Source of the DNA: an uncultured bacterium | GTDB taxonomy: Bacteria > Patescibacteriota > Minisyncoccia > Phycocordibacterales > Phycocordibacteraceae | Direction of reading: 5' to 3' | Assembly: GCA_963759775.1 (NCBI GenBank) | Contig: CAVXAH010000001.1 | Coordinates: forward strand, 528,682-592,681 | DNA length: 64,000 nucleotides | In this document: piece by piece, positions 1-64,000 of the stretch | Layout of the letters: each line of letters opens with the position of its first letter | Numbering within the stretch: the stretch's first letter is position 1 | Notes under the pieces: generated by a model | What the model was told of the DNA's origin: nothing | Databases searched by the model: none | Seen by the model: the letters and a program-made list of their open reading frames with translations, nothing else | Program-made: the position numbers and the translations under genes

Positions 1-257
1 TTGAGCTTCGCCGAAGCATGTGGGAATACCTACAAGGGCTCACTAAAAAAGGCGTCACCATTCTTCTCACGACCCACTATCTTGAGGAGGCGGAGCGCCT
101 CGCGAACCGCGTCGCGATTATTAATAAGGGCGAGATCATTGTGAACGGCACGATGGCAGAAGTACTCGCCATGCACAACGAGTCGGAACAGAAAGACGGA
201 TATCGCGGAGGACGCCTTGAAGAAGTGTTCATCCAGCTCACCACAGAAAAACCATGA
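1..257 (+). CDS. ABC transporter ATP-binding protein, C-terminal fragment (5' end outside window)
   Basis: The frame is open from the window edge. ...VTILLTTHYLEEAERLANRVAIINKGEIIVNG is the D-loop/H-loop end of an ABC ATPase. Its stop overlaps the next start (ATGA at 254-257). Confidence 0.8.
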   Translation, partial: ELRRSMWEYLQGLTKKGVTILLTTHYLEEAERLANRVAIINKGEIIVNGTMAEVLAMHNESEQKDGYRGGRLEEVFIQLTTEKP

Positions 258-1030
258 CCCCGTACCAAAAATGGATTTCTTTTTACACCATCGTCCGCAA
301 GGACGTGGTGCGCATTATGCGCATTTGGCCCCAAACCTTTTTGCCGTCAATCATAACGTCGGCACTCTACTTCCTTATTTTCGGCGCATTTCTCGGCTCA
401 CGTATCGGTGAAGTTCAGGGCGTGTCCTACATTCTATTTGTCGTTCCGGGTCTCGTCATGCTTTCGGTAGTTACGAATTCATACATGAACACCTCGTTTA
501 CGATGTTCATGTCAAAGTTTTTCGCACGCACTATTGATGAGATCCTCGTATCTCCGACGCCGCCGTGGCTTCTCGTCGCTGGCTATATTGCAGGCGGTGT
601 CGTGCGCGGTGTGGTGATAGGCGCTCTTGTTCTCCTCGTTTCACTCTTTTTCACACATCTGGTCGTACATAGCTTTTGGATTATTCTCCTGTTCCTTATC
701 CTGACAAGTGTTGTCTTTTCGCTCGCAGGACTCGTGAACGGTGTGTATGCAAAATCAATTGACGGGATTAACCTCGTGCCTACATTTGTGCTCACCCCAC
801 TTGTGTACTTGGGCGGCGTTTTCTACTCGACAGAATCTCTCCCGAGCTTTTGGGGAACCGTCACGAAGTTTGATCCGATTTTCTATATCATCAATGGTTT
901 CCGATACGGCTTCCTGGGAACCTCCGACGTACCAATTCTGCTCTCAGTGGGCATTCTCGTTGCACTCGCAGTCGTCTTCCTTGCATTCAATATCTATCTT
1001 ATTCGCACCGGTCTTGGCCTCAAGCAGTGA
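254..1030 (+). CDS. ABC-2 type transporter permease
   Basis: 258 aa with about 6 hydrophobic segments. It is translationally coupled to the upstream ATPase, and the layout is typical of ABC-2 (NatB/YadH-like) permeases. Confidence 0.8.
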   Translation: MTPYQKWISFYTIVRKDVVRIMRIWPQTFLPSIITSALYFLIFGAFLGSRIGEVQGVSYILFVVPGLVMLSVVTNSYMNTSFTMFMSKFFARTIDEILVSPTPPWLLVAGYIAGGVVRGVVIGALVLLVSLFFTHLVVHSFWIILLFLILTSVVFSLAGLVNGVYAKSIDGINLVPTFVLTPLVYLGGVFYSTESLPSFWGTVTKFDPIFYIINGFRYGFLGTSDVPILLSVGILVALAVVFLAFNIYLIRTGLGLKQ

Positions 1031-1093
1031 TTTGACTTAGCATTCGGAAAAGGGTACTGTACGAAGAACGGCCAGAAGGCCATTTTTATTTTC

Positions 1094-2884
1094 ATGGAAA
1101 TCAGAAATATCGCCATCATCGCGCACGTGGACCACGGGAAGACGACCCTGACCGACGCCATTCTCCGCCAAACGGGCGCGGCGGTTGAGGGTGTCTCCAT
1201 GGACTCAAACACGCTTGAGCGTGAGCGCGGTATCACTATTTACGCAAAGAACGCGGCAGTTGAGTACAAAGGAACGAAAATCAACATAGTGGATACTCCC
1301 GGCCACGCCGACTTCGGCTCTGAAGTAGAGCGCGTGCTCCGCTCCATTGACTGCGTGCTCCTTATTGTGGACGCACAGGAAGGTCCGATGCCACAAACAC
1401 GTTTCGTTCTGAAGAAGTCTCTTGAGCTCGGGCTGAGGCCGATTGTGGTTATTAATAAAATAGATAAGCCCGCAGCAGACCCTGCTCGGTGCGAAGAGCA
1501 GGTACTTGAGCTTTTCCTCGAGCTTGGAGCAACTGACGAACAGTCCAATTTCCCTGTGGTGTATGCCATTGGCCGACAGGGAATTGCGAAGAAGAAACTC
1601 GCGGATGACTCAAAAGACCTCACGCCGCTTCTTGATACGGTACTTGCGCACGTACCCGCGGCGTCAGAAGGGCATTCTGCCGAAGCAACGCTTATGCTTC
1701 AGCCCTTTAACCTCGCGTATGACAACTTCATGGGACGCCTTGCCGTAGGACGTATCTACGAAGGAACAATTCGTCCCAACCAGAACGTTTTTATCAAGAA
1801 ACCTACCGGTGAGGTACGCCAAGGCCGTACGACCAAGGTGTTTACCTTTAAGGGTCTTGAGCGCGTGGAGGCCGAGAGTGCATCCGCGGGCGACATCGCG
1901 CTTATTGCCGGACTCCCCGACATTTATATAGGAGAAACCATAACCACAGACGAGGGAGCCGCGCCACTTTCTGCAATCGCTGTTGATGAGCCAACCATCG
2001 TACTTAACTTCCTCGTCAATAATTCGCCTTTCGCAGGGAAAGAAGGGAAGTATGTGACGAGCCGACAAATTCGCGAGCGCCTCTTGAAGGAGCTTGAAGT
2101 GAACGTGGGACTCAAAATTGATTTTGCAGGTTCAGATGCATTTCGCGTGTCGGGTCGCGGCGAGCTTCACGTCGCCGTCTTGCTTGAAAATATGCGACGC
2201 GAAGGATACGAGTTACAAGTTTCTCAACCGCAAGTAATCATGCACGAAGAGAACGGCGTGAAGACCGAGCCGTTTGAAGAAGTCATTATTGACAGCCCGT
2301 CTGAATTCCAAGGTCCGATTATTGAAAAGCTTGGTCAGCGAGCATTCGTACTTCAAGATTTGAAAGTGGAGGGAAGTGGCGTACGTCTCACTCTTCTTGG
2401 TCCAACGCGCGGACTTCTTGGATATAAAAATCAATTTGTTATTGATACGAAAGGAGAAGGAATTCTTTCTTCACGCTTCGTCGCTTTCAAACCATATGCG
2501 GGCGAAATAAAAAAGCGACAAGTCGGCTCAATGATCTCAATGGCAACCGGTAAGTCGCTCGGCTACTCACTCTGGAGTCTTCAAGAACGCGGCGTGCTCT
2601 ATATCACTCCTGCAACCGAAGTGTACGAAGGCATGATTATTGGAAACACTTCTAAGGGAGAAGAGATGATGGCGAATCCTACGAAAGCAAAGGCGCAATC
2701 AAACGTGCGTTCTTCCGGTACCGACGAAGCGATTGTTCTGTTTCCTTCTTTTGAAATTACTATTGAGCGCGGTCTCGAAGTCATGACCGAAGACGAATAT
2801 CTGGAAATTACTCCAAAAAGCGTACGCCTTCGCAAACAACAGCTCACCGAAAACGATCGTTCCCGAGCGCGCCGTACCGCGTAA
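1094..2884 (+). CDS. typA: translational GTPase TypA/BipA
   Basis: 596 aa. The N-terminus IRNIAIIAHVDHGKTTLTD, DTPGHADF and NKID G-motifs plus the overall length match BipA. Confidence 0.9.
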   Translation: MEIRNIAIIAHVDHGKTTLTDAILRQTGAAVEGVSMDSNTLERERGITIYAKNAAVEYKGTKINIVDTPGHADFGSEVERVLRSIDCVLLIVDAQEGPMPQTRFVLKKSLELGLRPIVVINKIDKPAADPARCEEQVLELFLELGATDEQSNFPVVYAIGRQGIAKKKLADDSKDLTPLLDTVLAHVPAASEGHSAEATLMLQPFNLAYDNFMGRLAVGRIYEGTIRPNQNVFIKKPTGEVRQGRTTKVFTFKGLERVEAESASAGDIALIAGLPDIYIGETITTDEGAAPLSAIAVDEPTIVLNFLVNNSPFAGKEGKYVTSRQIRERLLKELEVNVGLKIDFAGSDAFRVSGRGELHVAVLLENMRREGYELQVSQPQVIMHEENGVKTEPFEEVIIDSPSEFQGPIIEKLGQRAFVLQDLKVEGSGVRLTLLGPTRGLLGYKNQFVIDTKGEGILSSRFVAFKPYAGEIKKRQVGSMISMATGKSLGYSLWSLQERGVLYITPATEVYEGMIIGNTSKGEEMMANPTKAKAQSNVRSSGTDEAIVLFPSFEITIERGLEVMTEDEYLEITPKSVRLRKQQLTENDRSRARRTA

Positions 2885-2890
2885 ACACCT

Positions 2891-2990
2891 CCTGTGGATA
2901 GGTGCTATCCACAGGTCGGCTGACCCCAATATTCTCAAAGGTGTACTCCCATCGAGTCCTGGAAGGGGTCAGCCGGCCTTCCTTTTTTGT
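2891..2990 (+). terminator. compound terminator after typA
   Basis: Hairpin cctgtggata/tatccacagg at 2891-2915. An 11-bp long-range stem cggctgacccc/ggggtcagccg spans 2917-2975 and is followed by ccttccTTTTTTg. Confidence 0.55.
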
Positions 2991-3222
2991 GTAGGTTTTT
3001 AAGCAAAACTGCTTCGTTTAGATAAAAACCAATTATGGGAACATGCATACCCTGAAAGATTTCAGGTTGTATTGCTTAGCTTTATCGTCTCGGCAAGACG
3101 AGTTTCACACAAAGTTTCCCATATGAGGGGATAGAGAGCTTCTTTGAAGGTCATTTGCACCCTTCAAATCCGGCAGGTTCTTCATCAATTCTTATCCTCC
3201 TTTTTTGTCGCAGAATCCTTGA

Positions 3223-3253
3223 GAAAACCCTTGTCTTTCAAGGGTTTTCTTTG
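3223..3253 (+). promoter_or_regulatory. terminator-like hairpin inside the 5' leader of the giant gene
   Basis: gaaaaccctt (3223-3232) pairs with aagggttttc (3240-3249) and is followed by tttg, 34 nt before GTG 3287. A second hairpin ttgaagg...ccttcaa lies about 60 nt further upstream. Confidence 0.35.
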
Positions 3254-3286
3254 AAACGGCGTAGTAGAATAACCTGTATACAAACT

Positions 3287-6200
3287 GTGAATAAGAACGT
3301 ACTAACTTCAGCTGCACTTTCGGTACGTACAGGAGTTCTCCTGACGCGGTTTTTTGCCCTCGCTCTAGCGGTCTTTTCTGTGCTATTTCCATACGGCGCC
3401 GTGCACGCAGCGGTTGGTGTTCCGGAAATTATAAACACACAAGGTCGCCTGCTTGATTCAAACGGAAATTTGCTCGGCGGCACGGGTACTAACTTCTGTT
3501 TCCGTTTCGCGCTCTATGACGATGCGACCGTCGGTGCACCAGACTCAAAAGTGTGGCCCGCAGGAACCCCCTCCACAATGTCGGTCTCCGTAAAGAACGG
3601 CGTGTTCAACGCAGGGGTCGGCGATACCGCGGCGGGAGGCGACACGCTTGACTACAATTTTCAAGACAACGATGCCGTGTATCTTTCCATTGAAGTTGCC
3701 GCGCAAATTTCTGGATCATGTACGGGCGTTACGTTTGAAACTCTTTCACCACGCCAACGAGTTGTCTCATCTGGTTTTGCGATCAACGCATCAACCGTTG
3801 GAGGATTCACACCGTCGCAAACCCCGTCGGGCTCAAACATTCCAGTTCTTTCAAGTGGACATCTCACGCTCTCCGGAACGAATCCGCAATTTAATGCGAG
3901 CGGTTCCAACACACTCACTTTGCAAGGTGGTGGCGGAACGGGTGCCGTGCAATTTTTCTCGTCATCAAACAGTTTGACTTCCGCGGGTGCTCTCACAATC
4001 GCGGGCGCGCTCACTGCAAATGGATCTGCCACGTCAACATTTGCAGGAGGCATTTCGCTCTCCTCCGGAAATATAAATCTTGCTTCCACCTTCGCATATC
4101 TGATCAACAATCTCCGCATCCTCGATGCAACAACACTCGGCTCCTCGGTCGTGAACTCCTCTCTCACCTCCGTTGGCGCGTTAAATGCGGGTTCCATCAC
4201 GAGCGGTTTCGGCGCAATTGACACGGGGGCGGACAACATCACGACAACAGGACTTGGTACCTTTGGGAATCTTCTTGCTACCGGAAGTAGCACGTTTCAA
4301 AACTTTACGGCGGTTAATGCAACCACGAGCCAAGCAACGACAACAAATCTCGCCATTTCAAGCATCGTTTCTTCTCTCCTCAAGACCAACGCATCAGGCG
4401 CAGTTGTGCCAGCTATTGCGGGCACTGACTACGCGACCTCTGCGGTAACCGCCATCGGCCCATTAGGCCAAACTGCCGACGGTCCTACCGTGACCCTTGC
4501 CTCTTCAACAAGCGTGACAAATGGACTCACTTCCGCGATCGCCGTGACTGGTTCAGGTGACACTCTTACGTTCACGCCAAGCCTCTCTGGAACACTGACG
4601 GTTCCTGGCGGAGGTACCGGCTCTACCACGCTCTCAGGAATCTTGCGAGGCAACGGCACGAGCGCGGTGCAAACACTTCTCATCGGTACTGGTCTTACCT
4701 TTGACGGCACCACCCTTTCTTCAACGGGAGGTGGTGGGGGCTCCGGAAATGTTTCTACCTCCAGTGTTCCAACGGTGGGGAATCTCGCATACTGGACCGG
4801 AAACGGAACTCCTTCAACACTCGGCGATGTTGCAACGACAACGCTCTCAGGAACCGGTGCCGTGAACGTTTCAAATTCTCCTATCATCATTGGCACTTCT
4901 CCTGCCGTCATCTCGCTCGGCACGGTCCCGGTTTCAAACGGCGGAACAGGGAATGCAATACTCACCGCAAACACCGTACTGCTTGGTAATGGCACGGGCG
5001 CCATTGCCACAACGTCAGCAGGGACGAACGGACAAACACTCGCACTCGTGAATGGTGTGCCGACGTGGACAGCAACCACAACTGCCGGCACAGGTCTTTC
5101 ATATTCGGGAGGTTCTTTCAACGTAAACACATCCCAAAACATCGCGACACTTTCAAACCTTACGACAAACGGTTTTGTTAAAACGGTCGGAGGAAACGGA
5201 ACACTCACGGTTGATACCAGCACATACCTCACGGGGAACGAAACGATTACGCTCTCGGGTGATGTCTCGGGAAGTGGAACAACCGCAATTTCAACGACTC
5301 TTGCCACCGTGAATGCAAACACGGGATCCTTCGGTTCTTCAACTCTCATACCTTCTTTTACCGTGAATGCAAAAGGTCTCATCACCGCCGCCTCAACCAA
5401 TGCGGTCATCGCACCTGCCGGAACACTGACCGGCACATCACTCGCTTCAAACGTGGTCTCATCGTCTCTCACCAGCGTCGGTACGATTTCTTCAGGAACG
5501 TGGAATGCAAGCACGGTCAGTGTTCCGTACGGCGGTACCGGCAACACCACCTTCACCACCAACGGTCTTTTGTATGGAAACGGAACAAGTGCGATTTCAG
5601 CAACGGCGGCAGGAGATCCTGGTGAACTCATTGTGGCGAATGCTTCAAGTGTTCCGGTCTTCCGCACGCTTTCAGGCGACGCCACTCTTTCTTCTGCGGG
5701 CGCACTTACGCTCGCAAACTCAGGCGTCACCGCATCCACCTACGGAAGCGCCTCTCAAGTTCCCGTTATCACGGTTGATGCAAAGGGAAGAGCCACCGGA
5801 ATCACGAACACGGCGATTGCAATCAATGCAAACCAAATCACTTCAGGCACACTTCCCGTTGCAAATGGCGGAACGGGGAATACAACACTCACTTCAAACG
5901 CCGTACTTCTTGGCAACGGCACAAGTGCCATCACCACCACCTCACCAGGAACAAATGGGCAAGTGCTCGCACTCGTGAACGGCACTCCAACATGGACTGC
6001 AACTTCCTCAATCAACAATGGGGTTACCTCGCTCACGCAAAATGGTGGAGGGTCTCCACAAACAGGAGCGCTGACGATTGCAACATCATCAGATACGAAT
6101 CTTCTTTTGAACGTAACCAATTCAGGAAGCACTTTTACTTTTACACCCGCATGGAGCGGTATTCTTGCGGTTAGTCGTGGAGGTACTGGAGCAGCGACCT

Positions 6201-9200
6201 TCACTACGAACGGTGTTTTGTATGGCAATGGCGGCTCAACCCTCTCGGTAACCTCCGTGGGCTCAGGAGGACAAGTGCTTATTGCCAACGGTTCAGGTAT
6301 TCCAACATTCACCTCTTTCTCGGGAGACGCAACCGTTGGAAGTGGGGGGTCACTTTCAATTTCAGCGGATGCCGTTGCGCTTGGTACCGATACGACTGGC
6401 AACTACATCGCCTCAATTACCGCAGGAGCGGGTCTCACGGGTGATACGGCAAGCGAAGCCGCTGTCGCGGCGCTTGCGGTGGGAGCAGGAGACGGAATTA
6501 TTGTTGGAGCAGATTCAATTACGATTGACTCAATCACGTCTGGCGTGACGGTGATATCGTCTGCAAACTCCGGTCTTGAAGTTACTTCAGGAGGTCTGCG
6601 ACTTCTTGGTGGTTGTGACGATAATGATATTTTGAAATGGAATTCGTCGTCGCAGGTATGGGCTTGTGACACTGATGAAGAGGGGAGTAGTTCTGGAAAT
6701 GTCTCCACCTCAACAACACCAAACATTGGTGATCTCGCGTACTGGACCGGAAACGGAACCCCTTCAACACTCGGTACAGTAGCAACGTCTTCACTCACGG
6801 CCGGTTCCGAATTTTCATACTCAGGGACGCTCGGCGCATTTGTTGGTGGGTCTTCAGGCACGCTCTCTCTTGCGACAAACGGCATCTCACTCACGAAGCT
6901 CGCACAAATTGCAGCGAACTCCATCCTTGGAAACACAACAGGTGTCACCGGCAATGTCACCGCTATTTCTACTTCAACTCTTGGCATTGCGCTCTCTGAC
7001 ACGACCGGCACATTAAGCGCATCTCGTGGTGGTACTGGATCCACAACCCTTTCGGGTATTTTGAGAGGCAACGGCACAAGCGCTATTCAAACACTCGTCG
7101 TTGGTTCAGGGCTCTTGTTTGATGGAACAACACTCTCAACGACTGGCGGAGGAGGATCAGGAAATGTTTCAACCTCTAGTGTTCCGACCGTGGGCAATCT
7201 TGCGTACTGGACCGGCAACGGAACGCCTTCAACACTCGGCGACGTTGCAACGACAACGCTTTCTACTTCAGGCGCTCTCTCGCTTTCTGCAAATCCAATT
7301 GTGATTGGTTCATCGCCAATCACGCTCTCCCTTGGAACGGTACCGGTAGCAAATGGTGGCACGGGCTCTACCACGCTCACGGGACTTTTGAAAGGAAATG
7401 GCACGGGAGCCGTTCAGTCTGCGGTTTCTGGTACCGACTACCAAGCACCCGGCGCATACATCACCGCACTCACCGGAGATGTCACCGCATCGGGTCCTGG
7501 ATCTGCGGCGGCGACACTTGCTTCAACCGGAGTCACCGCAACTTCGTACGGAAGCTCAACTGCAATTCCGTCATTCACCGTTGATGCTAAAGGAAGACTC
7601 ACCACCGCCTCAACCAACGCGGTCATCGCACCTGCCGGAACACTGACTGGCACATCACTCGCTTCAAACGTGGTGACGTCCTCATTGACCGCGGTTGGCA
7701 CACTCACCAGTGGTACGTGGAATGCGGGAACGATTGGAGTGGCGTATGGCGGTACCGGAAATAGCTCACTCACGACGAACGGCATTTTGTACGGGAACGG
7801 CACCTCGGCGGTTGGTGCGACAGCACCCGGAGATCCTGGCGAACTTATTGTCGCGAACGCTTCAAGTGTCCCTGTCTTCCGCACACTCTCTGGAGATGCA
7901 ACGCTCGCGTCTTCCGGTTCACTCACACTCGCAAATTCAGGAGCAACACCTGGCATTTACGGATCGGCATCGCTCGTACCCGTACTTACCGTGGACTCAA
8001 AAGGACGAATCACTTCAATCACAACCGCGACTGTATCAGGCGGTGGAGGGGGAGGGGGAACTGGAAACGTTGCAACATCTACGACAGAGACGGCAGGATT
8101 TCTTGCGTACTGGACATCAACCGGCGCTTCGCCAGCAACCCTTGGAAAAGTTGCGACCACAACCCTTACGGGAACGGGCGCCGTGAGCGTCTCAAACGCA
8201 CCGCTCATCATTGGCTCTACTCCTGCCGTTATTTCACTCGGCACGGTTCCGGTTTCAAACGGCGGAACGGGCTCCACCACGCTCGCATCCTCACAGCTTT
8301 TGTATGGATCAGGAACGAATGCGGTTCAAAGTGTTGCCACCACCACCATCACCGCCTCAAGTCCACTTTCTTTTGGAAGCGACCCAGTAGTCATTGGAAC
8401 GTCACCGTACACTCTTTCGCTCGGCACCGTAGGCATCGCGAATGGCGGAACCGGACTCACCGCAGTACCGACGAACGGTCAACTTCTTATTGGAAATGGT
8501 ACGGACTATACGCTCGCAACACTTACTGCAGGAAATGGTACTGCCGTTACGAACGGCTCAGGAACCATAGGTCTCGCGGTTCAACTTCTTGATGCCGCGG
8601 ACGGCATTGGAAACACCAGTTCGCGTTCCGGTCTTGAGTTTGGTGATATCGGCAACAATGAACTCACCCTTATCCAAGGCTGTGGTGACGGAGAAGTTCT
8701 TAAATTCTTTACTTCAAGTAAGGCGTGGGAGTGTTCGACGGACACAGGAGCCTCGCAAAACACATTCCTCAATGTAATCGCAGATGACGCGACAACTGCG
8801 GTCGCGGACGCGACGACCGACACCTTGCAACTCTTTGGTGGAAATGGTGTTTCTACGGTCGGTGACGCATCAAATGATCGCATCACTTTTAATCTTGGAA
8901 ATCTCACAAGCAATTGGGACCAGTCAGGTGCATTCAGTCTGCGGCTTTTGAACGCAGGTTCAAACTTGGTCATTCAAGAAAATGGAGGCGGTTCCGACAC
9001 GGCAACCATAGATGTTGCCGCCCTTTCAGGGAATCGTACCTACACCTTTGAAGGAAACTCAGGAAATATTTTGACTGATCAAAATGCATCGGGCTTTCTG
9101 GACAGTACCTATGTAAACTTTGCCGAAGCACCCTCGGCAGGAGACATCACGGGCTCTTTCTCAGGAGGACTTTTTGTTGGCGCAAATACCGTCGCACTTA

Positions 9201-12200
9201 GCACTGATACCACGGGGGATTACGTTACTTCAATCACAGCAGGAAACGGGCTCGGGGGAACAGGGCTTACGGGAGAAGGGTCAACACCAACTCTTTCCGT
9301 AAATGTAGGAGACGGACTCCAGCTTTCTTCAGATGCCGTCAATTTTGCGCTTCACACGACTGGTCCAGGACTTCAGGCAGATGGCAATGGCCTCTCTCTT
9401 ATTCGTACCTGTGGGGACGGAGAGCTTTTGAAATACACCGCAGCTTCCGGTTGGACTTGTGGATCAGACGCGGGAGCAGGGTCTTCGCCATTTGCCACGG
9501 CAGGGGGGCTCATTACCAAATCAACAGCAAGCGATCGACTTGAATTGCAATACGGCACCCCAGGCGATATTCAGTTTAAAATTACAAATGTTACGGCAAG
9601 TAATGACAGTGCACCGACGGCCGACGCAATGCAGATACTCCTCACGGGAGATGCAGAGGCAGATGCTATTACCACGGGTGGTGTTGATGGACTTTACATT
9701 AACGCGCTCTTTGGTGCAGTGACAGGAGACAACGTCGCCTTACTCCATCTTGACCTTGATACCGCAACCACCTCCTCACCAAGCGGAACGTTTGATGCAA
9801 TACGTATTGATGCTATTCCGGGTTCGGGAGCACAGGAAACGGCAATTGAAATCGGTTCAGGATGGGACAACATTTTGGACACAGGAAGCGTGGACATCAC
9901 CGGAACAGGAAATATTTCCGGTGTAAATGACCTCACGGTGGTGGGTACCGTAAAACTTACGGGGGCAGCATATGCAAACTGTAAAGGCACTGCCGCAAAC
10001 CAAGGAGCGCTTACCGTTGCCGCAGATGGCACGGTGGAGTGTACGGCAGACGACGGTGGTACCGGTACTTCATGGTCGTCACTCACGAACCCAAGCGGAA
10101 ACCTTGCTCTTGTTCACAACGAAAACAAAACGACGTTTACCTGGGACACGGTAGACACAACCGTTTCACCTTTTGATGGCATCACGTTTGCCATCAATAA
10201 CGATGCATCTGTTGATGCTCAAACGCAACGCATCGTCGTCATTAAAAACAATCTCGTTTCCGCCGGAGGTACCATCGAACGTCTTTTGGTACTTGATAAC
10301 GCCGACGGCGGTACGGTACCAACGGCTCTTGAGATTGGCGGATTCGGCGCTATCACGACCGCGATTGATGTCTCCTCTTCAACTATCGGCACCGCAATCG
10401 CTTTTGGTGCAAACGATATTATAGGTACCAATTTCTCAGTCACGGGTGGAACAGGAAATGTTATTACCTCCGGAGATATTGCCGTAAACGGTGGAGATAT
10501 TACTTCAACCAGCGACCTTACTCTTGATGCTCAAGATGGAACACCAACGATTTTCATTGCTAGTGGCGACAATCTACAACTTCAGTCAACCGGAAACATC
10601 CTCCTTGGCACCGGTCGCTTAGACGTTGCGTCGGCAGGGAACTTGAATATTGGTATCACGACCGCAACGGCCGTTGTGATTGGAAACGGCTCAGGAGACT
10701 CTTCCGTACAACTGCCAAGTCAATCAGTAGGCTCAACAGAGATTGTGGACAATGCTATTGGTCAAGCCGACATAACGGACGACTCACTTGATTTTGCAGA
10801 CTTCCAGGACGCTCTTGATCTTGATGCAAACACAACACTACTCTCAACGCTCACCGGTATCGGTCTTGATTATGCACTTTCACCAACGGGCGCTGGTACC
10901 ACCACGGCGTGGGAGATTACCCCAACTATTGCGAGTGGTGTTTCTCAAGAACTTCGTGGCATTCACATAGATCCGGTAACGACAAACGGAAACGCAGGAG
11001 ACTTTATTCAGGGTATTTTGATAGACAATATTACGGGCACCGCTTCCGTTGATACCGGAATCCACATAGGTACGGGATGGGATACGGGCATCCTTGTTGA
11101 TGGCGGGGGAGTCACTATCTCCGCCGGCGCTCTCGCGGTGAACTCTGACTCCATTACCTCCGACGGCACACTACTTATAGACTCAAGCGGTATCGTACGA
11201 CTTGGTTCAAACGACAATCTTGAGCTCCAAGGGTCAGGAAATTTACTTATCGCAGGCGCGAGCGGACGACTTGATGTGAATTCTCTCGCAACGCTCAATA
11301 TTGGTACCACCAATGCGACGGCGGTTGTGATAGGAAATGGAGCAAATACGACGAGCGTTACTATCACCACCACAGCAGCAGGAAATACGGCGCTCGTGGT
11401 GCCAGACCAATCCATTGGAAACGCAGAAATTGCTCTTGATACACTTGACTACGCACAGTTTGACGACTCCCTTGATCTTGATGCAAACACGACGCTTGCC
11501 TTTGCGGGGTTCAACCTCACACATAACTTAAACTCCACGGGAGATTTTCTCATACAGGATGCGGGTACCATCTTCGCACAATTCCTCGATGACGGCACCA
11601 TCACTTTTGGAAAAGCTTCCGGAGCAGGAACGATTAATGTTGGCGTCGGAACCGCAATTGACACTATTAATATTGGTACCGACGCGACCGCAAGTGATGT
11701 GGTGCGGATTGGTTCGTCAAATGCTGACCTCGCACTCACGGACGCACAGTGGTCTATCACCACCTCGGGACTCATCACCACCGCAGATGATATTGCGGTA
11801 AATGGGGGAGACATCACCACAACCGCAAGCACAGGAAATATTTTCAACGCAAACGCGGCAACGGTAAATATTGCAGGGGCCGCGACACTTTTCAATCTTG
11901 CGGACTCAACGACGGTGAAAACAATAGACATTGGCGGTGTCACGGCAGACGGTACGGACACTATCAATATTGCAACCAACGGGACATCAAACAGCGACAC
12001 TGTCACTATCGGAAATTCAAATGGGGGAACCTCAGTCGCGATCACGGGAGGTGATGCGTGGGGCATCTCAGCTACAGGTGTACTCACTCTTTCTACCGAC
12101 GCGTCACCGACGACTGCCATTCTCGCCGTTGATAGCGGATATACCAACTTTGCTGATATTGCCGACAATCATATTATCGGTACAACGCCAAACCTAGACT

Positions 12201-15200
12201 TTACCAACTTTGATGTGGTCGGTTCAACCGGTTCGGTCATCATTGATAACGCAGGGAACACAGGTTCTTTAACAATAGAAGGAACAAACCTAGATATCAA
12301 CTCTCTTGATTTTGTCGGTGCTGGAGCATTCACGACCGGATCAAATGGAAATCTTACGCTGACGCCACATGGTTCAGGTGACGTCATTATCAGCGTTGAC
12401 GCAAACACAAACGTTCAGCTCACTGGCGGCGCAGATGGTGCAAATGCACTCACGGTTGCGGCGGGTGACGTGGTGTTTTCTGACGGCGACTTTACACTTC
12501 TCAGTGGCGACTTTGATGTAACGCTTGATAATGGTGACGGTGCTGGAATAACTTCCGGCTCTGCCGCAACAGCGGACCTTCTCACTCTCGCCGTGACTGG
12601 TGTTGGCTCTGACGGACTCCAAATTAATGCAACACAGCTAGATGATGCGGACGCGACCGATACAACGCGTGCACTGCAGATTTCTGTCACCTCAAATTCA
12701 GGAGACGCAGACACGGTGTATGGAATCACCATAGACAATCTCACGGGGGGCACCGCGAATGAAACTGCACTTTCTATTGGTACGGGTTGGGATACCGGCA
12801 TTATCGTTGGTTCTGGCGGGGTAACTATTTCCTCAGGCGCACTTGCGGTCAATTCAGGCTCTATCACTTCCTCTAGTGGTTCAGGTCTTACCATCAACCC
12901 GATTGATTTCCTGTATCTTGCCTCAGGAGACTCACTCCAGCTTCAGGGTTCGGGCAATTTCTTACTCGGCACGGGTCGTCTAGACACCTCAGCGGGAGCA
13001 ACCCTTAACATTGGTACGACAAACGCTACGGCGATTACGTTTGGCAACGCATCAACTGAGAATTTAATAGTTACGACAAATGGCACCGGTGACTCGGAAG
13101 TACAGCTTCCAACAGGCTCAATAGGTTCAGGAGAAATTGCAAACGGTTCCATTACGCAACTAGACATCGCCGACGACTCTCTTGATTGGGAAGACTTTAA
13201 AGATGCCATGACACTTGATGCGGCAAGCACCATCACCTCTTCCTCAATAAACGGAACATCGCTTTCGCTGAATGTGTCTCCGGACGGTTCCGCTGGTGCT
13301 CCCATTGCATTTCAGGTTACGCCTACCTGGGGTGTAGACACCACCGACCAAACATTTGTTGGTATCAATATTAATCCAAGTACCAATTCAAATACCGACA
13401 GTGGCGATACTCTTATTGGTCTTCAAATCGCGGGTGTGACCGGTACGGTTGGCACAGAAACGGCGCTTCTTATTGGAAGCGGTTGGGACACTTCTATAAG
13501 TGCGGCAGGGAAGGTGGATGTGGGAGGAATTATTGAAGCAGGTTCAAGCAATATTACACTCACTAACAGCACCGGTCAGATTGTTGCGGGCGCATACGCG
13601 AGCCAATCTATTGATGGCGACGACATTGCGGCGTCTATTGCCGGAAGCGGTCTCATTTTGAACACGGCAACGACGCCGGATCAAATTGACATTGATCTTA
13701 TCAACATCGCAGACGCAACGGGTGTCTCAAGTTCAAACTCAGGACTTGAGTTTGGTGGTACTGCAAATGAACAATTAGGACTCCTGCGTGGCTGTGGCGA
13801 CGGACAGCTCCTCAAATGGGTATCGGCCACCTCCGAATGGCAGTGTTCGACCGACGTTTCTGCGGGTACACCGGCATTGAACCAGATTTCTGCCGCACTC
13901 ACCGAAGGTACACCACAAGACTCAAACGAAAACACCGTTCGATGGAACTGGGACTTTACCGGAGGTGGCGCAGCGGATGACTCCGGACTTGTTATTTCAG
14001 AATCCACGGCCTCAACGGCGGGTGAGCAGGATAAGAAATCTTTGTTGGAGATTATTACGCTCGCGGGGTCGCTCGCTTCGCCACTTCAGGTGACCGCAGG
14101 CGGAACAGACGTGGGCGACATATGGTTTGACCTTCAAGGAACCGCTGATTTTGAAATCCGAGAAAACGGTCGCGCACTCGCACGCTTCAACGATGATGCA
14201 AGTATTTATCTTGGAGAAGCAACCACAACATCCTTGATTGATATTGGTGGATCAGCCTCAGACACTATATATATAGCAACCAGTACCGCCGCAGGGGATA
14301 CCGTGGTTATTGGCAACAACCACAGCGCTACCACACTCGTGCTTGATGCGGGTACCGGTGCAAGTGCGATTCAGCTTGGGAACAGTGCCACAGCACACGG
14401 TATTAAGATTGGCACGGGAGCAGCGGCACAAACGGTCACTCTTGGATCCCAAAACTCCACTTCCTCCACAACTATTCAGTCTGGGACCGGCGATCTGTTT
14501 GTGGTTTCAACAGATCAGCTCACGGTGGATGCTGTCGGCATCCTTGAGCTCAATTCCTCTGGTGGCGTAATCTCCATCGGAAACGACGCTGTTGCTCAAA
14601 ACATCAACATTGGAACTGGCGCTGCGGCAAGAACTATCACGGTCGGTAATGGTACTGGCGCCACTGGGTTACGACTTAACACGGGTACGGGTGGTCTCAT
14701 TGCAAACACCCTCACAGGAGGATTTATCTTTACTACCTCATCTACCACCGCACAGGCGATTAATATAGATGTAACAGGTACCGGTGGGGGAATAGATATT
14801 GATACGACCGACGGCGCCTTCTCCCTAACTACGGGCGGAGCAACGAACGGCGACATCAACTTCTTGGCAGGAGACGTGTTTGACATTGACTCTGTTGATT
14901 CACTTTCCCTTAACGCTTCAGCGGGAGTGATAAACATTGGTGATGACGTTGTTTCGCAGGCAATAAATATCGGTACCGGTGGCAGTCGCAGCATTCTCAT
15001 TGGTAATACGACGCCAAATACAGCAATCACTCTTAACTCAGGTGGAGCGGGGGACATTGCCGCAAACTCAGCAGCAACACTCACTTTGGATTCAGTAGGA
15101 GTTCTTGAACTCAATTCCTCGGGAGGAATAATTTCAATAGGAAATGATAACGTCAATCAAAATATCCGTATTGGCACCGCCGGCAACCGCACCATCACTC

Positions 15201-17350
15201 TTGGCGTCACTGGCGGCTCAACCGCACTAAGCCTTATTTCCGGCACGGGTGATATCACTCTCTCTTCCGATGACGATGTCACCATTAACGGAGCGGGAGC
15301 AACGGCAGTTATTGGCATTGGTACGGCATCGGTTGCCCAAACCATTAATATTGGAAATGTAACAGGAGCTACTCTGGTCAACATTGATGCGGGAACGGGC
15401 GGCATCACGCTGGATTCAACCGGTGTTGGCGATATTTTGCTCAATTCTTCGGACACGATTCTCATGGACTCCGCAAACGCGCTCTCCATCAACTCCTCTG
15501 GTGGAGTGATCTCCATCGGCAACAACGCCGTCAACCAAAACATCAACCTCGGCACCGCCGGCAACCGCACCATCACTCTTGGCGTCACTGGCGGCTCAAC
15601 CGGTCTCGCTCTTAACGCAGGTACGGGCAATATCGCACTCACTACCTCCTCAACCGGAGACATCACCCTCAACTCCACGGACACAGTGTTGATCGACTCT
15701 GCTGGTGTCTTGCAGCTCAACTCCTCTGGTGGAGTGATCTCCATCGGCAACAACGCCGTCAACCAAAACATCCAAATCGGCACCGCCGGCAACCGCACCA
15801 TCACTCTTGGCGTCACTGGCGGCTCAACCGGTCTCGCTCTTAACGCAGGTACGTCCGACATCACTCTTTCCTCAGACGACGACATCTCTATTAACGGGGG
15901 TGGAGCAAGTGCCGCCATTGACATTGGAACCATTGGAACCGCTCACACCATCACCCTCGGCAACTCCACGGGCGCCACCTCGCTCGCGCTTAACACCGGC
16001 ACCGGTCTTCTCACTGTCGGCGCAAACGCCATCGCCCACACCATCGTGATCGGCAACAAAACGGGCGACTCCTCAGTCCTCATTGATTCAGGGACCGGCA
16101 ACATTGATATTGGTACCTCAACGGCGAAGACTATTCGCGTGGGAAATGCGACAGGTGCAACAGCTCTGATACTTGCCGCAGGTACCGGCGATCTCGCCCT
16201 CACCTCAACCGACCTCCTCACTCTTGATTCCGCAAACGCGCTCTCTATCAACTCCTCCGCTGGCGTGATCTCCATCGGCAACAACGCCGTCAACCAAAAC
16301 ATCCAAATCGGCACCGCCGGCAACCGCACCATCACTCTTGGCGTCACTGGCGGCTCAACCGGTCTCGCTCTTAACGCAGGTACGTCCGACATCACTCTTT
16401 CCTCAGACGACGACATCTCTATTAACGGGGGTGGAGCAAGTGCCGCCATTGACATTGGAACCATTGGAACCGCTCACACCATCACCCTCGGCAACTCCAC
16501 GGGCGCCACCTCGCTCGCGCTTAACACCGGCACCGGTCTTCTCACTGTCGGCGCAAACGCCATCGCCCACACCATCGTGATCGGCAACAAAACGGGCGCC
16601 TCCTCAGTCCTCATTGATTCAGGGACCGGCAACATTGATATTGGTACCTCAACGGCGAAGACTATTCGCGTGGGAAATGCGACAGGTGCAACAGCTCTGA
16701 TACTTGCCGCAGGTACCGGCGATCTCGCCCTCACCTCAACCGACCTCCTCACTCTTGATTCCGCAAACGCGCTCTCTATCAACTCCTCCGCTGGCGTGAT
16801 CTCCATCGGCAACAACGCCGTCAACCAAAACATCCAAATCGGCACCGCCGGCAACCGCACCATCACTCTTGGCGTCACTGGCGGCTCAACCGGTCTCGCG
16901 TTGAATGCAGGATCAGGCAATGCTGTTGTTACGAGCGCAACCATAAACCTTGCCGCCAGCGCAAATCTCCAGATAAATGGAGCAAACGGTGCAACCGCGA
17001 GTTGTTCCGGAACACTCTCTTCAACCATTACTACCACAAAAGGAATGGTCACCACCCACGCATGTACTTCAGACCAGCGGCTGAAGTCGAATTTTGGTGA
17101 GTTTAGCAATGTCCTAAATCGAATACAAGATATTCGAGGTGGTACATTTTATTACAACGACCTGTATCGTCAGTTGAGCGGGGACACGGAGAATTTTGAC
17201 ATACACTCAGGCTTTTTAGCGCAAGAGGTTCAGAGAACTTTTCCTGAGCTTACAAAAAGTTCAAGTATCACGGAATTATTGCGTTCGCGGAAGATGGGGT
17301 TACGCCGCACACAATTGGATTATCCAAAATTGCTCGTGGCCATTGCCTAG
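3287..17350 (+). CDS. giant secreted Gly/Thr/Ser-rich repeat protein (~4,687 aa) with C-terminal tail-fibre/peptidase S74-like intramolecular chaperone domain
   Basis: The frame is uninterrupted for 14.06 kb. GTG 3287 gives [41 protein letters not shown]|AVG, a signal or anchor. It contains many internal repeat modules. The C-terminus reads SDQRLKSNF...[14 protein letters not shown]...[10 protein letters not shown]. The track start TTG 3155 was rejected (see notes). Confidence 0.85.
15488..16889 (+). repeat. in-frame tandem repeats inside the giant gene (228-nt older unit, then 531-nt unit x2.2 at near-identity)
   Basis: The unit starts atcaactcc at 15488, 16247 and 16778 (equivalent position 15716 in the first 531-nt copy, which begins ctcaactcc). 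Positions 15738-16246 and 16269-16777 differ at one base (a16068 vs c16599). 16778-16889 repeats the first 112 nt. Confidence 0.9.
17069..17347 (+). other. peptidase S74-like / intramolecular chaperone auto-processing domain (domain of the giant CDS)
   Basis: S-D-x-R-L-K-x-N, then GFLAQEV..FPEL, then DY.KL. These are the hallmark motifs of the endosialidase and tail-fibre C-terminal chaperone domain. Confidence 0.6.
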
Positions 17351-17692
17351 GCATCCAAGGAGACTCGAATGCAAAAAGTAAATACGCCACCCAAGTCCTC
17401 GACTCACCGCCTTGGTGTCGCATTGAATCTCGTCACATGCGCTTGGCTCTGTTCAGTCCCATATCTCCGCATTGAGTCAAAGGTAAATGCTCGAGCAACA
17501 GTTCACGACGAAAGGACTTACCGTGAACGGCGCGACGACACTCAATGGCACGGTCTCTTTTAAGGGGCAGTCTCTTTTGCAAAACAAGTAGAATTCCTCG
17601 TCGCACCGACCTTTAACAAAGACACGGGCGGATTTGCGGTTGTTCAAGAAGGAGACCAGGAAGTACGCATTTCATTCTCCGAGCCGTATGCC
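17351..17692 (+). pseudogene. frame-broken linker between the giant ORF and the 17564-18199 ORF
   Basis: There is no long ORF here, but protein-like pieces appear in several forward frames. One is LTVNGATTLNGTVSFKGQSLLQNK (17517-17588). It continues in another frame as VEFLVAPTFNKDTGGFAVVQEGDQEVRISF (from 17588). Confidence 0.4.
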
Positions 17693-18199
17693 GTGCAGCC
17701 AGTCGTAACAGCTTCTATGACCTTTGAGGAGGGCGACTTGGTGGCGAGCGCAGACGCCGATGTCCTTTTCGCCTCCGATATTCGCTACTTAGTGATGAAG
17801 AAAGATTCAACCGGCTTCACTATCCGCCTCAACAAAGCTGCTCCAAGAGACATTCGATTCTCCTGGGTTGCACTTGCTATTAAAGACGCAAACGTCTCGT
17901 GGAGCCTTCACGAAGGACTTTCTCCCGTCATACCTCCAGCAAACCCAACATCGCCACCAGCTCCAGAGCTGACCCCAGAACCCACACCAATAGATGAGCC
18001 AACACCTCCTCCCGCAGAAGAACCCGTCGCGACAAGTACGCCACCAATGAGCGAGCCCGAACCGGAACCCGCTCCAGAGCCTGCACCCGAACCAACTCCT
18101 GAACCTGAACCAACTCCTGAACCTGCGCCCGAGCCAGCACCGGAACAAACTCCAGAACCAACTCCAGAACCTGAGCCAGCTCCAGAGCCAGCGCCGTAA
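17693..18199 (+). CDS. C-terminal beta-domain plus Pro/Glu/Ala/Thr-rich tail; probably the displaced C-terminus of the giant protein
   Basis: The frame is open from 17564 and is the same phase as the giant ORF. ...GFTIRLNKAAPRDIRFSWVALAIKD is followed by about 80 aa of PEP/PAP/PTP repeats. There is no credible start or RBS of its own (GTG 17693 only). Confidence 0.5.
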   Translation: MQPVVTASMTFEEGDLVASADADVLFASDIRYLVMKKDSTGFTIRLNKAAPRDIRFSWVALAIKDANVSWSLHEGLSPVIPPANPTSPPAPELTPEPTPIDEPTPPPAEEPVATSTPPMSEPEPEPAPEPAPEPTPEPEPTPEPAPEPAPEQTPEPTPEPEPAPEPAP

Positions 18200-18205
18200 T
18201 CGCGT

Positions 18206-18547
18206 ATGAAATTAACTTCATTGCACGTCGCTTACACCGCAGGACTTATCGCGGCACTCGTCATCGTTGGTCTCGGATGGTTTTGGTTTTCTACTTCCCA
18301 TGAAGACGAGACCGCGCGCGTTGCGCGCGCGGTCGCAGAGCTCGCAATCGTCCCCGATGAGATTCCCATCATTACGACCGTTACTGACCCCACAAAACTC
18401 GCCGACACCCCACTCGCAGGCGAAGCAAAGGTGGGGGACAAGGTACTTTTCTACCAAAACGCCAAACGTCTGATCCTCTACCGTCCTTCCGAGAATCGCA
18501 TTGTTGATATTGTGCCTTTTAAAATTGGCGTAACGCCCTCGCCATGA
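18206..18547 (+). CDS. hypothetical N-terminally membrane-anchored protein
   Basis: 113 aa with a single TM (AYTAGLIAALVIVGLGWFWF). It starts 6 nt after the previous stop. I recognise no domain. Confidence 0.55.
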   Translation: MKLTSLHVAYTAGLIAALVIVGLGWFWFSTSHEDETARVARAVAELAIVPDEIPIITTVTDPTKLADTPLAGEAKVGDKVLFYQNAKRLILYRPSENRIVDIVPFKIGVTPSP

Positions 18548-18566
18548 CGTATCAGCATCTTTCCCC

Positions 18567-18593
18567 AATTAACGAGGTCCGACCTCGTTAATT
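18567..18593. repeat. REP-like palindrome, copy A (3' flank of RAYT gene)
   Basis: aattaacgaggtc-c-gacctcgttaatt has perfect 13-nt arms. The central base is inverted relative to copies B and C. Confidence 0.8.
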
Positions 18594-18597
18594 TACG

Positions 18598-19230
18598 CTA
18601 GTCTTCAATTTCTTTTTGGAGCCACTCAAAGCCTTCAAAATCTTTTCTATATTCTCTTGGTCCACCAAAAAAATCAAGAAAGAAACTTTTATTTACGAAA
18701 GGATACATATTAGTTCCGAGTACGTAATCACGGTAACTACTCCACGGATAATCCTCCAGTTTTTCTCCGCGCGCGAGTGCATCAATCGGGTTTTTATGGA
18801 TGTAGTGGGGGATATACATAAACTGCGCATCCCGCTCAATCAATACCGCTTTAAACTTTCCTTGGAAAAGAGGTCCCACGCGTTCGTTCTTCTTGTTGAA
18901 ATACATGGTGTACCCGGTACATACTTTTTGCATAAATTTAGAAATCCCACCCTCTTCTATTTGACGTAACAGTAAATGGAAATGATTCGACATTAGAGCG
19001 AAGGCCAAAATTTCTACAAGCTCTTTTTCATAACGAGGTCGGACCTCGTTAATTTCCTTATTGAGCAGATAAGTAGTGTTGTTCGCCGCGTTGGACGTAT
19101 TAAATGTCTCAAGCGAATTGACGAAACGAGCATACTCTTTCGGTGTTTGGAATATAAAACGTTTTTCAACTCCACGATTGAAAACATGATAGATTTCTCC
19201 CGCAACGAGCGAAGGTTTCTGCATATACAC
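18598..19230 (-). CDS. REP-associated tyrosine transposase (RAYT, IS200/Y1-like)
   Basis: 210 aa. The motifs are YHVFNRG, LMSNHFHLLL (HUH) and YIHKNP (catalytic Tyr helix). Confidence 0.75.
   Translation of the reverse strand: MYMQKPSLVAGEIYHVFNRGVEKRFIFQTPKEYARFVNSLETFNTSNAANNTTYLLNKEINEVRPRYEKELVEILAFALMSNHFHLLLRQIEEGGISKFMQKVCTGYTMYFNKKNERVGPLFQGKFKAVLIERDAQFMYIPHYIHKNPIDALARGEKLEDYPWSSYRDYVLGTNMYPFVNKSFFLDFFGGPREYRKDFEGFEWLQKEIED
19030..19053. repeat. REP-like palindrome, copy B (inside the RAYT coding sequence)
   Basis: ataacgaggtc-g-gacctcgttaat. On the coding strand it encodes ..INEVRPRYE.. in frame. Confidence 0.75.
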
Positions 19231-19235
19231 ATTCT

Positions 19236-19258
19236 ATAACGAGGTCGGACCTCGATAA
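19236..19258. repeat. REP-like palindrome, copy C (5' flank of RAYT gene)
   Basis: ataacgaggtc-g-gacctcgataa, located 6 nt upstream of the RAYT start codon. Confidence 0.75.
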
Positions 19259-19297
19259 AGGTTAGGGAAAGTGATGGTATGGTATTGAGAGCGGCGT

Positions 19298-20596
19298 ATG
19301 AGGCATTTCATTCTTATTTCAAGAGCATCGTTGCTCCTTTTCGGCATTCTTTTCTTTGGCGTACTGGCGCATGCGCAACAAGAAATGACCGGAACGAATT
19401 TTACGGTTTCAACGCCAGTTATCACGCAAGGCGGGGTTCGCTCCACCTCGGCAAGCTTTGAGCTCTATACCTCTCACGGCCAGCTCTCAAGTTCGGAGTC
19501 AACGAGCGCGAGTTTTATTGGTCGTGGCGGATTCCTCCATTTTCCCGTTGCCACAACACCCACTCTGTCAGCGACCGCGGGCGACCAACAAGTGATGCTT
19601 TCGTGGACCGCCTCGGTTGGTACGCTCGCGCGTATCAATGATTATCAAGTCGGTGTAGGAACGGTCTCTGGCGGACCTTATACCTTTCAGTCGGTAGGAG
19701 AAGTTCTCCTCTTCACTAAGAACGGCCTCACCAATGGAACGACGTATTATTTCGTGGTGCGCGGAATGGCGGGAACACTCGCTCTTTCAGAATCAAATCA
19801 GGTAAGCGCAACACCTTCTGGTGTAGCACCTCCTGGTGGTGGAGGCGGTGGTGGCGGAGGAGGAGGCGGTGGAGGTGGATCTGGCAGTATGAAAATTTCA
19901 GGTCTCGCGTCGCCCGGCGCATCCGTAACGCTTCTTAAAGATGGTTCAGTGGCCGCAACGACACCTGCCGACCCGAGCGCAAGTTGGTCAATTACGCTTA
20001 ATAATCTGAACGCGGGTATTTATTCTTTCAGCGCGTACGCCTCGGATACGACAGGACTCCAATCTTCTACGGTCAACTTTACGCAGTCCGTTACCTCTGA
20101 TGCTGAGACAGAGGTTACTAACATCTTTCTCTCTCCTACCATCGGCAAAAGCCACAAGCAGATTAAACAGGGTGAGACGATTACCTTCTTTGGTCTCACA
20201 GCGCCGCAGTCGGACGTCGCGCTCTTCGTTCACTCAGACCAGGAGTTTGTTGAGAAAATTAAAGCAGGAGTCAATGGTGCGTGGGTAAAAGCTTTTAACT
20301 CAGCATTCCTTGAGCTTGGCGACCACGCGGCACGGTCTCAAAGTTCGAAAACCAATCAGCTTTCAACCTACAGCCCCTCGGTTGCCTTCGTTGTGGGGAA
20401 CACTTCACTTCCAGAAGATGGTCTGTGCCGCCGCTCGGACCTTAACTGTGATGGAAAAGTAAACCTCACAGACTTCTCTATACTTCTTTTCTTTTGGGAC
20501 CAGACGAGCCCGGCGAACGCGCGCGCGGACATCAACATTTCCGGACGCGTTGATATTACTGACTTCTCTATACTCCTCTATGACTGGACCGGCTAA
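19298..20596 (+). CDS. secreted FN3 + Ig-like protein with C-terminal dockerin repeats
   Basis: Signal peptide MRHFILISRASLLLFGILFFGVLAHA|QQ. An FN3-like segment (LSATAGDQQVMLSW...TTYYFVV) is followed by a 14-Gly linker and two Ig-like segments. The C-terminus carries two dockerin repeats, DLNCDGKVNLTDFSILL and DINISGRVDITDFSILL. Confidence 0.7.
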   Translation: MRHFILISRASLLLFGILFFGVLAHAQQEMTGTNFTVSTPVITQGGVRSTSASFELYTSHGQLSSSESTSASFIGRGGFLHFPVATTPTLSATAGDQQVMLSWTASVGTLARINDYQVGVGTVSGGPYTFQSVGEVLLFTKNGLTNGTTYYFVVRGMAGTLALSESNQVSATPSGVAPPGGGGGGGGGGGGGGGSGSMKISGLASPGASVTLLKDGSVAATTPADPSASWSITLNNLNAGIYSFSAYASDTTGLQSSTVNFTQSVTSDAETEVTNIFLSPTIGKSHKQIKQGETITFFGLTAPQSDVALFVHSDQEFVEKIKAGVNGAWVKAFNSAFLELGDHAARSQSSKTNQLSTYSPSVAFVVGNTSLPEDGLCRRSDLNCDGKVNLTDFSILLFFWDQTSPANARADINISGRVDITDFSILLYDWTG

Positions 20597-21698
20597 AAAT
20601 CTGCTCAAAAAATCCATCGGCATTTTCCTTGCCGTATTCTTTGCGCCGCATATGGTATCTGCGGCGACGCTGATTGGCGTTTCTTCTGTGTCGGCTATTG
20701 AAAAGGGAGAAACCGTTCCTATAGAGTGGTATCTGGACACAGAAGGAGACACTATTAATGCAGTTGAGCTCGGGCTTGTATTTTCTGCAGAGACTCTTGA
20801 CTTGACCGCGGAGCCAGGTCGCTCGCTGATTTCACTTTGGGTGAAAAGCCCCTCAGCAAACAACGAACTCGGACTCGTGACTTTGGTCGGAGGCGCACCG
20901 GGTGGACTCACGGGCGTGGTGCCGCTTTTCCGGACAAACGCAACGGGAGTTGTGGAGGGTCCCGCCGTGTTTGCGCTCACGCCCGACTCTCGAGTGTATT
21001 TGCACGACGGGAGCGGCACCGAAAAAGAGGTTGTGCTTCCACAGTTCCAACTATCGGTTGTTCCCGCACAAAAGCCCACCATTATTTCAAAGACGCACCC
21101 AGACCAAAACGCTTGGTATCAAAAGACGAACGTAGAACTTGCGTTCCCGTATGATCCGACGAAGAAGTACGGCTACACCTTTACAAATGATTTCAATAGT
21201 TTCCCCGGAGATGTGCCGCAGGAAACTATGGGCACGGTCTCGTATAAAAATATTTTTGATGGTGTCTACTATTTCCGACTCTCCGAAAGAGCCGCAGAGG
21301 GAACCGTACAAGATAAGGGAGTGTATCGCGTCCAAATTGACCGCACGCCACCCGAATCCTTCACACCACTTATTGCAACCAGCACCGACCTCTACGACGG
21401 AGAGTCCTTTCTTTCGTGGAGTACGGTTGATAAGACTTCCGGCATCGCATATTACCGCGTGCGGACCGGGTTCTTTGGCTTTTGGCGAGATGCCACCTCG
21501 CCACAAAAGCTTTCACGACCTCTCGTAGGGGACACGGTTCGCGTCCGAGCGTATGACACGGCGGGAAATTATTTTGATGCGTTCGCTCCTTTCCCTGGAT
21601 ATGTGAGTGTCCCGATCTTCTATACACTTATTGGTCTTCTTGGAGCACTCCTTGCCCTGTGTGGGGTGTATAGTCGTAGGAAAGACGTTCATTCATGA
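20580..21698 (+). CDS. membrane-anchored cohesin-like domain protein (paralog 1)
   Basis: ATG 20580 gives the signal MTGPAKNLLKKSIGIFLAVFFAPHMVSA|A and overlaps the upstream stop by 17 nt. The N-terminus is a cohesin-like beta-domain. A shared THPDQNAWY...YRVQIDRTPPE module follows. There is a C-terminal TM. Confidence 0.55.
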   Translation: MTGPAKNLLKKSIGIFLAVFFAPHMVSAATLIGVSSVSAIEKGETVPIEWYLDTEGDTINAVELGLVFSAETLDLTAEPGRSLISLWVKSPSANNELGLVTLVGGAPGGLTGVVPLFRTNATGVVEGPAVFALTPDSRVYLHDGSGTEKEVVLPQFQLSVVPAQKPTIISKTHPDQNAWYQKTNVELAFPYDPTKKYGYTFTNDFNSFPGDVPQETMGTVSYKNIFDGVYYFRLSERAAEGTVQDKGVYRVQIDRTPPESFTPLIATSTDLYDGESFLSWSTVDKTSGIAYYRVRTGFFGFWRDATSPQKLSRPLVGDTVRVRAYDTAGNYFDAFAPFPGYVSVPIFYTLIGLLGALLALCGVYSRRKDVHS

Positions 21699-23092
21699 AT
21701 ACATACCGTTTTTCGGTCTCTACCTTTTCTGCTTCGCTTTTTGCGCTAGGCCTCCTCTCGTTCCCTGGTCTCACCTTCGCTGCTGATATATATGTATCTC
21801 CCGCGACCGGTACGTACGCCGTCGGGTCTACTTTTACCGTAACGCTCCGGATGAATACGGCAGGGCAGGCGGTCAACACCGGAGAAATAACGGCTTCGTA
21901 TTCCACCGGCACACTTGAGCTTGTAGGATCCGCACAAGGATCTACTTTTTCGCTTGCTGCGCCAGGGTCACCGCGCCGAGGATCGGGCAGCGTATATTTT
22001 GGAGGCGGCATTCCGAGTCCGGGCTACACGGGTAGTTCGGGTTCGCTCGGCACACTTACGTTTAGAGTGAAGTCAGCAGGAACAGGAACCGTCTCACTTT
22101 CAAGTGGTAAGGCACTTCTGAATGATGGGTTTGGGACCGACGCATTTAAACAAGCATCAGGGGGTACGTTCACCCTGGTCTCTTCTGCCGCCCCAACACC
22201 ATTTAGTGCGCCGCAAGTCTCTTCTCCAACGCACCCAAACCAAAATAGCTGGTACGCCACTTCCTCCCCCGTCTTTACCTGGACACTCCCTGCGGGTGCG
22301 GACATGGTGAGCTTTGAGTTTGATCAGAAGAACAACACCGTTCCCGATACGAGTCCGGACCAATCGGGAGGGAACGCAACACTTTACACAGAGATTGAAG
22401 ATGGTGTCTGGTATTTCCACATCAGAGCGCGCGTAGGAGGGGTGTATGGCGCAACGACCCACTATCGCGCTCAAATAGACACCACGCCACCTGAAAAGTT
22501 CGCTCTCGGTGTCTCAACTGACCTCGCAGGCATCCCTACCATAAGCTTCGCCACGACGGACGCCCTTTCGGGTATACACCACTATGAGCTTGCGGTAGAC
22601 AATCTCACTATTGATAAAAGTGCGACCTCCTCAATTACTATTTCCAAAATAACCCGCGGGCGTCACACGCTCTCCGTGATAGCATACGACCATGCAGGAA
22701 ACGCCGAAGAAGCACAGGCGGTAGTTTCTGTAACAAAGACCTTTATGATATCCCTCAACATCATCATCTGGCTCATCATCTTCAACATCATCATAACGAT
22801 CCTCCTCCTCATCATCCTCTGGCTTGAAATACAAGAGCGCAGACGAGAGGGGCCGATAAGTGAACGCGTGAAGCGCGCAAAGAGAGATATTGACGAGAGC
22901 CTCAGCAGGCTTCGCATCCAAGCGCAGACTCGCTTGAGCACCATGTCTGATGTTCCGGCAAAAGACATTGTCTCAAAAGAAAAGATACTTGAAGATGAGA
23001 TGGCAGGAATTCTGCTTGAAGCAAAATCCCATATTGATAAAACCATCAATGACTTGGGAGAAATTCCTGAAAGGGGAGACGAAAGTAAGTAA
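21695..23092 (+). CDS. membrane-anchored cohesin-like domain protein (paralog 2)
   Basis: ATGA overlap with paralog 1. It has a signal peptide and the cohesin-like segment GSTFTVTLRMNTAGQAVNTGEITASY...LTFRVKSAGTGTV. It then carries THPNQNSWY...YRAQIDTTPPE, a TM and a charged coiled tail. Confidence 0.55.
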   Translation: MNTYRFSVSTFSASLFALGLLSFPGLTFAADIYVSPATGTYAVGSTFTVTLRMNTAGQAVNTGEITASYSTGTLELVGSAQGSTFSLAAPGSPRRGSGSVYFGGGIPSPGYTGSSGSLGTLTFRVKSAGTGTVSLSSGKALLNDGFGTDAFKQASGGTFTLVSSAAPTPFSAPQVSSPTHPNQNSWYATSSPVFTWTLPAGADMVSFEFDQKNNTVPDTSPDQSGGNATLYTEIEDGVWYFHIRARVGGVYGATTHYRAQIDTTPPEKFALGVSTDLAGIPTISFATTDALSGIHHYELAVDNLTIDKSATSSITISKITRGRHTLSVIAYDHAGNAEEAQAVVSVTKTFMISLNIIIWLIIFNIIITILLLIILWLEIQERRREGPISERVKRAKRDIDESLSRLRIQAQTRLSTMSDVPAKDIVSKEKILEDEMAGILLEAKSHIDKTINDLGEIPERGDESK

Positions 23093-23106
23093 CCGAAGGT
23101 TTTCTG

Positions 23107-23346
23107 TCAAAAGAGACGCTTCCGTGCAAAGGCAAATCCTGAACCGCGCTTTAGATATTTTTCGAAAGCGAGTGCTTTCGCCCTGCTTCTGAAGGCGGCA
23201 TAAAATTCAAGTTGCGGTGCCTGATATTTCTCCGTGGTTTTCACGTTTTTCGCTTGGTGAGCACCAAGTCTTGCTCGAAGATTCTCGCTGAACCCAACAT
23301 AGGTTCGATTGGTCGAATGATCTCGGAGAATATATACGTAATACAT
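23107..23346 (-). CDS. GIY-YIG nuclease family protein (small, stand-alone)
   Basis: MYYVYILRDHSTNRTYVGFSENLRARLGAH (GIY...YVG...R..H). I chose the internal ATG 23346 over the track start 23421. Confidence 0.7.
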   Translation of the reverse strand: MYYVYILRDHSTNRTYVGFSENLRARLGAHQAKNVKTTEKYQAPQLEFYAAFRSRAKALAFEKYLKRGSGFAFARKRLF

Positions 23347-23488
23347 TTCAAAAATATAAGCCCTACTACGCTTCTTAAGAAAGAAGCTTCGAAGGGCACT
23401 ACTTCGTATAGCAAAAACCACCCGATGTGATAATCAAGTGGTTTGTGCCGTGCACTTCGAAGCACTGAGTCTTCGAGGTGCGAAGTAG

Positions 23489-23926
23489 TGGAGGCGGGGA
23501 GAGTCGAACTCCCGTCCGAATCTGACGATGAAAGCGCTTCTACGACGCGTAGTTTTGATTAAGGTTTAGGAAAGGGTGTGAGAACCAAAACGAAACCACT
23601 CCTTTCCGATCCCGAAGCCCGTCACACTTATGCAGTGTGGCGGGCGAATTTAAGTAAGTCGGATGGGCGTCCGGCTACCGTACTCACAGATAATTCCGCC
23701 TCTCTCTGCGCTGTGAGCGCCGTGAAGAAAAAGACGTCGCTTAGGCGAAGAAGCCGTGAGGCTTACGCGTAAGCGAACGCAAAATCCTTCATACCGAAGT
23801 ATGGGGACTTTACGCTTGCAAGAGTGTTCTTTGCAAGTATGTTGCTCAATCGGATTTAGGTGGCAGATGAGCGTGCACCGCGTCGCGCGTTTTTCAAAGT
23901 ACAGACCGTCAAAGCCGGTCACCCCC
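23489..23926 (-). ncRNA. ssrA: tmRNA (SsrA), one-piece
   Basis: 5' GGGGGTGACCGGCTTTGACGG. 3' GGGAGTTCGACTCTCCCCGCCTCCA gives a T-arm plus an acceptor with G3.U70. The internal frame ends ...KDFAFAYA-TAA inside a hairpin. It is adjacent to smpB. CCA is not encoded. Confidence 0.85.
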
Positions 23927-23974
23927 TGAAAGCAGACGAATGTGTCTGCATCTGATTTCAGGGACCGATCGAAT

Positions 23975-24418
23975 TTAATGGTTCTTCAAGGCGCGCTCCG
24001 CTTCGCGCGTCGCGTCTTTTTTCTTCAAGTCTTCGCGGCGGTCAGTTTTGTTCTTCCCGCGCGCGATCATGAGTTTTACCTTGAGAAGTCCACGTATATT
24101 ATACACCTCAATTGGCACTATTGTCAATCCCTTTTTGGACTCCGCATCAGCCAAAACAGCGATTTCTTTCTTGGTGAGAAGGAGGCGGCGCGTGCGCTCA
24201 TGGTCGTAGTCTTTTTGGGTATTTGCACTCTGGTAGGGAGGAATCGTCATACCCACTACAAACGCCTCACCGCCGCGCACAATAACGCGCGCGCCATCTA
24301 ACTTTCCGTTTCCAGCGCGAAGTGACTTCACTTCGCTCCCCACAAGCTCCATACCGGCGGTAAAGGTTTCAAGCGGTGCGAAGCGAAGAAATGCTTTTTT
24401 ATTCTCTATAAGCGACAT
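23975..24418 (-). CDS. smpB: SsrA-binding protein SmpB
   Basis: 147 aa. The sequence ...GSEVKSLR...ARGK..DKR... is typical SmpB. It lies next to the tmRNA gene. Confidence 0.9.
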   Translation of the reverse strand: MSLIENKKAFLRFAPLETFTAGMELVGSEVKSLRAGNGKLDGARVIVRGGEAFVVGMTIPPYQSANTQKDYDHERTRRLLLTKKEIAVLADAESKKGLTIVPIEVYNIRGLLKVKLMIARGKNKTDRREDLKKKDATREAERALKNH

Positions 24419-24474
24419 GACGAGAGTATACCTTGCGATACACCATACCTTATATATGGTATATTTCCTCGGCT

Positions 24475-26424
24475 ATGGCACCTCCGCCGATTTCTAAAAA
24501 ACCGAAACAGAAAAAGGGACTCCCGGGAAGCGGGCGTGGTCCGAAGTTACCGGGCTTTGGTGGCTCGTCATTCATTGGAAATCTCATCACCACCGTCATT
24601 ATTTTCCTCCTTTTGATGAGTGCATACTCGCTCGTCACTGACCTCACGAAGAATGTAGAAGAAATAGCGCTTTCACAGGTGGCAAGCGATGTTGCGGCGG
24701 AAAAGGTTGTAAGCATCACCGTAAGCGGGGAAACGTTGAAGCTCACGTATGCTGATGAGTCGGAACGCGTGTCGCGCAAAGACCCATCTGCGGGCCTTCC
24801 AGAAACCCTTGCGACCTACGGCGTTACTCCCGAACAGCTCGCAAAAGTTTCTTTCACCATTGAAGGCCAGTCGGGCTTCACGTTCTGGTTTCTCCAGCTC
24901 GCACCGATTCTTCTCCCGCTCTTTTTCATAGGGTTCCTCTTCTGGTTCCTTACGCGCCAGGTGAAGGGGGCAGGGATGCAGGCTTTCACTTTTGGCCAAT
25001 CAAAGGCGCGCATGATTGACCCGGCAGATACGAGTCAGCGTGTGACGTTTGCGGATGTTGCAGGCGCACGCGAAGCAAAAGAGGAGTTGGTTGAGATTGT
25101 AGACTTTCTCAAAAACCCAAAGAAGTTTCTAGACATAGGTGCGCGTATTCCGAAAGGAATTATTCTTATGGGGGCGCCAGGAACCGGAAAGACTTTGCTT
25201 GCGCGAGCGGTTGCCGGAGAAGCAGGCGTACCATTTTTCTCCATCTCTGGCTCCGAATTTGTGGAGATGTTTGTCGGTGTAGGCGCATCGCGTGTTCGGG
25301 ATCTTTTCCAGCTCGCCAAAAAAAGTGCACCAGCGATTATTTTCGTAGATGAAATTGATGCCGTGGGACGCGTGAGAGGATCGGGAGTTGGGGGTGGGAA
25401 CGACGAGCGCGAACAAACCCTGAACCAAATCCTTGTTGAGATGGACGGTTTTGAACCCACCGAGAAAGTGATCGTTATGGCGGCAACAAACCGTCCTGAC
25501 GTGCTTGACCCAGCACTTCTTCGCCCGGGTCGCTTTGACCGCCGGGTAACTATTGATCTTCCAGACCGCAAAGACCGCAATGAGATTTTGGGAATTCATG
25601 CGCGCAAGAAACCGCTCGGTCCCGACGTGAAGCTTGAGGTTATTGCCGAGCGTACGCCAGGCTTCTCCGGTGCCGAGCTCTACTCTCTTATGAACGAAGC
25701 GGCCATTCTTGCCGCCCGCGAAGACAGAAAAGAGGTTACGCAATACGACCTTGTTCGCTCAATTGAGAAAGTGATGCTTGGCCCGGAGCGCAAAAGCCAC
25801 TTGCTCTCCAAAAAAGAGAAAGAGCTCACTGCGTATCATGAGGCGGGTCACGCGCTTGTCTCGTCGGTACTTCCAAATGCCGATCCCGTGCACAAAATTT
25901 CAATCATTAGTCGTGGGCGGGCGGCGGGCTACACGCTCAAACTCCCGTTTGAAGATAAAAAGATGCAGTCCCGCAAGCAATTTTTGGACGACATCGCAGC
26001 AACACTTGGCGGCTATGTGGCTGAAGAGATGATTTTTGGAGACGTAACGACCGGGCCTTCAAACGACCTTGCGGTTATCACAGCGCTTGCGCGCGATATG
26101 GTCTCTAGGTACGGCATGTCTGAAAAGTTGGGGCCAATTGCCTTTGGCGAGAGGGAGCTTGGGCGTGAGCCGTATTCTGATGCCGTTGCGGCGAAGATAG
26201 ATGCCGAGGTAGCGCGCATCATTGATGAAGCCAAAAAGCGCGCCCACGACGTGCTTGTTGAGCACCGCAAAACGCTTGATGCTATTGCGAAAGAGCTTGT
26301 TGAAAAGGAGACTGTAGAACGCACCGATTTTGAAAAGATATTGATTGCAAACGGCATTGTGCCAAAAAAGAGGGAGGAAGAGGGAATTGTCATTGCTCCA
26401 GGGAGCGCGGGTGGGAAGATTTAG
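24475..26424 (+). CDS. ftsH: ATP-dependent zinc metalloprotease FtsH
   Basis: Walker A GPPGTGKT-like ([11 protein letters not shown]), the SRH region, the HEAGHA zinc motif, and two N-terminal TMs. I chose ATG 24475 over the track TTG 24433. Confidence 0.9.
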
Positions 26425-26449
26425 GGCGCTTAAGCGGATAAAATAAAAT

Positions 26450-26475
26450 CCGCCGCGCAAGAATCTGCGCGGCGG
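26450..26475. terminator. bidirectional hairpin between ftsH and the minus-strand small ORF
   Basis: ccgccgcgca/tgcgcggcgg is a 10-bp stem. The minus-strand side is followed by ATTTTATTTTAT. Confidence 0.6.
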
Positions 26476-26495
26476 GGTTGTGTGGATGAATGGTT

Positions 26496-26591
26496 TCAGT
26501 TGTCGGTCGGGTCGATCATGGTGCTTGAGCCCCAGTCGACACCGTCTTTTGTTTTGCCGGGTGGGCGATTTTGCAGGAGTTTCTTTTTCAT
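26496..26591 (-). CDS. candidate 31-codon small ORF (MKKKLLQNRPPGKTKDGVDWGSSTMIDPTDN)
   Basis: It has its own TTGACT-18-TACTTA promoter-like pair (26672-26643, minus strand). GGAGAG sits 4 nt before the ATG. The terminator at 26450-26475 lies directly downstream. I see no homology. Confidence 0.3.
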   Translation of the reverse strand: MKKKLLQNRPPGKTKDGVDWGSSTMIDPTDN

Positions 26592-26696
26592 GCATCTCTC
26601 CGGTGTGGAGCTCACTTCCGAGCGTGGAAGAGCTTCCACCTATAAGTATGGCTCAGACACAAAAAGAGTCAATCGTGCTTGGTGGAGAAAATAAAG

Positions 26697-26719
26697 GCGG
26701 CGCACTTTTGGTGCGCCGC
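26697..26719 (-). terminator. intrinsic terminator of the 26734-27135 gene
   Basis: gcggcgcac/gtgcgccgc stem. On the minus strand it is followed by CTTTATTTTCTCC. Confidence 0.6.
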
Positions 26720-26733
26720 AGCCTCGAGATTTT

Positions 26734-27135
26734 TTAGGGTCGGTTGTACACCAACGACCGTACGTGGTGCGGAGGACACTCCTTCACCCATTGTTGTATG
26801 CACGTGTCGAGTATCCCCAACTTCTCAAACTCCAGAACCTTGGTGAGAGGTAGATATCCGATTTCATGCCACATGCGTGGCACGCTACTTGACCATCCAA
26901 ATGCCATCACGGCCTCATAGGCATCGTCACTCCGAGAGCTAAGAGGCTGAAGTCGCATGATGGCACTTACAGAATCCATCTGTGTCCCTTGTGGAAAATG
27001 TGCATACTTCGTGAGAATAGCAGTAACTTTCTTATTGAAGAATTCATTGAAGCGGACTGGTCCAACTTGATCTCCGATGCCAAGATCCACCTTGATTGCA
27101 TATCCATTTGGACAGCTCACTACGCGCATGAACAT
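26734..27135 (-). CDS. hypothetical protein
   Basis: 133-aa ORF with its own terminator. I recognise no domain. Confidence 0.5.
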   Translation of the reverse strand: MFMRVVSCPNGYAIKVDLGIGDQVGPVRFNEFFNKKVTAILTKYAHFPQGTQMDSVSAIMRLQPLSSRSDDAYEAVMAFGWSSSVPRMWHEIGYLPLTKVLEFEKLGILDTCIQQWVKECPPHHVRSLVYNRP

Positions 27136-27234
27136 ATGTTGTCCCCCCGGTAGTTTATGTGGCTACTTAGTCTCTCAAGAAGCTCCGAAAGTGAGGCTAG
27201 CACGAAGATAAGAAGAGTGTAAAGTAGTTTGAAT

Positions 27235-27307
27235 GCGCCTATAGCTCAATGGTTAGAGCACCAAGCTTATACCTTGGCGGTTCCACGTTCGAGTCGTGGT
27301 AGGCGCA
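27235..27307 (+). tRNA. tRNA-Ile (anticodon TAT)
   Basis: Perfect cloverleaf with acceptor GCGCCTA/TAGGCGC, anticodon stem CCAAG/CTTGG, loop C-T-TAT-A-C and T-arm CCACG-TTCGAGT-CGTGG. Confidence 0.85.
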
Positions 27308-27392
27308 CTTGCGGAGCAAGTGCGAGCCGTAGCGCGACGGCGCGAGGCGGGGTCGCAAGCGTTTTCAGCAGAAAACGACTGGTGACCACAGG
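27305..27392 (+). repeat. structured ~75-nt repeat, copy 1 (directly 3' of tRNA-Ile)
   Basis: H1 is GCACTTGC-gga-GCAAGTGC. The core is AGCGCGACGGCGCGAGGCGG (27331-27350). H3 is CGTTTTC-agca-GAAAACG (27360-27377). Confidence 0.7.
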
Positions 27393-29582
27393 CTATTCCA
27401 AATGCATCTCCTGATTCGCCGCAAGGACGCGGCGAAGAAGTGCCGGGTGGCTGGTGAGTCCCGGGTCATTTTTCACAAGCTCCGCCGCTTCATTTCTTGC
27501 GGCTTCAACAAGCTTAATGTTTTTCAATGCTTCCATGGCGACGTCGGACACGCCCCACTGTTTGCCGCCCGCAAGTTCGCCTGATCCACGAAGCGAGAGA
27601 TCATATTCCGCGAGCTCAAAACCGTTTTTGGCGTTGAGGAATGCTTTCATACGATCCTTGGTGGACTGTCCTGAAGATTCAGGAAGAGCAAAGCAATACG
27701 GCTGGTGGGTAGAACGAATAACACGTCCACGAAGCTGGTGCAGCTGAGCAAGCCCGAACCGTTCAGCACCTTCAATCAAAATGACCGTCGCATTTTGCAC
27801 ATTCACTCCCACTTCCACTACGGAGGTAGCAACCAAAATTTTGGTCTCATTTTTAAGATATGAATTCATGGAGTCCTCTTTTTCTTTCGGTGTCATCTTG
27901 CTGTGGAGTATCCCGATACGCACATCAGGAAACACATACTTTGCGAGCCGTGCCGCCTCGGCCTTTACTGACTTTGCCTGGAGAGCAAGCTCTTTCGCTG
28001 GGTCGGGTTCTTCAATGCGCGGGCAAATCACATACGCTTGGTGCCCCGCGGCGAGCTCGGCGCGTACCCGCATATATGCTTCCTCGCGCTTCTCCTTTGA
28101 GAGCACATACGTGAGAACTGCTTTTCTCCCGGCAGGCATTTCTTCAAGGAGCGTGAGGTCGAGGTCGCCGTAAATCGTGAGTGCAAGCGTGCGCGGAATA
28201 GGTGTTGCAGTCATAGAGAGGAGATGAGGCATCGTCTCGTCTTTCGTGACGAGTTTTTTCCGGTGGGAGACCCCGAACCGGTGCTGCTCGTCGATGATGA
28301 CGTACGCAAGATGTTTGAACGCGAGCGATTTCTCTATGAGCGCATGGGTCCCTATCACAATCGGTATCTCGCCACCAGCGACCATTTTCCTAAACGCCGC
28401 TTTTGAGAGATGAGTTGATTCCTCTCGCTTAATTTTTGAAGGAAATTTCCGGCATTCGCTTCCCGTGATAAGCCCAATGGGAATTGGGTGGTCTTTGAAG
28501 TACGAAACAAAGGTAGAAAAGTGCTGTTTCGCGAGGATTTCAGTAGGGCAGAGGTATGCGACCTGGAGCGTACCTGCGATTCTCCCCGGAGGTTTTGATG
28601 TTGCGACGAGGTAGCTTGTCGCCGCCGCAACTGCTGTTTTCCCGCTCCCCACATCACCCTCAAGGAGGCGCATCATCGGATGGGACTTCTCAAAGTCGCT
28701 CACAATGTGTTCAATAGCCCGGTGTTGCGAAGCGGTCGGTGGAAAGGGAAATGAGGCGACAAAATCCGCAAGCGTTTCGCGGTCTACTGCAATCGGTAGG
28801 GCTTTCTCATGTGTCGCTTCAAGCCTCCGCTTCTGCATCGCAAGCTGGAGCGCAAACACTTCTTCAAACGCAAAACGTTTGCGGGCAGCATCTGCGTCCG
28901 TTTGTTTCTTCGGATGATGCATCCACACGAGAGCGGTAGAGAGTTTCGGCAAATGGTAGCGGTCAAGAATGGAAGGCGGAATCGGATCCTCGGCCAATTC
29001 GTGTGCCCCCGTCTCAAACACCTTTTTGAGCGCATGAAAAAACCAAAGCGAAGAAACCCCCATACTTTCCGGATAGATAGGATGGAGCGGTTGATCTTCT
29101 TTTGTACCGGATGCAACAAATAAATTTTCATGTACTTCTTCGGGCGCGAGCGGCGTTTTGTCTATCTCAGGATTTGCAACATAGGGCTTTTGAGCTGTGC
29201 CGCCGACGCGTCCGCGAATTTTTACCACCATTCCGTCATGAAGTGACTTGGCGATATAGGGTTGAGAGAACCACATGAGTTTTATCTTTCCGGACGCGTC
29301 CTCAAGATAGGCCTCGGCAATAGGCCGGCGCGACTTCCACGTCTTTCTAATATCGGGTTTCCGTATTGTGCCGTAGAGGGTCACCTCGCTACCCGGCGCC
29401 ACACCGGAAATAGTTCCTGTTGGTCCCGCGGTTTCATAACGCGCAGGGAAGTGGTAGAGAAGATCGTGCATGGTGCGTATGCGGAGCTTCGCGAGCGCGC
29501 GCTTCTGCTCGGGCTTAAGCCGAGTAAAGTGGCTTTCAATCGGGTCATTTGGATTCACAGAGGCAGTATAGTACGCTTCCAA
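27393..29582 (-). CDS. recG: ATP-dependent DNA helicase RecG
   Basis: 729 aa with a wedge-domain N-terminus, GDVGSGKT, DEQHRFG and the helicase C motifs. Confidence 0.9.
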   Translation of the reverse strand: MEAYYTASVNPNDPIESHFTRLKPEQKRALAKLRIRTMHDLLYHFPARYETAGPTGTISGVAPGSEVTLYGTIRKPDIRKTWKSRRPIAEAYLEDASGKIKLMWFSQPYIAKSLHDGMVVKIRGRVGGTAQKPYVANPEIDKTPLAPEEVHENLFVASGTKEDQPLHPIYPESMGVSSLWFFHALKKVFETGAHELAEDPIPPSILDRYHLPKLSTALVWMHHPKKQTDADAARKRFAFEEVFALQLAMQKRRLEATHEKALPIAVDRETLADFVASFPFPPTASQHRAIEHIVSDFEKSHPMMRLLEGDVGSGKTAVAAATSYLVATSKPPGRIAGTLQVAYLCPTEILAKQHFSTFVSYFKDHPIPIGLITGSECRKFPSKIKREESTHLSKAAFRKMVAGGEIPIVIGTHALIEKSLAFKHLAYVIIDEQHRFGVSHRKKLVTKDETMPHLLSMTATPIPRTLALTIYGDLDLTLLEEMPAGRKAVLTYVLSKEKREEAYMRVRAELAAGHQAYVICPRIEEPDPAKELALQAKSVKAEAARLAKYVFPDVRIGILHSKMTPKEKEDSMNSYLKNETKILVATSVVEVGVNVQNATVILIEGAERFGLAQLHQLRGRVIRSTHQPYCFALPESSGQSTKDRMKAFLNAKNGFELAEYDLSLRGSGELAGGKQWGVSDVAMEALKNIKLVEAARNEAAELVKNDPGLTSHPALLRRVLAANQEMHLE

Positions 29583-29590
29583 GACTAGTC

Positions 29591-30730
29591 ATGGACAAAG
29601 AAACGAAGAAAATACTGAGAGCCTACAAGAAGCTCGGCGCTCGGATTGAGACCTCGGCGCGCACGCGCCTCAAAGATAAGAAAGATTTTTCACTGTGGTA
29701 TACGCCTGGGGTCGGAGCTGCTGCTACCCATCTTGCAAAGCACCCAGAAGAGGCGCGGCACATGAGCGTGAAGAAGAATTCTATTGCGGTAATTTCAGAC
29801 GGTTCAGCGGTGCTTGGACTTGGGAACATCGGACCCTACGGCGCGCTTCCGGTTATGGAAGGGAAGGCGCTTATTTTTCGCGAAATGGCGGGAATTGATG
29901 CGTGGCCTCTGGTACTTGATACGCAAGACCCCGATGAAATAGTGAAAATTGTAAAAGCGATTGCACCCGCCTTTGGCGGAGTGAACCTGGAAGACATTTC
30001 TGCTCCTCGTTGTTTTGATATTGAGAAGCGACTTATTGAGGCGCTCGACATTCCCGTAATGCATGACGACCAACACGGCACGGCAATCGTCGTACTTGCT
30101 GGTCTCATGAATGCGGCGAAGGTAGTGCGAAAAGAATTTGTGAAACTTAAAGTCGTGATTTCGGGTGCAGGCGCCGCGGGCACTGCCGTCGCGAAATTAC
30201 TGCGCGCGGCGGGTGTTGAAGACATTATGTTGCTTGATCGCGGAGGAATTATCGGCCCCACGCGCACCGATCTTGCGGGCCACAAGCAAGAGCTTGCCGC
30301 GCTCACCAATCCTCGAAAAGTGAACGGCGGCCTTACGGAGGCGATGCGAGATGCTGATGTTTTTGTGGGAGTCTCTGGAAAGGGGCTTCTTTCCAAAGAT
30401 CATGTGATGCTGATGGCGCCTTCGGGAATCGTGTTTGCTCTTGCAAATCCTGTTCCAGAAATAATGCCTGAGGAAGCACGCGAAGCGGGAGCAGTGGTCA
30501 TTGCTACGGGCCGTTCGGATTTCCCAAACCAAATCAACAACGCCCTTGTCTACCCAGGACTTTTCCGTGGCGCGCTTGATAAAGGTGTTCAAAAGATTTC
30601 GGAAGACACAAAGCTCCGCGCGGCATACGCGCTTGCCGCTCTCGTTCCTCGCCCAACAGCGCTCCGCATCATTCCCGATTTGCTTGACCCGCGCGTCGTA
30701 AAGGCAATTGCGCGTGGAGTGCAGCCTTAA
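29591..30730 (+). CDS. NAD(P)-dependent malic enzyme (short form)
   Basis: LWYTPGVG, AVISDGSAVLGLGNIGP..ALPVMEGKA and GAGAAG are typical of the small malic enzyme. I chose ATG 29591 rather than the track start, which overlaps recG. Confidence 0.8.
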   Translation: MDKETKKILRAYKKLGARIETSARTRLKDKKDFSLWYTPGVGAAATHLAKHPEEARHMSVKKNSIAVISDGSAVLGLGNIGPYGALPVMEGKALIFREMAGIDAWPLVLDTQDPDEIVKIVKAIAPAFGGVNLEDISAPRCFDIEKRLIEALDIPVMHDDQHGTAIVVLAGLMNAAKVVRKEFVKLKVVISGAGAAGTAVAKLLRAAGVEDIMLLDRGGIIGPTRTDLAGHKQELAALTNPRKVNGGLTEAMRDADVFVGVSGKGLLSKDHVMLMAPSGIVFALANPVPEIMPEEAREAGAVVIATGRSDFPNQINNALVYPGLFRGALDKGVQKISEDTKLRAAYALAALVPRPTALRIIPDLLDPRVVKAIARGVQP

Positions 30731-30754
30731 AACCTATCTAAAAATCTAGAAACA

Positions 30755-31660
30755 CTACGCTTGGTAGTGTGGATTCTCGATCTGCTTGCTCCGTGCTTGC
30801 ACGCGATGGAGAAGTACGTTTCCATCCGTGTCGATGCTCGCCAAGCCGGATTCGTACATATCAAAACCTCCTACGTTCACATACGTAATGCCGTCCGCAT
30901 GAAATTCACATGGATCGTGCGTGTGGCCAGCAAAGACATAGTGTGCGCCTTGCTGCTTGGCGAGTTCCACTGCTCCATGCGCGACCTGGTCTGACACTTT
31001 CGTCACAAGCTTCACGCGACGTTTCGTAAAGCTTGCGATCTGGTGTTTTTCTTGGTCGATTCGTTTAAGAATGTCCCAAAAGAATGAGCCGGTGTACGCA
31101 AGCAATTTCCCCATGCGTTTCCCACGCACAATGTGGTCCCATTGGTCGCCGTGGATATGAATGAACTTCATGCCGCCGTGTTCATGCACGAACCACTTGT
31201 GTATCTCCCAGTTTTGAATGAGTGAGAGCGTCTCGAGGATATCGCGCTCGTCGGTTGTGTATGCACGAAGCGCATCCCCTGTGAGTCCCGCTATTTGTGC
31301 GAGCAGTGCCGGCACCCCTTCGTCATGATTTCCCAGTGTGTAGACGATCCGCATTCCTGCGCGCCGCTTACCCTCTATGAGTCTAATAAGGTCGCGATCA
31401 CGTTGAGTTAAGTGTCGTAACAAGTGTCTGAGTGAACTGGTTTCTAAAAAGTCACCGTTAAGAACGAGGATGCGACACTCCACGCGGGAGAGTATTTCAA
31501 AAAGTGCGCCACTGCGATTGTTCGCCGCAAGGTGCACATCGCCCGGGCTAAGTAAATATATCTCCGAGGGAAGTGTAGGGGTCACTTTCTCGACGTGTGT
31601 TTTCGGATCTATCGCAGACGATGGTCGTTCTGCCGAGAGCGCTGTCATGGAATTGCTCAT
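30755..31660 (-). CDS. metallophosphoesterase (calcineurin-like)
   Basis: GDVH, GDF, GNHD, HGD and GHTH motifs occur in order. I chose the internal ATG 31660 to avoid overlap with the NUDIX gene. Confidence 0.7.
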   Translation of the reverse strand: MSNSMTALSAERPSSAIDPKTHVEKVTPTLPSEIYLLSPGDVHLAANNRSGALFEILSRVECRILVLNGDFLETSSLRHLLRHLTQRDRDLIRLIEGKRRAGMRIVYTLGNHDEGVPALLAQIAGLTGDALRAYTTDERDILETLSLIQNWEIHKWFVHEHGGMKFIHIHGDQWDHIVRGKRMGKLLAYTGSFFWDILKRIDQEKHQIASFTKRRVKLVTKVSDQVAHGAVELAKQQGAHYVFAGHTHDPCEFHADGITYVNVGGFDMYESGLASIDTDGNVLLHRVQARSKQIENPHYQA

Positions 31661-31700
31661 AGTGTAGCAACCTCGCGCGCGGTATACAACACATTCCCGC

Positions 31701-32171
31701 TTAATCCCGTTGTATAGCTTCGCGGACGCGTTCAGCAACTCCGGCAAACCACACACGGTCTGTTTTGTTTCCGATGGTTGCCGCTACCCTTTGGAAGGGA
31801 ACCCAGAGGACCTCCGCAATTTCAAAATCCTCATTTACGGAAGGCATCGCGCCTCTTTGAGCTCCAAAAAGAAACATGTGTATTTCTTTCATTTCATAGG
31901 GATCTTCGCCACCTTCTTTAGTGATTCTAGGCCGAGTATAAGATCCAAGGTCATCAAGGTACTCAAGCCCTTCCAGACCTGTCTCTTCTTTTATTTCGCG
32001 CCGCGCCGCTTTCTCATCATCTTCTCCAGGTTCAATATGGCCTTTTGGGAAGAGCCACGAACCGTCGCCGTCTCGCCTTCGCACCATAGCAACCATCCCT
32101 CCGTCACCAATCACGATACCGCCGGCGCTTCGTGTATGGAGAGTTTTCATCCCGCCCACGATACCATGCAA
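31701..32171 (-). CDS. NUDIX hydrolase
   Basis: Nudix box GHIEPGEDDEKAARREIKEETG. The start could instead be 32150. Confidence 0.8.
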   Translation of the reverse strand: MHGIVGGMKTLHTRSAGGIVIGDGGMVAMVRRRDGDGSWLFPKGHIEPGEDDEKAARREIKEETGLEGLEYLDDLGSYTRPRITKEGGEDPYEMKEIHMFLFGAQRGAMPSVNEDFEIAEVLWVPFQRVAATIGNKTDRVWFAGVAERVREAIQRD

Positions 32172-32201
32172 ACTAAGCCAGTTTTGCTATACTGTGCGCC
32201 T

Positions 32202-32756
32202 ATGTCTACAACCACAATCATTCTGATAGTTCTTGCGGTCGTCGCGCTCTGGCTCATCTTCGTTTACAACAGCTTCGTATCAAAGGTGAATCGTGCCAAA
32301 GAGGCGCTTTCTGATATAGATGTACAAACCAAACGTCGCTACGACCTTATTCCAAACCTGGTTTCCACGGTTAAGGGCTACGCAACACATGAGTCGTCTG
32401 CTTTTGAGAATGTGACGAAGGCACGTGCTACCGCGATGGGAGCAACAGGGATGCAGGCCAAGGCGGGAGCAGAGAACATGCTCACGGGTGCCCTGAAGTC
32501 TCTCTTCGCAGTTGCGGAAGCGTATCCAGACCTTAAGGCAAACCAAAACTTCCTTGAGCTCCAGCGCGAGCTTTCAGACACGGAAAATAAAATTCAGGCC
32601 GCTCGTCGCTTCTACAACAGCACGGTCAACGATCTCAACACATCCGTGGAATCATTTCCGGGGAACGTCGTCGCATCAAGCTTCAAGTTCTCCAAGATGG
32701 AGCTCTTTCAGCTGGGAGATGCTTCGGAAGGTGCACCAGTGAAAGTTAGTTTCTAA
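32202..32756 (+). CDS. lemA: LemA family protein
   Basis: N-terminal TM, then ...RYDLIPNLV..VKGYA.HE...F..V..AR. This is typical LemA, and it is paired with htpX as usual. Confidence 0.85.
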   Translation: MSTTTIILIVLAVVALWLIFVYNSFVSKVNRAKEALSDIDVQTKRRYDLIPNLVSTVKGYATHESSAFENVTKARATAMGATGMQAKAGAENMLTGALKSLFAVAEAYPDLKANQNFLELQRELSDTENKIQAARRFYNSTVNDLNTSVESFPGNVVASSFKFSKMELFQLGDASEGAPVKVSF

Positions 32757-32760
32757 ATGA

Positions 32761-32879
32761 ATCCCGTTAGAGATAGCGGGTACGGTATACGGGGTCGACT
32801 GTGTGCCGTTGTTATAAACTGTAATCACGATAGGAGTTCGGCGCAGATACTTGCGCTCGCACCCTATCTCTAACGGGAT
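32761..32879. repeat. 119-bp element bounded by perfect 16-bp inverted repeats
   Basis: atcccgttagagatag (32761-32776) pairs with ctatctctaacgggat (32864-32879). The right arm contains the A and T of the htpX ATG (32878). Confidence 0.8.
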
Positions 32880-33771
32880 GAACGTCTACCAACAGCGCGC
32901 ATCAAACGTCCGTCGCACCTGGGCCCTTATCGTGGGGTTCTTGGTCGTGGTTATTGCACTTGGATATGGGATTTCGTGGTATTTCGGTAACCCAATTATT
33001 CTCTATGTCGCCGTATTCATCTCGGTAGCTACAAACTTCTACGCGTACTGGGCATCCGACAAGCTCGTGCTCTCCATGAGCCATGCACGCAAAGCAACGC
33101 GAGAAGAATTCTTTGACCTCTATACGGTGACAGAAAACCTCGCCATGACCGCAGGGCTCCCCATGCCGAAGCTCTACATCATTGACGACGCCGCACCGAA
33201 CGCTTTTGCGACCGGCCGAGACGAGAAGCATGCGGTCGTTTGCGCAACCACAGGACTTCTCGGACTTCTTTCTCGCGCAGAACTTGAGGGTGTGATAGCT
33301 CATGAGCTCTCGCACATTCAAAACCGCGACATTCTCGTGATGACGGTCGCCGTCGTTCTTGCGGGGTTCGTGGCTATTGTCGCGGATATTTTTCTTCGGA
33401 TGGCGTTTTACGGCGGTGGTCGCGACAGTCGAGGCGGGGGGAATGTCATCGTGCTTGTTCTTGGAATTATTGGCATCATTCTTGCTCCGCTTGCGGCACA
33501 GCTTATTCAGCTCGCCATTTCTCGTCGTCGCGAATATCTCGCGGACGCTTCCGGAGTACTGCTGACCCGCTACCCGGAAGGTCTTGCGACCGCACTTCAA
33601 AAAATTAGCTCGCACAACATACCGATGCGTCACAAAAGCCACGCAACCGCGCACCTCTTTATTGACGAGCCATTTGGAAAACCAGAAGGGAAGAAGGCGG
33701 GCTGGATCCAAAATTTATTTTCCACGCATCCACCAACAGAAGAGCGCGTTCAAAAACTTTTGGGAAAGTAA
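32878..33771 (+). CDS. htpX: zinc metalloprotease HtpX (M48)
   Basis: HELSHIQNRD zinc motif and 4 TMs. The start may instead be TTG 32851. Confidence 0.85.
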   Translation: MNVYQQRASNVRRTWALIVGFLVVVIALGYGISWYFGNPIILYVAVFISVATNFYAYWASDKLVLSMSHARKATREEFFDLYTVTENLAMTAGLPMPKLYIIDDAAPNAFATGRDEKHAVVCATTGLLGLLSRAELEGVIAHELSHIQNRDILVMTVAVVLAGFVAIVADIFLRMAFYGGGRDSRGGGNVIVLVLGIIGIILAPLAAQLIQLAISRRREYLADASGVLLTRYPEGLATALQKISSHNIPMRHKSHATAHLFIDEPFGKPEGKKAGWIQNLFSTHPPTEERVQKLLGK

Positions 33772-33799
33772 TTTCGGCGTGATATAACACGTCGCATAC

Positions 33800-33886
33800 G
33801 GAGGCGTCGCATAGTGGTCTAGTGCACCGCCTTGGAAAGGCGGCAGGCCCGAAAGGGCCTCGTGAGTTCAAATCTCACCGCCTCCG
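33800..33886 (+). tRNA. tRNA-Ser (anticodon GGA)
   Basis: Class II tRNA with acceptor GGAGGCG/CGCCTCC, anticodon stem CCGCC/GGCGG, loop TT-GGA-AA and a long variable arm GGCCCgaaaGGGCC. Confidence 0.9.
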
Positions 33887-33909
33887 CAACATCTGGTAGA
33901 GTTATATAA

Positions 33910-34383
33910 ATGAAGCAGTATTTTATTCCGATTGTATGCGCTCTCGCGTTCTTCGGTCTTGCGGGTTTATTTTTCTATAGGACATATATACCTCCTTCGC
34001 ACGCTGGCCTTATAGACGGCACCTTCGGCAAGGTGTCCTTGAAGATTGAGGTCGCGGACACGCCAAAGGCTCGCGAGAGAGGACTTTCAAAGCGTCTGCT
34101 TCTGCCTCCTGAGCAGGCCATGCTCTTCGTTTTCCCCGATGACGGGTACTACGGGTTCTGGATGAAAGACATGATGATACCAATTGATATCTTCTGGCTT
34201 GATTCCGAGGGGCGCGTAGTGTCCGTTGAAAAGGACGTCCTTCCAAGTTCATATCCCACCTCGTTCTATCCGACATCCCCTGCCCGCTATGTCCTTGAGA
34301 CCAATACCGGCTTCGCCGCCCTCTACTCTATTGGCACTGGCACACCACTCCTCTTGAAAAGCTTCCCAATCGTTTCAGAGTAA
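33910..34383 (+). CDS. DUF192 domain protein
   Basis: N-terminal TM, then ...RERGLS.R..L....AMLFVF......FWMKDM.IPIDIFWLD is the DUF192 pattern. Confidence 0.7.
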   Translation: MKQYFIPIVCALAFFGLAGLFFYRTYIPPSHAGLIDGTFGKVSLKIEVADTPKARERGLSKRLLLPPEQAMLFVFPDDGYYGFWMKDMMIPIDIFWLDSEGRVVSVEKDVLPSSYPTSFYPTSPARYVLETNTGFAALYSIGTGTPLLLKSFPIVSE

Positions 34384-34485
34384 AACTATCCACAGTGTGT
34401 TTTGGTGGGGGAGGAGTAAAATAACCACTACGCACTTCTGCCTAGTTTAGGAAAGCGCGCGATTATTATCCCTAGTCGCCTTATC

Positions 34486-36855
34486 ATGCCAAAAGCCGTT
34501 AAAACATCCATGAGCCCAGTCGTCATCGCGCCAAAAAGCGAAGAACCAATTTCAAAAGAGACATTGCGCTACCGTGCAATGGTTCCGCAAATTGAAAAAC
34601 GAGACGGAAGGGTCGTGGCATTTGATTTCGGACGAGTTGCAAAGGCAATTCAAAAAGCAATGGCGGCGGCAGAGGAGGGCAATGAAGATGACGCGTCGCT
34701 GGTGGCACACCAGGTCGCAGGAGAGCTCGCGCGTTTTGCAAAAAAGTACAAAAATTTCCTCCCCACCGTTGAAGGTATTCAGGACTCAGTTGAAAAGTAC
34801 CTCATTCTCAATGATTATGTAAAAACGGCGAAGTCGTACATTCTCTATCGCGACAAGCGCGCTCAGATGCGTGCGGCACAAATAGAGATTCCCGCACATG
34901 TAAAGAAACTTGCGGAAGAGAGTAAAGAATATTTTAAAGATAATCCACTCGGCGAGTTCGTATACCTACGCACGTACGCAAAATGGATCCCAACCGAAGG
35001 CAGGCGTGAGACGTGGATTGAAACAGTTGACCGATATGTCGGATTCATGAAAGAAAATTTGGGCGACAAGCTTACTGAAAAAGAATATGCCGAAGTGCGC
35101 ACGGCAATTTTGAAGCAGGAAGTCATGCCGTCAATGCGCCTCATGCAATTTGCCGGAGACGCAGCACGCCGCGATAATATTTGTGCATACAACTGCTCTT
35201 ATATCGCACCGTCGAAACTCGAAGACTTCGCAGAAATTATGTACGTCTCGATGCGCGGTACCGGTGTGGGCTACTCAGTTGAAAGCCAGAACGTACAAGC
35301 GCTCCCACAGATCAAATATCAGAGCGGTCAAAAGCTCCCCACGCACCTCGTTGCTGATTCCGCAGAAGGATGGGCAACGGCGCTCACGACTGGACTCAAA
35401 GCCTGGTACGACGGAAAGGATATTGACTTTGATTACTCCCTCGTTCGCCCAGCAGGTACACGCCTCAAGGTGATGGGAGGTAAGGCATCAGGCCCGGCAC
35501 CCCTTCAGTCTCTTCTTGCATTCTCCCGAGACCGCATTTTGAAGCGCCAAGGGCGCCGCCTTCGCAATATTGATGCTCACGACATCATCTGCAAGATTGG
35601 TGATTGTGTGGTTGCTGGCGGCGTACGCCGCTCAGCGATGATTTCGCTCTCAGATCTTGATGATGTCGAGCTTCGCGATGCAAAAAAGGGACAATTCTTC
35701 ATGACCGACCCGCACCGCTCGGTTTCAAACAACTCAGCAGTCTATTTGCAAAAGCCGGCCAACGAAGAATTCATGGACGAATGGGTTGCGCTCATGAAAA
35801 GCCGCACCGGCGAGCGTGGCATCTTCAACCGCAGCGGGCTTATTACACAGCTCCCGAAACGCCGCATTACGAATTGGGAAAAGACAGGGTACGTCGTAAG
35901 TAATCGTGTGATGGGTCCTGCCGGAACAAATCCTTGCGGCGAAATTATTTTGAAGTCTAAGCAGTTCTGCAACCTTTCCGAAGTGGTCGCACGTCCGAGC
36001 GATACGAGAGAGTCTCTTTTGCGCAAGGCACGTCTCGCAACAATTCTTGGCACCTACCAGTCAACGCTTACCAAAATGAATTTCCTCTCAAAGGAATGGA
36101 TAGAGAACTGTGAAGACGAACGACTTCTCGGCGTCTCAATCACGGGACAGTGGGACTCGACCGCTGTTCGCGATGCGGAGGTACTTGAAGCGATGCGCAC
36201 CGAAACGATCAAAGTGAACAAGAAGTACGCGAAGCGCTTTGGGGTTAATGAGTCAACGGCAATTACCTGCGTGAAGCCTTCGGGCACTGTTTCTCAGACG
36301 ATTGGCGTTGCTTCCGGTATGCACGCACGTCATGCGCCGTATTACATTCGTCGCGTGCGTATTAGCGCAACGGACTCGCTCTTCAAGATGCTTAAGGACC
36401 AGGGCATGCCGTTTCATCCGGAAGTGGGACAGTCAGCTGAAGAAGCGAGCACCTTTGTGCTTGAATTCCCGGTCAAATCTCCCGATGGTGCGATTTGCAA
36501 AAACGACCTATCGGCGATAGATCAGCTTACACATTGGAAACTCGTCAAGGAGAACTTTACTGAACACAATCCGTCCGTGACCGTCTCGGTGGGAGACAAC
36601 GAATGGATTGAGGTGGGTAACTGGGTGTATGCAAACTGGGAAATCGTCGGCGGCCTCTCATTCCTTCCACGCGAAAACCATGCGTACCGCCTTGCACCAT
36701 ACGAAGCGATCACGAAGGAGCAGTATGAGGCACTCGTCGCCAAGCTTCCGAAAATCGACTACAGCAAACTCTATACCTATGAAAAGCAGGATGAAACAGA
36801 GCTCAAGAAGGAGCTTGCGTGCGTAAGTGGCGTTTGCGAAATCGTGTTAGGGTAG
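34486..36855 (+). CDS. nrdJ: class II (adenosylcobalamin-dependent) ribonucleotide reductase with N-terminal ATP-cone
   Basis: 789 aa. It has an ATP-cone (IEKRDGRVVAFDFGRVAKAI), NPCGEIIL..KQFCNLSEV and a C-terminal Cys pair. Confidence 0.8.
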   Translation: MPKAVKTSMSPVVIAPKSEEPISKETLRYRAMVPQIEKRDGRVVAFDFGRVAKAIQKAMAAAEEGNEDDASLVAHQVAGELARFAKKYKNFLPTVEGIQDSVEKYLILNDYVKTAKSYILYRDKRAQMRAAQIEIPAHVKKLAEESKEYFKDNPLGEFVYLRTYAKWIPTEGRRETWIETVDRYVGFMKENLGDKLTEKEYAEVRTAILKQEVMPSMRLMQFAGDAARRDNICAYNCSYIAPSKLEDFAEIMYVSMRGTGVGYSVESQNVQALPQIKYQSGQKLPTHLVADSAEGWATALTTGLKAWYDGKDIDFDYSLVRPAGTRLKVMGGKASGPAPLQSLLAFSRDRILKRQGRRLRNIDAHDIICKIGDCVVAGGVRRSAMISLSDLDDVELRDAKKGQFFMTDPHRSVSNNSAVYLQKPANEEFMDEWVALMKSRTGERGIFNRSGLITQLPKRRITNWEKTGYVVSNRVMGPAGTNPCGEIILKSKQFCNLSEVVARPSDTRESLLRKARLATILGTYQSTLTKMNFLSKEWIENCEDERLLGVSITGQWDSTAVRDAEVLEAMRTETIKVNKKYAKRFGVNESTAITCVKPSGTVSQTIGVASGMHARHAPYYIRRVRISATDSLFKMLKDQGMPFHPEVGQSAEEASTFVLEFPVKSPDGAICKNDLSAIDQLTHWKLVKENFTEHNPSVTVSVGDNEWIEVGNWVYANWEIVGGLSFLPRENHAYRLAPYEAITKEQYEALVAKLPKIDYSKLYTYEKQDETELKKELACVSGVCEIVLG

Positions 36856-36991
36856 AGACTCAGCGGTTGCGGAATGGTACTCCAACAGATTTTCCTCACC
36901 GTCTCAAGTACGGCTCAAAAAATCGACTGTCCGCGCCTTGCATCTGAGCCTTCCCGTCGCTCACAAGATGTTTTAATGTGGTATAATGCGG

Positions 36992-37362
36992 TCGGACCAA
37001 GCTAGACGATCGCTTCGTGCGCCTATGGCGCATGGGGAGGAAAGTCCGAGCACGGGCGGCGCGAAAGCGCCGCAGAAGGGTAGCGGGTAACGCCCGTCGT
37101 CCGCGAGGACAGAGGTGCCTACAGAGACGCTCCACGCGAAAGCAAGGAGATTCCTTTCGGGGAAGGGTAGTCCCATTGCAAGATGGGGGTGCAACGAACA
37201 AATCCTTACCTCCGTGCAAGGCCGTATCGCTAACAACAGTTGGCGGGGAGCCGCTTGAGGCGATGAGTAATCATCGTCCCAGATACATGATCGTTGTCAC
37301 CCCGTCACACTGCATAAGTGTGGCGGGCACTGAACAGAACTCGGCTTATCGGCTCGGTCCAC
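36992..37362 (+). ncRNA. rnpB: RNase P RNA, bacterial type A
   Basis: GGAGGAAAGTCCGAGC and ACAGAACTCGGCTTATCGG universal motifs. P1 pairs GGACCAAGC with GGCTCGGTCC. A TATAAT box sits at 36983-36988. The ends are approximate. Confidence 0.85.
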
Positions 37363-37401
37363 ACAAAACGCCGCGTCCCTTTTTGGGCGCGGCGTTTTGT
37401 G
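37362..37401 (+). terminator. hairpin after rnpB
   Basis: cacaaaacgccgcg/cgcggcgttttgtg is a 14-bp stem. Confidence 0.5.
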
Positions 37402-37481
37402 TGGAATACGGAGTCTTGCCCATTCGCGGATGGAGTATACTTAGGGGTATTAGCACTTACGAGCAATAGACAATTTTATTT

Positions 37482-39209
37482 ATGCCTCCGCAGACTACTT
37501 CAGCAGCACCTGGTTCGCATTTTTCGTTTGAACGGGGAAGTGCATGGGCGCTCCTCGTCACCCTTATTTTGGGAATGGTGGTTATTATTCCTTCGAGTTC
37601 CGTTCCGTTTCTTTCGACGAAAGTTTTCGTGCTTGCTGGTGGCGCGATTATAACGCTCGCGTTTTACATCCTCGCACGGCTCACGAGGGGCAATTTGATT
37701 GTGCCACCACTTGCGCTCTTCGGAGCACTCTGGCTTCCGGCGCTCGCATACGCTCTCTCAACGCTTTTTTCCGGTGTGAATCCGTCGTCAGCGACATTTG
37801 GTGCCGCACTTGAACCAGACACACTTGGGTTCATGTTGGTTGCGACATTTCTCGGGTCGCTCGCCGCTCTTGTTCTTCGGATGCCGTCTCAGTACAAACT
37901 CTTCTTCAAGACCCTCGCGTACGCTTTCGGCGTCGTCCTCGCAGTACAAATCGTTATCTTGGTGGTAGGGCAATTTGCGCCAAACACCGTCTCACCGGCA
38001 CTCTCCATCGTGGGATCAATGGGAGACCTTGGTATTTTGCTCGGACTCGGAGTGGTGAGCATCATGCTCATGTTTCGGCTCACGGCACTTGCGTCTCGGG
38101 TTCGCACCATCCTTATGGTTTTCGGCGCGCTCTCCCTACTCCTCCTCGCCGTAATCAACTCAACGCTTGTATGGACATTGGTCGCACTCGTCGCACTTGC
38201 TCTATTTGTTGAAGCGGTCATGCGCCGTGCGCCTCATTCTTCTGAAAATGACTTAGAGGGAACCGTTACCCTTGATAGTCATGACACCGAGGATCATGAG
38301 GGCAATCGTCCGCTTGGGGTTCCGCTTGCGGTCCTTGCCGTATCGCTCTTCTTCCTTATTGGAGGAACGTTTGGAAATGCTCTTGCGGCAAAGCTCGGGA
38401 TAAATGTGCTTACCGTTCGTCCGTCTTGGCAGGCAACCCTCGCGGTAGGAAGCGAAGTGTACGGCGAATCTCCAGTCTTTGGCTCGGGTCCAAGCACGTT
38501 TGGAACCAAATGGCTTCAGTTCCGGGATACCTCACTAAACCAGACTATTTTCTGGAATGTCGGCTTTACCTCGGGAGTCGGGTTTGTACCGACGTCCTTT
38601 GTAACGACAGGAATTCTGGGTGCGCTCGCGTGGATTATCTTCTTTGGCGCATTCCTCTACTTCGGTATTCGGACGCTCATTTTCCGAGCAGCCACTGACC
38701 CCGAGACACGCACGGTCGCCATATTCTCGTTCGTTGGCGCATGCTACCTCTTCACCACCGCACTGTTTGATTTGCCGAGCGCAACTCTTCTTGCTCTCGC
38801 ATTCGTACTTGCGGGTGTGTTCACGTCAACCATGCGCTTTGCACAGGGAGGCGGACAATGGGGTATCTCGTTTGCGCGCAATCCTCGTGTTGGGTTCGTG
38901 ATTGTCTTCTCACTCACACTTCTTCTGCTCGCCTCTATAGGAGCGGCGTACGCACTTGTGGGACGCTACATTGCACAGGTTGACCTCGCCCGCGCAGGAG
39001 CTGCAGCTTCGGTGGGAGATCTGACGGGAGCTGAAGCGGCACTCGCACACTCAATCTCTTTTGCCCCTTCAGCCTCTGCATATGGAGCTCAAGCGCAAAT
39101 AGCAGAAGCGCGTCTACGTCAGATTGCCGCCTCAACGACGATTTCTTCAGCTGACGCATCAAGAACGTTCCAGGCGGCGCTCTCGACCGGCATCAATGCC
39201 GCGCTCTGA
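37482..39209 (+). CDS. polytopic membrane protein (O-antigen-ligase-like), N-terminal part of a frame-split gene
   Basis: More than 10 TM segments. It ends at TGA 39207, but the protein clearly continues in the -1 frame. Confidence 0.6.
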   Translation: MPPQTTSAAPGSHFSFERGSAWALLVTLILGMVVIIPSSSVPFLSTKVFVLAGGAIITLAFYILARLTRGNLIVPPLALFGALWLPALAYALSTLFSGVNPSSATFGAALEPDTLGFMLVATFLGSLAALVLRMPSQYKLFFKTLAYAFGVVLAVQIVILVVGQFAPNTVSPALSIVGSMGDLGILLGLGVVSIMLMFRLTALASRVRTILMVFGALSLLLLAVINSTLVWTLVALVALALFVEAVMRRAPHSSENDLEGTVTLDSHDTEDHEGNRPLGVPLAVLAVSLFFLIGGTFGNALAAKLGINVLTVRPSWQATLAVGSEVYGESPVFGSGPSTFGTKWLQFRDTSLNQTIFWNVGFTSGVGFVPTSFVTTGILGALAWIIFFGAFLYFGIRTLIFRAATDPETRTVAIFSFVGACYLFTTALFDLPSATLLALAFVLAGVFTSTMRFAQGGGQWGISFARNPRVGFVIVFSLTLLLLASIGAAYALVGRYIAQVDLARAGAAASVGDLTGAEAALAHSISFAPSASAYGAQAQIAEARLRQIAASTTISSADASRTFQAALSTGINAAL

Positions 39210-39859
39210 CCTCAACTCGTCTCGCTCCCTCTGACTACCAGCATTGGCTCACACTCGGAAATCTCTACGCGGCAGTGGTTCCCTTGAACGTTGAGCAGTC
39301 CTACGAAAATGCAAAAGCGGCATACGAAAAAGCGGCAACACTCAATCCGACAAGCCCGCTCATTCCGTATACGCTTGCACAGCTTGAAATTGCGCACAAA
39401 GACAGTGCGGCGGCGAAGAATTATCTGAAGAGTGCAATCGCGCTTAAGCAGAACTACACGGCAGCTATCTTCCTCCTTTCACAGCTTGAGGTCCGTGACG
39501 GAAACCTTCCGGACGCGCTTGTGGCGGCGGAAGCGGCAGCGTACTTCACTCCAGGCGACCAAAACGTGCTCTTCCAGCTTGGTCTCCTTCGTGCGGCAAG
39601 CAACAATACGGACGGCGCAATAGAGGCACTCTCACGCGCCGTCTCGGTAAATCCACAGTTCGCAAATGCTCGGTATTTCCTCGCCGCAGCATATGCGAAG
39701 AAAGGAAATTATCAGGACGCGCTCATAGAGCTTAATGCCATCGCCGCCTTGTCGACTGAAAACGCCGATGCGGTTGCAAGTGCTATTGCCTCGCTTGAGG
39801 CAGGGAAGAATCCATTCCCGGCAAACCTTCTCTCGGTTTCCTCAACACCAATTCCTTAG
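39155..39859 (+). CDS. TPR-repeat C-terminal part of the same gene (frame-shifted continuation)
   Basis: The frame is open from 39155. ..APSDYQHWLTLGNLYAAV..YENAKAAYEKAATLNP.. and three more TPR-like units follow. The combined length 37482-39859 plus 1 nt is divisible by 3. Confidence 0.6.
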   Translation, partial: RIKNVPGGALDRHQCRALTSTRLAPSDYQHWLTLGNLYAAVVPLNVEQSYENAKAAYEKAATLNPTSPLIPYTLAQLEIAHKDSAAAKNYLKSAIALKQNYTAAIFLLSQLEVRDGNLPDALVAAEAAAYFTPGDQNVLFQLGLLRAASNNTDGAIEALSRAVSVNPQFANARYFLAAAYAKKGNYQDALIELNAIAALSTENADAVASAIASLEAGKNPFPANLLSVSSTPIP

Positions 39860-39870
39860 TGACGTAATTT

Positions 39871-39911
39871 AAAAAGCCGACGCGTCGTGAAAACGACGCG
39901 TCGGCTTTTTT
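39871..39911. terminator. bidirectional intrinsic terminator
   Basis: aaaaagccgacgcgtcg-tgaaaa-cgacgcgtcggcttttt is a 17-bp stem with A and T runs. Confidence 0.8.
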
Positions 39912-39937
39912 CATGCAATCGGGTATCATGGTCCGCA

Positions 39938-41611
39938 ATGGTACACGCCTTTTTTGAACGCATTTCGGCACCAATACGTGGTCTTCACCAGGCCGCGTAC
40001 GTGCTTGCGCTTCTTACGCTCGCATCTTCGGCGCTTGCGCTATTGCGGGACCGCGTGTTCGCACATTCGTTTGGAGCAGGTCATACGCCTGGATCTCTAC
40101 TACGCCGCGTTTCGCATACCAGATCTCGTGTTTGTCCTCATCGCGTCCTCTGGTGAGCGCGTATGTTCTTATTCCACGGATTGCCACTCTAGACAAAGAA
40201 AGCACTCGGAAACTTCTTTCCGAGTCAGCGTCTTTTTTGGTCATCACGGGCGGTGTACTGTGTCTCGCGCTGTACCTCTTTATGCCGTATCTGCTTTCAC
40301 TTTTGTACCCTGCCTTCGCGGGCTTGCCCGAGTACCACTCATTTGTGAGCTTCGGAAGATTACTTCTCCTCCAGCCAATTCTCTTGGGACTCTCGGGTAT
40401 TGCAACCGCGGTTACGCAGGTAGAACGCAAGTTCGTTCTTTTCGCTCTTTCACCGGTGCTCTATAACCTCGGTATAATTCTAGGAACCGTTCTGCTGTAC
40501 CCCGTATTCGGACTAAAGGGAATTGGCATAGGAGTTGTGTGCGGAGCGCTTGTGCATCTTGCCATTCATATTCCGGTTTTGATGAAAGCTTCGGTAATGC
40601 CGTACCTTACATTTCCTACACTCCGAAGCATCGTGCCGGTAATTCGCGACTCCGTACCACGCTCACTTGCGCTTGGCATGAGCGCCATCACCGGACTCGT
40701 TTTAACGGTACTTGCGGCGAAAATAGGGACGGGAAGCATCTCCGTGTTCACGCTTGCAGGAAATCTTGAAGCGGTCCCACTTGCGCTCATTGGTGCCTCG
40801 TACGCAGTTGCCGCATTTCCGGCGCTTTCTGCGGCTTCAAGTGGAGAGAATAAAGTTGAATTCATGCGTATCCTATCGGCTTCCGCACGCCACCTGCTCG
40901 TATGGTCTCTGGTTTCCTTTGGACTTATTGTGGTTTTGCGTGCACATTTGGTACGCGCCATTCTTGGCACCGGCGCGTTTGATTGGGACGCAACCAGGCT
41001 CACTGCCGCCCTGCTCGCTATTTTTGCGGCGGGTCTTGCCGCGCAAGGCCTCGTACTTCTTTTCTCGCGTGCCCTCTACGCCGCACGGGAGTCTTGGCGA
41101 CCATTCCTGTATCAACTACTTGGAGGTGTGGCAACGGTGATACTTACGCTCTTCTTCCTCGCCCTGCCGTCTTCAGGGTTTCCAACCGCGCTCGCAGAAC
41201 TCTTCCGAGTGGGGGATGTGCAGGGTTCCGCAATTCTGCTCATTGCACTTGCAGGAACCATAGGACAATTCTTACTCGCAATCCTTTCGGTTGTCGCCCT
41301 GAGAAATGTTGCCCCAGGCCTTGCCACCGCACTTCTGCGCCCCATGTTTCAAGGTGTAGCAGCCGCCACTATCGGTGGAGTCAGCGCCTACGGCGTGCTC
41401 GCTCTCGGCGCCGATATTGCTCCCCTGACAAACTTCTTTGCCGTTTTCACCGAAGGATTAGCAGCTGGTCTCGTGGGACTTTTCGCGGGAGCGACTCACG
41501 CTTCGCATACTCGGAAGCGAGGAATTAAAAGATATTGTTCGAGCACTAGAGCGTCTTCCTGGTATACGCGCTACACTTTCGCCTTCAGCTGAAGAGCCTG
41601 CCAAACCATGA
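39938..41611 (+). CDS. murJ: lipid II flippase MurJ, reading frame interrupted by three +1 shifts
   Basis: The MurJ N-terminus FGAGH/LDLYYAAFRIPDLVF/..SAYVLIP is spread over three frames. The C-terminus ...LRILGSEELKDIVRALERL...AKP ends in an ATGA overlap with lepA. The 1674-nt length minus 3 is divisible by 3. Confidence 0.75.
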
Positions 41612-43412
41612 ACATCCGAAACTTTTCTATTATTGCGCACATTGACCACGGCAAGAGCACGCTCGCTGACCGTTTGCTTGAGAAAACGGGCACCATTCCG
41701 GATCGCAAGATGCGCGACCAGGTGCTTGACCGTATGGACCTTGAGCGAGAACGCGGGATCACGATTAAAATGCAGCCCGTGCGAATGAATTACCGCGCGG
41801 CGGATGGAGTTTTGTATGTTCTTAATCTGATCGATACGCCCGGACACATTGATTTTTCCTACGAAGTTTCTCGAGCACTCAAAGCAGTGGAAGGAGTGTT
41901 GCTTCTTGTCGACTCCACACAGGGAGTACAGGCGCAGACACTTACGACGCTTGAGGCAGCGAAGGCACAAGGGTGCGTCATCATTCCTATAGTTTCAAAA
42001 ATAGATTCTCCGTACGCGCGGGTTGATGAGGTGAAAGCAGAGCTCGCGAAACTGCTTGCTATATCTCGCGAAGAAGTACTTTCAGTCTCGGGGAAAACGG
42101 GCGAAGGTGTGGAGAAGCTCCTTGCCGAGGTGGTGAAGCGTGTCCCGCCGCCCCAAAACACACTCCCCGAAGCCGTTCTTGGAGAACCACGCGGACTTAT
42201 CTTTGACTTCTCGTACTCAACACATCGAGGTATTGCCGTATACCTGCGCGTATTTGATGGAACCTTTAAAAAAGGTCAGCCGCTTCGCTTTCGTGCGGCG
42301 GGGAAAGAATTCATCGCCCTTGAAACAGGTATATTTATGCCGGACGAAACTCCAGCAGACTCGCTTTCTGCAGGTGAAATTGGCTACATTGTTACGGGCG
42401 TGAAGGAAGCAGGTGTTGTGGCGGTCGGAGACACGGTTGGGACAGGGAAAGGGAGGTTGGAGCGCTCCCCGGTTTTGCGCGCCCTCGTCCTGTGGTGTGG
42501 GCTTCGGTCTATCCCGAGAGCCAAGACGACCTGCCGCTTTTGCGGCAAGCACTCGGGCGTTTGCAGCTTTCCGACTCCTCGCTCTCATTTGAAGAGGAGT
42601 CCTCGGGCGTGCTTGGGCGCGGGTTTCGGTGCGGATTTTTGGGGCTCCTCCATCTTGAGATCATTACTGAGCGTTTGCGAAGAGAATTCAGTCTCACGCT
42701 CATTGTTACTATTCCAACCATTTCGTATACCGTCACGACCAACAACGGCACAAGCGAAGTATTTTATACACCAGCGCGATTTCCCGAGCATGGCGATATT
42801 GCAGAAATCCGGGAGCCGTGGGTAAAAGTGATTATCATCACGCCACCTACCGTGGTGAGCGGACTTATTCAAATCTTGTATGACCACGAAGCTGAGACGA
42901 AAACGACCGAAACGTTTGACGATGGTCGTATTGAAATGACGGTGGAGATGCCGCTCCGTGAACTTATGCGCGGATTTTTTGACAAGCTCAAGAATGTTTC
43001 TTCAGGGTATGCGAGTCTCTCTTACGAATTTCTTGATGAGCGGCCTGCAGACGTTGTGCGGCTTGATGTGCTTGTGGCGGAGGAACCCATCCCTGCTTTT
43101 GCACGGGTTATTGCGCGTCGCAGAATGCAGGAGGAAGCAGAACATATGGTGGAGAAACTGCACGGCATATTACCAAAGCAGTTATTCGTCACGAAAATTC
43201 AGGCACGCGCAGGAGGACGCATCATAGCCTCGCGCTCGCTCTCGGCAATGCGTAAAGATGTGACCGGATATCTTTACGGTGGCGATGTGTCGCGAAAAAT
43301 GAAGCTCCTCCAAAAGCAGAAGCGCGGCAAGAAGAAACTCCTTGAGCATGGCACCGGGAAAGTGCACATTCCGGAGGAGGTATTTATGAAAATGGTCCAG
43401 GACAATAGCTAG
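41608..43412 (+). CDS. lepA: elongation factor 4 (LepA), one frame break near 42445-42465
   Basis: IRNFSIIAHIDHGKSTL...; ...GDTVGTGKG | ALPGFARPRPVVWASVYPE...GFRCGFLGLLHLEII. The two ORFs (41608.. and ..43412) abut in different frames. Confidence 0.85.
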
Positions 43413-43439
43413 AGCTACCACGGGCTATACTGGGAGCAT

Positions 43440-43778
43440 ATGCGCAGACATGAGTGGCGGCAGGGCCTTTGGATCGGGCTTTTACTCGTAGTAGCCGGGT
43501 GGCTCGTGTACCTTATTTGGGGTCTTTCGGGGAAAGTGGCGATTGCGTTAGAGCAAGAGCGGGAAGTGCGAGCGCAATACGCCGCTCTTGAGGAGCGCCG
43601 AAAGGCATTAGAGGTTGACCTGATGGTCCTTGCGACTGAAAGGGGACAGGATGCGGCCATTCGTGAGTCGTTTGGCGTTGCAAAGTCTGGTGAAGAGGTT
43701 ATCGTACTCGTGCCGCCTACAACAGCGACAGCGACGCCGTCCCTGCCGTGGTGGAAACGACTCTTCAGTTGGTTCTAA
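43440..43778 (+). CDS. septum formation initiator (FtsB/DivIC-like)
   Basis: 112 aa with one TM, a coiled coil and ...AIRESFGVAKSGEEVIVL. Confidence 0.65.
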   Translation: MRRHEWRQGLWIGLLLVVAGWLVYLIWGLSGKVAIALEQEREVRAQYAALEERRKALEVDLMVLATERGQDAAIRESFGVAKSGEEVIVLVPPTTATATPSLPWWKRLFSWF

Positions 43779-43783
43779 AAATT

Positions 43784-43854
43784 GCGGGATTGGTTTAGTG
43801 GTAGGACGCGACCTTCCCAAGGTTGAGGCACGAGTTCGATTCTCGTATCCCGCA
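43784..43854 (+). tRNA. tRNA-Gly (anticodon CCC)
   Basis: Acceptor GCGGGAT/ATCCCGC, loop TT-CCC-AA and T-arm CACGA-GTTCGAT-TCTCG region. Confidence 0.85.
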
Positions 43855-43864
43855 CACTCAAGAT

Positions 43865-44458
43865 ATGAACACTCAAACAATTACTACCTATAATAAGATG
43901 GCGCGAGAATATGATCTGGAGACCATGGGTTTCTGGGAAAAGTTCCCAAGAACCTTTCTTGATAGGTTTATTGAGATTTCGGGCAAGAGGATTCTTGATA
44001 TAGGTAGCGGTCCTGGACGAGACGGACTTATCCTCCAAGAAGCTGGTAAGGACATGATCTGTTTAGATGCATCAGCAGAAATGGTTAAATTATCGATCGA
44101 GCGCGGTCTCGAATCGATTGTTGGCGATTTTGATAATCTTCCTTTTCCCAAAGAGTCGTTCGATGCCGTATGGTCATATACAGCCCTTTTGCATACTCCT
44201 AAAGCGTCTATCCAAGCGGCATTGGCTGAAATCAAAAGGGTACTGAAACCCGGCGGAATCTTCGGCCTCGGCCTCATTGAAGGGGATACGGAACAGTATC
44301 GAGAAAGCTTAGGTGTAAATATGCCGCGGTGGTTTAGTTATTACACAAAGGAGGAGATTGAGCGTCTTGCGCTCATACACACCTTTAACCTTGTGTACTT
44401 TGACTCTTTTAAGCCAGGCTCCAAGAACTATCTGAATTTTATCTTCAAGAAGAACTAA
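43865..44458 (+). CDS. class I SAM-dependent methyltransferase
   Basis: ILDIGSGPGRDG motif I and ...LKPGGIF. I chose ATG 43865 because the track start overlaps the tRNA. Confidence 0.75.
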   Translation: MNTQTITTYNKMAREYDLETMGFWEKFPRTFLDRFIEISGKRILDIGSGPGRDGLILQEAGKDMICLDASAEMVKLSIERGLESIVGDFDNLPFPKESFDAVWSYTALLHTPKASIQAALAEIKRVLKPGGIFGLGLIEGDTEQYRESLGVNMPRWFSYYTKEEIERLALIHTFNLVYFDSFKPGSKNYLNFIFKKN

Positions 44459-44523
44459 TGCTCCTGAGGCGGGGAGTTGTGGATAACTCCACGTGATATA
44501 ATTACCGGATATAAAGAAACAAT

Positions 44524-44766
44524 ATGGATAAAAAGATCACCATTTACAGCACGCCGACCTGCCATTTCTGCCACCTGACCAAGGACTTCTTGAAAGAGAA
44601 GGGAATTGGCTTTACGGACTACGACGTGGCGCATGACCTCACGAAGCGTCAGGAAATGATACAGAAGTCGGGTCAGATGGGAGTTCCCGTCATTTTTGTC
44701 GGTGACGAAATGATTATCGGGTTCGACAAGGAAAGGCTCGTTTCCACCCTCGGCATCACGGCGTAG
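44524..44766 (+). CDS. glutaredoxin/NrdH-like redoxin
   Basis: 80 aa with the CHFC active site and GVPVIFVGDEMIIGF. Confidence 0.8.
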   Translation: MDKKITIYSTPTCHFCHLTKDFLKEKGIGFTDYDVAHDLTKRQEMIQKSGQMGVPVIFVGDEMIIGFDKERLVSTLGITA

Positions 44767-44778
44767 GCTTGCAAAAGC

Positions 44779-44810
44779 AAAACCCGCGCCGGGAAGCCGG
44801 CGCGGGTTTT
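44779..44810 (+). terminator. intrinsic terminator
   Basis: aaaacccgcgccgg-gaag-ccggcgcgggtttt. Confidence 0.8.
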
Positions 44811-44829
44811 GTGTTAGTGTCAGGTCATT

Positions 44830-44901
44830 GCCGCTGTAGTTCAATGGATAGAACGGCTCACTCCTAACGAGCAAATGCAGGTTCGATTCCCGCCGGTGGC
44901 A
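44830..44901 (+). tRNA. tRNA-Arg (anticodon CCT), with imperfect stems
   Basis: Acceptor GCCGCTG/CGGTGGC (two G.U) and loop CT-CCT-AA. There is one A-C mismatch in the anticodon stem and one in the T-stem. Confidence 0.65.
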
Positions 44902-44943
44902 CAAAAATCAGATATAAGGCAAGCCCGCAGTCCCGTCCGTGGG

Positions 44944-45058
44944 GCACACTGCGAAGCAGTGTGCGGCCGGAGCGCGACGGCGCGAGGCGGAATCGCGCAC
45001 ATTTTCAACAGAAAATGATGCGTGACAGATGGTGGTTCAATTCCGCCCAGAGGTACCA
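44944..45058 (+). repeat. structured repeat, copy 2, ending in a tRNA-like T-arm/acceptor/CCA
   Basis: H1 is GCACACTGC-gaa-GCAGTGTGC. The core spans 44971-44990. H3 is CATTTTC-aaca-GAAAATG. GGTGG-TTCAATT-CCGCC-CAGAGGT-A-CCA follows at 45031-45058. Confidence 0.65.
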
Positions 45059-45101
45059 AACCAAAGCGATTCATTTCTTGATATACTGAACGTTATAAAT
45101 C

Positions 45102-45383
45102 ATGGACCCGGAACTAAAGCGCCTCCTTGAACAGAATCTCGCATTGGGGAAAGAAAATAACTCTATGCTACGGTCCATGCGCCGAAATGCGCGGTTCGGT
45201 TTCGCTTTTAAGATTATTCTATGGGCAGTACTTCTTCTTGCTCCTCTCTACTTCTACCAAGAGTACCTCGCACCTATTATTGGGCAATTTCAACCCGGCG
45301 GGCAGAGGGGGTCCACGAGCAATTTTGCTTTCCCCTCATACGCAGACTTCCAAAAGTTGCTTGAGGAATACAAATCCCAATAG
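45102..45383 (+). CDS. hypothetical small membrane protein
   Basis: 93 aa with one central TM (FAFKIILWAVLLLAPLYFY). Confidence 0.5.
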   Translation: MDPELKRLLEQNLALGKENNSMLRSMRRNARFGFAFKIILWAVLLLAPLYFYQEYLAPIIGQFQPGGQRGSTSNFAFPSYADFQKLLEEYKSQ

Positions 45384-45445
45384 CGTTTTGTGAGTAGTCT
45401 TGAGGGGGTGAAAGAAAAACCGTTGCGTGATAAAGTGCGAACACT

Positions 45446-45518
45446 GCTTGGATAGCTCAGTTGGTAGAGCATCGCCCTGAAGAGGCGGGGGTCGCCGGTT
45501 CGAGCCCGGCTCCAAGCA
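45446..45518 (+). tRNA. tRNA-Phe (anticodon GAA)
   Basis: GCTTGGATAGCTCAGTTGGTAGAGC..CT-GAA-GA..GCCGGTTCGAGCCCGGCTCCAAGCA. Confidence 0.9.
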
Positions 45519-45524
45519 CCCAGT

Positions 45525-46625
45525 ATGTTTCAGGGCCTCTTTGCATGGATAGGGAAATACGAACGCCATTTATCTGCCGCGGCGATGGTAGGCGGATTCA
45601 TCGTTGATAACATCTTCTTCTCACGCATTGACGCACTCTCTACGCACGTTGTCTTTCTTACATATACACTCGTTTGTTTCATTTCCATCTCGTGGATGCA
45701 TTTTATAGAGGCACGTGCGGAAGAGGGGCGTCCGCCTTCGCGACTACGATCCCTTCTGCCAATCGCGACGCAATTTGCGCTTGGCGGTTTTTGGAGTGGT
45801 CTTCTTATTTTTTACAGCCGAGGTGCGGTGGTTCTTGCGGCGTGGCCATTTCTTCTCCTTCTTGTCGCGGCGTTCGTGGGGAACGAGTTTTTTAGAAAAT
45901 ACCACGGCCGTCTCGTTTTCACGAGCATATTTCTTTTCTTTGCATTGTATTCATACGCAATTTTTGCCGTGCCAGTGATTACCCACTCAATAGGTCTCAC
46001 CACGTTCCTTCTAAGCGGCGCACTTGCCCTTGGCGTTTTCATACTTTTTACGCGTTTCCTGCGGTTTGTTGCCCGCGAGCGGTTCCAGGCTGAGGTATGG
46101 CGCATTCGCTTTGGAGCGGTCCTCGTATTAGTGCTTATTAATGTGTCTTACTTCACCAACCTCTTACCACCTCTGCCGCTTATCCTCCAGTCAGGGGGTA
46201 TGTACCACGGCATGGTGCGAAATGGGGAACTATATACCGCAACCGTTGAACCTCAGTCATGGAGTGTTTCTCTTGGTTTTCCAGCAACTATTCACGTCAT
46301 GCCTGGAGGGACTCTCTATGCCTATAGCGCAGTGTTTGCACCCGTAAAGCTTTCCACGTCCATTGTTCACCGATGGGAACGTCAAGACGAAGATACTAAA
46401 GAATGGACAACGTACTCAGTCGTTTCATTTCCCATACAGGGCGGACGTGAGCGCGGGTATAGAGGATATTCAATAAAAACCAATCTCACGGAGGGAAATT
46501 GGCGGGTTAATGTAGAGACGCCGAGCGGCCAGCTCATCGGACGTCTGCGCTTTCATGTAGAGTTTGTGAGTGTACCACCCGCACTTCATCAGGAAGTGCT
46601 TGATCTCAATCTCCGGGAGTTCTAA
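45525..46625 (+). CDS. DUF2914-type membrane protein
   Basis: Multi-TM N-terminal half. The C-terminal beta-domain reads ...GGRERGYRGYSIKTNLTEGNWRVNVETPSGQLIGRLRF. Confidence 0.65.
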   Translation: MFQGLFAWIGKYERHLSAAAMVGGFIVDNIFFSRIDALSTHVVFLTYTLVCFISISWMHFIEARAEEGRPPSRLRSLLPIATQFALGGFWSGLLIFYSRGAVVLAAWPFLLLLVAAFVGNEFFRKYHGRLVFTSIFLFFALYSYAIFAVPVITHSIGLTTFLLSGALALGVFILFTRFLRFVARERFQAEVWRIRFGAVLVLVLINVSYFTNLLPPLPLILQSGGMYHGMVRNGELYTATVEPQSWSVSLGFPATIHVMPGGTLYAYSAVFAPVKLSTSIVHRWERQDEDTKEWTTYSVVSFPIQGGRERGYRGYSIKTNLTEGNWRVNVETPSGQLIGRLRFHVEFVSVPPALHQEVLDLNLREF

Positions 46626-47134
46626 CCCGCACGCACTTTAAGTTTTGTTTGGCGAGCCTTGTCGAGCTTCGGAAGCACAATAACCAAAAGACCGTCTTTC
46701 GCAGAGGCGGAGGAATTTTCCACATCTACTTCTTCAGGGAGCTGAATAATGCGGGAAAAAGAGCCCCAGAACAGTTCTCGTGAAAAATAATCTACCTCGG
46801 GGATTTGCTCGCGCTCCAAACGCGCGCCGCCAATCTCAACCATGTCGCGACTGATAGAAATAGTAAGCTCATCGGGGCGTACTCCCGCAACAAATGCGCG
46901 AATGACGAACTCGTTTCCGGTTTGATGCAAGTCAATCGGGAGCTGTCCGGTGCCACTTGTGTCTTCGGAGCGAGAAGAGGGCATTGCAGACGACGAGGCA
47001 CCATTTGTTTTTATCTGCTTGAGGGGAGTTGTGGTTGCCACAACCTCGTCTTCAAAATCGTCCACAGAACGATCTACTCGCATGGTTCCAGAAAGTCTCT
47101 CGAAAAAGGAAGGTTTTTTATTCATCATATTCAT
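46622..47134 (-). CDS. Hsp20/alpha-crystallin small heat-shock protein
   Basis: ACD pattern ...PIDLHQTGNEFVIRAFVAGVRPDELTISI...FSRIIQLPEEVD...AKDGLLVIVLPK. Confidence 0.8.
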   Translation of the reverse strand: MNMMNKKPSFFERLSGTMRVDRSVDDFEDEVVATTTPLKQIKTNGASSSAMPSSRSEDTSGTGQLPIDLHQTGNEFVIRAFVAGVRPDELTISISRDMVEIGGARLEREQIPEVDYFSRELFWGSFSRIIQLPEEVDVENSSASAKDGLLVIVLPKLDKARQTKLKVRAG

Positions 47135-47157
47135 ATAAGGATAGTGTAGCGCACTTT

Positions 47158-47862
47158 TTAGCAGACATTTCTGGGTGCGCTGCGGTAGGTGAAGTACTTC
47201 AGTATCTCAAAAGCAGCGAAGAAGACGAGCGCGACCGTCCACACAAGGAAGAATGCAGAGAGTGCCTGTGAACCGCCATCTTTCATGATAAGCAGGTTGA
47301 ATGCCGTATGCAATACGACAGCAAGGATAAGTCCTCCTGCGGCGTATAGGATGCGATAGGTCGGGCGAAGGTGGTATGACCATGCGAAAGCAAAGCCGAT
47401 TGCTGATGAGGCAAGAACATGGAGAAGGGTAGAACCAAGGAACCGGAGGTGGTTGGTCACCAAGGTCTCGGCAAGTTGTCCGTTTTGGATCGTATGAACG
47501 AGGAAGAGCGCATTTTCTGCGGCGGCAAAGCCAAGAGCGACGGTGAGCATGTAAACCACATAGTCAGGAGATTCATCAACGGCTCGCCGCCAAAGGATGA
47601 AAGCGGCTGCAAAAAAATACTTCAATACTTCTTCAATTGTTGCCCAGGCGAAGATGAGAGGAACGCCTGAGGCAACGGCCTCGCGCGCGTACTGCTCGGG
47701 GGCTATAGCAAGAGGGACGGCTATCATACCGGCAAGAAAGGCGAGGGTAATCATTCCGCGCGGTTCCGGGCACCTCGCGTCCTCCTTCAAAAGGAAATAC
47801 AGCCAAATGAGGGCAGGTATAAGTCCCCCGACGAGCGCATATCCAATGACTTGAAACTCCAC
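47158..47862 (-). CDS. PrsW-family intramembrane metalloprotease
   Basis: EEVLKY and GFAAAEN motifs with 7-8 TMs. The start is GTG. Confidence 0.7.
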   Translation of the reverse strand: MEFQVIGYALVGGLIPALIWLYFLLKEDARCPEPRGMITLAFLAGMIAVPLAIAPEQYAREAVASGVPLIFAWATIEEVLKYFFAAAFILWRRAVDESPDYVVYMLTVALGFAAAENALFLVHTIQNGQLAETLVTNHLRFLGSTLLHVLASSAIGFAFAWSYHLRPTYRILYAAGGLILAVVLHTAFNLLIMKDGGSQALSAFFLVWTVALVFFAAFEILKYFTYRSAPRNVC

Positions 47863-47930
47863 TCTCTTATTCTAACGCACTTAGAGTATGTTCAAAAAAC
47901 CCTCTGGCGAAAGCATGCCTCCTCGGGTAC

Positions 47931-48012
47931 GGCATTTTTCCTGCTGAAAAAATGCCTGAAATGCTCGCGCCGTCGCGCTCGCAACCCCCTCCGATGCACG
48001 CCCCCGCCTTCG
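47931..48012 (-). repeat. structured repeat, copy 3 (diverged, directly 3' of valS)
   Basis: On the minus strand it reads ...GCGAGCGCGACGGCGCGAG...GGCATTTTTTC-agca-GGAAAAATGCC. Confidence 0.55.
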
Positions 48013-48016
48013 GGAT

Positions 48017-50185
48017 TTAGTTTACGGGCCACTTCGCGACCATGAGGAAGTCTGAGTTTTTTGTTGGCATGGATTGGTAGATTTCCTCCGTGACAAATGG
48101 CATGAAAGGGTGGAGCAGGCGGAGCGAGCCATCAAGCAGGTCCAGGAGGAGCGCTTGGCGCGACACTTTTGCGTTTAGGTCAGTGCCTACAAGAAGAGGC
48201 TTTGACTCTTCAATAATTTTGTCTGCGAGTTCATGCCACACGTAGTGATAAATCTTTTCGGCCGCAAGATAAATCCGGTACTCTTCAATGTCGGCGGTGA
48301 CATCAGCAGAGAGTGTATGAAATGCGGTTTTGAGTAGAACATCCGCTTCGGATAATGCCGCACCCGCGTCAGCGTCCTTGGCGTTATCGAGTACAAAGCG
48401 CGCAATATTCCAGATCTTATTTCGCGAAGTGCTTGTAGCCTTTTATTTTGTCTTCACTAATGCGCATGTCGGTTCCGGGTGCGTTTCCGACGACGAGCGC
48501 CATCCGTGCCGCGTCCGCACCAAATTTTACGGCCACATCAAGCGGGTCCATGTTGTTTCCGAGCGACTTAGACATTTTTCGGCCTTGAGCGTCTCGTACG
48601 AGGCCGTGAAGGTATACGGTTTTGAAAGGAATGTCCTTAAGCGCAAATTCCGTCATAAGAATCATACGAGCAATCCAGAAGAAGAGGATGTCATAACCGG
48701 TTTCAAGAAGGTCGGTCGGATGATAGGTCTCAATGTCTTTTGTTTTGTCGGGCCACCCGAGCGTTGAGAAAGTCCAAAGACCGGAAGAGAACCACGTATC
48801 AAGCGTGTCTTCGTCTTGTGTCCAACCTTCGCCCTTCGGAGCTTCGCCTACATTGATGTCGGTGCCGCGATACCACACAGGAATACGGTGGCCATACCAA
48901 ATTTGACGGCTGATGCACCAGTCGCGCAGGTTTTCTATCCAGTGGAAATACGTTTTCTCAAAGTGTTCTGGAACAATCTTGATTTTTCTTTCGCGCACGG
49001 GCTCAAGCATGAGCTCCTTAAGAGTTTTGCCTCGTCCCGGCACGGCTTGTTTACGGCGACAAACCACTGGAGTTTTGGAAGTGGCTCCACGATGCCTCCC
49101 GTGCGCTCTGCTGTCGCAACGTTTTGTTTGAGATCTTCTTCCTTCTCCAAAAGCCCCTCCGCACGAAGCCATTCAACTACAACCTCTTTCGCCGCAGTCG
49201 TTTTAATTCCCGCGAGGCGGCCAGGAACCGTCATTTTTGCGAACTCATTAATAACAATCACTTCTTTTGGAAGGTCGTGTCGCTCGGCAATTTCCCAGTC
49301 GGTCCGGCTGTGGGCAGGGGTAACGCCGACCGCACCGGTACCAAACGCAGGATCAACCTCCTTATCCGCAACCACCTTTATATGAATCGGTACGTCACAA
49401 AACACCGCGTCGTATTCTTTGCCGACAAACTTCTTATAGCGCGCATCGTCGGGGTGCACTGCGACCGCGACATCGCCCACCTTGGTTTCAGGGCGGGTGG
49501 TGGCGACAGGAATGGGGAAGTCTTTCGAATACTTAAAAGTGTAGAGCTTCGCCGGGCGTTCTTCGTAAACGATTTCATCGTCCGAAATAGTGGTTTGGCC
49601 CTTTGGGTCCCAGTTCACAATCCGATTGCCGCGGTAAATAAGTCCCGCATCGTACATTTGTTTGAAAATGGTACGAACAGCACCACTTCGCGTTTCATCA
49701 AGCGTAAATGCCTCTCGCGACCAGTCAAGCGAGGCGCCCATAGTTTTGAGCTGGGTCAGAATAGTGTCGTGGCTTTCTGAAGCGAATTTTTCAATGCGCT
49801 TCAAAAGCTCATCACGTCCCAAGTCATGCCGGCTCTTGTCCTCCTCTTTCTTTATTTGTTTTTCAACGACGGATTGCGTCGCGATGGCGGCGTGGTCAGT
49901 ACCAGGGATCCACAGTGTGCGGAAGCCACGCATGCGCTTGAAACGCACGAACACATCTTGGACCGCAAGCATAAGCGCATGTCCCATGTGAAGCCGCCCC
50001 GTGACGTTTGGGGGAGGCAAGACGATGGAGTATGTGGGAGCGTCTTTCTTAGCGATGCCCTCCGCAATACAGGTGTCGGGGTTGAAAAAACCACTCCTTT
50101 CCCATTCATGGTAGATGCGCGCTTCCGTCTCTTGTGGTTGATAAGGTTTTAGAAACTTCTCGGGCATTTGCAAGAAATATAGCAA
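48017..50185 (-). CDS. valS: valine--tRNA ligase, two frame breaks (near 49046 and 48417-48422)
   Basis: [14 protein letters not shown] (HIGH), [15 protein letters not shown] and KMSKSLGN motifs. The anticodon-binding part [11 protein letters not shown]... resumes in another frame after gcgAAAtaa. The total length is divisible by 3. Confidence 0.85.
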
Positions 50186-50208
50186 ACAACAGGGGCTTTA
50201 TTAGTTAG

Positions 50209-50236
50209 TTGACTTTAGGATAAATCATGGTATAGT
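50209..50236 (+). promoter_or_regulatory. strong sigma70-type promoter (TTGACT-16-TGgTATAGT)
   Basis: -35 TTGACT at 50209-50214. Extended -10 TG-g-TATAGT at 50228-50236. Confidence 0.6.
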
Positions 50237-50242
50237 ATTCTG

Positions 50243-50615
50243 TATCGGTAAACAACTGCCTAGGAGAGATGCAACATTGTTATTACCGTTACGCGCACGT
50301 ACATAGCGATGCTGATATTCTCGCCGACGAGGGCTTCTACAGCTAGCCGCATGGTGGAAGGCATCTGGGGGATGAATCCTCGATGCGTCGTTGCCAACAC
50401 GGGGATCTTGCTAATCTTGATGCATGATCTTCGTGTACTTTTCCTACAGCGTCGTTTACTTCCGGACTTCACGGGGCAAGCAATGGTTCTGTGTTCACGC
50501 AGCCTATTCTGACTTGCGTTGAGACAAAGAGCCTGGAAGTAAATAACGTTGCGACGAAGTGTCATAGCCAGGCTTTGCACAAATATCCCGCACTTCACCG
50601 TGCGGGATTTTTTAT
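50243..50615 (+). ncRNA. candidate orphan ~370-nt non-coding RNA (unclassified)
   Basis: It runs from the promoter above to the intrinsic terminator atcccgcac-ttcacc-gtgcgggat+TTTTTTAT (50585-50615). No frame looks protein-like. There are several local hairpins. Confidence 0.4.
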
Positions 50616-51840
50616 GCGAGCGACAGATTTCCGTTTGCTTTGAGAGAATCGGATGCGGCGAATTCTTTGCGAGAGGCGCGGTAGAAGCCCGCAAGTGCAA
50701 TCATGACCGCATTGTCGGTGGTGAGCGACGCATGGGGAATACGAAGCGAGACATTGGGATATTCCGTTTTCATCATTTCCGCAAACGTGCGGCGGATATG
50801 AGTGTTTGCGGAGACTCCGCCGCCAATGACTAGCGTCCCGGCATTCGTATCTTCAAGGGCGCGAGCGGTTTTCTTCCAAAGAACTTCAGTAACCGCATTT
50901 TCAAATTCGTGCGCAATATGCTTCTTCTCTTTTTCAGTTACATTTGGATCTCCATCCGGCGGTCGTTGAGGAGATACAGCACGGCGGTCTTGAGTCCCGC
51001 GAAAGAGAAATCACACGTTCCGGAATCAATCATGGGACGTGGAAGCGCATACGGATTTTTCTCGCTTACGGCTCGCGCTTCTTCGGCAAGTTTTGAAATC
51101 TGCGGGCCACCCGGGTACGGAAGGTTGAGCATGCGAGCCACCTTATCAAACGCCTCGCCGACGGCGTCGTCACGAGTTTGCCCGATAAGTTCGTAGGAGA
51201 GCCATTCTCTCATCAGCACCAGTTCAGTGTGACCACCAGAAATAAGGAGGGCAAGAACCGGCAGAGCAATATCTTTTATGTAAAGGGATTCTCCGCTCTT
51301 TTCATTTTTAAACTTTTCACTTTCGGTCCTCGTCCTTTCCGCTAATGCGGAAAGGATATGTCCCTCCATGTGGTTCACTGCCACTAAGGGTTTCTGCCAC
51401 AAAAGGGAGAGTGCGCGTGCGAAATTAATACCAACCCAAAGTGCCGGCTCAAGACCAGGTCCGGCCGTTACTGCGATTGCGTCTACTTCGGGAGTTTCGC
51501 ACTCTGATACGAATTCAAAAAATTGCTCCGTAAGACCGGGCTCGCGCGCCAAAATCTCCGCGATTTTGGCGCGCATTTCTGGCGAGATTGTCTGCAAACT
51601 CTCGTGGAGCAATTCTGCCTCTTCAAGTGCCGCCTCAAGAATAGGAACCAGATTTTTCGCATGTTCACGCTTTGCAAGAGCAGGGAAGACTCCACCGTAT
51701 TGCTGGTGTATTTCTATCTGAGACAAGAGCGCGTTTCCCAGTACGCGAAATCGTGCTTCCTTTTCATTTCCTTGTGCCTCAACCACAGCGATAGCAGTTT
51801 CGTCACAGGACGTCTCGATTGCCAAAATTTTCATAAGCAA
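50612..51840 (-). CDS. tsaD: tRNA N6-adenosine threonylcarbamoyltransferase TsaD, one frame break near 50956
   Basis: ILAIETSCDETA...GGHT...FSFAGLKTAV, then in the -1 frame ...IAHEFENAVTEVL...VIGGGVSAN...TDNAVMIA. Confidence 0.8.
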
Positions 51841-51891
51841 GAGGTTCCAGCCCCGTAGCCAACCGAGTGAAGCGAGGTTGTGGTACCGGGG

Positions 51892-52752
51892 TCAATGGCG
51901 AGGATTATCATGATGATGGATGGCCTCAAAGGGGAGTTTGGTACCGAGAGGAATAGGGAATGCTGCGGCATTTGGGTGTCCATTGCCGCCGTACTTTCTG
52001 GCAAGCGCGGCAACATCTACGGAGCCGTCGCCACGCAGTGAGACTCGAACACCATCACGTTTGGTGCGGATGATCATGCCAAAAGGAGGTTTCTTTTTTG
52101 CGAGCGCATGGCCGATATGAGAAGCGAAGGCGCTTGGTGCATCAACGGCAAGCACCTCGTAACCCTCAAAAGAAACGAGCCACGCTTTCTTTGCAATTTC
52201 TCCCATAAGTAGATTGCCGTATTCCACATAGGCCTCACCGCGCTCTTTCATCCGCGCCCGCTCTTCGGGGTCCTCCATACGGGCTGAAAGGGTCTCCCAG
52301 TCGCTAAAGGTAAATGGCTTTGTGTAACAGTAGGCGAGCAAGGCTCGAGCATCTTCAAGCTCAAAGCGATAGAGATCACCGTCCTCCACATAGCGAAGCA
52401 AAATCGGTCGAGGGGTGCCCGGGTGAAAATAATCCCACGCAATAGTTGCTCCTGAGCGATTCGCGTCGTAGACATGGTTTGGCATTGCTTCCACAGCGGC
52501 ACGAGCGCCCTCATGGTGGTCGAGCACCGTGAATGACTTTGTTGGTGCGGCAAGCTTCTCCATTATTGGCAGAGGGTACGAGAAATCAATGACGTACACC
52601 TCTCTACCTGCCAAGTGTTCGGGCGGGGGTTGATGATGCTCAACGGGAATATACTCGGCGCCTTCGCCAAACTTTTTCCACGCAGCATACGCGCCTCCGA
52701 AACCATCGGGGCAATCAGCGTGATATAGAATAGCGACTTTCGGGTGAGACAT
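51892..52752 (-). CDS. DHH/DHHA1 family phosphoesterase
   Basis: LYHADCPDGFG (DHH-like N-terminus), LDHH and GGNGHPNAA (DHHA1 GGGH). I chose the internal ATG 52752. Confidence 0.7.
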   Translation of the reverse strand: MSHPKVAILYHADCPDGFGGAYAAWKKFGEGAEYIPVEHHQPPPEHLAGREVYVIDFSYPLPIMEKLAAPTKSFTVLDHHEGARAAVEAMPNHVYDANRSGATIAWDYFHPGTPRPILLRYVEDGDLYRFELEDARALLAYCYTKPFTFSDWETLSARMEDPEERARMKERGEAYVEYGNLLMGEIAKKAWLVSFEGYEVLAVDAPSAFASHIGHALAKKKPPFGMIIRTKRDGVRVSLRGDGSVDVAALARKYGGNGHPNAAAFPIPLGTKLPFEAIHHHDNPRH

Positions 52753-52768
52753 ATTTCCAGTGTACCTT

Positions 52769-53641
52769 TTAGCGCGTAAACCGCACGTAAATACCGGCAG
52801 GAATGATCCGCTCGGAAGACGACTCTTTAATATGAAGTTCGCCACACTCGCCGTTTATGGGACCGAAGACGCTTTCTATCGCCTGTGCAAACGAGCGTGG
52901 TGCGTAGCCAGCGGCGTAGCCGTTCAGGATGAAGAATGAACCGGGCTTGTCCGAAAGGAGCTCTTTGAGGGCCCCCAAGAGCTCTGGCAGAGCTTCTTCA
53001 ATGTGCCATACTTCGCCTTTTGCGCCTCGACCGAAGGCAGGCGGATCAAGGATAATTCCCTCATATTTTGCGCCGCGTCGTACTTCGCGTTTTACATAAG
53101 AGAGCGCATCGTCGAGTACCCATCGGATGCTTTTCTCATCCGCCCTGGAGAGCATCGCATTTGTCTTTGCCCACTCAAGAGACTGCTTAGAAGCGTCCAC
53201 GTGCGTTACAAACGCTCCAGCCTGTGCGGCGACAACGCTCGCGACACCCGTATAGCCGAAGAGGTTCAGCACATTTGGCTTCTCCAACTTTTTAATTTGC
53301 TCACGGGACCACTCCCAGTTTGGCGCTTGCTCGGGAAAGATACCGGTATGTTTGAAGGCAGTAAGTTTTGCACTCGCGCGCGCAGTATCCCAACTAACTA
53401 CCCAATCTTTGGGAAGCGATTTTTTTATATCCCATGAGCCTTTCTTCTCGGCGAAGGCAAATACGGCATGAGCTGTATTCCAAAGTTCCGGGCGTGCCTT
53501 TGCCCAAAGCGCTTGCGTTTCAGGGCGAGCAACGACCACGTCTCCAAGGCGTTCAAGCTTCATGTTCTCGCCCGAGTCGAGGAGTTCATAATCGGCCCAC
53601 GGAAGGGTAGTAAGATGTGCGTCGTATTTCATACCCGTCAC
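52769..53641 (-). CDS. class I SAM-dependent methyltransferase (RlmI/YwbD-like)
   Basis: LNLFGYTGVASVVAA..GA.VTHVDAS...ILDPPAF. GTGA overlap with the upstream gene. Confidence 0.7.
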   Translation of the reverse strand: MTGMKYDAHLTTLPWADYELLDSGENMKLERLGDVVVARPETQALWAKARPELWNTAHAVFAFAEKKGSWDIKKSLPKDWVVSWDTARASAKLTAFKHTGIFPEQAPNWEWSREQIKKLEKPNVLNLFGYTGVASVVAAQAGAFVTHVDASKQSLEWAKTNAMLSRADEKSIRWVLDDALSYVKREVRRGAKYEGIILDPPAFGRGAKGEVWHIEEALPELLGALKELLSDKPGSFFILNGYAAGYAPRSFAQAIESVFGPINGECGELHIKESSSERIIPAGIYVRFTR

Positions 53642-53907
53642 ACTAAACGGCCTCGTCGCAGGCCATCTGATAATCGTCGCTTCAGAGCCGCTCGAGCACC
53701 TTGCGAGTTTTTAAGACGGAATTCTCTGCTCTTTGCATCAGCCTGCGACATATATGCTTCGTAATATATCAGTTCGAGTGGTAACCGGGATTTTGTAGAA
53801 CGAGACGATTTTGAGGAGTGTTCGGCAAGACGACGACGTAAATCGCTACTGTATCCTGTATACAGCTTTCCGTCTTTTTTACTACGCAAGAGATATACGT
53901 AGTACAT
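53638..53907 (-). CDS. GIY-YIG nuclease family protein (second stand-alone copy)
   Basis: MYYVYLLRSKKDGKLYTGYSSDLRRRLAEH. Confidence 0.75.
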   Translation of the reverse strand: MYYVYLLRSKKDGKLYTGYSSDLRRRLAEHSSKSSRSTKSRLPLELIYYEAYMSQADAKSREFRLKNSQGARAALKRRLSDGLRRGRLV

Positions 53908-53940
53908 TGTCGTCTTGCAAGGCCGTTTTAGTGTGTCGGG

Positions 53941-54702
53941 TCATACAAGGGATTCAGGGTGTTTTTTGCTCCATTCGTAGAAAACCACTGCGGCGGAGAC
54001 GGCGGCGTTCAAAGACTCGGTGCGTGGATGCATGGGGATTGAAAGGGTAACATCGCAGGTTTCTAGCGTCTTCTCACGTATACCAGCACCCTCATTTCCA
54101 ATCACAAAAGCCGTTGCCGCATCAAACTTTTCTTCACCAAGCTCGGAAGAACCTTGCATAGCAAGTCCATAGGTCCAAAAGCCCTTATCTTTAAGAACAC
54201 GGAGTGTGTGGTTCACATTCCCAATTGAAACGAGTGGAATGCGAAACGCCATACCTGCAGAAGTTTTCACAACTGTTCCGGTGACGGGCGCTTGGTTGTG
54301 CTCGGGTATAAGAACGCCCGCAAGTCCAAACGCGGCAGCGGAGCGGATAATCGCGCCCACGTTGTGTGGGTCTTGCACCTCACCAAGGACGACGACCGCC
54401 GGTCGCTTGCTCATATCAAGCGTCTTTAAGAATTCTTCAAGCGAGACCATAAGGCGACCGGGCTCCATAGTTGCAATGACACCTTGGTGCGACTCGCTTC
54501 CCGTCATGTCGCGTCCCTTGCCCCGAGCAAGCTCGGCGACAGGAATCTTATGATCTACGAGCAACTTATGGAGTTCGGCATCCTTAATTTCTGCCGAAAG
54601 GAAAACTTTACGTATGGTGTGGGGTGCGCTCAAAAGCGCTTCCATAAGAGCGTGCTTGCCGTAGATGTAGATTTTCTCTGTTCTTTTGTTGTCTGTTTTC
54701 AT
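53941..54702 (-). CDS. rlmB: 23S rRNA 2'-O-ribose methyltransferase RlmB (SpoU/TrmH family)
   Basis: N-terminal L30e-like domain plus the SpoU motifs ...LGEVQDPHNVGAIIRSA... and GNEGAGI....SLNAAVSAAV. Confidence 0.8.
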   Translation of the reverse strand: MKTDNKRTEKIYIYGKHALMEALLSAPHTIRKVFLSAEIKDAELHKLLVDHKIPVAELARGKGRDMTGSESHQGVIATMEPGRLMVSLEEFLKTLDMSKRPAVVVLGEVQDPHNVGAIIRSAAAFGLAGVLIPEHNQAPVTGTVVKTSAGMAFRIPLVSIGNVNHTLRVLKDKGFWTYGLAMQGSSELGEEKFDAATAFVIGNEGAGIREKTLETCDVTLSIPMHPRTESLNAAVSAAVVFYEWSKKHPESLV

Positions 54703-55136
54703 TTTGCCATCACCTCATTCATAAACTTACCTGAGAGCCATGCGTCAATCACCCCTTTACTTGGTGCAAAGAGGGGAGAAGGAAGTTTTCTCGGGTCGTA
54801 CCACTTCCAATTTCTCGATTTTTCCGGTTCCGGATTCCCAGGCTCGCCACTTTTCCACGAAGCGAGAAAAGAAATGTTCACATAGTGTTTTCCGTATACA
54901 AGCTCGTTGTTCACGCAAACTATCTTTTCAAGAACAATATCCGTGAGGCCAGTTTCTTCTGCGACTTCAGTTCTAGCCATTTCTTCAAACGTCTTTCCAA
55001 ACTCGAAATGGCCGCCCGGAATTTGATACGTATTCGCGCCGTGGCTTGCGATGCGCTCGCCAAGAAGAACCTTGTCATCTTTGACGACAATCACTGCTAC
55101 AGAAACTAGGGGGCGCGGTTTTGCCTCGATGCTCAT
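54699..55136 (-). CDS. NUDIX hydrolase (MutT-like)
   Basis: GGHFEFGKTFEEMARTEVAEETG Nudix box. I chose the internal ATG 55136. Confidence 0.75.
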   Translation of the reverse strand: MSIEAKPRPLVSVAVIVVKDDKVLLGERIASHGANTYQIPGGHFEFGKTFEEMARTEVAEETGLTDIVLEKIVCVNNELVYGKHYVNISFLASWKSGEPGNPEPEKSRNWKWYDPRKLPSPLFAPSKGVIDAWLSGKFMNEVMAK

Positions 55137-55347
55137 AAGCCAGTTATACAACAAATCCAGAACTTGGCCAAACGCGGTGAGGGCTTGGCCAAGAACATTT
55201 CCAGCTCGCCGTCGCTCGTGGAAATTTCTCGGCCCTGCTCGCGCGACCTGTCGTGTTCGACAGGTGCACATGCTCGCTTTCAAGTCCCTCATCGCTGCTA
55301 TAAAATAATAGTCGCCGCACGCTTTCGCGTACGGCTTCTTTATTTTG

Positions 55348-55420
55348 TGCGCGGTGAGGGACTTGAACCCCCGACCCCATCCACGTCAAGGAAGTGCTCT
55401 ACCAACTGAGCTAACCGCGC
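55348..55420 (-). tRNA. tRNA-Val (anticodon GAC)
   Basis: GCGCGGTTAGCTCAGTTGGTAGAGC...TT-GAC-GT...GGGGGTTCAAGTCCCTCACCGCGCA. A TTGAAT-17-TATTCT promoter lies upstream on the minus strand. Confidence 0.85.
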
Positions 55421-55556
55421 AATGCGAGCTAGAATAGCGGATTTCAAGCCCAGATTCAAATCTAATGGCAATTTTATAAATATATGATATAGTAGAGAAG
55501 TCAGGGAAGTCCCTGACATTTTTCTTTCCACAATAAAGAATTCGGAGGACACATAA

Positions 55557-56051
55557 GTGCAAAAACAGAGAAAAAATCCACATATTCCGCTCATCATTGA
55601 TCTTGTGCGGGATATACGTGGAGTCAAGGTTCGTCAGGTGTTATCGGAATATGTCGTCGTTGCCGCCTACCAGCGACAAGGCTCAAGACTGAAGTTTGAC
55701 GACCTATTTCAGGGACTTTGTCACCACCTCAAAGATCAGGGGGTTGTGCTTGAAAAACCTTCGGTTTCGGTTGTTCGCGAAAGCAAACGACTCGCACCGG
55801 CGGTACGAACGATACGGGCAGTGTCAGGAAAAGAAACTCCGCCAACGCTCAGTATCGGATTTCGGCTCGCCAATGTCGGGGATATCCGCTATCGCGAACA
55901 AAGAACGGAAGCAGTCATTCGTCAGCGCCTCTTTGGAGACACTGACGACGAACATTCGGTGCCACATCCACTTGAAAAGTTTGCCGGCCAAATTCTTATC
56001 CCGTCGCTCAGCCGACTCAAATTTGTTCAAGAACGTATGCTTCATTGGTAG
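55557..56051 (+). CDS. hypothetical protein
   Basis: 164 aa with a GTG start 8 nt after GGAGG and its own terminator. I recognise no domain. Confidence 0.5.
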   Translation: MQKQRKNPHIPLIIDLVRDIRGVKVRQVLSEYVVVAAYQRQGSRLKFDDLFQGLCHHLKDQGVVLEKPSVSVVRESKRLAPAVRTIRAVSGKETPPTLSIGFRLANVGDIRYREQRTEAVIRQRLFGDTDDEHSVPHPLEKFAGQILIPSLSRLKFVQERMLHW

Positions 56052-56074
56052 TTCTTTCACCGCTCTTTCACCAA

Positions 56075-56101
56075 AAAGCCGCTTCGGAAGAAGCGGCTTT
56101 T
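56075..56101. terminator. bidirectional intrinsic terminator
   Basis: aaagccgcttc-ggaa-gaagcggcttt. Confidence 0.75.
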
Positions 56102-56123
56102 CTATTTCAGTGAATATAAAACT

Positions 56124-56213
56124 TGGCGGAGAGGGTGGGATTTGAACCCACGAGAGGCTTTCGCCCCTGCTGGTTTTCGAAACCAGTGCATTCGACCACT
56201 CTGCCACCTCTCC
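56124..56213 (-). tRNA. tRNA-Ser (anticodon CGA), CCA encoded
   Basis: GGAGAGGTGGCAGAGTGGTCGAATGC..TT-CGA-AA..long variable arm..GTGGGTTCAAATCCCACCCTCTCCGCCA. Confidence 0.9.
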
Positions 56214-56270
56214 AGTTGGGCTACCTTAGCATTTTTGAAATTCTGGCGAAAGATGGTAAATTCGAGCCAC

Positions 56271-56342
56271 GGCCCTATCGTCTAATGGTTAGGACGCGGC
56301 CTTTTCAAGGCTGTAATCGGGGTTCGACTCCCCGTAGGGTCA
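56271..56342 (+). tRNA. tRNA-Glu (anticodon TTC)
   Basis: GGCCCTATCGTCTAATGGTTAGGAC..TT-TTC-AA..CGGGGTTCGACTCCCCGTAGGGTCA. Confidence 0.9.
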
Positions 56343-56536
56343 TGACGCTTTCCACGAGCCGCCGAAAGGCGGCTTTGTGCGTCATGAGCCTAAGCAAATC
56401 CTGGGAGGCTTTGCGCCGGGGAGTCGAAAACCTTGCGAGCATTTTATTGAGCGTTCTGACGCGATGAGAAAATCCGCAAGGTGTACTGAAGCTGTAAGCT
56501 TCGACAAGCGTAATCGCGGTCCCCGTAGGGTCACCA
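56343..56536 (+). other. structured 190-nt spacer ending in a rearranged copy of the tRNA-Glu 3' end plus CCA
   Basis: Nested hairpins tcatgacgc...gcgtcatga around gccgcc-gaaa-ggcggc, and ccttgcg...cgcaagg. The last 46 nt, GCTGTAAGCTTCGACAAGCGTAATCGCGGTCCCCGTAGGGTCACCA, reuse blocks of tRNA-Glu. Confidence 0.6.
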
Positions 56537-56569
56537 CATCTTCATAAGAACTCTGCTATACATAAGTGT

Positions 56570-56962
56570 ATGAAAAACCGCGTTGTACATTTCGAGATTC
56601 AGGCAGAGAAGCCCGAACGAGCTATCAAGTTTTACCAGGACGTTTTTGGTTGGGAATTCCCGAAGTGGATGGACAACTACTGGGGCGTGATGACGGCGCC
56701 CAAGGAGAGCTCTGAGCCGGGCATCAACGGTGGCCTTTTACAACGCCCATGCCCTGCACCAAAACTGGAGCAGGGGACAAATGCATTCGTATGCACGGTG
56801 CAAGTAGAAGACTTTGATGCGATAGCGAAAAAGATAGAAACGGCTGGTGGAATAGTTGCGATGCCGAAATTCGCGATGCCGGGCATGGCGTGGCAGGGAT
56901 ACTTTATTGACACCGAGGGCAATACGTTTGGTCTCCACCAAGCAGACACAAACGCAAAATAG
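56570..56962 (+). CDS. VOC (glyoxalase/bleomycin-resistance) family protein
   Basis: 130 aa. VVHFEIQAEKPERAIKFYQDVFGWEF...GYFIDTEGNTFGLHQ. Confidence 0.75.
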   Translation: MKNRVVHFEIQAEKPERAIKFYQDVFGWEFPKWMDNYWGVMTAPKESSEPGINGGLLQRPCPAPKLEQGTNAFVCTVQVEDFDAIAKKIETAGGIVAMPKFAMPGMAWQGYFIDTEGNTFGLHQADTNAK

Positions 56963-57063
56963 TAATAACCGCACCATACACCGAGTTCCACAACCCTTCG
57001 AAAACGTGGTATAATATCTTCACGAACACAAACTCACTGTAGTTTGTCTCTTATTCTCCCACC

Positions 57064-59280
57064 GTGGTATTTAATCCTCACAACAGAAAGTGGATTGTAT
57101 ACATCTCAACATTTCCTCCTCGGGAGTGTGGTATCGCAACTTTTACGGAGGACTTGATGAATGCGTTTGACGAGATGTACAACCCGCGTGAAGAGGCAAA
57201 AGTGATTGCGATGAATTTAGACGAAGTTTCCCAGTATACATACGACAAAAAGAGAGTGCTTTTTGAAATACCGCAACCGATACAGGAGAAATATCTTGAA
57301 GCGGCGAAGTTTCTAAACAATCATCGCCAGGTTGCTCTCGTGCACATACAACACGAGTTCGGTATCTTTGGCGGTTCCTACGGAAGCCACCTTATTCCAC
57401 TGCTTCGGGAACTCAAAAAACCAGCGGTCATCACCTTCCACACCGTCCTTCCGGGACCGAATCAGGAGCTCCGTGAGGTTGTACGTGCGATCAATAATCA
57501 TGTACAGAGCATCATTGCAATGACGGAGAGCTCAAAACAAATCTTGGTGCGCGACTACGCACTCGATGAATCCAAAATTAAAGTGATTCCCCACGGTATA
57601 CACCCGGCCCACTTCACTGATGGAAAGGAAGCGAAGCGCGACCTCGGACTCTCAAAGAAGCTCGTCATTTCAACCTTTGGGTTGCTGAGTAAGGGGAAAG
57701 GTATTCAATACGGCATTGAGGCAATGGCTCGAGTCGTAAAGAAGTTTCCACACGCGACGTATCTCATCATTGGCGCTACGCATCCGGTTGTTCTGAAAAA
57801 CGAAGGTGAGGCGTATCGAAATACTCTCATTAAAAAAGTCCACGATCTGCATCTTGAACACAACGTATTTTTCTATAACAAGTATTTGAAACTCGAGGAG
57901 CTTCTGCATTTTTTGGAAGCCTCGGATATATACCTGGCTCTTTCCCAAGAACCGAACCAAGCAGTTTCGGGCACACTCTCCTATGCGCTCGGAAGCGGCA
58001 AGCCGGTTGTTTCAACCTCCTTCGCACAAGCAAAAGAAGACGTAACGCCAGAGACGGGCATTTTGGTGGATTTCACCAACGTAGACCAGATCGCACAGGC
58101 GCTTGAAGATCTTCTCCAGAACCAAGAAGGTCGACTCATGATGGGCAAGAGCGCGTACTTTAGAATGCGAAGTCGCACCTGGGCAAACGTACTTCTTGCA
58201 CACATGGCGGAGTATATTCGGCTCGAGCCGGTTCTTGGTAGTGTGGAGAAGAATATTCCAAGAATTTCCCTCGCACACATCTCCACACTCACTGATGGTT
58301 TTGGGATGATTCAGTTTGCAAAGATGACCAAACCCGACCCTGCGTCTGGGTACACCACTGACGATAATGCGCGCGCCCTCATCGCGCTCATAAAGTATTA
58401 CGAGAAAACGGGCAGGAAAAAAGCACTTCCGCTTATTCAGACGTACTTGAACTTTCTCCAGTATGTAGAGCGAAAGGAGGGAGCGTTCCACAACTACGTT
58501 GATATCAACAAACACATTCCGCTCGATCAGCACCAAAGAGAGAACTTGGAAAGTGCAACTGCGCGGTGTATGTTTGCGCTCGCAAAAACTGCTACGTGCC
58601 GGTCTCTTCCAGAAGCTATGCGTGAGCAAGCGGCAACTATTTTCACGAGGCAGATACCAAACATAGAAAACGCAACCTCGCCACGATCCATGGCCTATTG
58701 CATCAAAGCGTTGTATGCCTGGAGTAAACGCGACACCACAGGGAGGTCTATACAGTCCGCGGAGCGTTTCGCCGACAAACTCGTCGAACTCTTTGAGAAA
58801 AATCGTGAACCAAACTGGAGGTGGTTTGAAGACATACTTGCGTACTCAAACGGTGTCATGCCAGACGCACTTACCGACGCCTATATGCTGACTAAAAAAG
58901 AAAAGTACTTGAGTATTGCACGCGAGGCATTTGATTTCCTATTAAGCTACAGTTTTGAAGGCGATATGTGTGTTCCCATCGGTCAAAGTGGGTGGTTTAA
59001 AAGAGGGGGTCGCAAACACGCTCACGACCAGCAACCGGAAGAAGTTGCTGTTCTGGTGTTTACGGCGAAGTCTATGTATCGAATCACAGGAGAAGAACAG
59101 TACAGGAAAAGAATGGTAGATGCGTTTAGTTGGTTTTTGGGAAACAACACGCTTCATCAAGTCGTGTATAACCAGGCGACGGGCGGTTGCTATGACGGTG
59201 TCGGTGAAAAAGGTATCAACCTGAATCAGGGTGCCGAATCAACGATTATGTATCTCCTTGCTCGATTGTCGTTCGAATAG
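57064..59280 (+). CDS. GT4-family glycosyltransferase fused to a ~350-aa C-terminal helical domain
   Basis: The N-terminus STFPPRECGIATFTEDL... plus the E..G.P.V.T-type GT-B C-lobe (SYALGSGKPVVST) span about 1-390. The remainder is alpha-rich (..TTDDNARALIALIKYYE..). A TGgTATAAT promoter lies about 50 nt upstream. Confidence 0.65.
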   Translation: MVFNPHNRKWIVYISTFPPRECGIATFTEDLMNAFDEMYNPREEAKVIAMNLDEVSQYTYDKKRVLFEIPQPIQEKYLEAAKFLNNHRQVALVHIQHEFGIFGGSYGSHLIPLLRELKKPAVITFHTVLPGPNQELREVVRAINNHVQSIIAMTESSKQILVRDYALDESKIKVIPHGIHPAHFTDGKEAKRDLGLSKKLVISTFGLLSKGKGIQYGIEAMARVVKKFPHATYLIIGATHPVVLKNEGEAYRNTLIKKVHDLHLEHNVFFYNKYLKLEELLHFLEASDIYLALSQEPNQAVSGTLSYALGSGKPVVSTSFAQAKEDVTPETGILVDFTNVDQIAQALEDLLQNQEGRLMMGKSAYFRMRSRTWANVLLAHMAEYIRLEPVLGSVEKNIPRISLAHISTLTDGFGMIQFAKMTKPDPASGYTTDDNARALIALIKYYEKTGRKKALPLIQTYLNFLQYVERKEGAFHNYVDINKHIPLDQHQRENLESATARCMFALAKTATCRSLPEAMREQAATIFTRQIPNIENATSPRSMAYCIKALYAWSKRDTTGRSIQSAERFADKLVELFEKNREPNWRWFEDILAYSNGVMPDALTDAYMLTKKEKYLSIAREAFDFLLSYSFEGDMCVPIGQSGWFKRGGRKHAHDQQPEEVAVLVFTAKSMYRITGEEQYRKRMVDAFSWFLGNNTLHQVVYNQATGGCYDGVGEKGINLNQGAESTIMYLLARLSFE

Positions 59281-59286
59281 ACAAAT

Positions 59287-60210
59287 TTAGTGCATCTTGA
59301 GCCAGAGGTAGATGTCTTCAAGTGCTTTGACGGCGTCGCCAGCGGCAATGTTGTTTTGGTGGTAGAGCTCATCGGTTGCGTCTCCGGCAGCCCAAACTCC
59401 TTCTACAGAAGTGCGCTGATTTTTTGGGTCGGCGATGACGCGGTTGAACGGATCAAGGGGAAGTAGTCCTTTCGCAAAGTCAGTATTTGGAAGAACGCCG
59501 ATTTCAACAAACACGCCTCCGACCGAAAGTTCTCCTGTTTCGTTCGTCGTACGATTTTTATAGGTAAGGCCAGAGACAAATGCATCTCCTTTGACTTCAG
59601 TGGGTTCCACGTTCAAGATCGCTTTCATGTTGGGGTGCGCAAGCACTTTTTCAACCGTGACTGGGTCCGCCTTGAGTTCGGGATGGCGATGAAGCAGAGT
59701 GACAGATTTTGCATACGCAAGAAGCTGAGCAGCTGTTTCAAGACCAGCGTTTCCACCACCCACAACCGCAACATCCATACCTGCGAAAAGCGGACCATCG
59801 CAAGAGGCGCAATAAACGACACCCTTGTTTTCAAATTTTTCAGCACCGGGCACATTGAGCTTGCGTCGCCCTGCGCCCGAAGCAACCAGAATCGCTTTTG
59901 CTTCAAATTCTTTGCCGCTTTTGGTGCCAACCTTAAAGCGTTCTCCTGATTTTGAAAGGGAAGTGACGCTGTCCACGACGACAGCCACTTTGTCGCCCGC
60001 AAGTGCCTCCAGATGCGACTTGAGCGCTTTTGCGAGTTCCGCGCCAGAGAGCTTCGGGGTGCCTATCCAGTTTTCAATGCCTTCTGATACGTTGGACTGG
60101 CCACCAAATTCAGGAGTGATAAGTACGGTTCTGAGGCACTTACGAGCGGCATAGACGCCTCCCGCAACGCCTGCGGGGCCGCCACCAATGATTACCAAGT
60201 CATGAGTCAT
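59287..60210 (-). CDS. trxB: thioredoxin-disulfide reductase-like FAD/NAD(P) oxidoreductase
   Basis: GGGPAG, the CASCDG redox-active pair, GGGNAG and AAGD. Confidence 0.7.
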   Translation of the reverse strand: MTHDLVIIGGGPAGVAGGVYAARKCLRTVLITPEFGGQSNVSEGIENWIGTPKLSGAELAKALKSHLEALAGDKVAVVVDSVTSLSKSGERFKVGTKSGKEFEAKAILVASGAGRRKLNVPGAEKFENKGVVYCASCDGPLFAGMDVAVVGGGNAGLETAAQLLAYAKSVTLLHRHPELKADPVTVEKVLAHPNMKAILNVEPTEVKGDAFVSGLTYKNRTTNETGELSVGGVFVEIGVLPNTDFAKGLLPLDPFNRVIADPKNQRTSVEGVWAAGDATDELYHQNNIAAGDAVKALEDIYLWLKMH

Positions 60211-60299
60211 GAGTTTGTGGTCGTGATTATAACAAAAAAATTCGGCGCGTGCGCGCCGAATTTCTGGTGACTCTCAACTCTAGACTAATGACTTCAGTT

Positions 60300-61544
60300 T
60301 TACTTTTTGTGGCGGCGCAGGAACGCTGGAATAGCTCCCCAACTCTCATCCTCTTCCACTTCAGCAACGGGCGCCTTTGGAGCTTCCTCACGCTTTGCAG
60401 GCTTTGCAGTTACAACGGGCTCTTCTTTCTCTTTGGCGGTCTTTGTCGAATCCTCACTCTTCGCTCCGGTCTCGGCGTCTCGCTTCAGTACATCGTTATA
60501 AATGCGGCCGCGTTCAGCCTCGCGCTCTGCCGGGCGCATAGAGAAGAGAGAGTGCTCAAGCGCGGGACCAGTATGCCCGCTACTTCCTTCAGGGAAGCCG
60601 GTTGCAATGACGATGATGCGAATTTGGCCTTTTTTGACCTTGTTGTCCTGCATCATGCCGAAAATAACCTTCGCATTTTTATCCACTGATTCATTAATAA
60701 CCTTTGCTGCTTCCTGCACCTCCATAATGCCAAGATCGTCGGTACCAGCAACCACAAAGAGAATGCCTCTTGCGCCCGAGATAGAGATATCAAGGAGCGG
60801 AGAATTGACGGCTCTTTGTGCCGCCTCCTTCGCGCGACCCTCGCCGTCAGCAATACCAATACCCATGAGTGCAGGACCCGCACCCTCCATGATGGCGCGA
60901 ATGTCATTGAAGTCAGTGTTGATTTCACCCGGCGTGGTGATGATGTCGGAGACCCCCTCAACCGCCTGGCGCAGTATTTCGTCCGCAAGGGCAAATGCCG
61001 CTTTCGCGCTCATGTTTGCTTCCGCAATCGCAAGGAGCTTGTCGTTTGGAATAACGATAAATGCGTCAACTTCTTTTTTTAGTTCAGCAAGACCGCGCTC
61101 AGCTATTTCGCGTCGCTGTGCACCTTCGAAAGAGAAGGGCTTCGTAACAACTCCTATCGTAAGTGCGCCGCATTCTTTGGCGATTTTCGCGACAATGGCA
61201 CTTGCGCCCGTTCCCGTGCCTCCACCCATACCGCAGGTGATGAACACCATGTCAGAGCCCTGGAGTGCCTCCTGAATTTGCTGCCTTGTTTCTTCAGCGG
61301 CCCGTTTGCCGAGCTCTGGGTTCATACCAGCACCAAGACCTCTCGTGAGGTTCTTTCCAATATGGATTTTCTTTTTAGCGAGCGAACGGTGGAGGTCTTG
61401 CGCATCCGTATTGATAGCGATGAACTCAACGCCTCGCACTTTTGAGTTGATCATGTGATTCACGGCGTTTAGACCTGAACCACCTACTCCTACGACGCGA
61501 ATTCGTGCGAACGTCTCAACCTCAGGTGCGATGCGTTTAGACAT
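60300..61544 (-). CDS. ftsZ: cell division protein FtsZ
   Basis: GVGGSG..A.N, the GGGTGTGA tubulin signature and a long charged C-terminal tail. Confidence 0.9.
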
Positions 61545-61659
61545 AGGTTATAAAATATAAATAGTCTGCGCATCATAGCAGAACCAAAAACTCTGCAAAT
61601 CTTGACAGAGAAAATATGTATTTTATGAAACACTCTCCAAACGAGGGCTGAACTATGCG

Positions 61660-62829
61660 TTACGGCAGAAATTGTTTGAAAAAAGAGTGTAGAGAAGCGC
61701 CAATTCGTGATACAGCACCTCCCCCATGGGTCTCGGTTTCTCCGGTGAGACCCCAGAGTGCAAGTCCGTACGCGACTGCCCACGTAGCATCCCGCATTTT
61801 CCCGTCATTAAGAAGCCTGAGTTCGGCGATGCGCGAAGGAAGTCTCAAAGAACTCTTTGCGATATCTATAATAGACCCTTGTCCCGCTCCGCCTCCTGAA
61901 ATAATGATGCCTGCGGGAAGTGGTCCTCGACGGTTGAGAGACTTTAAGTGTTTCTCAATGAGGGTAAACATAAGCTCAACGCGACTTGCGACCATGTCGT
62001 CAACACGCTTCTTGGGATACATCGTGCCCGTGAGTTTCCCGATCTTCACGCGTTCCGCCTCCTCAAGCGAAATCCGAAATCCGAGTGCAATATCGTCCGT
62101 TATATGTGCGCTCCCCATAGGGAATACTTTCACGGATATAGGAATACCTTCATCGTAGACAACGATAGACACCGTTTCGGCTCCGATATTGGCGAGTACA
62201 CAGCCTTTCATCTGCTGTTCCTTTGAGAGAAGAACGTTTGCGCCCGCAAGTGGGGAAGCCATTTGGTCGAGTACCTCAATATCTGCATTTTCTACGGCGG
62301 CGACGAGTGCATCGGCGTGTTGAGAGAGACAGGTAACAAACAAGTAGTCGGATTCAAGTCGTACTCCTCGCATACCATTCGGGTTGCCAAGCACTTTCGT
62401 TCCATCAAGACGATGTTCAGTGGGTATTGCGTGCAGAACTCTACGGTTTAAGAATGCTGGAGCCGCCGCCTCTTTCGCGACAGATGCTGCCCTTGTTACG
62501 TCGAGCTCGGTCACCTCCTGGTCTGCACGGGAAATAACCGCCTCGCCCCCCGCACGGGCTTCATCAAGGGAGATGCCACCGATGGAAAGAAAACATGAGG
62601 TGAGTCGCACGTTTGCCGTGCTTTCCGCCTGGCGCTTTGCCTCGCGAACACTTTCTTCAACCTGCTCTTTGTTCACAATGTAGCCGTGGCGTAGCCCCTT
62701 TGATTCGGCAAGGCCGGTACCAAGCACGCGAAGTGTTCGCACGCCCTTTTTATCGGCGAGTTCTTCAACGACGACAACCTTGACCTGATAGGTCCCGATG
62801 TCGATTCCAGTTACGATGCGGCGTGCCAT
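61660..62829 (-). CDS. ftsA: cell division protein FtsA
   Basis: IVTGIDIGTYQVKVVV... actin-fold phosphate motifs and ..IIISGGGA... I chose ATG 62829, which gives a TAATG junction with ybeY. Confidence 0.8.
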   Translation of the reverse strand: MARRIVTGIDIGTYQVKVVVVEELADKKGVRTLRVLGTGLAESKGLRHGYIVNKEQVEESVREAKRQAESTANVRLTSCFLSIGGISLDEARAGGEAVISRADQEVTELDVTRAASVAKEAAAPAFLNRRVLHAIPTEHRLDGTKVLGNPNGMRGVRLESDYLFVTCLSQHADALVAAVENADIEVLDQMASPLAGANVLLSKEQQMKGCVLANIGAETVSIVVYDEGIPISVKVFPMGSAHITDDIALGFRISLEEAERVKIGKLTGTMYPKKRVDDMVASRVELMFTLIEKHLKSLNRRGPLPAGIIISGGGAGQGSIIDIAKSSLRLPSRIAELRLLNDGKMRDATWAVAYGLALWGLTGETETHGGGAVSRIGASLHSFFKQFLP

Positions 62830-63224
62830 TAAGTAGTACGGGAAAGGCTCTTGGTGAGTTTCGCCAAGAGTTCTTGCTCGCGTCTCTCCATTGTAGAGCC
62901 GTGAGGGTATCCTTTCAAATGGAGGCACCCGTGGATAAACAGGTAGAGCGTGTACATGGCAGGTGAGAGTTGATAGCCCGAAGCTTCTTTGTCTGCGACG
63001 CTTAGGCAGATAATAATCTCGCCACTTCGTTTTCCAGCCTCGTATGAAAGTACATTTGGCGTGTACGTTTTCTTCCGGAGTTTTTTATTAAGCGCGCGTG
63101 CTTTTTTAGGATCTACAAACGCGAGCGAGACATCCCACCCAGGAAGAATGGCTTTTGCAGCCCTCTCAAACGGCAGACGCGGCGCTTTGCGCCGCGTGAG
63201 GTTTACTATTGAAATCCCTGCCAT
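62829..63224 (-). CDS. ybeY: rRNA maturation RNase YbeY
   Basis: HGCLHLKGYPH zinc motif in a 131-aa protein. Confidence 0.85.
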   Translation of the reverse strand: MAGISIVNLTRRKAPRLPFERAAKAILPGWDVSLAFVDPKKARALNKKLRKKTYTPNVLSYEAGKRSGEIIICLSVADKEASGYQLSPAMYTLYLFIHGCLHLKGYPHGSTMERREQELLAKLTKSLSRTT

Positions 63225-63244
63225 CTGGAGACTACTTCTTTCCC

Positions 63245-63559
63245 TTACCTCCTTTCTTGTCGCGACGTGCCGCTGGATCGATTTTCCCGAGCTTTACCGA
63301 GTTCTTGGTACACCTCGCGGCGTTCCTTAGAAACGAGGGCGCGTTTGTGGCCGACATTCTTTGACTTCACGCGCTCAAAGTAGCGACGCTTGCGCATCTC
63401 ACGAACAAGACCCAAACCCTGTGCGCGGCGAGAGAAACGGCGAATGAGCGCGAGCGAACTCTCGTTCTTTCCGCGCAGTACCTCTACTCTCGATGTCGTT
63501 ATCATAGTAGGGGGGACTCTACCACGCCGCTTGGCGTATTGTCTAGGTTTGGGGCTCAT
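63245..63559 (-). CDS. rpsU: 30S ribosomal protein S21 (with N-terminal extension)
   Basis: ...VEVLRGKNESSLALIRRFSRR....REMRKRRYFERVKSK. GAGGA lies 7 nt upstream of ATG 63559. Confidence 0.75.
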   Translation of the reverse strand: MSPKPRQYAKRRGRVPPTMITTSRVEVLRGKNESSLALIRRFSRRAQGLGLVREMRKRRYFERVKSKNVGHKRALVSKERREVYQELGKARENRSSGTSRQERR

Positions 63560-63775
63560 TTCAAAATCCTCGCTCGGTATTTATAAAAATGGTACACGTC
63601 GCCGCCCCAGCCGGGCGACGCGCTCACGCTCGTACGCGCAACCGACTCGAAAACTCGTCGGACCGGTGCTTGCGTGTCATGCGGACACGACACGTTTCGG
63701 TTCAGAAACCGAAACGCTCCCTGCGCGAGCCCATTTTTTACAAACACCTTCGCTCGTTTTGGTTTTGAAATGAGC

Positions 63776-64000
63776 CTAGCCGACACTCTTCAAACGCTCT
63801 GCAAGGCCCAAAAGAGGAAGGAGAGTGTCCTCTTGCGTTTCGCGATTTCTAAGAACCGTATTACCTTCAAGCGCTTCTTTTCGGCCCATGATGAGAAGGT
63901 ATGGAGGATTTATTTTTTCCACATGATGCATTTGCTCGGCGAGCGACTCTACGCCGATAGCTTGGTGAAGTGGCACATGCGCTTTCTTAAATTCTTCCGC
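63776..64000 (-). CDS. class II aminoacyl-tRNA synthetase C-terminal anticodon-binding domain (HisS-like), 5' part outside window
   Basis: The frame is open to the window edge. ...LAEQMHHVEKINPPYLLIMGRKEALEGNTVLRNRETQE fits the HisRS-type C-terminal domain. Confidence 0.5.
   Translation of the reverse strand, partial: AEEFKKAHVPLHQAIGVESLAEQMHHVEKINPPYLLIMGRKEALEGNTVLRNRETQEDTLLPLLGLAERLKSVG

Follow-up and report, generated by a model that had tools for sequence, protein, structure and literature searches.

Here, we describe what is probably a chromosomal surface-apparatus cluster of a Parcubacteria-type CPR bacterium, occupying a variable slot between typA and ssrA and predicted to combine a giant fibre with a cohesin–dockerin platform. 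The block of surface genes spans ~20 kb (3287-23092) of the window, i.e. the whole 64-kb stretch of DNA that was analysed, and accounts for ~3% of a genome of roughly 0.6 Mb. It is bounded by typA, with a terminator-like hairpin nearby (2965-2980), and by the tmRNA/smpB pair, with the 3' end of ssrA facing the cluster (Table 1); the tmRNA is arranged in the same way in relatives. ARAGORN missed the tmRNA in the window, which was detected by Rfam. An earlier note on this DNA, made from the letters alone, had read all products of the typA-tmRNA/smpB interval as secreted or anchored in the membrane, except for those of a RAYT transposase gene and a small GIY-YIG nuclease gene, and had placed the interval among core genes of a CPR organism. 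Pfam domain calls and a hydrophobic-segment scan for signal and transmembrane (TM) segments bear out this description. The organism is indeed of the Parcubacteria type, and Pfam assigns the rest of the window to housekeeping genes (ftsH, recG, malic enzyme, RNR, lepA, class-I aaRS, murJ, tsaD, ftsZ, ftsA, trxB-like and others).

Table 1. Coordinates of the cluster, its sub-features and its housekeeping boundaries (window positions).
Feature	Position	Strand	Details
typA/bipA	1094-2884	+	Left housekeeping boundary; 84% identity to Patescibacteria TypA
Giant fibre ORF	3287-17350	+	4,687 aa from GTG 3287; in-frame TAG at 17348
Fibre N-terminal signal/anchor and Ig-like "base" domain	3287-3790	+	Hydrophobic segment aa 15-43
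Tandem duplication in fibre	15734-16899	+	Roughly 2.2 copies of a 531-nt (177-aa) unit
Peptidase_S74 intramolecular-chaperone (autoproteolysis) domain	17069-17251	+	PF13884, motif S-D-Q-R-L-K
Disrupted junction	17348-17586	+	TAG, frame shift, 17-nt imperfect duplication (DNA, three-frame translations)
Probable H-type-lectin-like beta domain and Pro-rich (PEPxP) tail	17570-18199	+	Lectin-like part about 17663-17872
Small anchored protein, 113 aa	18206-18547	+	N-terminal TM segment; conserved cluster member
RAYT/IS200-like unit	18567-19260	-	Y1 transposase gene 18598-19230 between 21-nt palindromes
Dockerin protein, 432 aa	19298-20596	+	Signal peptide, then fn3, poly-Gly linker and Ig-like domain; type-I dockerin at the C-terminus
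Cohesin-like type-I membrane protein 1 (coh1)	20550-21698	+	Probable start ATG 20580
Cohesin type-I membrane protein 2 (coh2)	21695-23092	+	Cohesin at 21812-22114
GIY-YIG nuclease-family gene	23107-23421	-	Pfam GIY-YIG 3e-13; between cluster and tmRNA
tmRNA (ssrA)	23486-23926	-	Right slot boundary; Rfam RF00023, 79.7 bits
smpB	23975-24418	-	Housekeeping boundary; Pfam SmpB 2e-43

The giant protein is phage-tail-fibre-like and consists of a signal/anchor, an Ig-like base, a repeat shaft of ~4,300 aa and an S74 domain. Thr, Gly, Ser and Ala make up 52% of its residues, GGTG/LAYWTG repeat motifs and four copies of a Cys-loop motif (CGDGxLLKW...WxCxxD) are present, and the repeats gave short tblastn matches to phage tail fibre proteins. 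Roughly 200 aa at the N-terminus are conserved, being 58-73% identical to the N-termini of many Patescibacteria proteins, mostly contig-truncated, from Uhrbacteria, Colwellbacteria, Nomurabacteria and others, while the remainder varies. An AF2 model of the base domain from a 45-sequence alignment forms a beta-sandwich (pLDDT above 90, model residues about 10-125) for which no specific PDB match was found. The S74 domain reached 39.7 bits where the Pfam cut-off is 22 (6e-10; profile positions 1-56 of 58), and was also detected in the fibre orthologue of the closest relative, L162 (7e-15), and in L081 (3e-10). Recent internal duplication, which had been suspected from the sequence, proved real: the 531-nt tandem repeat (repeat families D1/D2) shows a single mismatch in 635 compared positions between 15734-16368 and 16265-16899 (offset 531 nt) and its protein repeats are 99% identical, while older segmental duplications in the fibre are 69-78% identical.

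Peptidase_S74 is known as the C-terminal intramolecular chaperone of phage tail fibres and tailspikes, such as the endosialidase endoNF and the L-shaped fibre pb1 of T5. With these proteins, and with "tail fiber domain-containing proteins" of cellular genomes, the giant shares the Ser...Lys motif of S74 (SDQRLK). Its repeat modules also match phage tail fibre proteins, and its N-terminal part is conserved while the rest of the sequence varies. Unlike them, it is ten-fold longer than most, starts with a Sec-type signal/anchor and is encoded in a cellular chromosome devoid of phage genes. Besides, S74 is not terminal in the intact L162 orthologue, where the giant ORF runs on through a coiled linker to a domain that is probably H-type-lectin-like and then to a Pro/Thr-rich tail. 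This arrangement recalls MRF of eukaryotes, in which the S74 domain is likewise internal.

In the window, the passage from S74 to the lectin-like end is broken. The in-frame TAG is followed by a frame change at about 17400, the new frame carries TGA and TAA, and the imperfect duplication at 17553-17586 restores the fibre frame; the same segment is a continuous ORF in L162, homology to which crosses the stops (tblastn, 38.5% identity over 405 aa, E 2e-82). That the fibre locus is decaying here, with the C-terminal chaperone/lectin part a pseudogene and the cluster no longer fully functional, is a reading we take seriously and yet judge unlikely. Its appeal lies in what has accumulated within 240 nt where the orthologue is uninterrupted: the TAG, two or more frame changes, additional stops and the 17-nt insertion. 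The TAG also ends the S74 region 92 aa beyond the catalytic Ser, whereas L162 has about 130 aa of chaperone plus linker. However, intact and conserved sequence lies on both sides, namely 14 kb of ORF upstream and the lectin/Pro-rich ORF of 630 nt downstream (70% identity to L162), and the S74 and lectin ORFs of L081 likewise lie in different frames, 15 nt apart. In addition, lepA and the class-I aminoacyl-tRNA synthetase gene of the window are also split by frameshifts, so that assembly indel errors are a credible alternative. Either real decay or an assembly error has broken the junction.

The ORF downstream of the junction corresponds to the C-terminal end of the fibre protein in relatives, with 70% and 47% identity to the in-ORF C-termini of the L162 and L167 giants, respectively. 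Since it forms the C-terminal portion of the fibre ORF in the closest relative, it lacks its own signal peptide, which is a caveat to describing every product of the interval as secreted or anchored. Its Pro-rich tail carries tandem repeats. The domain preceding the tail is probably H-type-lectin-like: Pfam H_lectin gives a weak but full-length match in all four family members (best 7.4e-6), with the window copy below the cut-off (0.0084), and the top fold matches of a moderately confident AF2 model (pLDDT 64), at a Foldseek E of about 1e-3, are the Helix pomatia/aspersa agglutinins, coral SLL-2, discoidins and the C-terminal knobs of phage tailspikes. The likeness is one of fold, as sequence identity to H-type lectins is about 15%. 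Cleavage at S74 would part this domain from the shaft, which fits a "lectin tip" model awkwardly.

The small anchored protein has no match in Pfam or NCBIfam, but its orthologues occupy the same cluster position in L162 (55% identity), L163 (60%), L164/165 (49%), L167 (41%) and L170 (51%). In the dockerin protein, Pfam Dockerin_1 (20435-20575) scored 26.5 bits against a cut-off of 22.9, and two Ca-loop motifs, DLNCDGKVNLTD and DINISGRVDITD, are present; Big_6 and fn3 matches fell under the Pfam cut-offs. Its orthologues are 70% (L162), 73% (L163) and 46% (L164, L170) identical. The coh2 protein comprises a signal peptide, a cohesin domain (32.1 bits, cut-off 24.1), Ig/FN3-like domains, a TM helix and a charged cytoplasmic tail of ~85 aa; its family profile matches PDB cohesins weakly and FN3-like modules at 8e-8 to 4e-5. 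Its start overlaps the stop of coh1 (ATGA), whose product runs from a signal peptide through a divergent cohesin-like domain and two Ig/FN3-like domains to a TM segment at the C-terminus. While coh1 has no Pfam match of its own, it is homologous to coh2 over its full length (BLASTP 1e-25; hhalign 100% probability, E 1e-57). The dockerin/cohesin triad recognised in the earlier note thus stands, with the dockerin and one cohesin above Pfam cut-offs and coh1 assigned by paralogy.

Cohesin–dockerin systems are known from the cellulosomes of Clostridia and Ruminococcus, and non-cellulosomal modules have been reported across the three domains of life. As in those systems, a secreted protein here bears a type-I dockerin with two Ca-binding loops, the cohesin proteins are anchored to the cell, and the genes are adjacent and partly overlapping. 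Unlike them, the cluster lacks enzymes, a multi-cohesin scaffoldin and anchoring by SLH domains or sortase. Every anchor protein carries one cohesin and, at its C-terminus, a TM helix with a cytoplasmic tail; of the two cohesin-like domains, one has diverged too far for Pfam to recognise. A further difference is the association with the gene of a giant fibre, in a CPR bacterium. No paper on cohesins or dockerins in CPR was found in the literature searched.

Rather than a loose collection of surface genes, the contents form a conserved gene cluster also found in distant Patescibacteria. Four further assemblies of Patescibacteria share the order giant, small anchored protein, dockerin and two to four cohesin membrane proteins. 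Elsewhere the unit is conserved in L164/165, L167 and L170, with partial versions in L163 and L168, and in distant Patescibacteria it lies at other genomic positions. The clustering, a point already made in the earlier note, is therefore real and not due to chance, as the same gene set co-occurs in other genomes. The giant itself differs among these loci, with at least two unrelated types swapped. This bears on whether the cluster builds a general cell-envelope or nutrient-capture structure instead, such as an S-layer-like coat or a cellulosome-like glycan-binding scaffold, which we consider rather improbable. Cohesin–dockerin pairs classically build extracellular enzyme complexes, glycoside hydrolases have similar FN3-like and Ig-like modules, the lectin-like domain could bind free or self glycans, and the very large coh2 family (7,332 cluster representatives at E<=1e-3) suggests a general role. 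On the other hand, no catalytic or carbohydrate-active enzyme domain was found in any cluster protein by Pfam or NCBIfam, there is a single dockerin protein and one cohesin per anchor, and the partner gene is always giant and fibre- or adhesin-like but exchangeable in type, which fits recognition better than structure.

The slot itself is variable. Among 10 relatives with a TypA 78-84% identical, inspected within +/-10 kb of typA, typA and smpB lie 0.5-5.4 kb apart in every case, followed by ftsH and then, wherever the fetched DNA reached, recG; Rfam confirmed the tmRNA in the five loci scanned (L001, L002, L003, L004 and L007). Relative to this housekeeping frame, the block is an insertion. 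The gaps of the relatives hold differing genes (a cfa-like methyltransferase, pyrE/F, 3-methyladenine glycosylase, a LysM protein) and in none of the 10 an island gene, which makes the interval a variable slot at the ssrA 3' end; beyond the range inspected, these relatives may still have the cluster. In L162, by contrast with these relatives, the giant and the small TM, dockerin, coh1 and coh2 genes sit beside smpB. Between the two genomes, island proteins are 55-70% and fibre repeats 36-46% identical, as compared to 72-86% for flanking proteins (ftsH 86%, recG 81%), which, together with the nearly identical internal duplication, agrees with the proposal of a fast-evolving locus. Since the cluster is shared beside smpB with a sister genome of only about 80% housekeeping identity, it is old; it is inherited vertically within a small clade and did not arrive recently as a mobile island.

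The mobile-element gene in the middle of the block exists, yet says little about mobility. It scored 32.3 bits for Pfam Y1_Tnp (cut-off 23) and, unlike a typical RAYT, fell below the NCBIfam cut-off (REP_Tyr_transpos, 44.7 bits against 80). As in RAYT/IS200 elements, a Y1 transposase fold is bracketed by identical hairpin palindromes: TAACGAGGTCNGACCTCGTTA occurs at 18570, 19031 and 19237 (0 expected by chance), with no further copies elsewhere in the 64 kb. The P0003 contig carries the order small TM, RAYT, dockerin, coh1 and coh2, with a cohesin protein only 68% identical; the element appears resident rather than active, because a Y1 transposase is found at the same place in this diverged relative. 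The GIY-YIG gene sits just past position 23092, where the earlier note had closed the block, and is not conserved in L162, which has an unrelated 123-aa gene at that position. The fibre shows a tetranucleotide anomaly, best explained by its extreme amino-acid composition; its synonymous codon usage equals that of the flanks (z -1.1 to +1.1).

That the block was acquired recently as a mobile island or prophage remnant, integrating at the ssrA 3' end and bringing along a phage tail fibre gene, is very improbable: although the cluster lies directly downstream of a classic integration site, encodes a fibre with tail-fibre-like repeats and an S74 domain, includes RAYT-like and GIY-YIG genes of slightly atypical codon usage (GC3 0.40, z 3.8 and GC3 0.38, z 2.9) and, as with ssrA-associated islands, occupies a locus whose content differs between related genomes, we found no integrase or other phage gene (Pfam, NCBIfam), no tmRNA 3'-end repeat of 12 nt or more in the region and no relatives of the fibre base or coh2 in IMG/VR, the fibre, dockerin and cohesin genes use host synonymous codons, and, besides its presence in the diverged sister genome, the cluster has a chromosomal setting in many CPR contexts. 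Signs of a recent horizontal arrival are thus lacking.

For the vertically inherited surface apparatus that we favour, a working model can be drawn, each functional step of which we infer from domain homology. All parts would be exported by Sec, and the two cohesin proteins in the membrane would capture the dockerin protein through Ca-dependent binding, forming a fixed platform with the small anchored protein. Trimerisation of the fibre would start from its S74 chaperone domain, followed by self-cleavage at the Ser of SDQRLK, and the conserved base would anchor the fibre to the cell or the platform. No dockerin or cohesin was found in the fibre, and its physical link to the platform is suggested solely by gene neighbourhood.

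Giant surface proteins of ultra-small, probably host-dependent bacteria have been proposed to serve attachment (West-Roberts et al., bioRxiv 10.1101/2023.11.21.568195). Like the "dockerin-type" giants of Omnitrophota described there, the fibre is a very large, repetitive extracellular protein of a small-genome bacterium, encoded by the kind of gene inside which assemblies tend to break. In contrast to those giants, the dockerin here resides on a separate small protein, and the giant is tail-fibre-like with S74, far smaller than 30,000 aa and without enzymatic domains. A role as host-attachment apparatus is plausible but unproven; to the earlier proposal of a host-interaction determinant, the tail-fibre-like and lectin-like domains are the only strengthening added here. 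If so, the variable shaft and the lectin-like end would touch glycans on the partner (host) cell, and recombination between repeats may alter the length and sequence of the shaft.

The surface-gene block between typA and the tmRNA gene (ssrA)/smpB fills a variable slot next to ssrA; it is old, native in composition and specific to its clade. The chromosome segment around it is of CPR/Patescibacteria type, and its TypA has no match above 84% identity in the species-representative genomes or JGI metagenomes, the best matches all being labelled Patescibacteria-type (Saccharibacteria by automatic label, Patescibacteria group, Kaiserbacteria, Adlerbacteria) or unassigned. An earlier note, made from the sequence alone, had described a run of secreted or anchored proteins, interrupted by a RAYT transposase and a GIY-YIG nuclease gene and embedded in core metabolism and translation. 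This description was accurate, as the genes between the two boundaries are those listed and all else scanned in the 64 kb was housekeeping. By a hydrophobic-segment scan, the fibre, the 113-aa protein, the dockerin protein and coh1 (the first cohesin-type membrane protein) each have a signal or anchor at the N-terminus, and both coh1 and its neighbour coh2 carry a C-terminal transmembrane (TM) helix; the N-terminus of coh2 looks signal-peptide-like by eye and scored under the scan threshold. Promoter and terminator scans returned nothing informative.

Features of the window, with positions, strand where recorded, and basis of assignment or remark
Feature	Position	Strand	Basis or remark
typA	1094-2884		left frame gene
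Giant ORF (fibre, 4,687 aa)	3287-17350		Pfam scan
Cys-loop motifs (four)	6614-6676, 8681-8743, 9410-9469, 13793-13855		giant aa 1110, 1799, 2042, 3503
In-frame TAG	17348		end of giant ORF
17-nt imperfect duplication	17553-17586
Beta-domain/Pro-rich ORF	ends 18199		after giant ORF
113-aa N-anchored protein			after beta-domain/Pro-rich ORF; hydrophobic-segment scan
Palindrome (three copies)	18570-18590, 19031-19051, 19237-19257		21 nt, perfect
Y1-transposase gene		minus	Pfam
432-aa signal–fn3–Ig–dockerin protein			Pfam
coh1	20550-21698		signal peptide, C-terminal TM helix; paralogue of coh2
coh2	21695-23092		signal peptide, C-terminal TM helix; Pfam cohesin (coh2 only)
Small GIY-YIG gene		minus	Pfam
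tmRNA	23486-23926	minus	Rfam, 79.7 bits
smpB	23975-24418		right frame gene
tRNA-Ile, anticodon TAT (UAU)	27235-27308		directly after ftsH
RNase P RNA	36994-37364
575-aa membrane protein, then TPR protein	37482-39859		directly after RNase P RNA
murJ	39954-41592
lepA	41608-43412
Class-I aaRS	48417-50185	minus

Some features of the housekeeping frame deserve mention in their own right. The tmRNA, 441 nt against a 374-position Rfam model, was not detected by ARAGORN and is probably divergent or carries an insertion. The tRNA-Ile carries a UAU anticodon, an uncommon bacterial means of reading AUA. Outside the island, the one sizeable membrane gene of the 64-kb window without annotation is that of the 575-aa multi-pass protein, which has no Pfam match.

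The proposed island status was assessed by synteny in ten loci with TypA 78-84% identical to that of the window (L001-L004, L007, L082, L084-L087; among them CAZJKG01 and Ga0182030_10000056), and it stands with qualifications. In all ten, typA and smpB are 0.5-5.4 kb apart, compared with 21.1 kb in the window, and tblastn found no match to island proteins inside these gaps. ftsH, then recG where the fetched DNA reaches that far, follows typA/smpB in every relative; three of the ten carry smpB in inverted orientation, and Rfam detected tmRNA in all five loci scanned (L001, L002, L003, L004, L007). The relatives' gaps hold a mosaic of other genes, namely a cfa-like methyltransferase (in four), pyrE/pyrF, a 3-methyladenine glycosylase, a LysM protein and an FAD oxidoreductase, none of which occurs in the window. 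Given this mosaic and the absence of the island, the interval 3' of ssrA constitutes a variable slot in the clade. As a separate observation, several relatives (L010, L016, L084, L087, L161) have homologues of the Y1 transposase no more than a few kb from typA, at 35-41% identity and on either side of the gene.

The closest relative with its own copy of the cluster is the sister genome L162 (CAYVUT010000001.1, assembly GCA_964455225.1), retrieved through a protein 63% identical to coh2. Its gene order is a 4,555-aa giant, a homologue of the small anchored protein, the dockerin protein, coh1, coh2, smpB, ftsH, recG and malic enzyme. The flanking proteins are the closest seen to those of the window (ftsH 86%, recG 81%, malic enzyme 79%, smpB 72%); identity is 55-70% for the island proteins and 36-46% for the available fibre repeats. 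The RAYT-like and GIY-YIG genes are missing from L162, where three additional secreted proteins (collagen-like of 239 aa, double-fn3, and one of 178 aa) separate the giant from the small anchored protein. Its giant gene ends directly after a run of Ns, a scaffold gap at about 3200-3349, which leaves the true C-terminus and length of this giant uncertain. More distant loci (L164/165, L170, L167; coh2 32-41% identical) contain a giant ORF, one or two small anchored proteins, a dockerin protein and two to four cohesin-TM paralogues, and partial versions were found in L163 and L168. The type of giant varies with context: the window and L162 carry an S74/lectin fibre, the giant of L167 has a lectin/Pro-rich C-terminus as in the window's fibre family, and those of L164 and L170 are an unrelated repeat protein without S74. 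A Peptidase_G2-type chaperone in the L167 pre-lectin region, proposed from a look at the sequence, was dropped for want of Pfam support. The coh2 family is large: 7,332 cluster representatives match at E<=1e-3, and 1,186 of them still do at E<=1e-30. The island reading of the earlier note holds in that the block is real, but it is more structured than proposed, pairing a conserved, predicted cohesin–dockerin platform with an exchangeable gene for a giant putative adhesin, and recent arrival is not supported.

Two further contexts of this family were noted. In L167, a Hainich groundwater Patescibacteria contig, a 2,838-aa SpvB/RHS-repeat/TcdB-like (toxin-complex-like) protein is encoded directly after the cohesin genes (11392-19908), with a Y1 transposase nearby. 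In the Doudnabacteria contig L166 (7985-12598), three type-IV-pilin-like (N_methyl) genes, and no dockerin/giant set, come after the gene of the coh2 family.

Recent horizontal transfer was rejected, as codon usage matches the flanks. GC is flat across the region, and given its amino acids, the synonymous codon choice of the fibre fits the flank model (z -1.1 to +1.1); a modest deviation (z about 3-4), no larger than that of one flank gene, is confined to the RAYT-like, GIY-YIG and Pro-rich ORFs. Tetranucleotide usage does deviate in the fibre (3.5-4.2, against at most 2.05 in the flanks). This signal is best explained by the extreme amino-acid composition of the fibre, 52% of whose residues are Thr, Gly, Ser or Ala, and because it is limited to that gene we did not count it as evidence of transfer. 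Recent arrival finds no support. Compared with an ssrA-integrated genomic island, the cluster is alike in being absent from the locus in 10/10 relatives (TypA 78-84%) and present in the sister L162, yet differs in having no integrase, no ssrA-end direct repeat and no foreign composition: Pfam and NCBIfam found no integrase domain among the region's proteins, and no att-like repeat of the tmRNA 3' end of at least 12 nt occurs in the region. Scans of viral contigs returned no relatives of the fibre base or of coh2. A striking 'island' beside ssrA can be old and compositionally native, which calls for caution.

The transposase gene had been taken as one sign of fast evolution. On a 5.5-kb contig with a coh2 only 68% identical, the order small anchored protein, Y1_Tnp (minus strand), dockerin, coh1 and coh2 is exactly that of the window, which marks the transposase as a long-term resident. 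The gene meets the Pfam Y1_Tnp model and falls under the RAYT equivalog cut-off (NCBIfam NF047646, 44.7 bits against 80). It is bracketed by a perfect 21-nt palindrome, TAACGAGGTCNGACCTCGTTA, with one of the three copies inside the gene and no further copy elsewhere in the 64 kb; this may be a REP-like or IS200-end-like hairpin.

Turning to the platform, the dockerin module (aa 375-432) scores 26.5 bits with Pfam Dockerin_1 (cut-off 22.9); its two duplicated Ca-binding, EF-hand-like segments read DLNCDGKVNLTD (aa 381) and DINISGRVDITD (aa 411). coh2 matches Pfam Cohesin (32.1 bits, cut-off 24.1) and its family profile weakly matches PDB cohesins; coh1 has no Pfam match and is homologous to coh2 across the cohesin domain. 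PDB sequence searches with coh1, coh2 and the fibre found nothing, and for the dockerin protein most matches were artefacts of its poly-Gly linker. As in known cohesin–dockerin systems, a dockerin with two Ca segments and a partner cohesin are present, and their mutual Ca-dependent binding is predicted. The arrangement is unlike a cellulosome sensu stricto, since each protein has one cohesin and the single dockerin protein is without a catalytic domain. Both kinds of component are already known, from non-cellulosomal cohesin–dockerin systems and S74 tail-fibre-like proteins, and appear here in a new form; the searchable literature yielded no papers on cohesin or dockerin modules in CPR bacteria.

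The fibre begins with a hydrophobic N-terminus and a domain 58-73% identical to the N-termini of many, mostly contig-truncated, proteins from several classes of Patescibacteria; the homologue search with it recovered only proteins of at most 871 aa. Its predicted structure is a confident Ig-like sandwich, for which fold searches gave generic sandwiches and no informative match. The shaft comprises three repeat zones, and a Cys-loop, C-G-D-G-x-L-L-K-W-(7-8 residues)-W-x-C-x-x-D, which matched no family, has four copies, all of them in the first two zones or where the third begins. Short shaft stretches match phage tail fibre proteins. Besides older segmental duplications (69-78% identical), the shaft contains one 531-nt tandem duplication with a single mismatch, in agreement with the recent internal duplication noted before. 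Near the C-terminus, Peptidase_S74 (PF13884) scores 39.7 bits against a cut-off of 22, and the ORF reads T-S-D-Q-R-L-K, with Ser followed by Lys five residues later, which we take to be the catalytic residues by analogy with endoNF. The ORF stops 92 aa after this Ser, compared with about 130-150 aa for a complete S74 chaperone domain, which in such fibres forms the C-terminal end and is set free once the trimer has assembled. The beta domain of the next ORF may be H-type-lectin-like: PF09458 (H_lectin) matches 4/4 family members (best E 7.4e-6), the window copy scoring 16.7 bits and thus under the cut-off of 24. Its AF2 model (pLDDT 63.7) has Helix agglutinins as top Foldseek matches (E 1e-3, TM 0.48-0.58), along with SLL-2, discoidins and C-terminal domains of phage tailspikes or pyocin fibres; the profile gave only chance matches among PDB sequences.

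In L162, the ORF runs on in frame after S74 through a helical linker into a counterpart of the window's beta domain (70% identity), with a Thr/Pro-rich tail behind it. Homology to L162 continues straight through the in-frame TAG of the window, then shifts to another frame carrying TGA and TAA, and returns to the fibre frame at the 17-nt imperfect duplication, removal of which restores the exact L162 length. An assembly error is plausible, since frameshifts also break two other genes of the window, lepA (at about 42440-42495) and that of a class-I aminoacyl-tRNA synthetase (at about 49000-49170). The former is split into an ORF with GTP_EFTU/D2 and one with EFG_III/EFG_C/LepA_C, the latter at about position 216/290 of the tRNA-synt_1 profile, and murJ is possibly likewise split into overlapping ORFs; these splits suggest assembly indel errors or genuine gene decay. 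However, clustered lesions with a 17-nt insertion are not typical homopolymer errors. In a further S74 relative (L081), the S74 and lectin ORFs are also in different frames, 15 nt apart. Stop-codon reassignment was rejected, as the homologous frame contains TGA and TAA as well, and table 11 gives normal reading frames for all other genes.

Taken together, the domain content supports a predicted Sec-exported surface assembly. In the model that we infer, including its binding, cleavage and host-contact steps, the single dockerin protein would be bound by the two cohesin proteins anchored in the membrane, and a trimeric fibre would fold from the S74 chaperone domain; a conserved base with a variable shaft and end is what recognition fibres show. 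Neither a dockerin nor a cohesin is part of the fibre itself, and given the internal S74 site, cleavage would detach the lectin-like end, which sits uneasily with a lectin-tipped fibre. As a tentative and rather doubtful generalization, the membrane of Parcubacteria-type CPR bacteria might hold a conserved cohesin–dockerin platform, built from one dockerin protein, a small anchored protein and two to four single-cohesin TM proteins and dedicated to mounting exchangeable giant adhesins. These would be either S74/lectin tail-fibre-like trimers or beta-helix-type giants; in L167, the SpvB/RHS/TcdB-like giant is encoded directly after the cohesins. Platform and giant would then form a host-recognition organelle of the episymbiont, with giant swapping and repeat recombination setting host range.

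To our knowledge, how non-Saccharibacteria CPR bacteria recognize and hold their hosts is largely unknown, and the papers that we found on CPR attachment concern type IV pili. The locus takes up about 3% of a roughly 0.6-Mb genome for one fibre and its docking set, and related lineages have the unit too, combined with different giants. Should the linkage be functional, it would offer concrete parts, namely a dockerin and two cohesins, an autoproteolytic Ser and a lectin-like domain, and would mean that cohesin–dockerin assembly serves the display of adhesins as well as the scaffolding of enzymes.

Follow-up and report, generated by a model that had tools for sequence, protein, structure and literature searches.

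In Quentin et al. 2018 (PMC6006769), the tyrosine motif Y---NP defines class 2 of the Y1 HUH enzymes (RAYT or TnpAREP), while IS200 carries Y---Q. The same paper describes REPs lying in frame within tnpAREP in the REPtrons of subclass 2.4 (Bertels group 4), so that an in-frame REP inside a RAYT gene, of which the earlier note on this DNA knew no description, has a published precedent. Subclass 2.1 is characterized there by the motifs NH[YF]H, FQ and Y[IV]HLNP, by an SS motif after the core and by a median length of 238 aa, and is reported either without nearby REP-like sequences or with long terminal inverted repeats. Subclass 2.1, or Bertels group 1, also takes in the TIRYTs that Di Nocera et al. 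described in 2013. The RAYT of E. coli is a single-copy gene and is vertically inherited, as stated in PMC5581495 and PMC6006769. Outside RAYT genes, the Rickettsia palindromic elements (RPE) and the GTAG/CGTC REPs occur in frame in protein-coding genes, tRNA synthetase and DNA-repair genes among them (Di Nocera et al. 2013, PMC3733652). Here we describe a RAYT-like gene of a CPR bacterium that carries its palindrome in both flanks and in frame inside its coding sequence. About half of the 85 related genes that we analyzed share this layout, each with a palindrome variant of its own, and a comparable case is published only for a different RAYT branch; our search of the literature on REP or RAYT in CPR returned only an incidental KEGG label.

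The gene lies in a 64-kb stretch of DNA, hereafter the window, whose attribution to a CPR host is borne out by the nearest named relatives of its FtsZ (77–81% identity), which belong to Paceibacterota, Kaiserbacteria and Parcubacteria. The full minus-strand reading frame in the ORF listing covers 18598–19230 when counted from an alternative GTG at 19230; the ATG at 19224 is the likelier start because the homologs begin with M-x-K-P. The gene encodes an intact Y1 HUH enzyme in which both catalytic motifs claimed in the earlier note are present (Table 1), and Y141, H143 and N145 do not vary across the 38 sequences of alignment A1. Its neighbors are a 113-aa ORF and a dockerin protein. The unit composed of palindrome, gene and palindrome has a GC content of 0.40 against 0.52–0.57 in its surroundings, the palindromes bounding this trough. 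Across the family, gene GC lies below flank GC by a mean of 7.8 points and is yet correlated with it (r = 0.83); a recent transfer was rejected as the cause of the trough, since the offset is found family-wide and gene GC follows host GC.

Table 1. Positions of the RAYT-like gene, its motifs and its palindromes in the window
Feature	Position	Strand	Remarks
Downstream palindrome, AATTAACGAGGTC-C-GACCTCGTTAATT	18567..18593		13-bp arms, 4 nt past the stop codon
RAYT-like Y1 HUH gene	18598..19224	-	208 aa, ATG at 19224, stop codon 18598-18600
Loop A151-R-G-E-K155, counterpart of the family site 2	18760..18774	-	from alignment with relatives
Catalytic tyrosine motif Y141-I-H-K-N-P146, class-2 Y---NP form	18787..18804	-	from translation
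HUH motif N80-H81-F82-H83	18976..18987	-	from translation; H81 and H83 invariant in alignment A1
Internal palindrome (site 1), TAACGAGGTC-G-GACCTCGTTA	19031..19051		exact, center G, in frame
Upstream palindrome, TAACGAGGTC-G-GACCTCGATA	19237..19257		one outer-arm mismatch, center G

The assignment of the protein to the RAYT type is supported by profile, motif and fold, with one point against it. The comparison with Pfam Y1_Tnp (PF01797) proposed in the earlier note gives 32.3 bits, above the 23-bit cut-off, and the tyrosine motif has the Y---NP form, whereas the NCBIfam equivalog NF047646 (REP_Tyr_transpos) scores 44.7 bits, under its 80-bit cut-off, with a match confined to residues 59–164. 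The AF2 model of the 208-aa protein has a pLDDT of 84 and a pTM of 0.82, and its best Foldseek match in the PDB is 4ER8_A, the E. coli RAYT with a REP hairpin (E = 1.5e-5, TM 0.64 on the target), followed by chains of ISDra2, IS608 and IS200 TnpA. The sequence identity to 4ER8 is 14%, and a sequence-profile search against PDB chains gave nothing at E ≤ 0.01. Binding or cutting of the palindromes by this protein is a prediction from homology only, at that level of identity. The family consensus reads ...LMPNHFHLL..., ...LFQGRFKAV..., ...YIHxNPL... and ...YRWSS..., in proteins of 224–240 aa, and the window protein carries the corresponding F120-Q-G, YIHKNP and W161-S-S. Compared by motifs alone, the CPR clade appears to have the set of subclass 2.1. 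On the same comparison of motifs, the clade does not match subclass 2.4: NHFH fits, but FQG stands in place of WQ and YIH(K/L)NP in place of YIxNNP.

The three palindromes are found where the earlier note had placed them, past the stop codon, ahead of the start and in frame inside the gene. The downstream copy contains an exact 21-mer with center C at 18570–18590. Site 1 spans codons 58–66 (19027–19053) and encodes the peptide I58-N-E-V-R-P-R-Y-E66, and the upstream copy lies 12 nt from the ATG and 6 nt from the GTG. In the 64 kb, TAACGAGGTC-S-GACCTCGTTA occurs three times, every time at the RAYT-like gene, and the window holds no other copy even at three mismatches to the 21-mer or one mismatch to the 13-nt core. 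Among 100 dinucleotide-preserving shuffles, not one reached three matches, which shows that the three copies are not due to chance. Folded as single-stranded DNA, the downstream, internal and upstream copies reach -11.1, -8.0 and -5.5 kcal/mol, respectively (z-scores of -6.4, -4.3 and -2.7), and Rfam finds no RNA family over the region. The flanking copies had been described as inverted in the earlier note; this holds only for the center base, which on the plus strand is C downstream and G upstream, and it does not extend to the family, where the centers of the nearest upstream and downstream copies are complementary in 28 of 51 scorable genes and the same in the other 23. The window gene has no palindrome at its site-2 loop. 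Relatives have a longer loop at this place, and the site may have decayed in the window gene.

The layout recurs in the homologs. We analyzed 85 genes, chosen as the best matches among more than 570 relatives and therefore not a random sample. Most of them have flank palindromes sharing one arm, and in 44 of these 85 best of more than 570 a palindrome with the inner arm of the gene's own flanks sits in the site-1 loop; it accounts for 44 of the 46 site-1 palindromes in that set, 6 nt being the length of inner arm compared, and it comes in 18 arm variants. A second position, site 2, holds a palindrome (peptides Y[RG]-G[SRP]TS) in 14 of the best-matching 85 of more than 570, and in the 85 genes just one flank-matching palindrome lies inside a gene outside these two sites. 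The closest relative for which DNA was compared, L107 (59% identity), has the internal palindrome at the same codons, as the earlier note had suggested checking, in a sequence variant of its own that is also present in both flanks. An upstream copy, site 1, sometimes site 2 and a downstream copy are the layout common to the relatives, the upstream copy standing 12–55 nt ahead of the start codon in most genes. The remaining 41 of the 85 best of more than 570 have no detectable matching site-1 palindrome, their catalytic motifs being intact; loop 1 has a length of 28.3 aa in genes without the palindrome versus 30.8 aa in those with it. In the AF2 model of the window protein, the site-1 loop joins the helix 50–57 to the strand 70–77, and residues 59–63 of its peptide form the only segment with a pLDDT below 50. 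A crude test of the joint presence of flank and internal palindromes was not significant (30/21 vs 7/8, p = 0.56), and this association was dropped for that reason; the matching of arms is the meaningful statistic. Three distant plasmid relatives from outside CPR (<30% identity), too few to generalize from, have no internal palindrome.

At the 85 genes, 181 cognate palindromes are found, and the position-wise composition of 180 palindromes gives the consensus TAT-C-GARGTY-S-RACYTC-G-ATA. The GT[AG]G of canonical REPs is absent from either foot in this composition; it is also missing in subclasses 2.6 and 3, according to PMC6006769. A reading of the arms, whose consensus is GARGTY, as a Shine-Dalgarno and anti-Shine-Dalgarno pair was rejected: many variants, such as GACATC, GTAATC and GATGTT, are not Shine-Dalgarno-like, and between the GAGGT of the upstream copy and the ATG there is a distance of 26 nt.

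Each gene has its own variant of the palindrome, and the internal copies match the flanks of their own gene down to the variable outer stem. The outer stem pairs, which played no part in the detection of the palindromes, show many compensatory changes; their covariation score is 0.659, whereas shuffles give 0.20, none of 500 attaining the observed value, and slid partners do not exceed 0.13. Per arm, 9.7 bp are common to an internal copy and the flank copy of its own gene, as against 6.8 bp when the flank copy comes from a different locus with an identical inner arm (p = 2e-9). L042 and L073 have internal palindromes of 35 nt that are identical except for the center base and one compensated pair, and that pair is found in all four copies at L073; the proteins of L080 and L084 are 82% identical and have different inner hairpins. 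Because the outer stems are compensatory and locus-specific, the internal and flank copies evolve in concert at the DNA level. Mismatches in the outer stems are about equally G.T (40) and A.C (48), which fits a DNA-level element without strand bias. The site-1 palindromes are read in all three frames (30, 4 and 10 genes), an identical palindrome being read as N-E-V-[RG]-P-R in the window gene and L006 and as Q-R-G-P-T-S-L in L007, L019 and L023. Frame use and arm matching together suggest that selection or homogenization acts on the DNA rather than on the peptide. No module shuffling at site 1 was detected: the pairwise identities of the N-terminal part, the core and the tail stay within noise (largest |z| 3.3 over 3403 pairs).

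The designation as a REP, which presupposes dispersed copies, is not sustained by the window, where the 62.8 kb outside the RAYT-like gene contain no solo copy, the window being 64 kb of a 595-kb contig. Among relatives, 14 solo copies are found in 205 kb, at 12 of 69 loci, against about 0.01 expected by chance, and one Saccharibacteria MAG has matches to the palindrome on seven contigs. In other CPR MAGs, the palindrome core lies in frame inside the genes for ArgRS, GatB, ComEC, TsaD, GrpE, TrmD and PyrF.

We think it fairly probable that the locus is a REPtron-like unit, in which an intact Y1 HUH nuclease/transposase, present once in the window, is associated with its cognate palindromes. 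The palindromes can fold into hairpins on either strand, and the enzyme would recognize these in single-stranded DNA in the manner of the E. coli RAYT and IS608 TnpA. The internal copies would be REP units lodged in two protein loops that tolerate extra residues, and either the cut-and-rejoin activity of the enzyme or short-tract conversion between neighbors could rewrite all copies near the gene; internal copies would stay identical to the flanks because such rewriting continues, which amounts to concerted evolution. The peptide INEVRPRYE would then be a by-product of the DNA element, itself unselected, and if the internal copy has a regulatory use, this would be secondary. Loop 1 is about equally long with or without a palindrome, so that a simple alternation of empty and filled sites is not seen, and replacement in place or decay would have to be assumed there. 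A palindrome occupies site 1 in at least 52% of the best-matching 85 of more than 570 members of a very diverse family; this occupancy is more regular than passive tolerance alone predicts and fits a selected role.

Such a role is the substance of another reading, in which the internal copy is not a tolerated passenger but a selected, putative cis-acting site bound or nicked by the gene's own enzyme, serving either negative feedback on its own expression or as an origin-like or processing site. A Rep nick site lies within the rep gene itself in pT181 repC and in phiX174 gene A. Internal and flank copies would have to match because one protein reads them all, and the internal copy does resemble its own flanks past the conserved core. 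One fixed position is kept in at least 44 of the 85 genes despite 18 arm variants and three frames, the loop keeps a similar length after decay of the palindrome, and the usual place of the upstream copy is compatible with an operator. Against this, the genes with intact catalytic motifs and no detectable matching palindrome make the site dispensable, site 2 is limited to a subgroup and empty in the window gene, and autoregulation cannot be invoked for the palindromes that lie in frame in unrelated housekeeping genes; we regard a selected cis-acting site as possible and rather unlikely. That the internal match reflects a conserved peptide or chance is hardly credible: EV-x-P-R-like peptides do recur at site 1 in many homologs, but the reading of the same DNA in three frames as unrelated peptides refutes a coding constraint, the center codon shows residues that a palindrome permits (E, Q, K, R, G, S), the peptide lies in a loop that is disordered in the model, and the shuffles speak against chance.

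The unit might also be an autonomous insertion sequence of the IS200/IS605 type, its flank hairpins being the ends and its internal copy an accident. The Y1_Tnp domain, the hairpins at both ends and the palindrome-bounded GC trough are what such an element would show, and Group 1 RAYTs are the most IS-like RAYT group (PMC5581495). We nevertheless consider this improbable. The tyrosine motif is Y---NP and not the Y---Q given for IS200 TnpA in PMC6006769, the 64-kb window has one Y1 gene copy and no tnpB partner beside it among its ORFs, and both ends share one perfect palindrome, where an IS would have a left and a right end that are imperfect and distinct from each other. The contig of a 67%-identical relative (P0002) keeps the same adjoining three-gene operon (434/373/466 aa, 432/382/465 aa in the window), and the tracking of flank GC by gene GC looks like long residence, not recent arrival. 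An ordinary IS200 is therefore not favored, given the motif, the single copy in the window and the synteny with this contig. Slightly less probable still is a function of the palindromes at the RNA level, as hairpins of the transcript involved in its stability, in RNase III processing or in the pausing of ribosomes, or else a function as terminators or operators that some other host factor reads, unrelated to the Y1 protein. The two flank copies do occupy the places of UTR hairpins and terminators, the internal copy followed by ATTTCCTTAT scores terminator-like on the plus strand, and in other bacteria REPs influence termination and the stability of mRNA (PMC3733652). However, the terminator scan gives one site versus a shuffle mean of 1.8, this sole match is antisense to the gene, and neither terminator nor promoter scans return more sites than shuffles. 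The G.T and A.C counts on the coding strand lack the excess of G.T that RNA pairing would give, and each gene lineage has its own variant across three to four local copies, which points to the gene's own product as the co-varying factor.

A more far-reaching reading can be put forward tentatively, and we doubt it more than we believe it: the internal hairpins would be obligatory, the enzyme continually binding, nicking or replacing cassettes at two loops of its own gene. If so, part of the protein sequence would be written by the enzyme's substrate, and specificity and gene sequence would be locked together; the CPR would then have a widespread HUH gene that edits or regulates itself, unlike the passive lodging of a REP in a loop seen elsewhere. 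On how RAYTs move REPs and why both co-evolve, the CPR clade offers a compact natural experiment, with three to five cognate hairpins within ~1 kb at each gene, at least 18 variants and hundreds of genes, in which the copy in the coding loop makes every DNA change visible as a peptide change. The concerted changes, such as one compensated pair in all four copies of a locus, imply an active homogenizing process, which could be reconstituted from the 208-aa protein and 30-nt oligonucleotides. For annotation, the palindromes account for the odd N- and C-terminal extensions (MNEVRPR..., ...EVEPR) and likewise for the variable loops of CPR "transposase" calls.

As in subclass 2.4 (PMC6006769), where the insertions occupy a peripheral, variable region of the protein, a RAYT-type gene is flanked by REPs and holds copies inside an undisrupted reading frame. 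The two groups differ in several respects. The motifs are NH[IFV]H, WQ and YIxNNP in subclass 2.4, and NHFH, FQG and YIH(K/L)NP in the CPR family. The insertions stand elsewhere in the protein: in the CPR family, site 1 (58–66) precedes the HuH motif (80–83) and site 2 (~155) follows the Y helix (Y141). Subclass 2.4 has REPs of a long or "double foot" kind with GT[AG]G, and the CPR palindromes are perfect and without a foot. The hosts of subclass 2.4 are Cyanobacteria, Bacteroidetes and others; CPR names were not found in the text of that paper, and its passages on subclass 2.4 that we consulted do not mention the co-variation of internal and flank copies or the use of several frames seen in the CPR family. 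With subclass 2.1 TnpAY1 (Bertels group 1), the clade shares the second 2.1 motif set and the SS motif (W161-S-S), the length being 208 aa in the window protein and 224–240 aa in relatives against the median of 238 aa. Unlike what is reported for subclass 2.1, palindromes are present in the clade, both flanking the gene and within it, and unlike subgroup 2.1.2, which has a C-terminal HTH or DnaA_C-like domain, the window protein has no DnaA_C or HTH tail in a Pfam search. These data tie a RAYT subclass for which an absence of REPs was reported to a type of REP that has no GTAG foot.

The best match in structure, the E. coli RAYT, is a Y1 HUH enzyme binding a REP hairpin in single-stranded DNA. 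Its gene is flanked by its own REPs and is not known to contain a copy. The REPs of E. coli are imperfect hairpins with a GTAG foot and hundreds of intergenic copies, unlike the CPR palindromes. The Y1 HUH fold and hairpins near both ends of the unit are also shared with IS200/IS605 elements (IS608, ISDra2), of which Y---Q, imperfect distinct ends, guide tetranucleotides, multiple identical copies and the frequent tnpB are not seen in the window. The presence of a nicking enzyme's hairpin or nick site within its own coding sequence recalls pT181 repC and phiX174 gene A, which are origins of autonomous replicons, whereas the window gene is chromosomal and single-copy in the window. With the RPE, the CPR palindrome shares its in-frame position in protein-coding genes (ArgRS, GatB and others). 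Essential genes of the genome-reduced CPR bacteria are shown here to contain palindromes in frame, as in Rickettsia. The CPR palindrome belongs to a different sequence family from the RPE and the GTAG/CGTC REPs, without a GTAG or CGTC tag, and the gene that houses it most regularly in the CPR clade is the RAYT-like one, in two fixed loops.

The minus-strand Y1 gene is present in a single copy in the window and encodes, between two palindromes, a Y1 HUH protein. Its homologs open with M-x-K-P, which makes the ATG at 19224 a likelier start than the first codon of the ORF and gives a product of 208 aa. The protein scores above the cut-off of Pfam Y1_Tnp and below that of the NCBIfam RAYT equivalog (44.7 vs 80 bits), and a sequence profile alone retrieved no match to it among PDB chains. 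Built from a 38-sequence alignment, its AlphaFold model is confident (pLDDT 84, pTM 0.82), and the closest solved structure is that of the E. coli REP-associated tyrosine transposase with a REP hairpin (4ER8_A, E = 1.5e-5), ranked ahead of the ISDra2, IS608, and IS200 transposases. The Y1_Tnp score, the HUH and tyrosine motifs, and this best fold match establish the RAYT identity proposed in an earlier note. The host is a CPR bacterium, as the nearest named relatives of the FtsZ encoded in the window, on the same 594,792-bp contig, are all CPR (Paceibacterota, Kaiserbacteria, and Parcubacteria, 77–81% identity).

The earlier note had described three copies of the palindrome, one of them in frame inside the gene, and mismatch searches and shuffles bear this out. 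No fourth match exists in the 64 kb with up to three mismatches to the 21-mer or up to one to its 13-nt core; none of 100 dinucleotide-preserving shuffles reached three matches, and the ssDNA folding of all three copies beats that of shuffled controls. The internal copy codes for I58-N-E-V-R-P-R-Y-E66. The flank copies had also been called inverted: their center bases do differ as expected, C downstream and G upstream, but nothing other than this base defines their orientation. The segment 18600–19200 is a GC trough (about 0.40 vs 0.52–0.57 around) whose edges coincide with the palindromes. Across 58 loci, the GC content of the gene is on average 7.8 points lower than that of its flanks, yet the two are correlated (r = 0.83): the low GC is a family trait and no sign of recent transfer.

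Coordinates of palindromes, genes, and in-frame core copies (positions without a locus name refer to the window; L-numbers are loci in other genomes or metagenomes)
Feature	Position	Strand	Remarks
TAACGAGGTC-S-GACCTCGTTA, downstream copy	18570-18590		center C; exact
TAACGAGGTC-S-GACCTCGTTA, internal copy	19031-19051		center G; exact
TAACGAGGTC-S-GACCTCGTTA, upstream copy	19237-19257		center G; one outer mismatch
Y1 ORF	18598-19230	minus	encodes N-H-F-H and Y-I-H-K-N-P motifs
4731-aa ORF	3155-17350		one side of Y1 gene; ends in Peptidase_S74 (endosialidase chaperone) domain
tmRNA gene	23486-23926	minus	
Bacterial RNase P RNA gene	36994-37364	plus	
Inside-out copy, upstream	L109:9959-9985		
Inside-out copy, site 2	L109:10479-10509		peptide SSYRPPRSIA
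Inside-out copy, downstream	L109:10707-10733		
In-frame core in ArgRS	L005:3357-3396		dimer: two copies 27 nt apart
In-frame core in GatB	L012:5556		
In-frame core in ComEC	L020:4047		
In-frame core in TsaD	L022:5052		
In-frame core in GrpE	L009:1869		
In-frame core in TrmD	L011:6468		
In-frame core in PyrF	L021:2021		

An exact search for AACGAGGTCNGACCTCGTT in one genome per species (596 Gb) returned 26 loci, mostly CPR MAGs. By our own estimate about 9–17 chance sites were expected, so single matches in non-CPR genomes mean little and the clusters in CPR contigs are what matters. At four of these loci, the window protein has a homolog (40–45% identity) whose gene in every case contains the palindrome at the corresponding position, in the loop preceding the HUH motif (site 1, window codons 58–66). 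The palindrome is read as N-E-V-[R/G]-P-R in the window and in L006, and as Q-R-G-P-T-S-L in L007, L019, and L023, while L006 holds another internal copy around codon 155 (site 2, a loop after Y141), read as T-R-S-D-L-V. As the same DNA is used in different frames of such divergent proteins, the palindrome is kept at the nucleotide level. When the 60 closest database homologs are aligned, the two sites mostly read x-E-V-[EQKRGS]-P-[QR]-Y and Y-[RG]-G-[SRP]-T-S, exactly the peptides encoded by the palindrome GAGGTx-N-x'ACCTC in frames 0 and 1. The earlier note had proposed looking for the palindrome at the same codons in relatives; the closest relative with available DNA (L107, 59% identity) carries GAGCGAGGTTAAACCTCGCTC upstream of the start, at the site-1 codons, where it encodes S-E-V-K-P-R-S, and after the stop.

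This layout extends to a set of 85 genes: the window gene, the four earlier loci, and the best 80 of 570 confirmed metagenome relatives, hence a best-matching subset. In nearly all, palindromes lie close upstream of the start and close downstream of the stop. Their sequence varies from gene to gene, with 18 different inner arms (the 6 nt next to the center), including GAGGTT, GAAGTC, GAGGTC, GACATC, GAGGCT, GTAATC, and AGGGTC, as well as types with a 3-nt center. Even so, 44 of the 46 palindromes in the site-1 loop (window residues 54–66) share the inner arm of their own flanks, which gives 44 of the 85 genes a matching copy there, in all three reading frames (30, 4, and 10 genes). Site 2 holds a flank-matching palindrome in 14 genes, eight of which have both sites; only one such palindrome was found elsewhere inside a gene. 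Internal palindromes reach 37 nt, and a typical gene (L027) carries the same TATCGAGGTT-S-AACCTCGATA at -47, +170, +449, and +651.

Several relatives depart from this pattern. L109, labelled Marinimicrobia, has an 'inside-out' palindrome, TATCGACCTC-C-GAGGTCGATA, in which the arm halves of GAGGTC-S-GACCTC have changed places, and a decayed site 1. In L110, two paralogous Y1 genes (10001–10687 and 12803–13498), separated by 2 kb on a single 241-kb contig, flank a Peptidase_S74 gene; no palindrome of at least 8 bp was found in or near either, and their site-1 and site-2 peptides resemble decayed versions (QEIESQHI, YGSSTPI). Three distant non-CPR relatives on plasmids have no internal palindrome; a flanking pair is present in one. 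Some database gene calls start with MNEVRPR or end with EVEPR or EVGPR (P0034, P0006, P0014, P0020, P0037, and P0118) because the called ORF runs into a flanking palindrome, an annotation artefact typical of this Y1 family.

In the model, residues 59–63, the one stretch whose pLDDT falls below 50, sit in the loop between helix 50–57 and strand 70–77 that leads into the HUH strand, and site 2 is the loop after the tyrosine helix (132–149). Loop 1 is of similar length without a detectable palindrome (28.3 aa) and with one (30.8 aa), and many genes lacking the site-1 palindrome carry decayed versions of it; this indicates replacement or decay in place rather than empty versus filled sites. Site 2 is either a conserved 25-residue loop lacking a palindrome or a shorter loop that holds one; in the window protein, this loop has 12 residues and no palindrome.

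The copies of a locus change together. Palindrome detection demanded six paired positions only, leaving the outer ones unselected; nevertheless, positions 7–10 from the center pair in 70%, 93%, 93%, and 90% of copies, declining farther out. The seventh pair (alignment A2, columns 7/21) is thus paired in about 70% of copies vs about 90% or more for pairs 8–10, and may represent a mismatch or bulge that is conserved, as in hairpins recognized by HUH enzymes, or reflect coding constraint. Among 137 aligned palindromes, the outer pairs show many double changes (at one pair UA 86, GC 25, CG 9, and AU 7), with a covariation score of 0.659 vs 0.20 in shuffles (0/500 reach 0.659) and at most 0.13 with slid partners. 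Internal copies share on average 9.7 bp per arm with their own flank copy vs 6.8 with flank copies of the same inner arm at other loci (p = 2e-9); the variable outer stem is thus specific to its locus and shared by internal and flanking copies. Between L042 and L073 (60% protein identity), the 35-nt internal palindromes differ only at the center base and one compensated pair (GAGGTT/AACCTC vs GAGGCT/AGCCTC), the changed pair being present in all four L073 copies, and L080 and L084, whose proteins are 82% identical, have different inner hairpins. Concerted evolution of the copies across the CPR Y1 family is clear. Nothing in the center bases or the mismatches singles out the transcript strand: C and G are about equally frequent at each position, 28 genes have complementary upstream and downstream centers and 23 have identical ones, and G.T (40) and A.C (48) mismatches in the outer stem are about equal.

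The window has no solo copy in the 62.8 kb beyond the gene and its 300-nt margins, within the 64 kb of the source genome that it covers, and the relatives have 14 in 205 kb, distributed among 12 of 69 loci; chance would give about 0.01. In the CPR MAGs of the exact-match scan, 14 of 39 copies of the core GAGGTC-S-GACCTC fall within ORFs of 100 aa or more, including housekeeping genes, so the palindrome can lodge in frame in coding DNA; the remaining copies are mostly close to ORF ends, at distances of a few nt to some tens of nt.

The gene lies, as the earlier note had placed it, between the giant gene and genes for a dockerin and a cohesin protein. The contig of the 67% identical protein P0002 has the same neighboring operon (434/373/466 residues vs 432/382/465 in the window). 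Peptidase_S74 genes at L109:18280–20166 and L110:10786–12693 are likewise within 10 kb of Y1 homologs, directly adjacent in L110; this pairing may be a recurring neighborhood or a coincidence. Between the giant gene and the Y1 gene, a 168-aa ORF (17693–18199) without Pfam match ends in a Pro/Glu/Thr/Ala-rich tract (EPxPEP...) encoded by a degenerate tandem repeat (18035–18196, 12–24-nt spacing), and a 113-aa ORF (18206–18547) contains a GC-rich palindrome with 11-bp arms, GACCGCGCGCG-TTG-CGCGCGCGGTC (18310–18334), whose sequence is unrelated to that of the RAYT palindrome. The window also has eight tRNAs, and the mechanical ORF 37017–37469, overlapping the RNase P RNA, is probably spurious.

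The locus is most economically read as a REPtron-like unit, a RAYT gene with its own REPs, in which the palindromes would be the cognate hairpins of the encoded enzyme. Internal copies would occupy two protein loops that tolerate them, and an active process would keep all copies near the gene alike, since point mutation and selection alone would have to produce two matched changes three to five times over, once in each copy. By analogy with E. coli TnpAREP, for which PMC6006769 gives cleavage and rejoining at hairpins in vitro, we infer that the enzyme recognizes these hairpins and that its own cleavage and rejoining is the most plausible homogenizer.

The main rival to this REPtron-like reading holds that selection acts on the internal site itself, for instance for autoregulation, and the regular position of the site favors this; however, about half of otherwise intact genes lack it, and the same element is also present in unrelated genes. 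That the palindromes and the gene form an autonomous IS is unlikely in view of the Y---NP tyrosine motif, the single copy, the synteny, and a gene GC that, below that of the flanks, still tracks it. Action of the palindromes at the RNA level or via a host factor is a weaker explanation, which leaves the gene-specific palindrome variants unexplained and is unsupported by the strand and terminator tests.

No account of REP/RAYT systems in CPR was found in the library searched, whose incompleteness leaves their absence unproven, nor was a CPR name found in the text of the Y1 classification of Quentin, Siguier, Chandler, and Fichant 2018 (PMC6006769). By motifs only, the CPR clade does not fit subclass 2.4 (WQ, YIxNNP) and agrees with the second set of motifs given for subclass 2.1 (NH[YF]H, FQ, Y[IV]HLNP, SS tail, ~238 aa), a subclass in which searches, whether automatic or manual, had turned up no REP-like sequences. 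The earlier note took an in-frame copy within a transposase ORF to be undescribed, wrongly: the same paper reports in-frame REPs inside RAYT genes of subclass 2.4. Lodging in frame in coding DNA is also shared with Rickettsia RPEs and some REPs (PMC3733652); no description of such palindromes in CPR housekeeping genes was found in the literature searched. The palindrome-in-gene feature is real and, with in-frame REPs already published for RAYT and other genes, not categorically new. It differs from the published case in the enzyme subclass, the protein positions of the internal copies, the perfect palindromes without a GT[AG]G foot, and the host group, and it is far more general than a first look at the sequence could show: a family-wide architecture in CPR bacteria.

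Follow-up and report, generated by a model that had tools for sequence, protein, structure and literature searches.

A predicted non-cellulosomal cohesin-dockerin anchoring module in the cell envelope of Patescibacteria

What might a dockerin gene followed by two cohesin-like genes be doing in an ultra-small candidate-phyla-radiation (CPR) bacterium of the Patescibacteria? An earlier note on the window (the whole 64-kb stretch of DNA that was analysed) had described these genes as a three-gene operon, and we found three ORFs, g1, g2 and g3, all in one direction and overlapping by 17 nt and by ATGA, as it had reported. The features of g1 are:

19298..20596, + strand: g1, secreted dockerin-bearing adaptor, 432 aa (ORF, Pfam, AlphaFold model, family comparison)
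19298..19375, + strand: signal peptide, residues 1-26, ...AHA/QQ (sequence reading; hydrophobic segment; model helix 2-23)
19379..19549, + strand: conserved N-terminal motif, residues 28-84 (family conservation)
19550..19822, + strand: FN3 domain, residues 85-175 (Pfam fn3 sub-threshold; PDB 3mpc Fn3-like; AlphaFold model)
19835..19879, + strand: G15 linker, residues 180-194 (sequence)
19883..20401, + strand: two Ig-like domains, residues 196-266 and 269-368 (Pfam Big_6, Big_13; AlphaFold model)
20423..20593, + strand: dockerin, residues 376-432 (Pfam Dockerin_1; Ca ligands; AlphaFold model)

The layout previously read for g1 (signal peptide, FN3-like domain, two Ig domains and a C-terminal duplicated Ca motif) was borne out by sequence, Pfam and the AlphaFold model. 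The N-terminal motif, with the consensus NF..PVI..GG.STS.SF.L.SS.GQ..G.STS..F...GFLYFP, is strongly conserved, yet when modelled alone it gave no confident fold (pLDDT < 50, residues 23-80). The fn3 match (E = 1.3e-3) falls just under the Pfam threshold, and the FN3 strands (90-171) were modelled with pLDDT 80-91; the Ig domains (about 196-265 and 270-367 in the model, pLDDT 83-96) matched Big_13 and also Big_6, the latter at 26.2 bits, just under its threshold. The glycine linker had been counted as G14 and is in fact G15; a glycine run is kept at this position across the g1 family.

The dockerin was matched by Pfam Dockerin_1 over residues 380-426 (26.5 bits, curated threshold 22.9) and was modelled as three helices (390-398, 408-410 and 420-431; pLDDT 82-93). 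It has two Ca loops, DLNCDGKVNLTD (residue 381) and DINISGRVDITD (residue 411), and the six frames of the window contain no other D-x-N-x-[DS]-G loop. The proposed Ca-ligand pattern held on alignment of 116 homologues: ligands in repeat 1 were D1 in 115, N3 in 111, D5 in 113, N9 in 113 and D12 in 116, and those in repeat 2 were N3 in 104, D5 in 96 (Ser in 16), D/N at position 9 in 97 and D12 in 116. Two details of repeat 2 count against an anchoring role, namely the Ser in place of Asp at position 5 in g1 and the R or K at position 1 in 28/116 homologues. The two repeats are almost identical family-wide (VNLVDFSI.AY vs VDLVDFSIMAY). The sequence indicates that g1 is secreted and that both Ca loops of its C-terminal dockerin are intact; it carries a signal peptide only, with no membrane anchor of its own. 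The other two genes encode membrane-anchored paralogs:

20580..21698, + strand: g2, membrane-anchored paralog with short cytoplasmic tail, 372 aa from ATG (ORF; NCBI/ENA record)
20580 onwards, + strand: g2 signal peptide, residues 1-28
20664..21059, + strand: g2 divergent cohesin, residues ~29-160
21081..21341, + strand: g2 FN3-like THPDQN module, residues 168-254
21342..21593, + strand: g2 Ig, residues 255-338
21597..21665, + strand: g2 transmembrane helix, residues 340-362, followed by a 10-aa tail
21695..23092, + strand: g3, membrane-anchored paralog with long cytoplasmic tail, 465 aa (ORF, Pfam, AlphaFold, Foldseek)
21695 onwards, + strand: g3 signal peptide, residues 1-29
21782..22183, + strand: g3 cohesin, residues 30-163 (Pfam Cohesin)
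22208..22480, + strand: g3 FN3-like THPNQN module, residues 172-262
22481..22735, + strand: g3 Ig, residues 263-347
22739..22825, + strand: g3 transmembrane helix, residues ~349-377
22826..23089, + strand: g3 helical cytoplasmic tail, residues 378-465

The same 372-aa g2 product is recorded in NCBI/ENA; the longest-ORF alternative would start at a TTG at 20550, and the 17-nt overlap with g1 follows from the ATG start at 20580. Cohesin-like N-terminal domains had been suggested for both paralogs, and were recovered in g3 by Pfam and fold and in g2 by profile-profile homology. For g3, Pfam Cohesin scored 32.1 bits (threshold 24.1) and the AlphaFold model (pLDDT 89.7) matched solved cohesins at TM 0.7-0.79 in Foldseek. 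The best single-domain matches were the cohesins 2xdh (TM 0.79, rmsd 2.6 A, 22% identity) and 1g1k (TM 0.77), others included 2vn5 and 4dh2 (the latter with target-normalised TM 0.67-0.70), and the top match overall was 2w1n, a cohesin+FN3 module (E = 5.6e-11). A Pfam search with g2 alone returned no match, Cohesin included; g2 and g3 share 30% identity over 350 aa (E = 1e-25), and hhalign aligned the g2 orthologue family to the g3 family with 100% probability (E = 5e-57). We classify g2 as a putative cohesin only by this homology to the g3 family. Individual Cohesin matches were obtained for 41/65 g3-family members and 8/69 g2-family members.

The shared THP(D/N)QN..WY module and the C-terminal transmembrane helix that the earlier note had seen in both paralogs are present, as is an Ig domain; residues 282-343 of g3 also gave an NCBIfam OmpL47-type match (35.7 bits, just below the 40-bit cut-off). 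Both are type-I membrane proteins whose stalk consists of a cohesin, an FN3-like and an Ig domain, all three beta-sandwiches, and because this stalk ends in the transmembrane helix the cohesin lies at its membrane-distal tip. The helix was found in 79/82 first-position and 65/67 second-position paralogs, with median cytoplasmic tails of 14 aa and 83 aa respectively. Sequence conservation is poor in the g3-family tail and strong in motifs of both cohesin families (e.g. LLNDGxGT).

As in OlpA/OlpC of Clostridium thermocellum (PDB 4dh2, Coh-OlpC/Doc435), a cell-anchored single type-I cohesin would capture a secreted dockerin protein. However, anchoring here is by a C-terminal transmembrane helix that follows FN3-like and Ig domains instead of by SLH repeats, the anchors are a conserved paralog pair, the partner is a non-enzymatic FN3/Ig adaptor and the organism shows no cellulolytic context. 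In Ruminococcus flavefaciens the sortase-anchored single cohesin of ScaE docks the X-dockerin adhesin CttA, which binds cellulose; this likewise places a non-enzymatic adhesion protein on a wall-anchored single cohesin, but neither an X-module nor a sortase signal was seen in g1, g2 or g3. The GH84 toxin complexes of Clostridium perfringens (NagJ 2w1n; cohesin-like 2jh2) are also a non-cellulosomal cohesin-dockerin pairing, and in g2 and g3, as in NagJ, the cohesin is followed directly by FN3, although there the modules belong to secreted glycoside hydrolases, which they join to one another, and in the present trio they are carried by an adaptor and by membrane stalks. The best single-domain structural match, 2xdh, is a non-cellulosomal cohesin of unknown function from the non-cellulolytic Archaeoglobus fulgidus, for which we know of no described conserved operon of a dockerin adaptor and paired membrane anchors. 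Within the CPR, SEML1_0315 of Southlakia epibionticum is an envelope protein with a dockerin and is essential for epibiotic growth (PMC10633639), but its gene is monocistronic, encodes 927 aa of different architecture and has no adjacent cohesin genes.

Relatives of g1 were found in at least 566 Patescibacteria species genomes, with more than 887 database matches to the family. Among the 73 fetched loci with enough downstream DNA, same-strand cohesin-like ORFs lay directly downstream of the g1 relative in every case, with at least two in 71/73 and at least three in 16/73, so that the triad held in related genomes as well. When the search was begun from the cohesin side, a dockerin gene was found just upstream in 8/8 loci. 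In the loci examined, genes with the g1-type dockerin and the cohesin paralog pair are always adjacent. The dockerin-bearing protein varies: in L087 a 2177-aa MG2-repeat protein ends in the g1 dockerin subtype (E = 1.7e-18) behind poly-Gly, with the cohesin pair directly next; in L089 a different 503-aa dockerin protein precedes the cohesin paralogs; and in L004, L005 and L088 the dockerin proteins consist of Ig+dockerin only. It appears from these loci that the cargo differs among lineages and the anchor pair is constant. A same-strand protein of at least 700 aa was found within 4 genes upstream of the g1 relative in 53/65 loci, often with a small membrane protein, and the larger conserved locus has the order large surface protein, small transmembrane protein, dockerin protein and 2-4 cohesin paralogs. 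We found no published description of this dockerin/paired-membrane-cohesin system, and a g1/g2/g3-type operon is described in neither PMC10633639 nor PMC9123182.

The earlier idea of a self-contained anchor-plus-cargo system stood in part. Its anchor-plus-cargo logic gains support from these comparative data (adjacency in 73/73 and 8/8 loci, varying cargo), but the trio is not self-contained: the conserved locus is larger, with the trio as its 3' core. It should also be noted that a ratio of one dockerin to 2-4 cohesins inverts the stoichiometry that is usual for display, which counts against display.

In an exploratory co-evolution (mirror-tree) analysis of 65 loci, dockerin divergence correlated with that of the second-position cohesin domain (Spearman 0.52), although shared rate variation without contact can yield such correlations. 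The value was 0.47-0.53 when controlling for FN3, proximal Ig or first cohesin, and dropped to 0.25 when controlling for g1's own Ig domains. Dockerin divergence was weakly correlated with the first cohesin (0.28); values were also far lower than for the second-position cohesin with g1's own FN3 (0.25) and with the second paralog's proximal Ig (0.12).

These results bear on whether the two kinds of domain belong together at all. The dockerin could serve only for stabilisation through Ca binding or for binding glycans, and the cohesin-like domains could be beta-sandwiches of a generic adhesin or carbohydrate-binding kind, with the genes clustered merely through co-regulation of envelope/adhesion proteins. 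Non-cellulosomal dockerin-like and cohesin-like modules without a known partner are reportedly common (Peer et al. 2009), and g2 is below Pfam Cohesin detection. Glycans have also been speculated to be the target of the dockerin-domain protein that is essential in a Saccharibacterium (Wang et al. 2023, PMC10633639). We nevertheless regard such independence as quite improbable, given the adjacency without exception from either side in the loci examined, its persistence in L087 and L089, where quite different proteins bear the dockerin, the specificity of the co-variation to dockerin and cohesin domains and the strong motif conservation in both cohesin families.

Cohesin/dockerin genes of CPR bacteria have a precedent in a Cand. 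Shapirobacterales MAG, where they are expressed in situ and were interpreted, unlike here, as forming a cellulosome (Bell et al. 2022, PMC9123182). That our trio is likewise a minimal scaffold for polysaccharide-degrading enzymes seems very unlikely. Dockerin-bearing enzymes or hydrolases were looked for in the 64-kb window and none were found, in agreement with the lack of cellulolytic context claimed earlier, and the sole dockerin there is on g1, a non-enzymatic FN3/Ig protein. About 1.2 Mb of related loci contained no further ORF with the g1 dockerin subtype except two in L049, and neither anchor is a multi-cohesin scaffoldin, since each carries a single cohesin.

The arrangement recurs in hundreds of related species, in most cases next to a giant fibre gene, and the trio is therefore probably a conserved anchor for cell-surface proteins and not a cellulose-degrading machine. 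We predict, with somewhat more confidence than doubt, that g1, g2 and g3 form a module of the Patescibacteria cell envelope that anchors proteins by cohesin-dockerin pairing and is not cellulosomal. The g1 dockerin would plug, in a Ca-dependent manner, into the cohesin that the membrane stalks present, with the long-tail paralog (g3 in the window) as the candidate preferred partner. Docking would keep g1 on the cell surface, where its Ig-Ig stalk, flexible G15 hinge and FN3 would push the conserved N-terminal motif outward. This would be a plug-and-socket arrangement of a constant membrane cohesin pair and a variable dockerin cargo, the cargo here being the adaptor g1. Upstream of the trio lie:

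3155..17350, + strand: giant surface fibre gene, 4731 aa from TTG (ORF; context)
17567..18199, + strand: fibre C-terminus, remnant or displaced (callable ORF 17693-18199; context)
18206..18547, + strand: F2, small single-pass membrane protein, 113 aa (family HMM match, gene order)
18598..19230, - strand: IS200-like (Y1_Tnp) transposase (Pfam Y1_Tnp, 32.3 bits vs threshold 23)

The giant gene had been placed about 1 kb away; it ends 1,947 nt upstream of g1, with the other three features between. At the N-terminus its product carries a signal or anchor sequence and a conserved domain, the latter sharing 55-68% identity with large proteins encoded ahead of the g1 homologues of L010, L011, L028 and L030; at the C-terminus it has a Peptidase_S74 intramolecular-chaperone domain (42 bits vs Pfam threshold 22). 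The C-terminal remnant, in frame with the giant gene beyond two stop codons, comprises a 'GRPYF...FSWIALAVKD' type domain and a Pro/Glu-rich tail; in 29 related loci the large upstream protein has a homologous C-terminal region. F2, our own name for a conserved small membrane-protein family with an N-terminal hydrophobic segment, is flanked by the large protein on one side and the dockerin gene on the other in 42 fetched loci, and the window's copy matched an HMM from 44 locus members at E = 6.5e-31. The transposase, between F2 and g1, is an insertion outside the anchoring system; it is lacking at that position in the 63-70% identical relative (L001/L007). Transposase and GIY-YIG genes occur near the locus, and housekeeping genes neighbour it within the window.

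Peptidase_S74 is typical of phage tail spikes and, with faint Ig_J matches and the transposase and GIY-YIG genes close by, might suggest a prophage or tail-like module. This is extremely improbable, as g1, g2, g3, F2 and the fibre C-terminus had no PHROG match, the locus lies on the chromosome and keeps synteny with SmpB, tmRNA, FtsH and RecG in the 63-70% identical relative, its composition is unremarkable and at least 566 species have it.

The large protein upstream in 53/65 loci would also fit a fixed-stoichiometry basal complex instead of a display scaffold, in which a defined g1:g2:g3 unit would span the envelope and serve as the base of the giant fibre next to it. The near-symmetric dockerin would bind both cohesins at once, one per face, clamping a short-tail/long-tail heterodimer, with coupling to the cell interior through the long cytoplasmic helix of g3. 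The single dockerin per locus, its near-identical repeats family-wide, the distinct short-tailed and long-tailed paralog lineages kept as a pair and the ~90 aa helical tail of g3 agree with this, but we consider it unlikely because the dockerin co-varies clearly with just one of the two cohesins, three or more paralogs occur in 16/73 loci and the cytoplasmic tail is poorly conserved. Moreover, simultaneous binding of two cohesins is to our knowledge not the established mode of type I dockerins.

Returning to the anchoring module, synteny alone possibly links the giant fibre to the g1 system, and the co-variation of F2 and the fibre C-terminus with g1 domains was weak (<=0.38). It is conceivable, if rather doubtful, that in the window the head of g1 engages either F2 or the product of the giant Peptidase_S74 fibre gene nearby. 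If it does, the whole locus would build and hold a long surface fibre for host-cell contact.

The three genes of the trio are co-directional open reading frames (ORFs): g1, which encodes a secreted protein with FN3/Ig domains and a dockerin, and g2 and g3, which encode membrane-anchored cohesin-like paralogs. The coordinates first proposed for them, together with the 17-nt and ATGA overlaps, were confirmed in the ORFs when g2 was read from its ATG. The 372-aa product from this ATG is an exact match to the NCBI/ENA record, which lies on a 594,792-bp contig; the alternative start of the longest ORF is a TTG at 20550. The genes of the trio and its neighbourhood are as follows.

Features in and around the trio (window coordinates)
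3155-17350, forward strand: giant surface fibre gene, 4731 aa from TTG
18206-18547: member of F2, a family of small single-pass membrane proteins (E = 6.5e−31 to the HMM)
18598-19230, reverse strand: IS200-like transposase, inserted between the F2 member and g1
19298-20596, forward strand: g1, ORF of 432 aa
20580-21698, forward strand: g2, 372 aa from ATG, 17-nt overlap with g1
21695-23092, forward strand: g3, 465 aa, ATGA overlap with g2
23486-23926, reverse strand: tmRNA gene, near the trio
23975-24418, reverse strand: ORF in the same place as the Pfam-annotated SmpB gene of the syntenic related locus L001
24433-26424: ORF with a clear FtsH-type AAA-protease sequence, in the place of the L001 FtsH gene

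Base composition is uniform in the trio region and the whole window, and farther from the trio the window contains RecG, malic enzyme, RNase P RNA, MurJ, FtsZ and FtsA. The surroundings are thus those of an ordinary chromosome in a bacterium with a small genome. A prophage was considered and rejected, as a PHROGs scan of g1, g2, g3, F2 and the fibre C-terminus gave no match and a relative shows synteny of the locus with core genes. A promoter and terminator scan gave counts at the level of shuffled sequence and carried no information on operon boundaries. It should also be noted that the window contains a predicted tRNA-Ile with anticodon TAT (UAU) at 27235-27308; in most bacteria AUA is decoded by a lysidine-modified CAU tRNA instead of a UAU tRNA.

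The IS200-like insertion between F2 and g1 is absent from the closest relative (L001/L007). Besides this small IS200-like (Y1_Tnp) gene, the window carries a GIY-YIG gene at 23107-23421 on the reverse strand, and genes of these two types were found at or within the related loci L025, L031, L039, L041, L047 and L062, in many species; the GIY-YIG genes often separate the g1 homologue from the first cohesin paralog. This recurrence suggests that small mobile genes frequently land at the locus.

We found that residues 380-426 of g1 match the Pfam family Dockerin_1 (PF00404) with 26.5 bits, above its curated threshold of 22.9 (E = 7.6e−6), and PF00404 is present in most g1 homologues among the matches listed. 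The Pfam assignment expected for g1 was borne out for the dockerin and fell short for fn3, which, like Big_6, scored slightly below its threshold. A type I dockerin is a tandem of two ~22-residue segments, and in each of them a helix follows an EF-hand-like Ca loop of 12 residues with its ligands at positions 1, 3, 5, 9 and 12. Both segments are present in g1, with loops DLNCDGKVNLTD and DINISGRVDITD at a spacing of 30 residues. Positions 1, 3, 5, 9 and 12 of the first repeat are D, N, D, N and D in 111-116 of 116 aligned homologues. The second repeat has N3 in 104 of the same 116 and D5 in 96; position 9 is D or N in 97, D12 is found in all 116, and position 5 is Ser in 16, g1 included. Judged by these ligand residues, the g1 dockerin is not degenerate, and the two Ca loops described in the earlier note are upheld. 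The first Ca loop is flanked by cysteines (g1 residues 376-384, window 20423-20450): C376 is conserved in ~60% of homologues, and a Cys lies at loop position 4 in 54/116 or at loop position 6 in 31/116. The dockerin may therefore begin with a disulfide clasp.

The AlphaFold model of g1 (26-sequence alignment, mean pLDDT 77) resolved an FN3 domain at 90-171, a disordered glycine linker, Ig domains at 196-265 and 270-367 and a three-helix dockerin, with dockerin helices at 390-398 and 420-431 (pLDDT 82-93). The FN3 domain and the two Ig segments had been read correctly from the sequence; the glycine run, first given as 14 residues, counts 15. Residues 28-84, which follow the signal peptide, are among the most conserved in sequence and are modelled at pLDDT < 50, as is typical where folding requires a binding partner. 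Foldseek matches to the model were dominated by tandem FN3/Ig proteins and were uninformative for the dockerin and the N-terminal motif. A PDB sequence search with g1 returned mostly the Gly-Ser linkers of scFv constructs, which we dismissed as artefacts of the G15 run.

In the six frames of the window, dockerin loops occur in g1 and nowhere else. A cellulosome requires several dockerin-bearing carbohydrate-active enzymes and a multi-cohesin scaffoldin, usually with a CBM; here the single dockerin of the window sits on a non-enzymatic protein and each anchor has a single cohesin, and a cellulosome was therefore rejected. The other ORFs of the window are housekeeping genes and one glycosyltransferase without a dockerin. 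No dockerin-bearing glycoside hydrolase was found in the 64-kb window, in agreement with the absence of a cellulolytic context remarked on at first reading.

Residues 40-140 of g3 match Pfam Cohesin (PF00963) with 32.1 bits against a gathering threshold of 24.1, and 41/65 members of the g3 family match the same profile at E ≤ 1e−3. For g2 there was no Pfam match at E ≤ 1; Cohesin was matched by 8/69 of its orthologues at E ≤ 0.01. The two paralogs share 30% identity over 350 residues, including the N-terminal domain (BLASTP E = 1e−25), and hhalign matches the first-position paralogs, as a family, to that of g3 with a probability of 100% (E = 5e−57). Because of this homology to g3, and because 8/69 relatives do reach the Cohesin profile, we call the N-terminal domain of g2, which itself falls outside the profile, a divergent cohesin homologue. 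The proposal of cohesin domains in both paralogs therefore holds by profile and by fold for g3, and for g2 by homology to g3 and not by Pfam.

In the AlphaFold model of g3 (65-sequence alignment, overall pLDDT 89.7) the cohesin domain, residues 30-162 (pLDDT 94-98), has the fold of cohesins, a nine-stranded flattened beta-sandwich (jelly-roll). It is followed by an FN3-like sandwich at 174-261 with the THPNQN..WY motif, an Ig domain at 272-346, which scores 35.7 bits against an NCBIfam OmpL47-type model, slightly below the 40-bit cut-off of that model, and a long helix at 354-453 formed by the transmembrane segment and cytoplasmic tail. A PDB sequence search with g3 alone gave no match and one with the g3-family profile gave a single weak cohesin match (4ums, E = 0.004), so fold comparison was needed. 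The best Foldseek match overall was 2w1n, a double module of cohesin and FN3 from C. perfringens GH84C, and cohesins led the single-domain matches: 2xdh, the non-cellulosomal cohesin of A. fulgidus (TM 0.79, rmsd 2.6), 1g1k (TM 0.77), 2vn5 (0.73-0.75), 5n5p (0.74) and 4dh2.

Relatives of g1 are numerous in the databases (> 887), most of them 430-450 aa long and 40-50% identical in full-length alignment. An exhaustive search gave 742 fifty-percent clusters at E ≤ 1e−30, some of which are multi-FN3 giants, and at least 566 species have a relative when one genome per species is scanned. The names on the homologues are those of Patescibacteria, such as Doudnabacteria, Magasanikbacteria, Uhrbacteria and Paceibacterota; placeholder titles in the species collection, for example 'uncultured Gammaproteobacteria' or 'uncultured Saccharibacteria', were left out of the taxonomy. 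Relatives of ~600 aa were considered as cargo with a different enzymatic head; this was rejected, since what they carry is an additional inserted domain, and they therefore say nothing on cargo diversity.

We searched 80 fetched loci with custom HMMs and scored the 73 with at least 2.5 kb of downstream DNA, using longest-ORF heuristics for gene calls. A cohesin-like membrane ORF lies directly 3' of the g1 homologue on the same strand in 73/73 loci, two or more such ORFs were found in 71/73, as the earlier note would lead one to expect of a conserved triad, and three or more in 16/73. The paralogs are of two kinds, a short one (median 302 aa) with a cytoplasmic tail of ~14 aa and a longer one (median 470 aa) with a tail of ~83 aa, and a C-terminal transmembrane helix was found in 79/82 of the first kind and 65/67 of the second; g2 and g3 conform to this pattern. 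A same-strand protein of at least 700 aa is encoded within four genes upstream in 53/65 loci, a count in which many of the large proteins are cut by the 10-kb flank limit, and an F2 small membrane protein (~137 aa) lies between the large protein and g1 in 42 fetched loci. The trio is thus the core of a widely conserved locus, and not the self-contained system that it had first been taken for. One MAG contains two complete copies of the locus (L024, CAYZGX010000018.1; L044, CAYZGX010000008.1), each with a large protein, F2, g1 and two cohesin paralogs, and the system can therefore be duplicated within one genome.

The linkage was also found when searching from the cohesin side: a gene with the g1 dockerin subtype lies directly upstream of the paralog set in 8/8 loci. 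The dockerin carrier varies; its usual form is a g1-type adaptor, an Ig+dockerin-only carrier occurs in L004, L005 and L088, and L089 has a different carrier of 503 aa. In L087 the carrier (141-6674) is a 2177-aa MG2 (alpha-2-macroglobulin-like) repeat protein which ends in a Pro/Glu-rich region, poly-Gly and a g1-type dockerin (E = 1.7e−18), directly followed by the short and long cohesin paralogs. By the argument from natural domain fusions, this protein argues that the cohesin pair may hold large surface proteins.

Two further arrangements were observed among the related loci. On the 797-kb contig of L049, ~5 kb downstream of the main locus, a second set (16091-20356) consists of a cohesin-like protein and then two proteins with the g1 dockerin subtype, one of which also carries the FN3-like/Ig module. 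In L005 two proteins, one with the N-motif and one with Ig+dockerin, divide the functions of g1, and a 2838-aa SpvB/RHS/TcdB-type toxin-like protein (11392-19908) is encoded directly downstream of the cohesin paralogs.

In an exploratory mirror-tree analysis of 65 trios, divergence of the dockerin correlated with that of the second-position cohesin (Spearman 0.52), compared with 0.28 for the first cohesin, 0.25 for the FN3 domain of g1 and 0.12 for the proximal Ig of the second paralog. The value was 0.47-0.53 with FN3, proximal Ig or first cohesin controlled, and 0.25 with the Ig domains of g1 itself controlled. This is weak evidence that the dockerin mainly pairs with g3 and not with g2, since covariation of rates without contact can give such a correlation and the partial value drops to 0.25. 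A less likely alternative is that a symmetric dockerin would bridge both cohesins in a g1:g2:g3 unit of fixed composition; the two dockerin repeats are near-identical across the family (VNLVDFSI.AY and VDLVDFSIMAY), and the stronger correlation with the second cohesin points instead to docking chiefly on g3. Co-variation of F2 and of the fibre C-terminal domain with the domains of g1 was dismissed as evidence, the correlations being weak (≤ 0.38).

The product of the giant gene begins with a signal or anchor sequence and has an N-terminal domain that is strongly conserved. At the C-terminus of the 4731-aa ORF is Peptidase_S74 (PF13884; 42 bits against a threshold of 22), an intramolecular chaperone domain predicted to be self-cleaving, which makes the protein a candidate trimeric fibre. 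The SDQRLK motif is present and would supply the Ser-Lys dyad of such a domain. The N-terminal domain lies right after the signal sequence (residues ~85-240, window 3400-3900; 'QGRLLDSxGNLLGG..GTN.CFRF..YD..TVG...K.WP.GTP') and is shared at 55-78% identity by 80 database clusters that come from many Patescibacteria, a conservation far above that of the remainder of the fibre. Nearly all matches in a search with this domain were contig-end fragments, because assemblies break inside giant fibre genes, and synteny was therefore not scorable from the fibre side. The ORF stops at a TAG (17348-17350) within the part that aligns to the last S74 helix of relatives, and its reading frame runs on past a second stop, TAA at 17564-17566, into a region whose homologue is the C-terminus ('GRPYF...FSWIALAVKD + Pro/Glu-rich tail') that large proteins have in 29 related loci. 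The interval 17567-17692 lacks a start codon. The stretch 17348-18199 has the look of a former 3' end of the fibre gene, displaced or in decay, that now lies behind a more recent S74 cassette.

Both g2 and g3 are type-I membrane stalks with a distal cohesin, the dockerin is the sole plausible retention device of the secreted g1, and dockerin and cohesin genes are linked without exception in the examined loci. With indirect support from the invariant gene adjacency and the domain-specific co-variation, we consider it probable that the dockerin of g1 docks in a Ca-dependent manner onto the membrane stalks, chiefly g3. The Ig-Ig stalk of g1, its flexible G15 hinge, its FN3 domain and its conserved N-terminal motif would then lie on the outside of the envelope. 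It is more speculative, and somewhat doubtful, that g1 uses its head to bind the neighbouring giant fibre or F2 and that the whole locus would build and hold a host-contact fibre. Less likely again is a fuller picture in which a fibre apparatus common to Patescibacteria would have the trio as its conserved, envelope-spanning socket, with the symmetric dockerin bridging the short- and long-tailed cohesins and the disordered, highly conserved N-terminal motif of g1 holding the giant host-contact fibre; if true, this would be the first function assigned to the pairing of cohesin and dockerin in the attachment of episymbionts.

Pairs of cohesin and dockerin outside cellulosomes are established as a kind, for example from the toxin complexes of C. 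perfringens, from A. fulgidus and from R. flavefaciens (ScaE-CttA). Some of the homologues are already named 'dockerin type I domain-containing protein' or 'cohesin domain-containing protein' by NCBI. The mentions in the literature that come closest are of an essential dockerin-domain protein in Southlakia (PMC10633639), with an architecture which differs from that of g1, and of a Shapirobacterales MAG with expressed cohesin and dockerin genes which were read as a cellulosome (PMC9123182). A description of the present operon was not found in full-text literature searches. Nor did we find described, for other cohesin-dockerin systems, the combination of paired transmembrane cohesin stalks with a dedicated dockerin adaptor, its conservation throughout Patescibacteria or its link to giant surface-protein genes.

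Much of bacterial diversity belongs to the Patescibacteria (CPR), which are thought to live attached to host cells. To our knowledge, almost nothing is known of the assembly and anchoring of their surface structures other than type IV pili. The locus described here is found in hundreds of species, combines two domains with well-understood binding chemistry and is small enough for expression in E. coli, which makes it a directly testable handle on dockerin-cohesin binding, on which cohesin is bound and on what the adaptor head holds. The locus also calls for caution before cohesin and dockerin annotations in CPR genomes are taken as a sign of cellulosomes, as was done in PMC9123182. If the link to the giant fibre is real, it would explain how fibres of several thousand residues are fixed to these cells without sortase signals or SLH anchors on these proteins.
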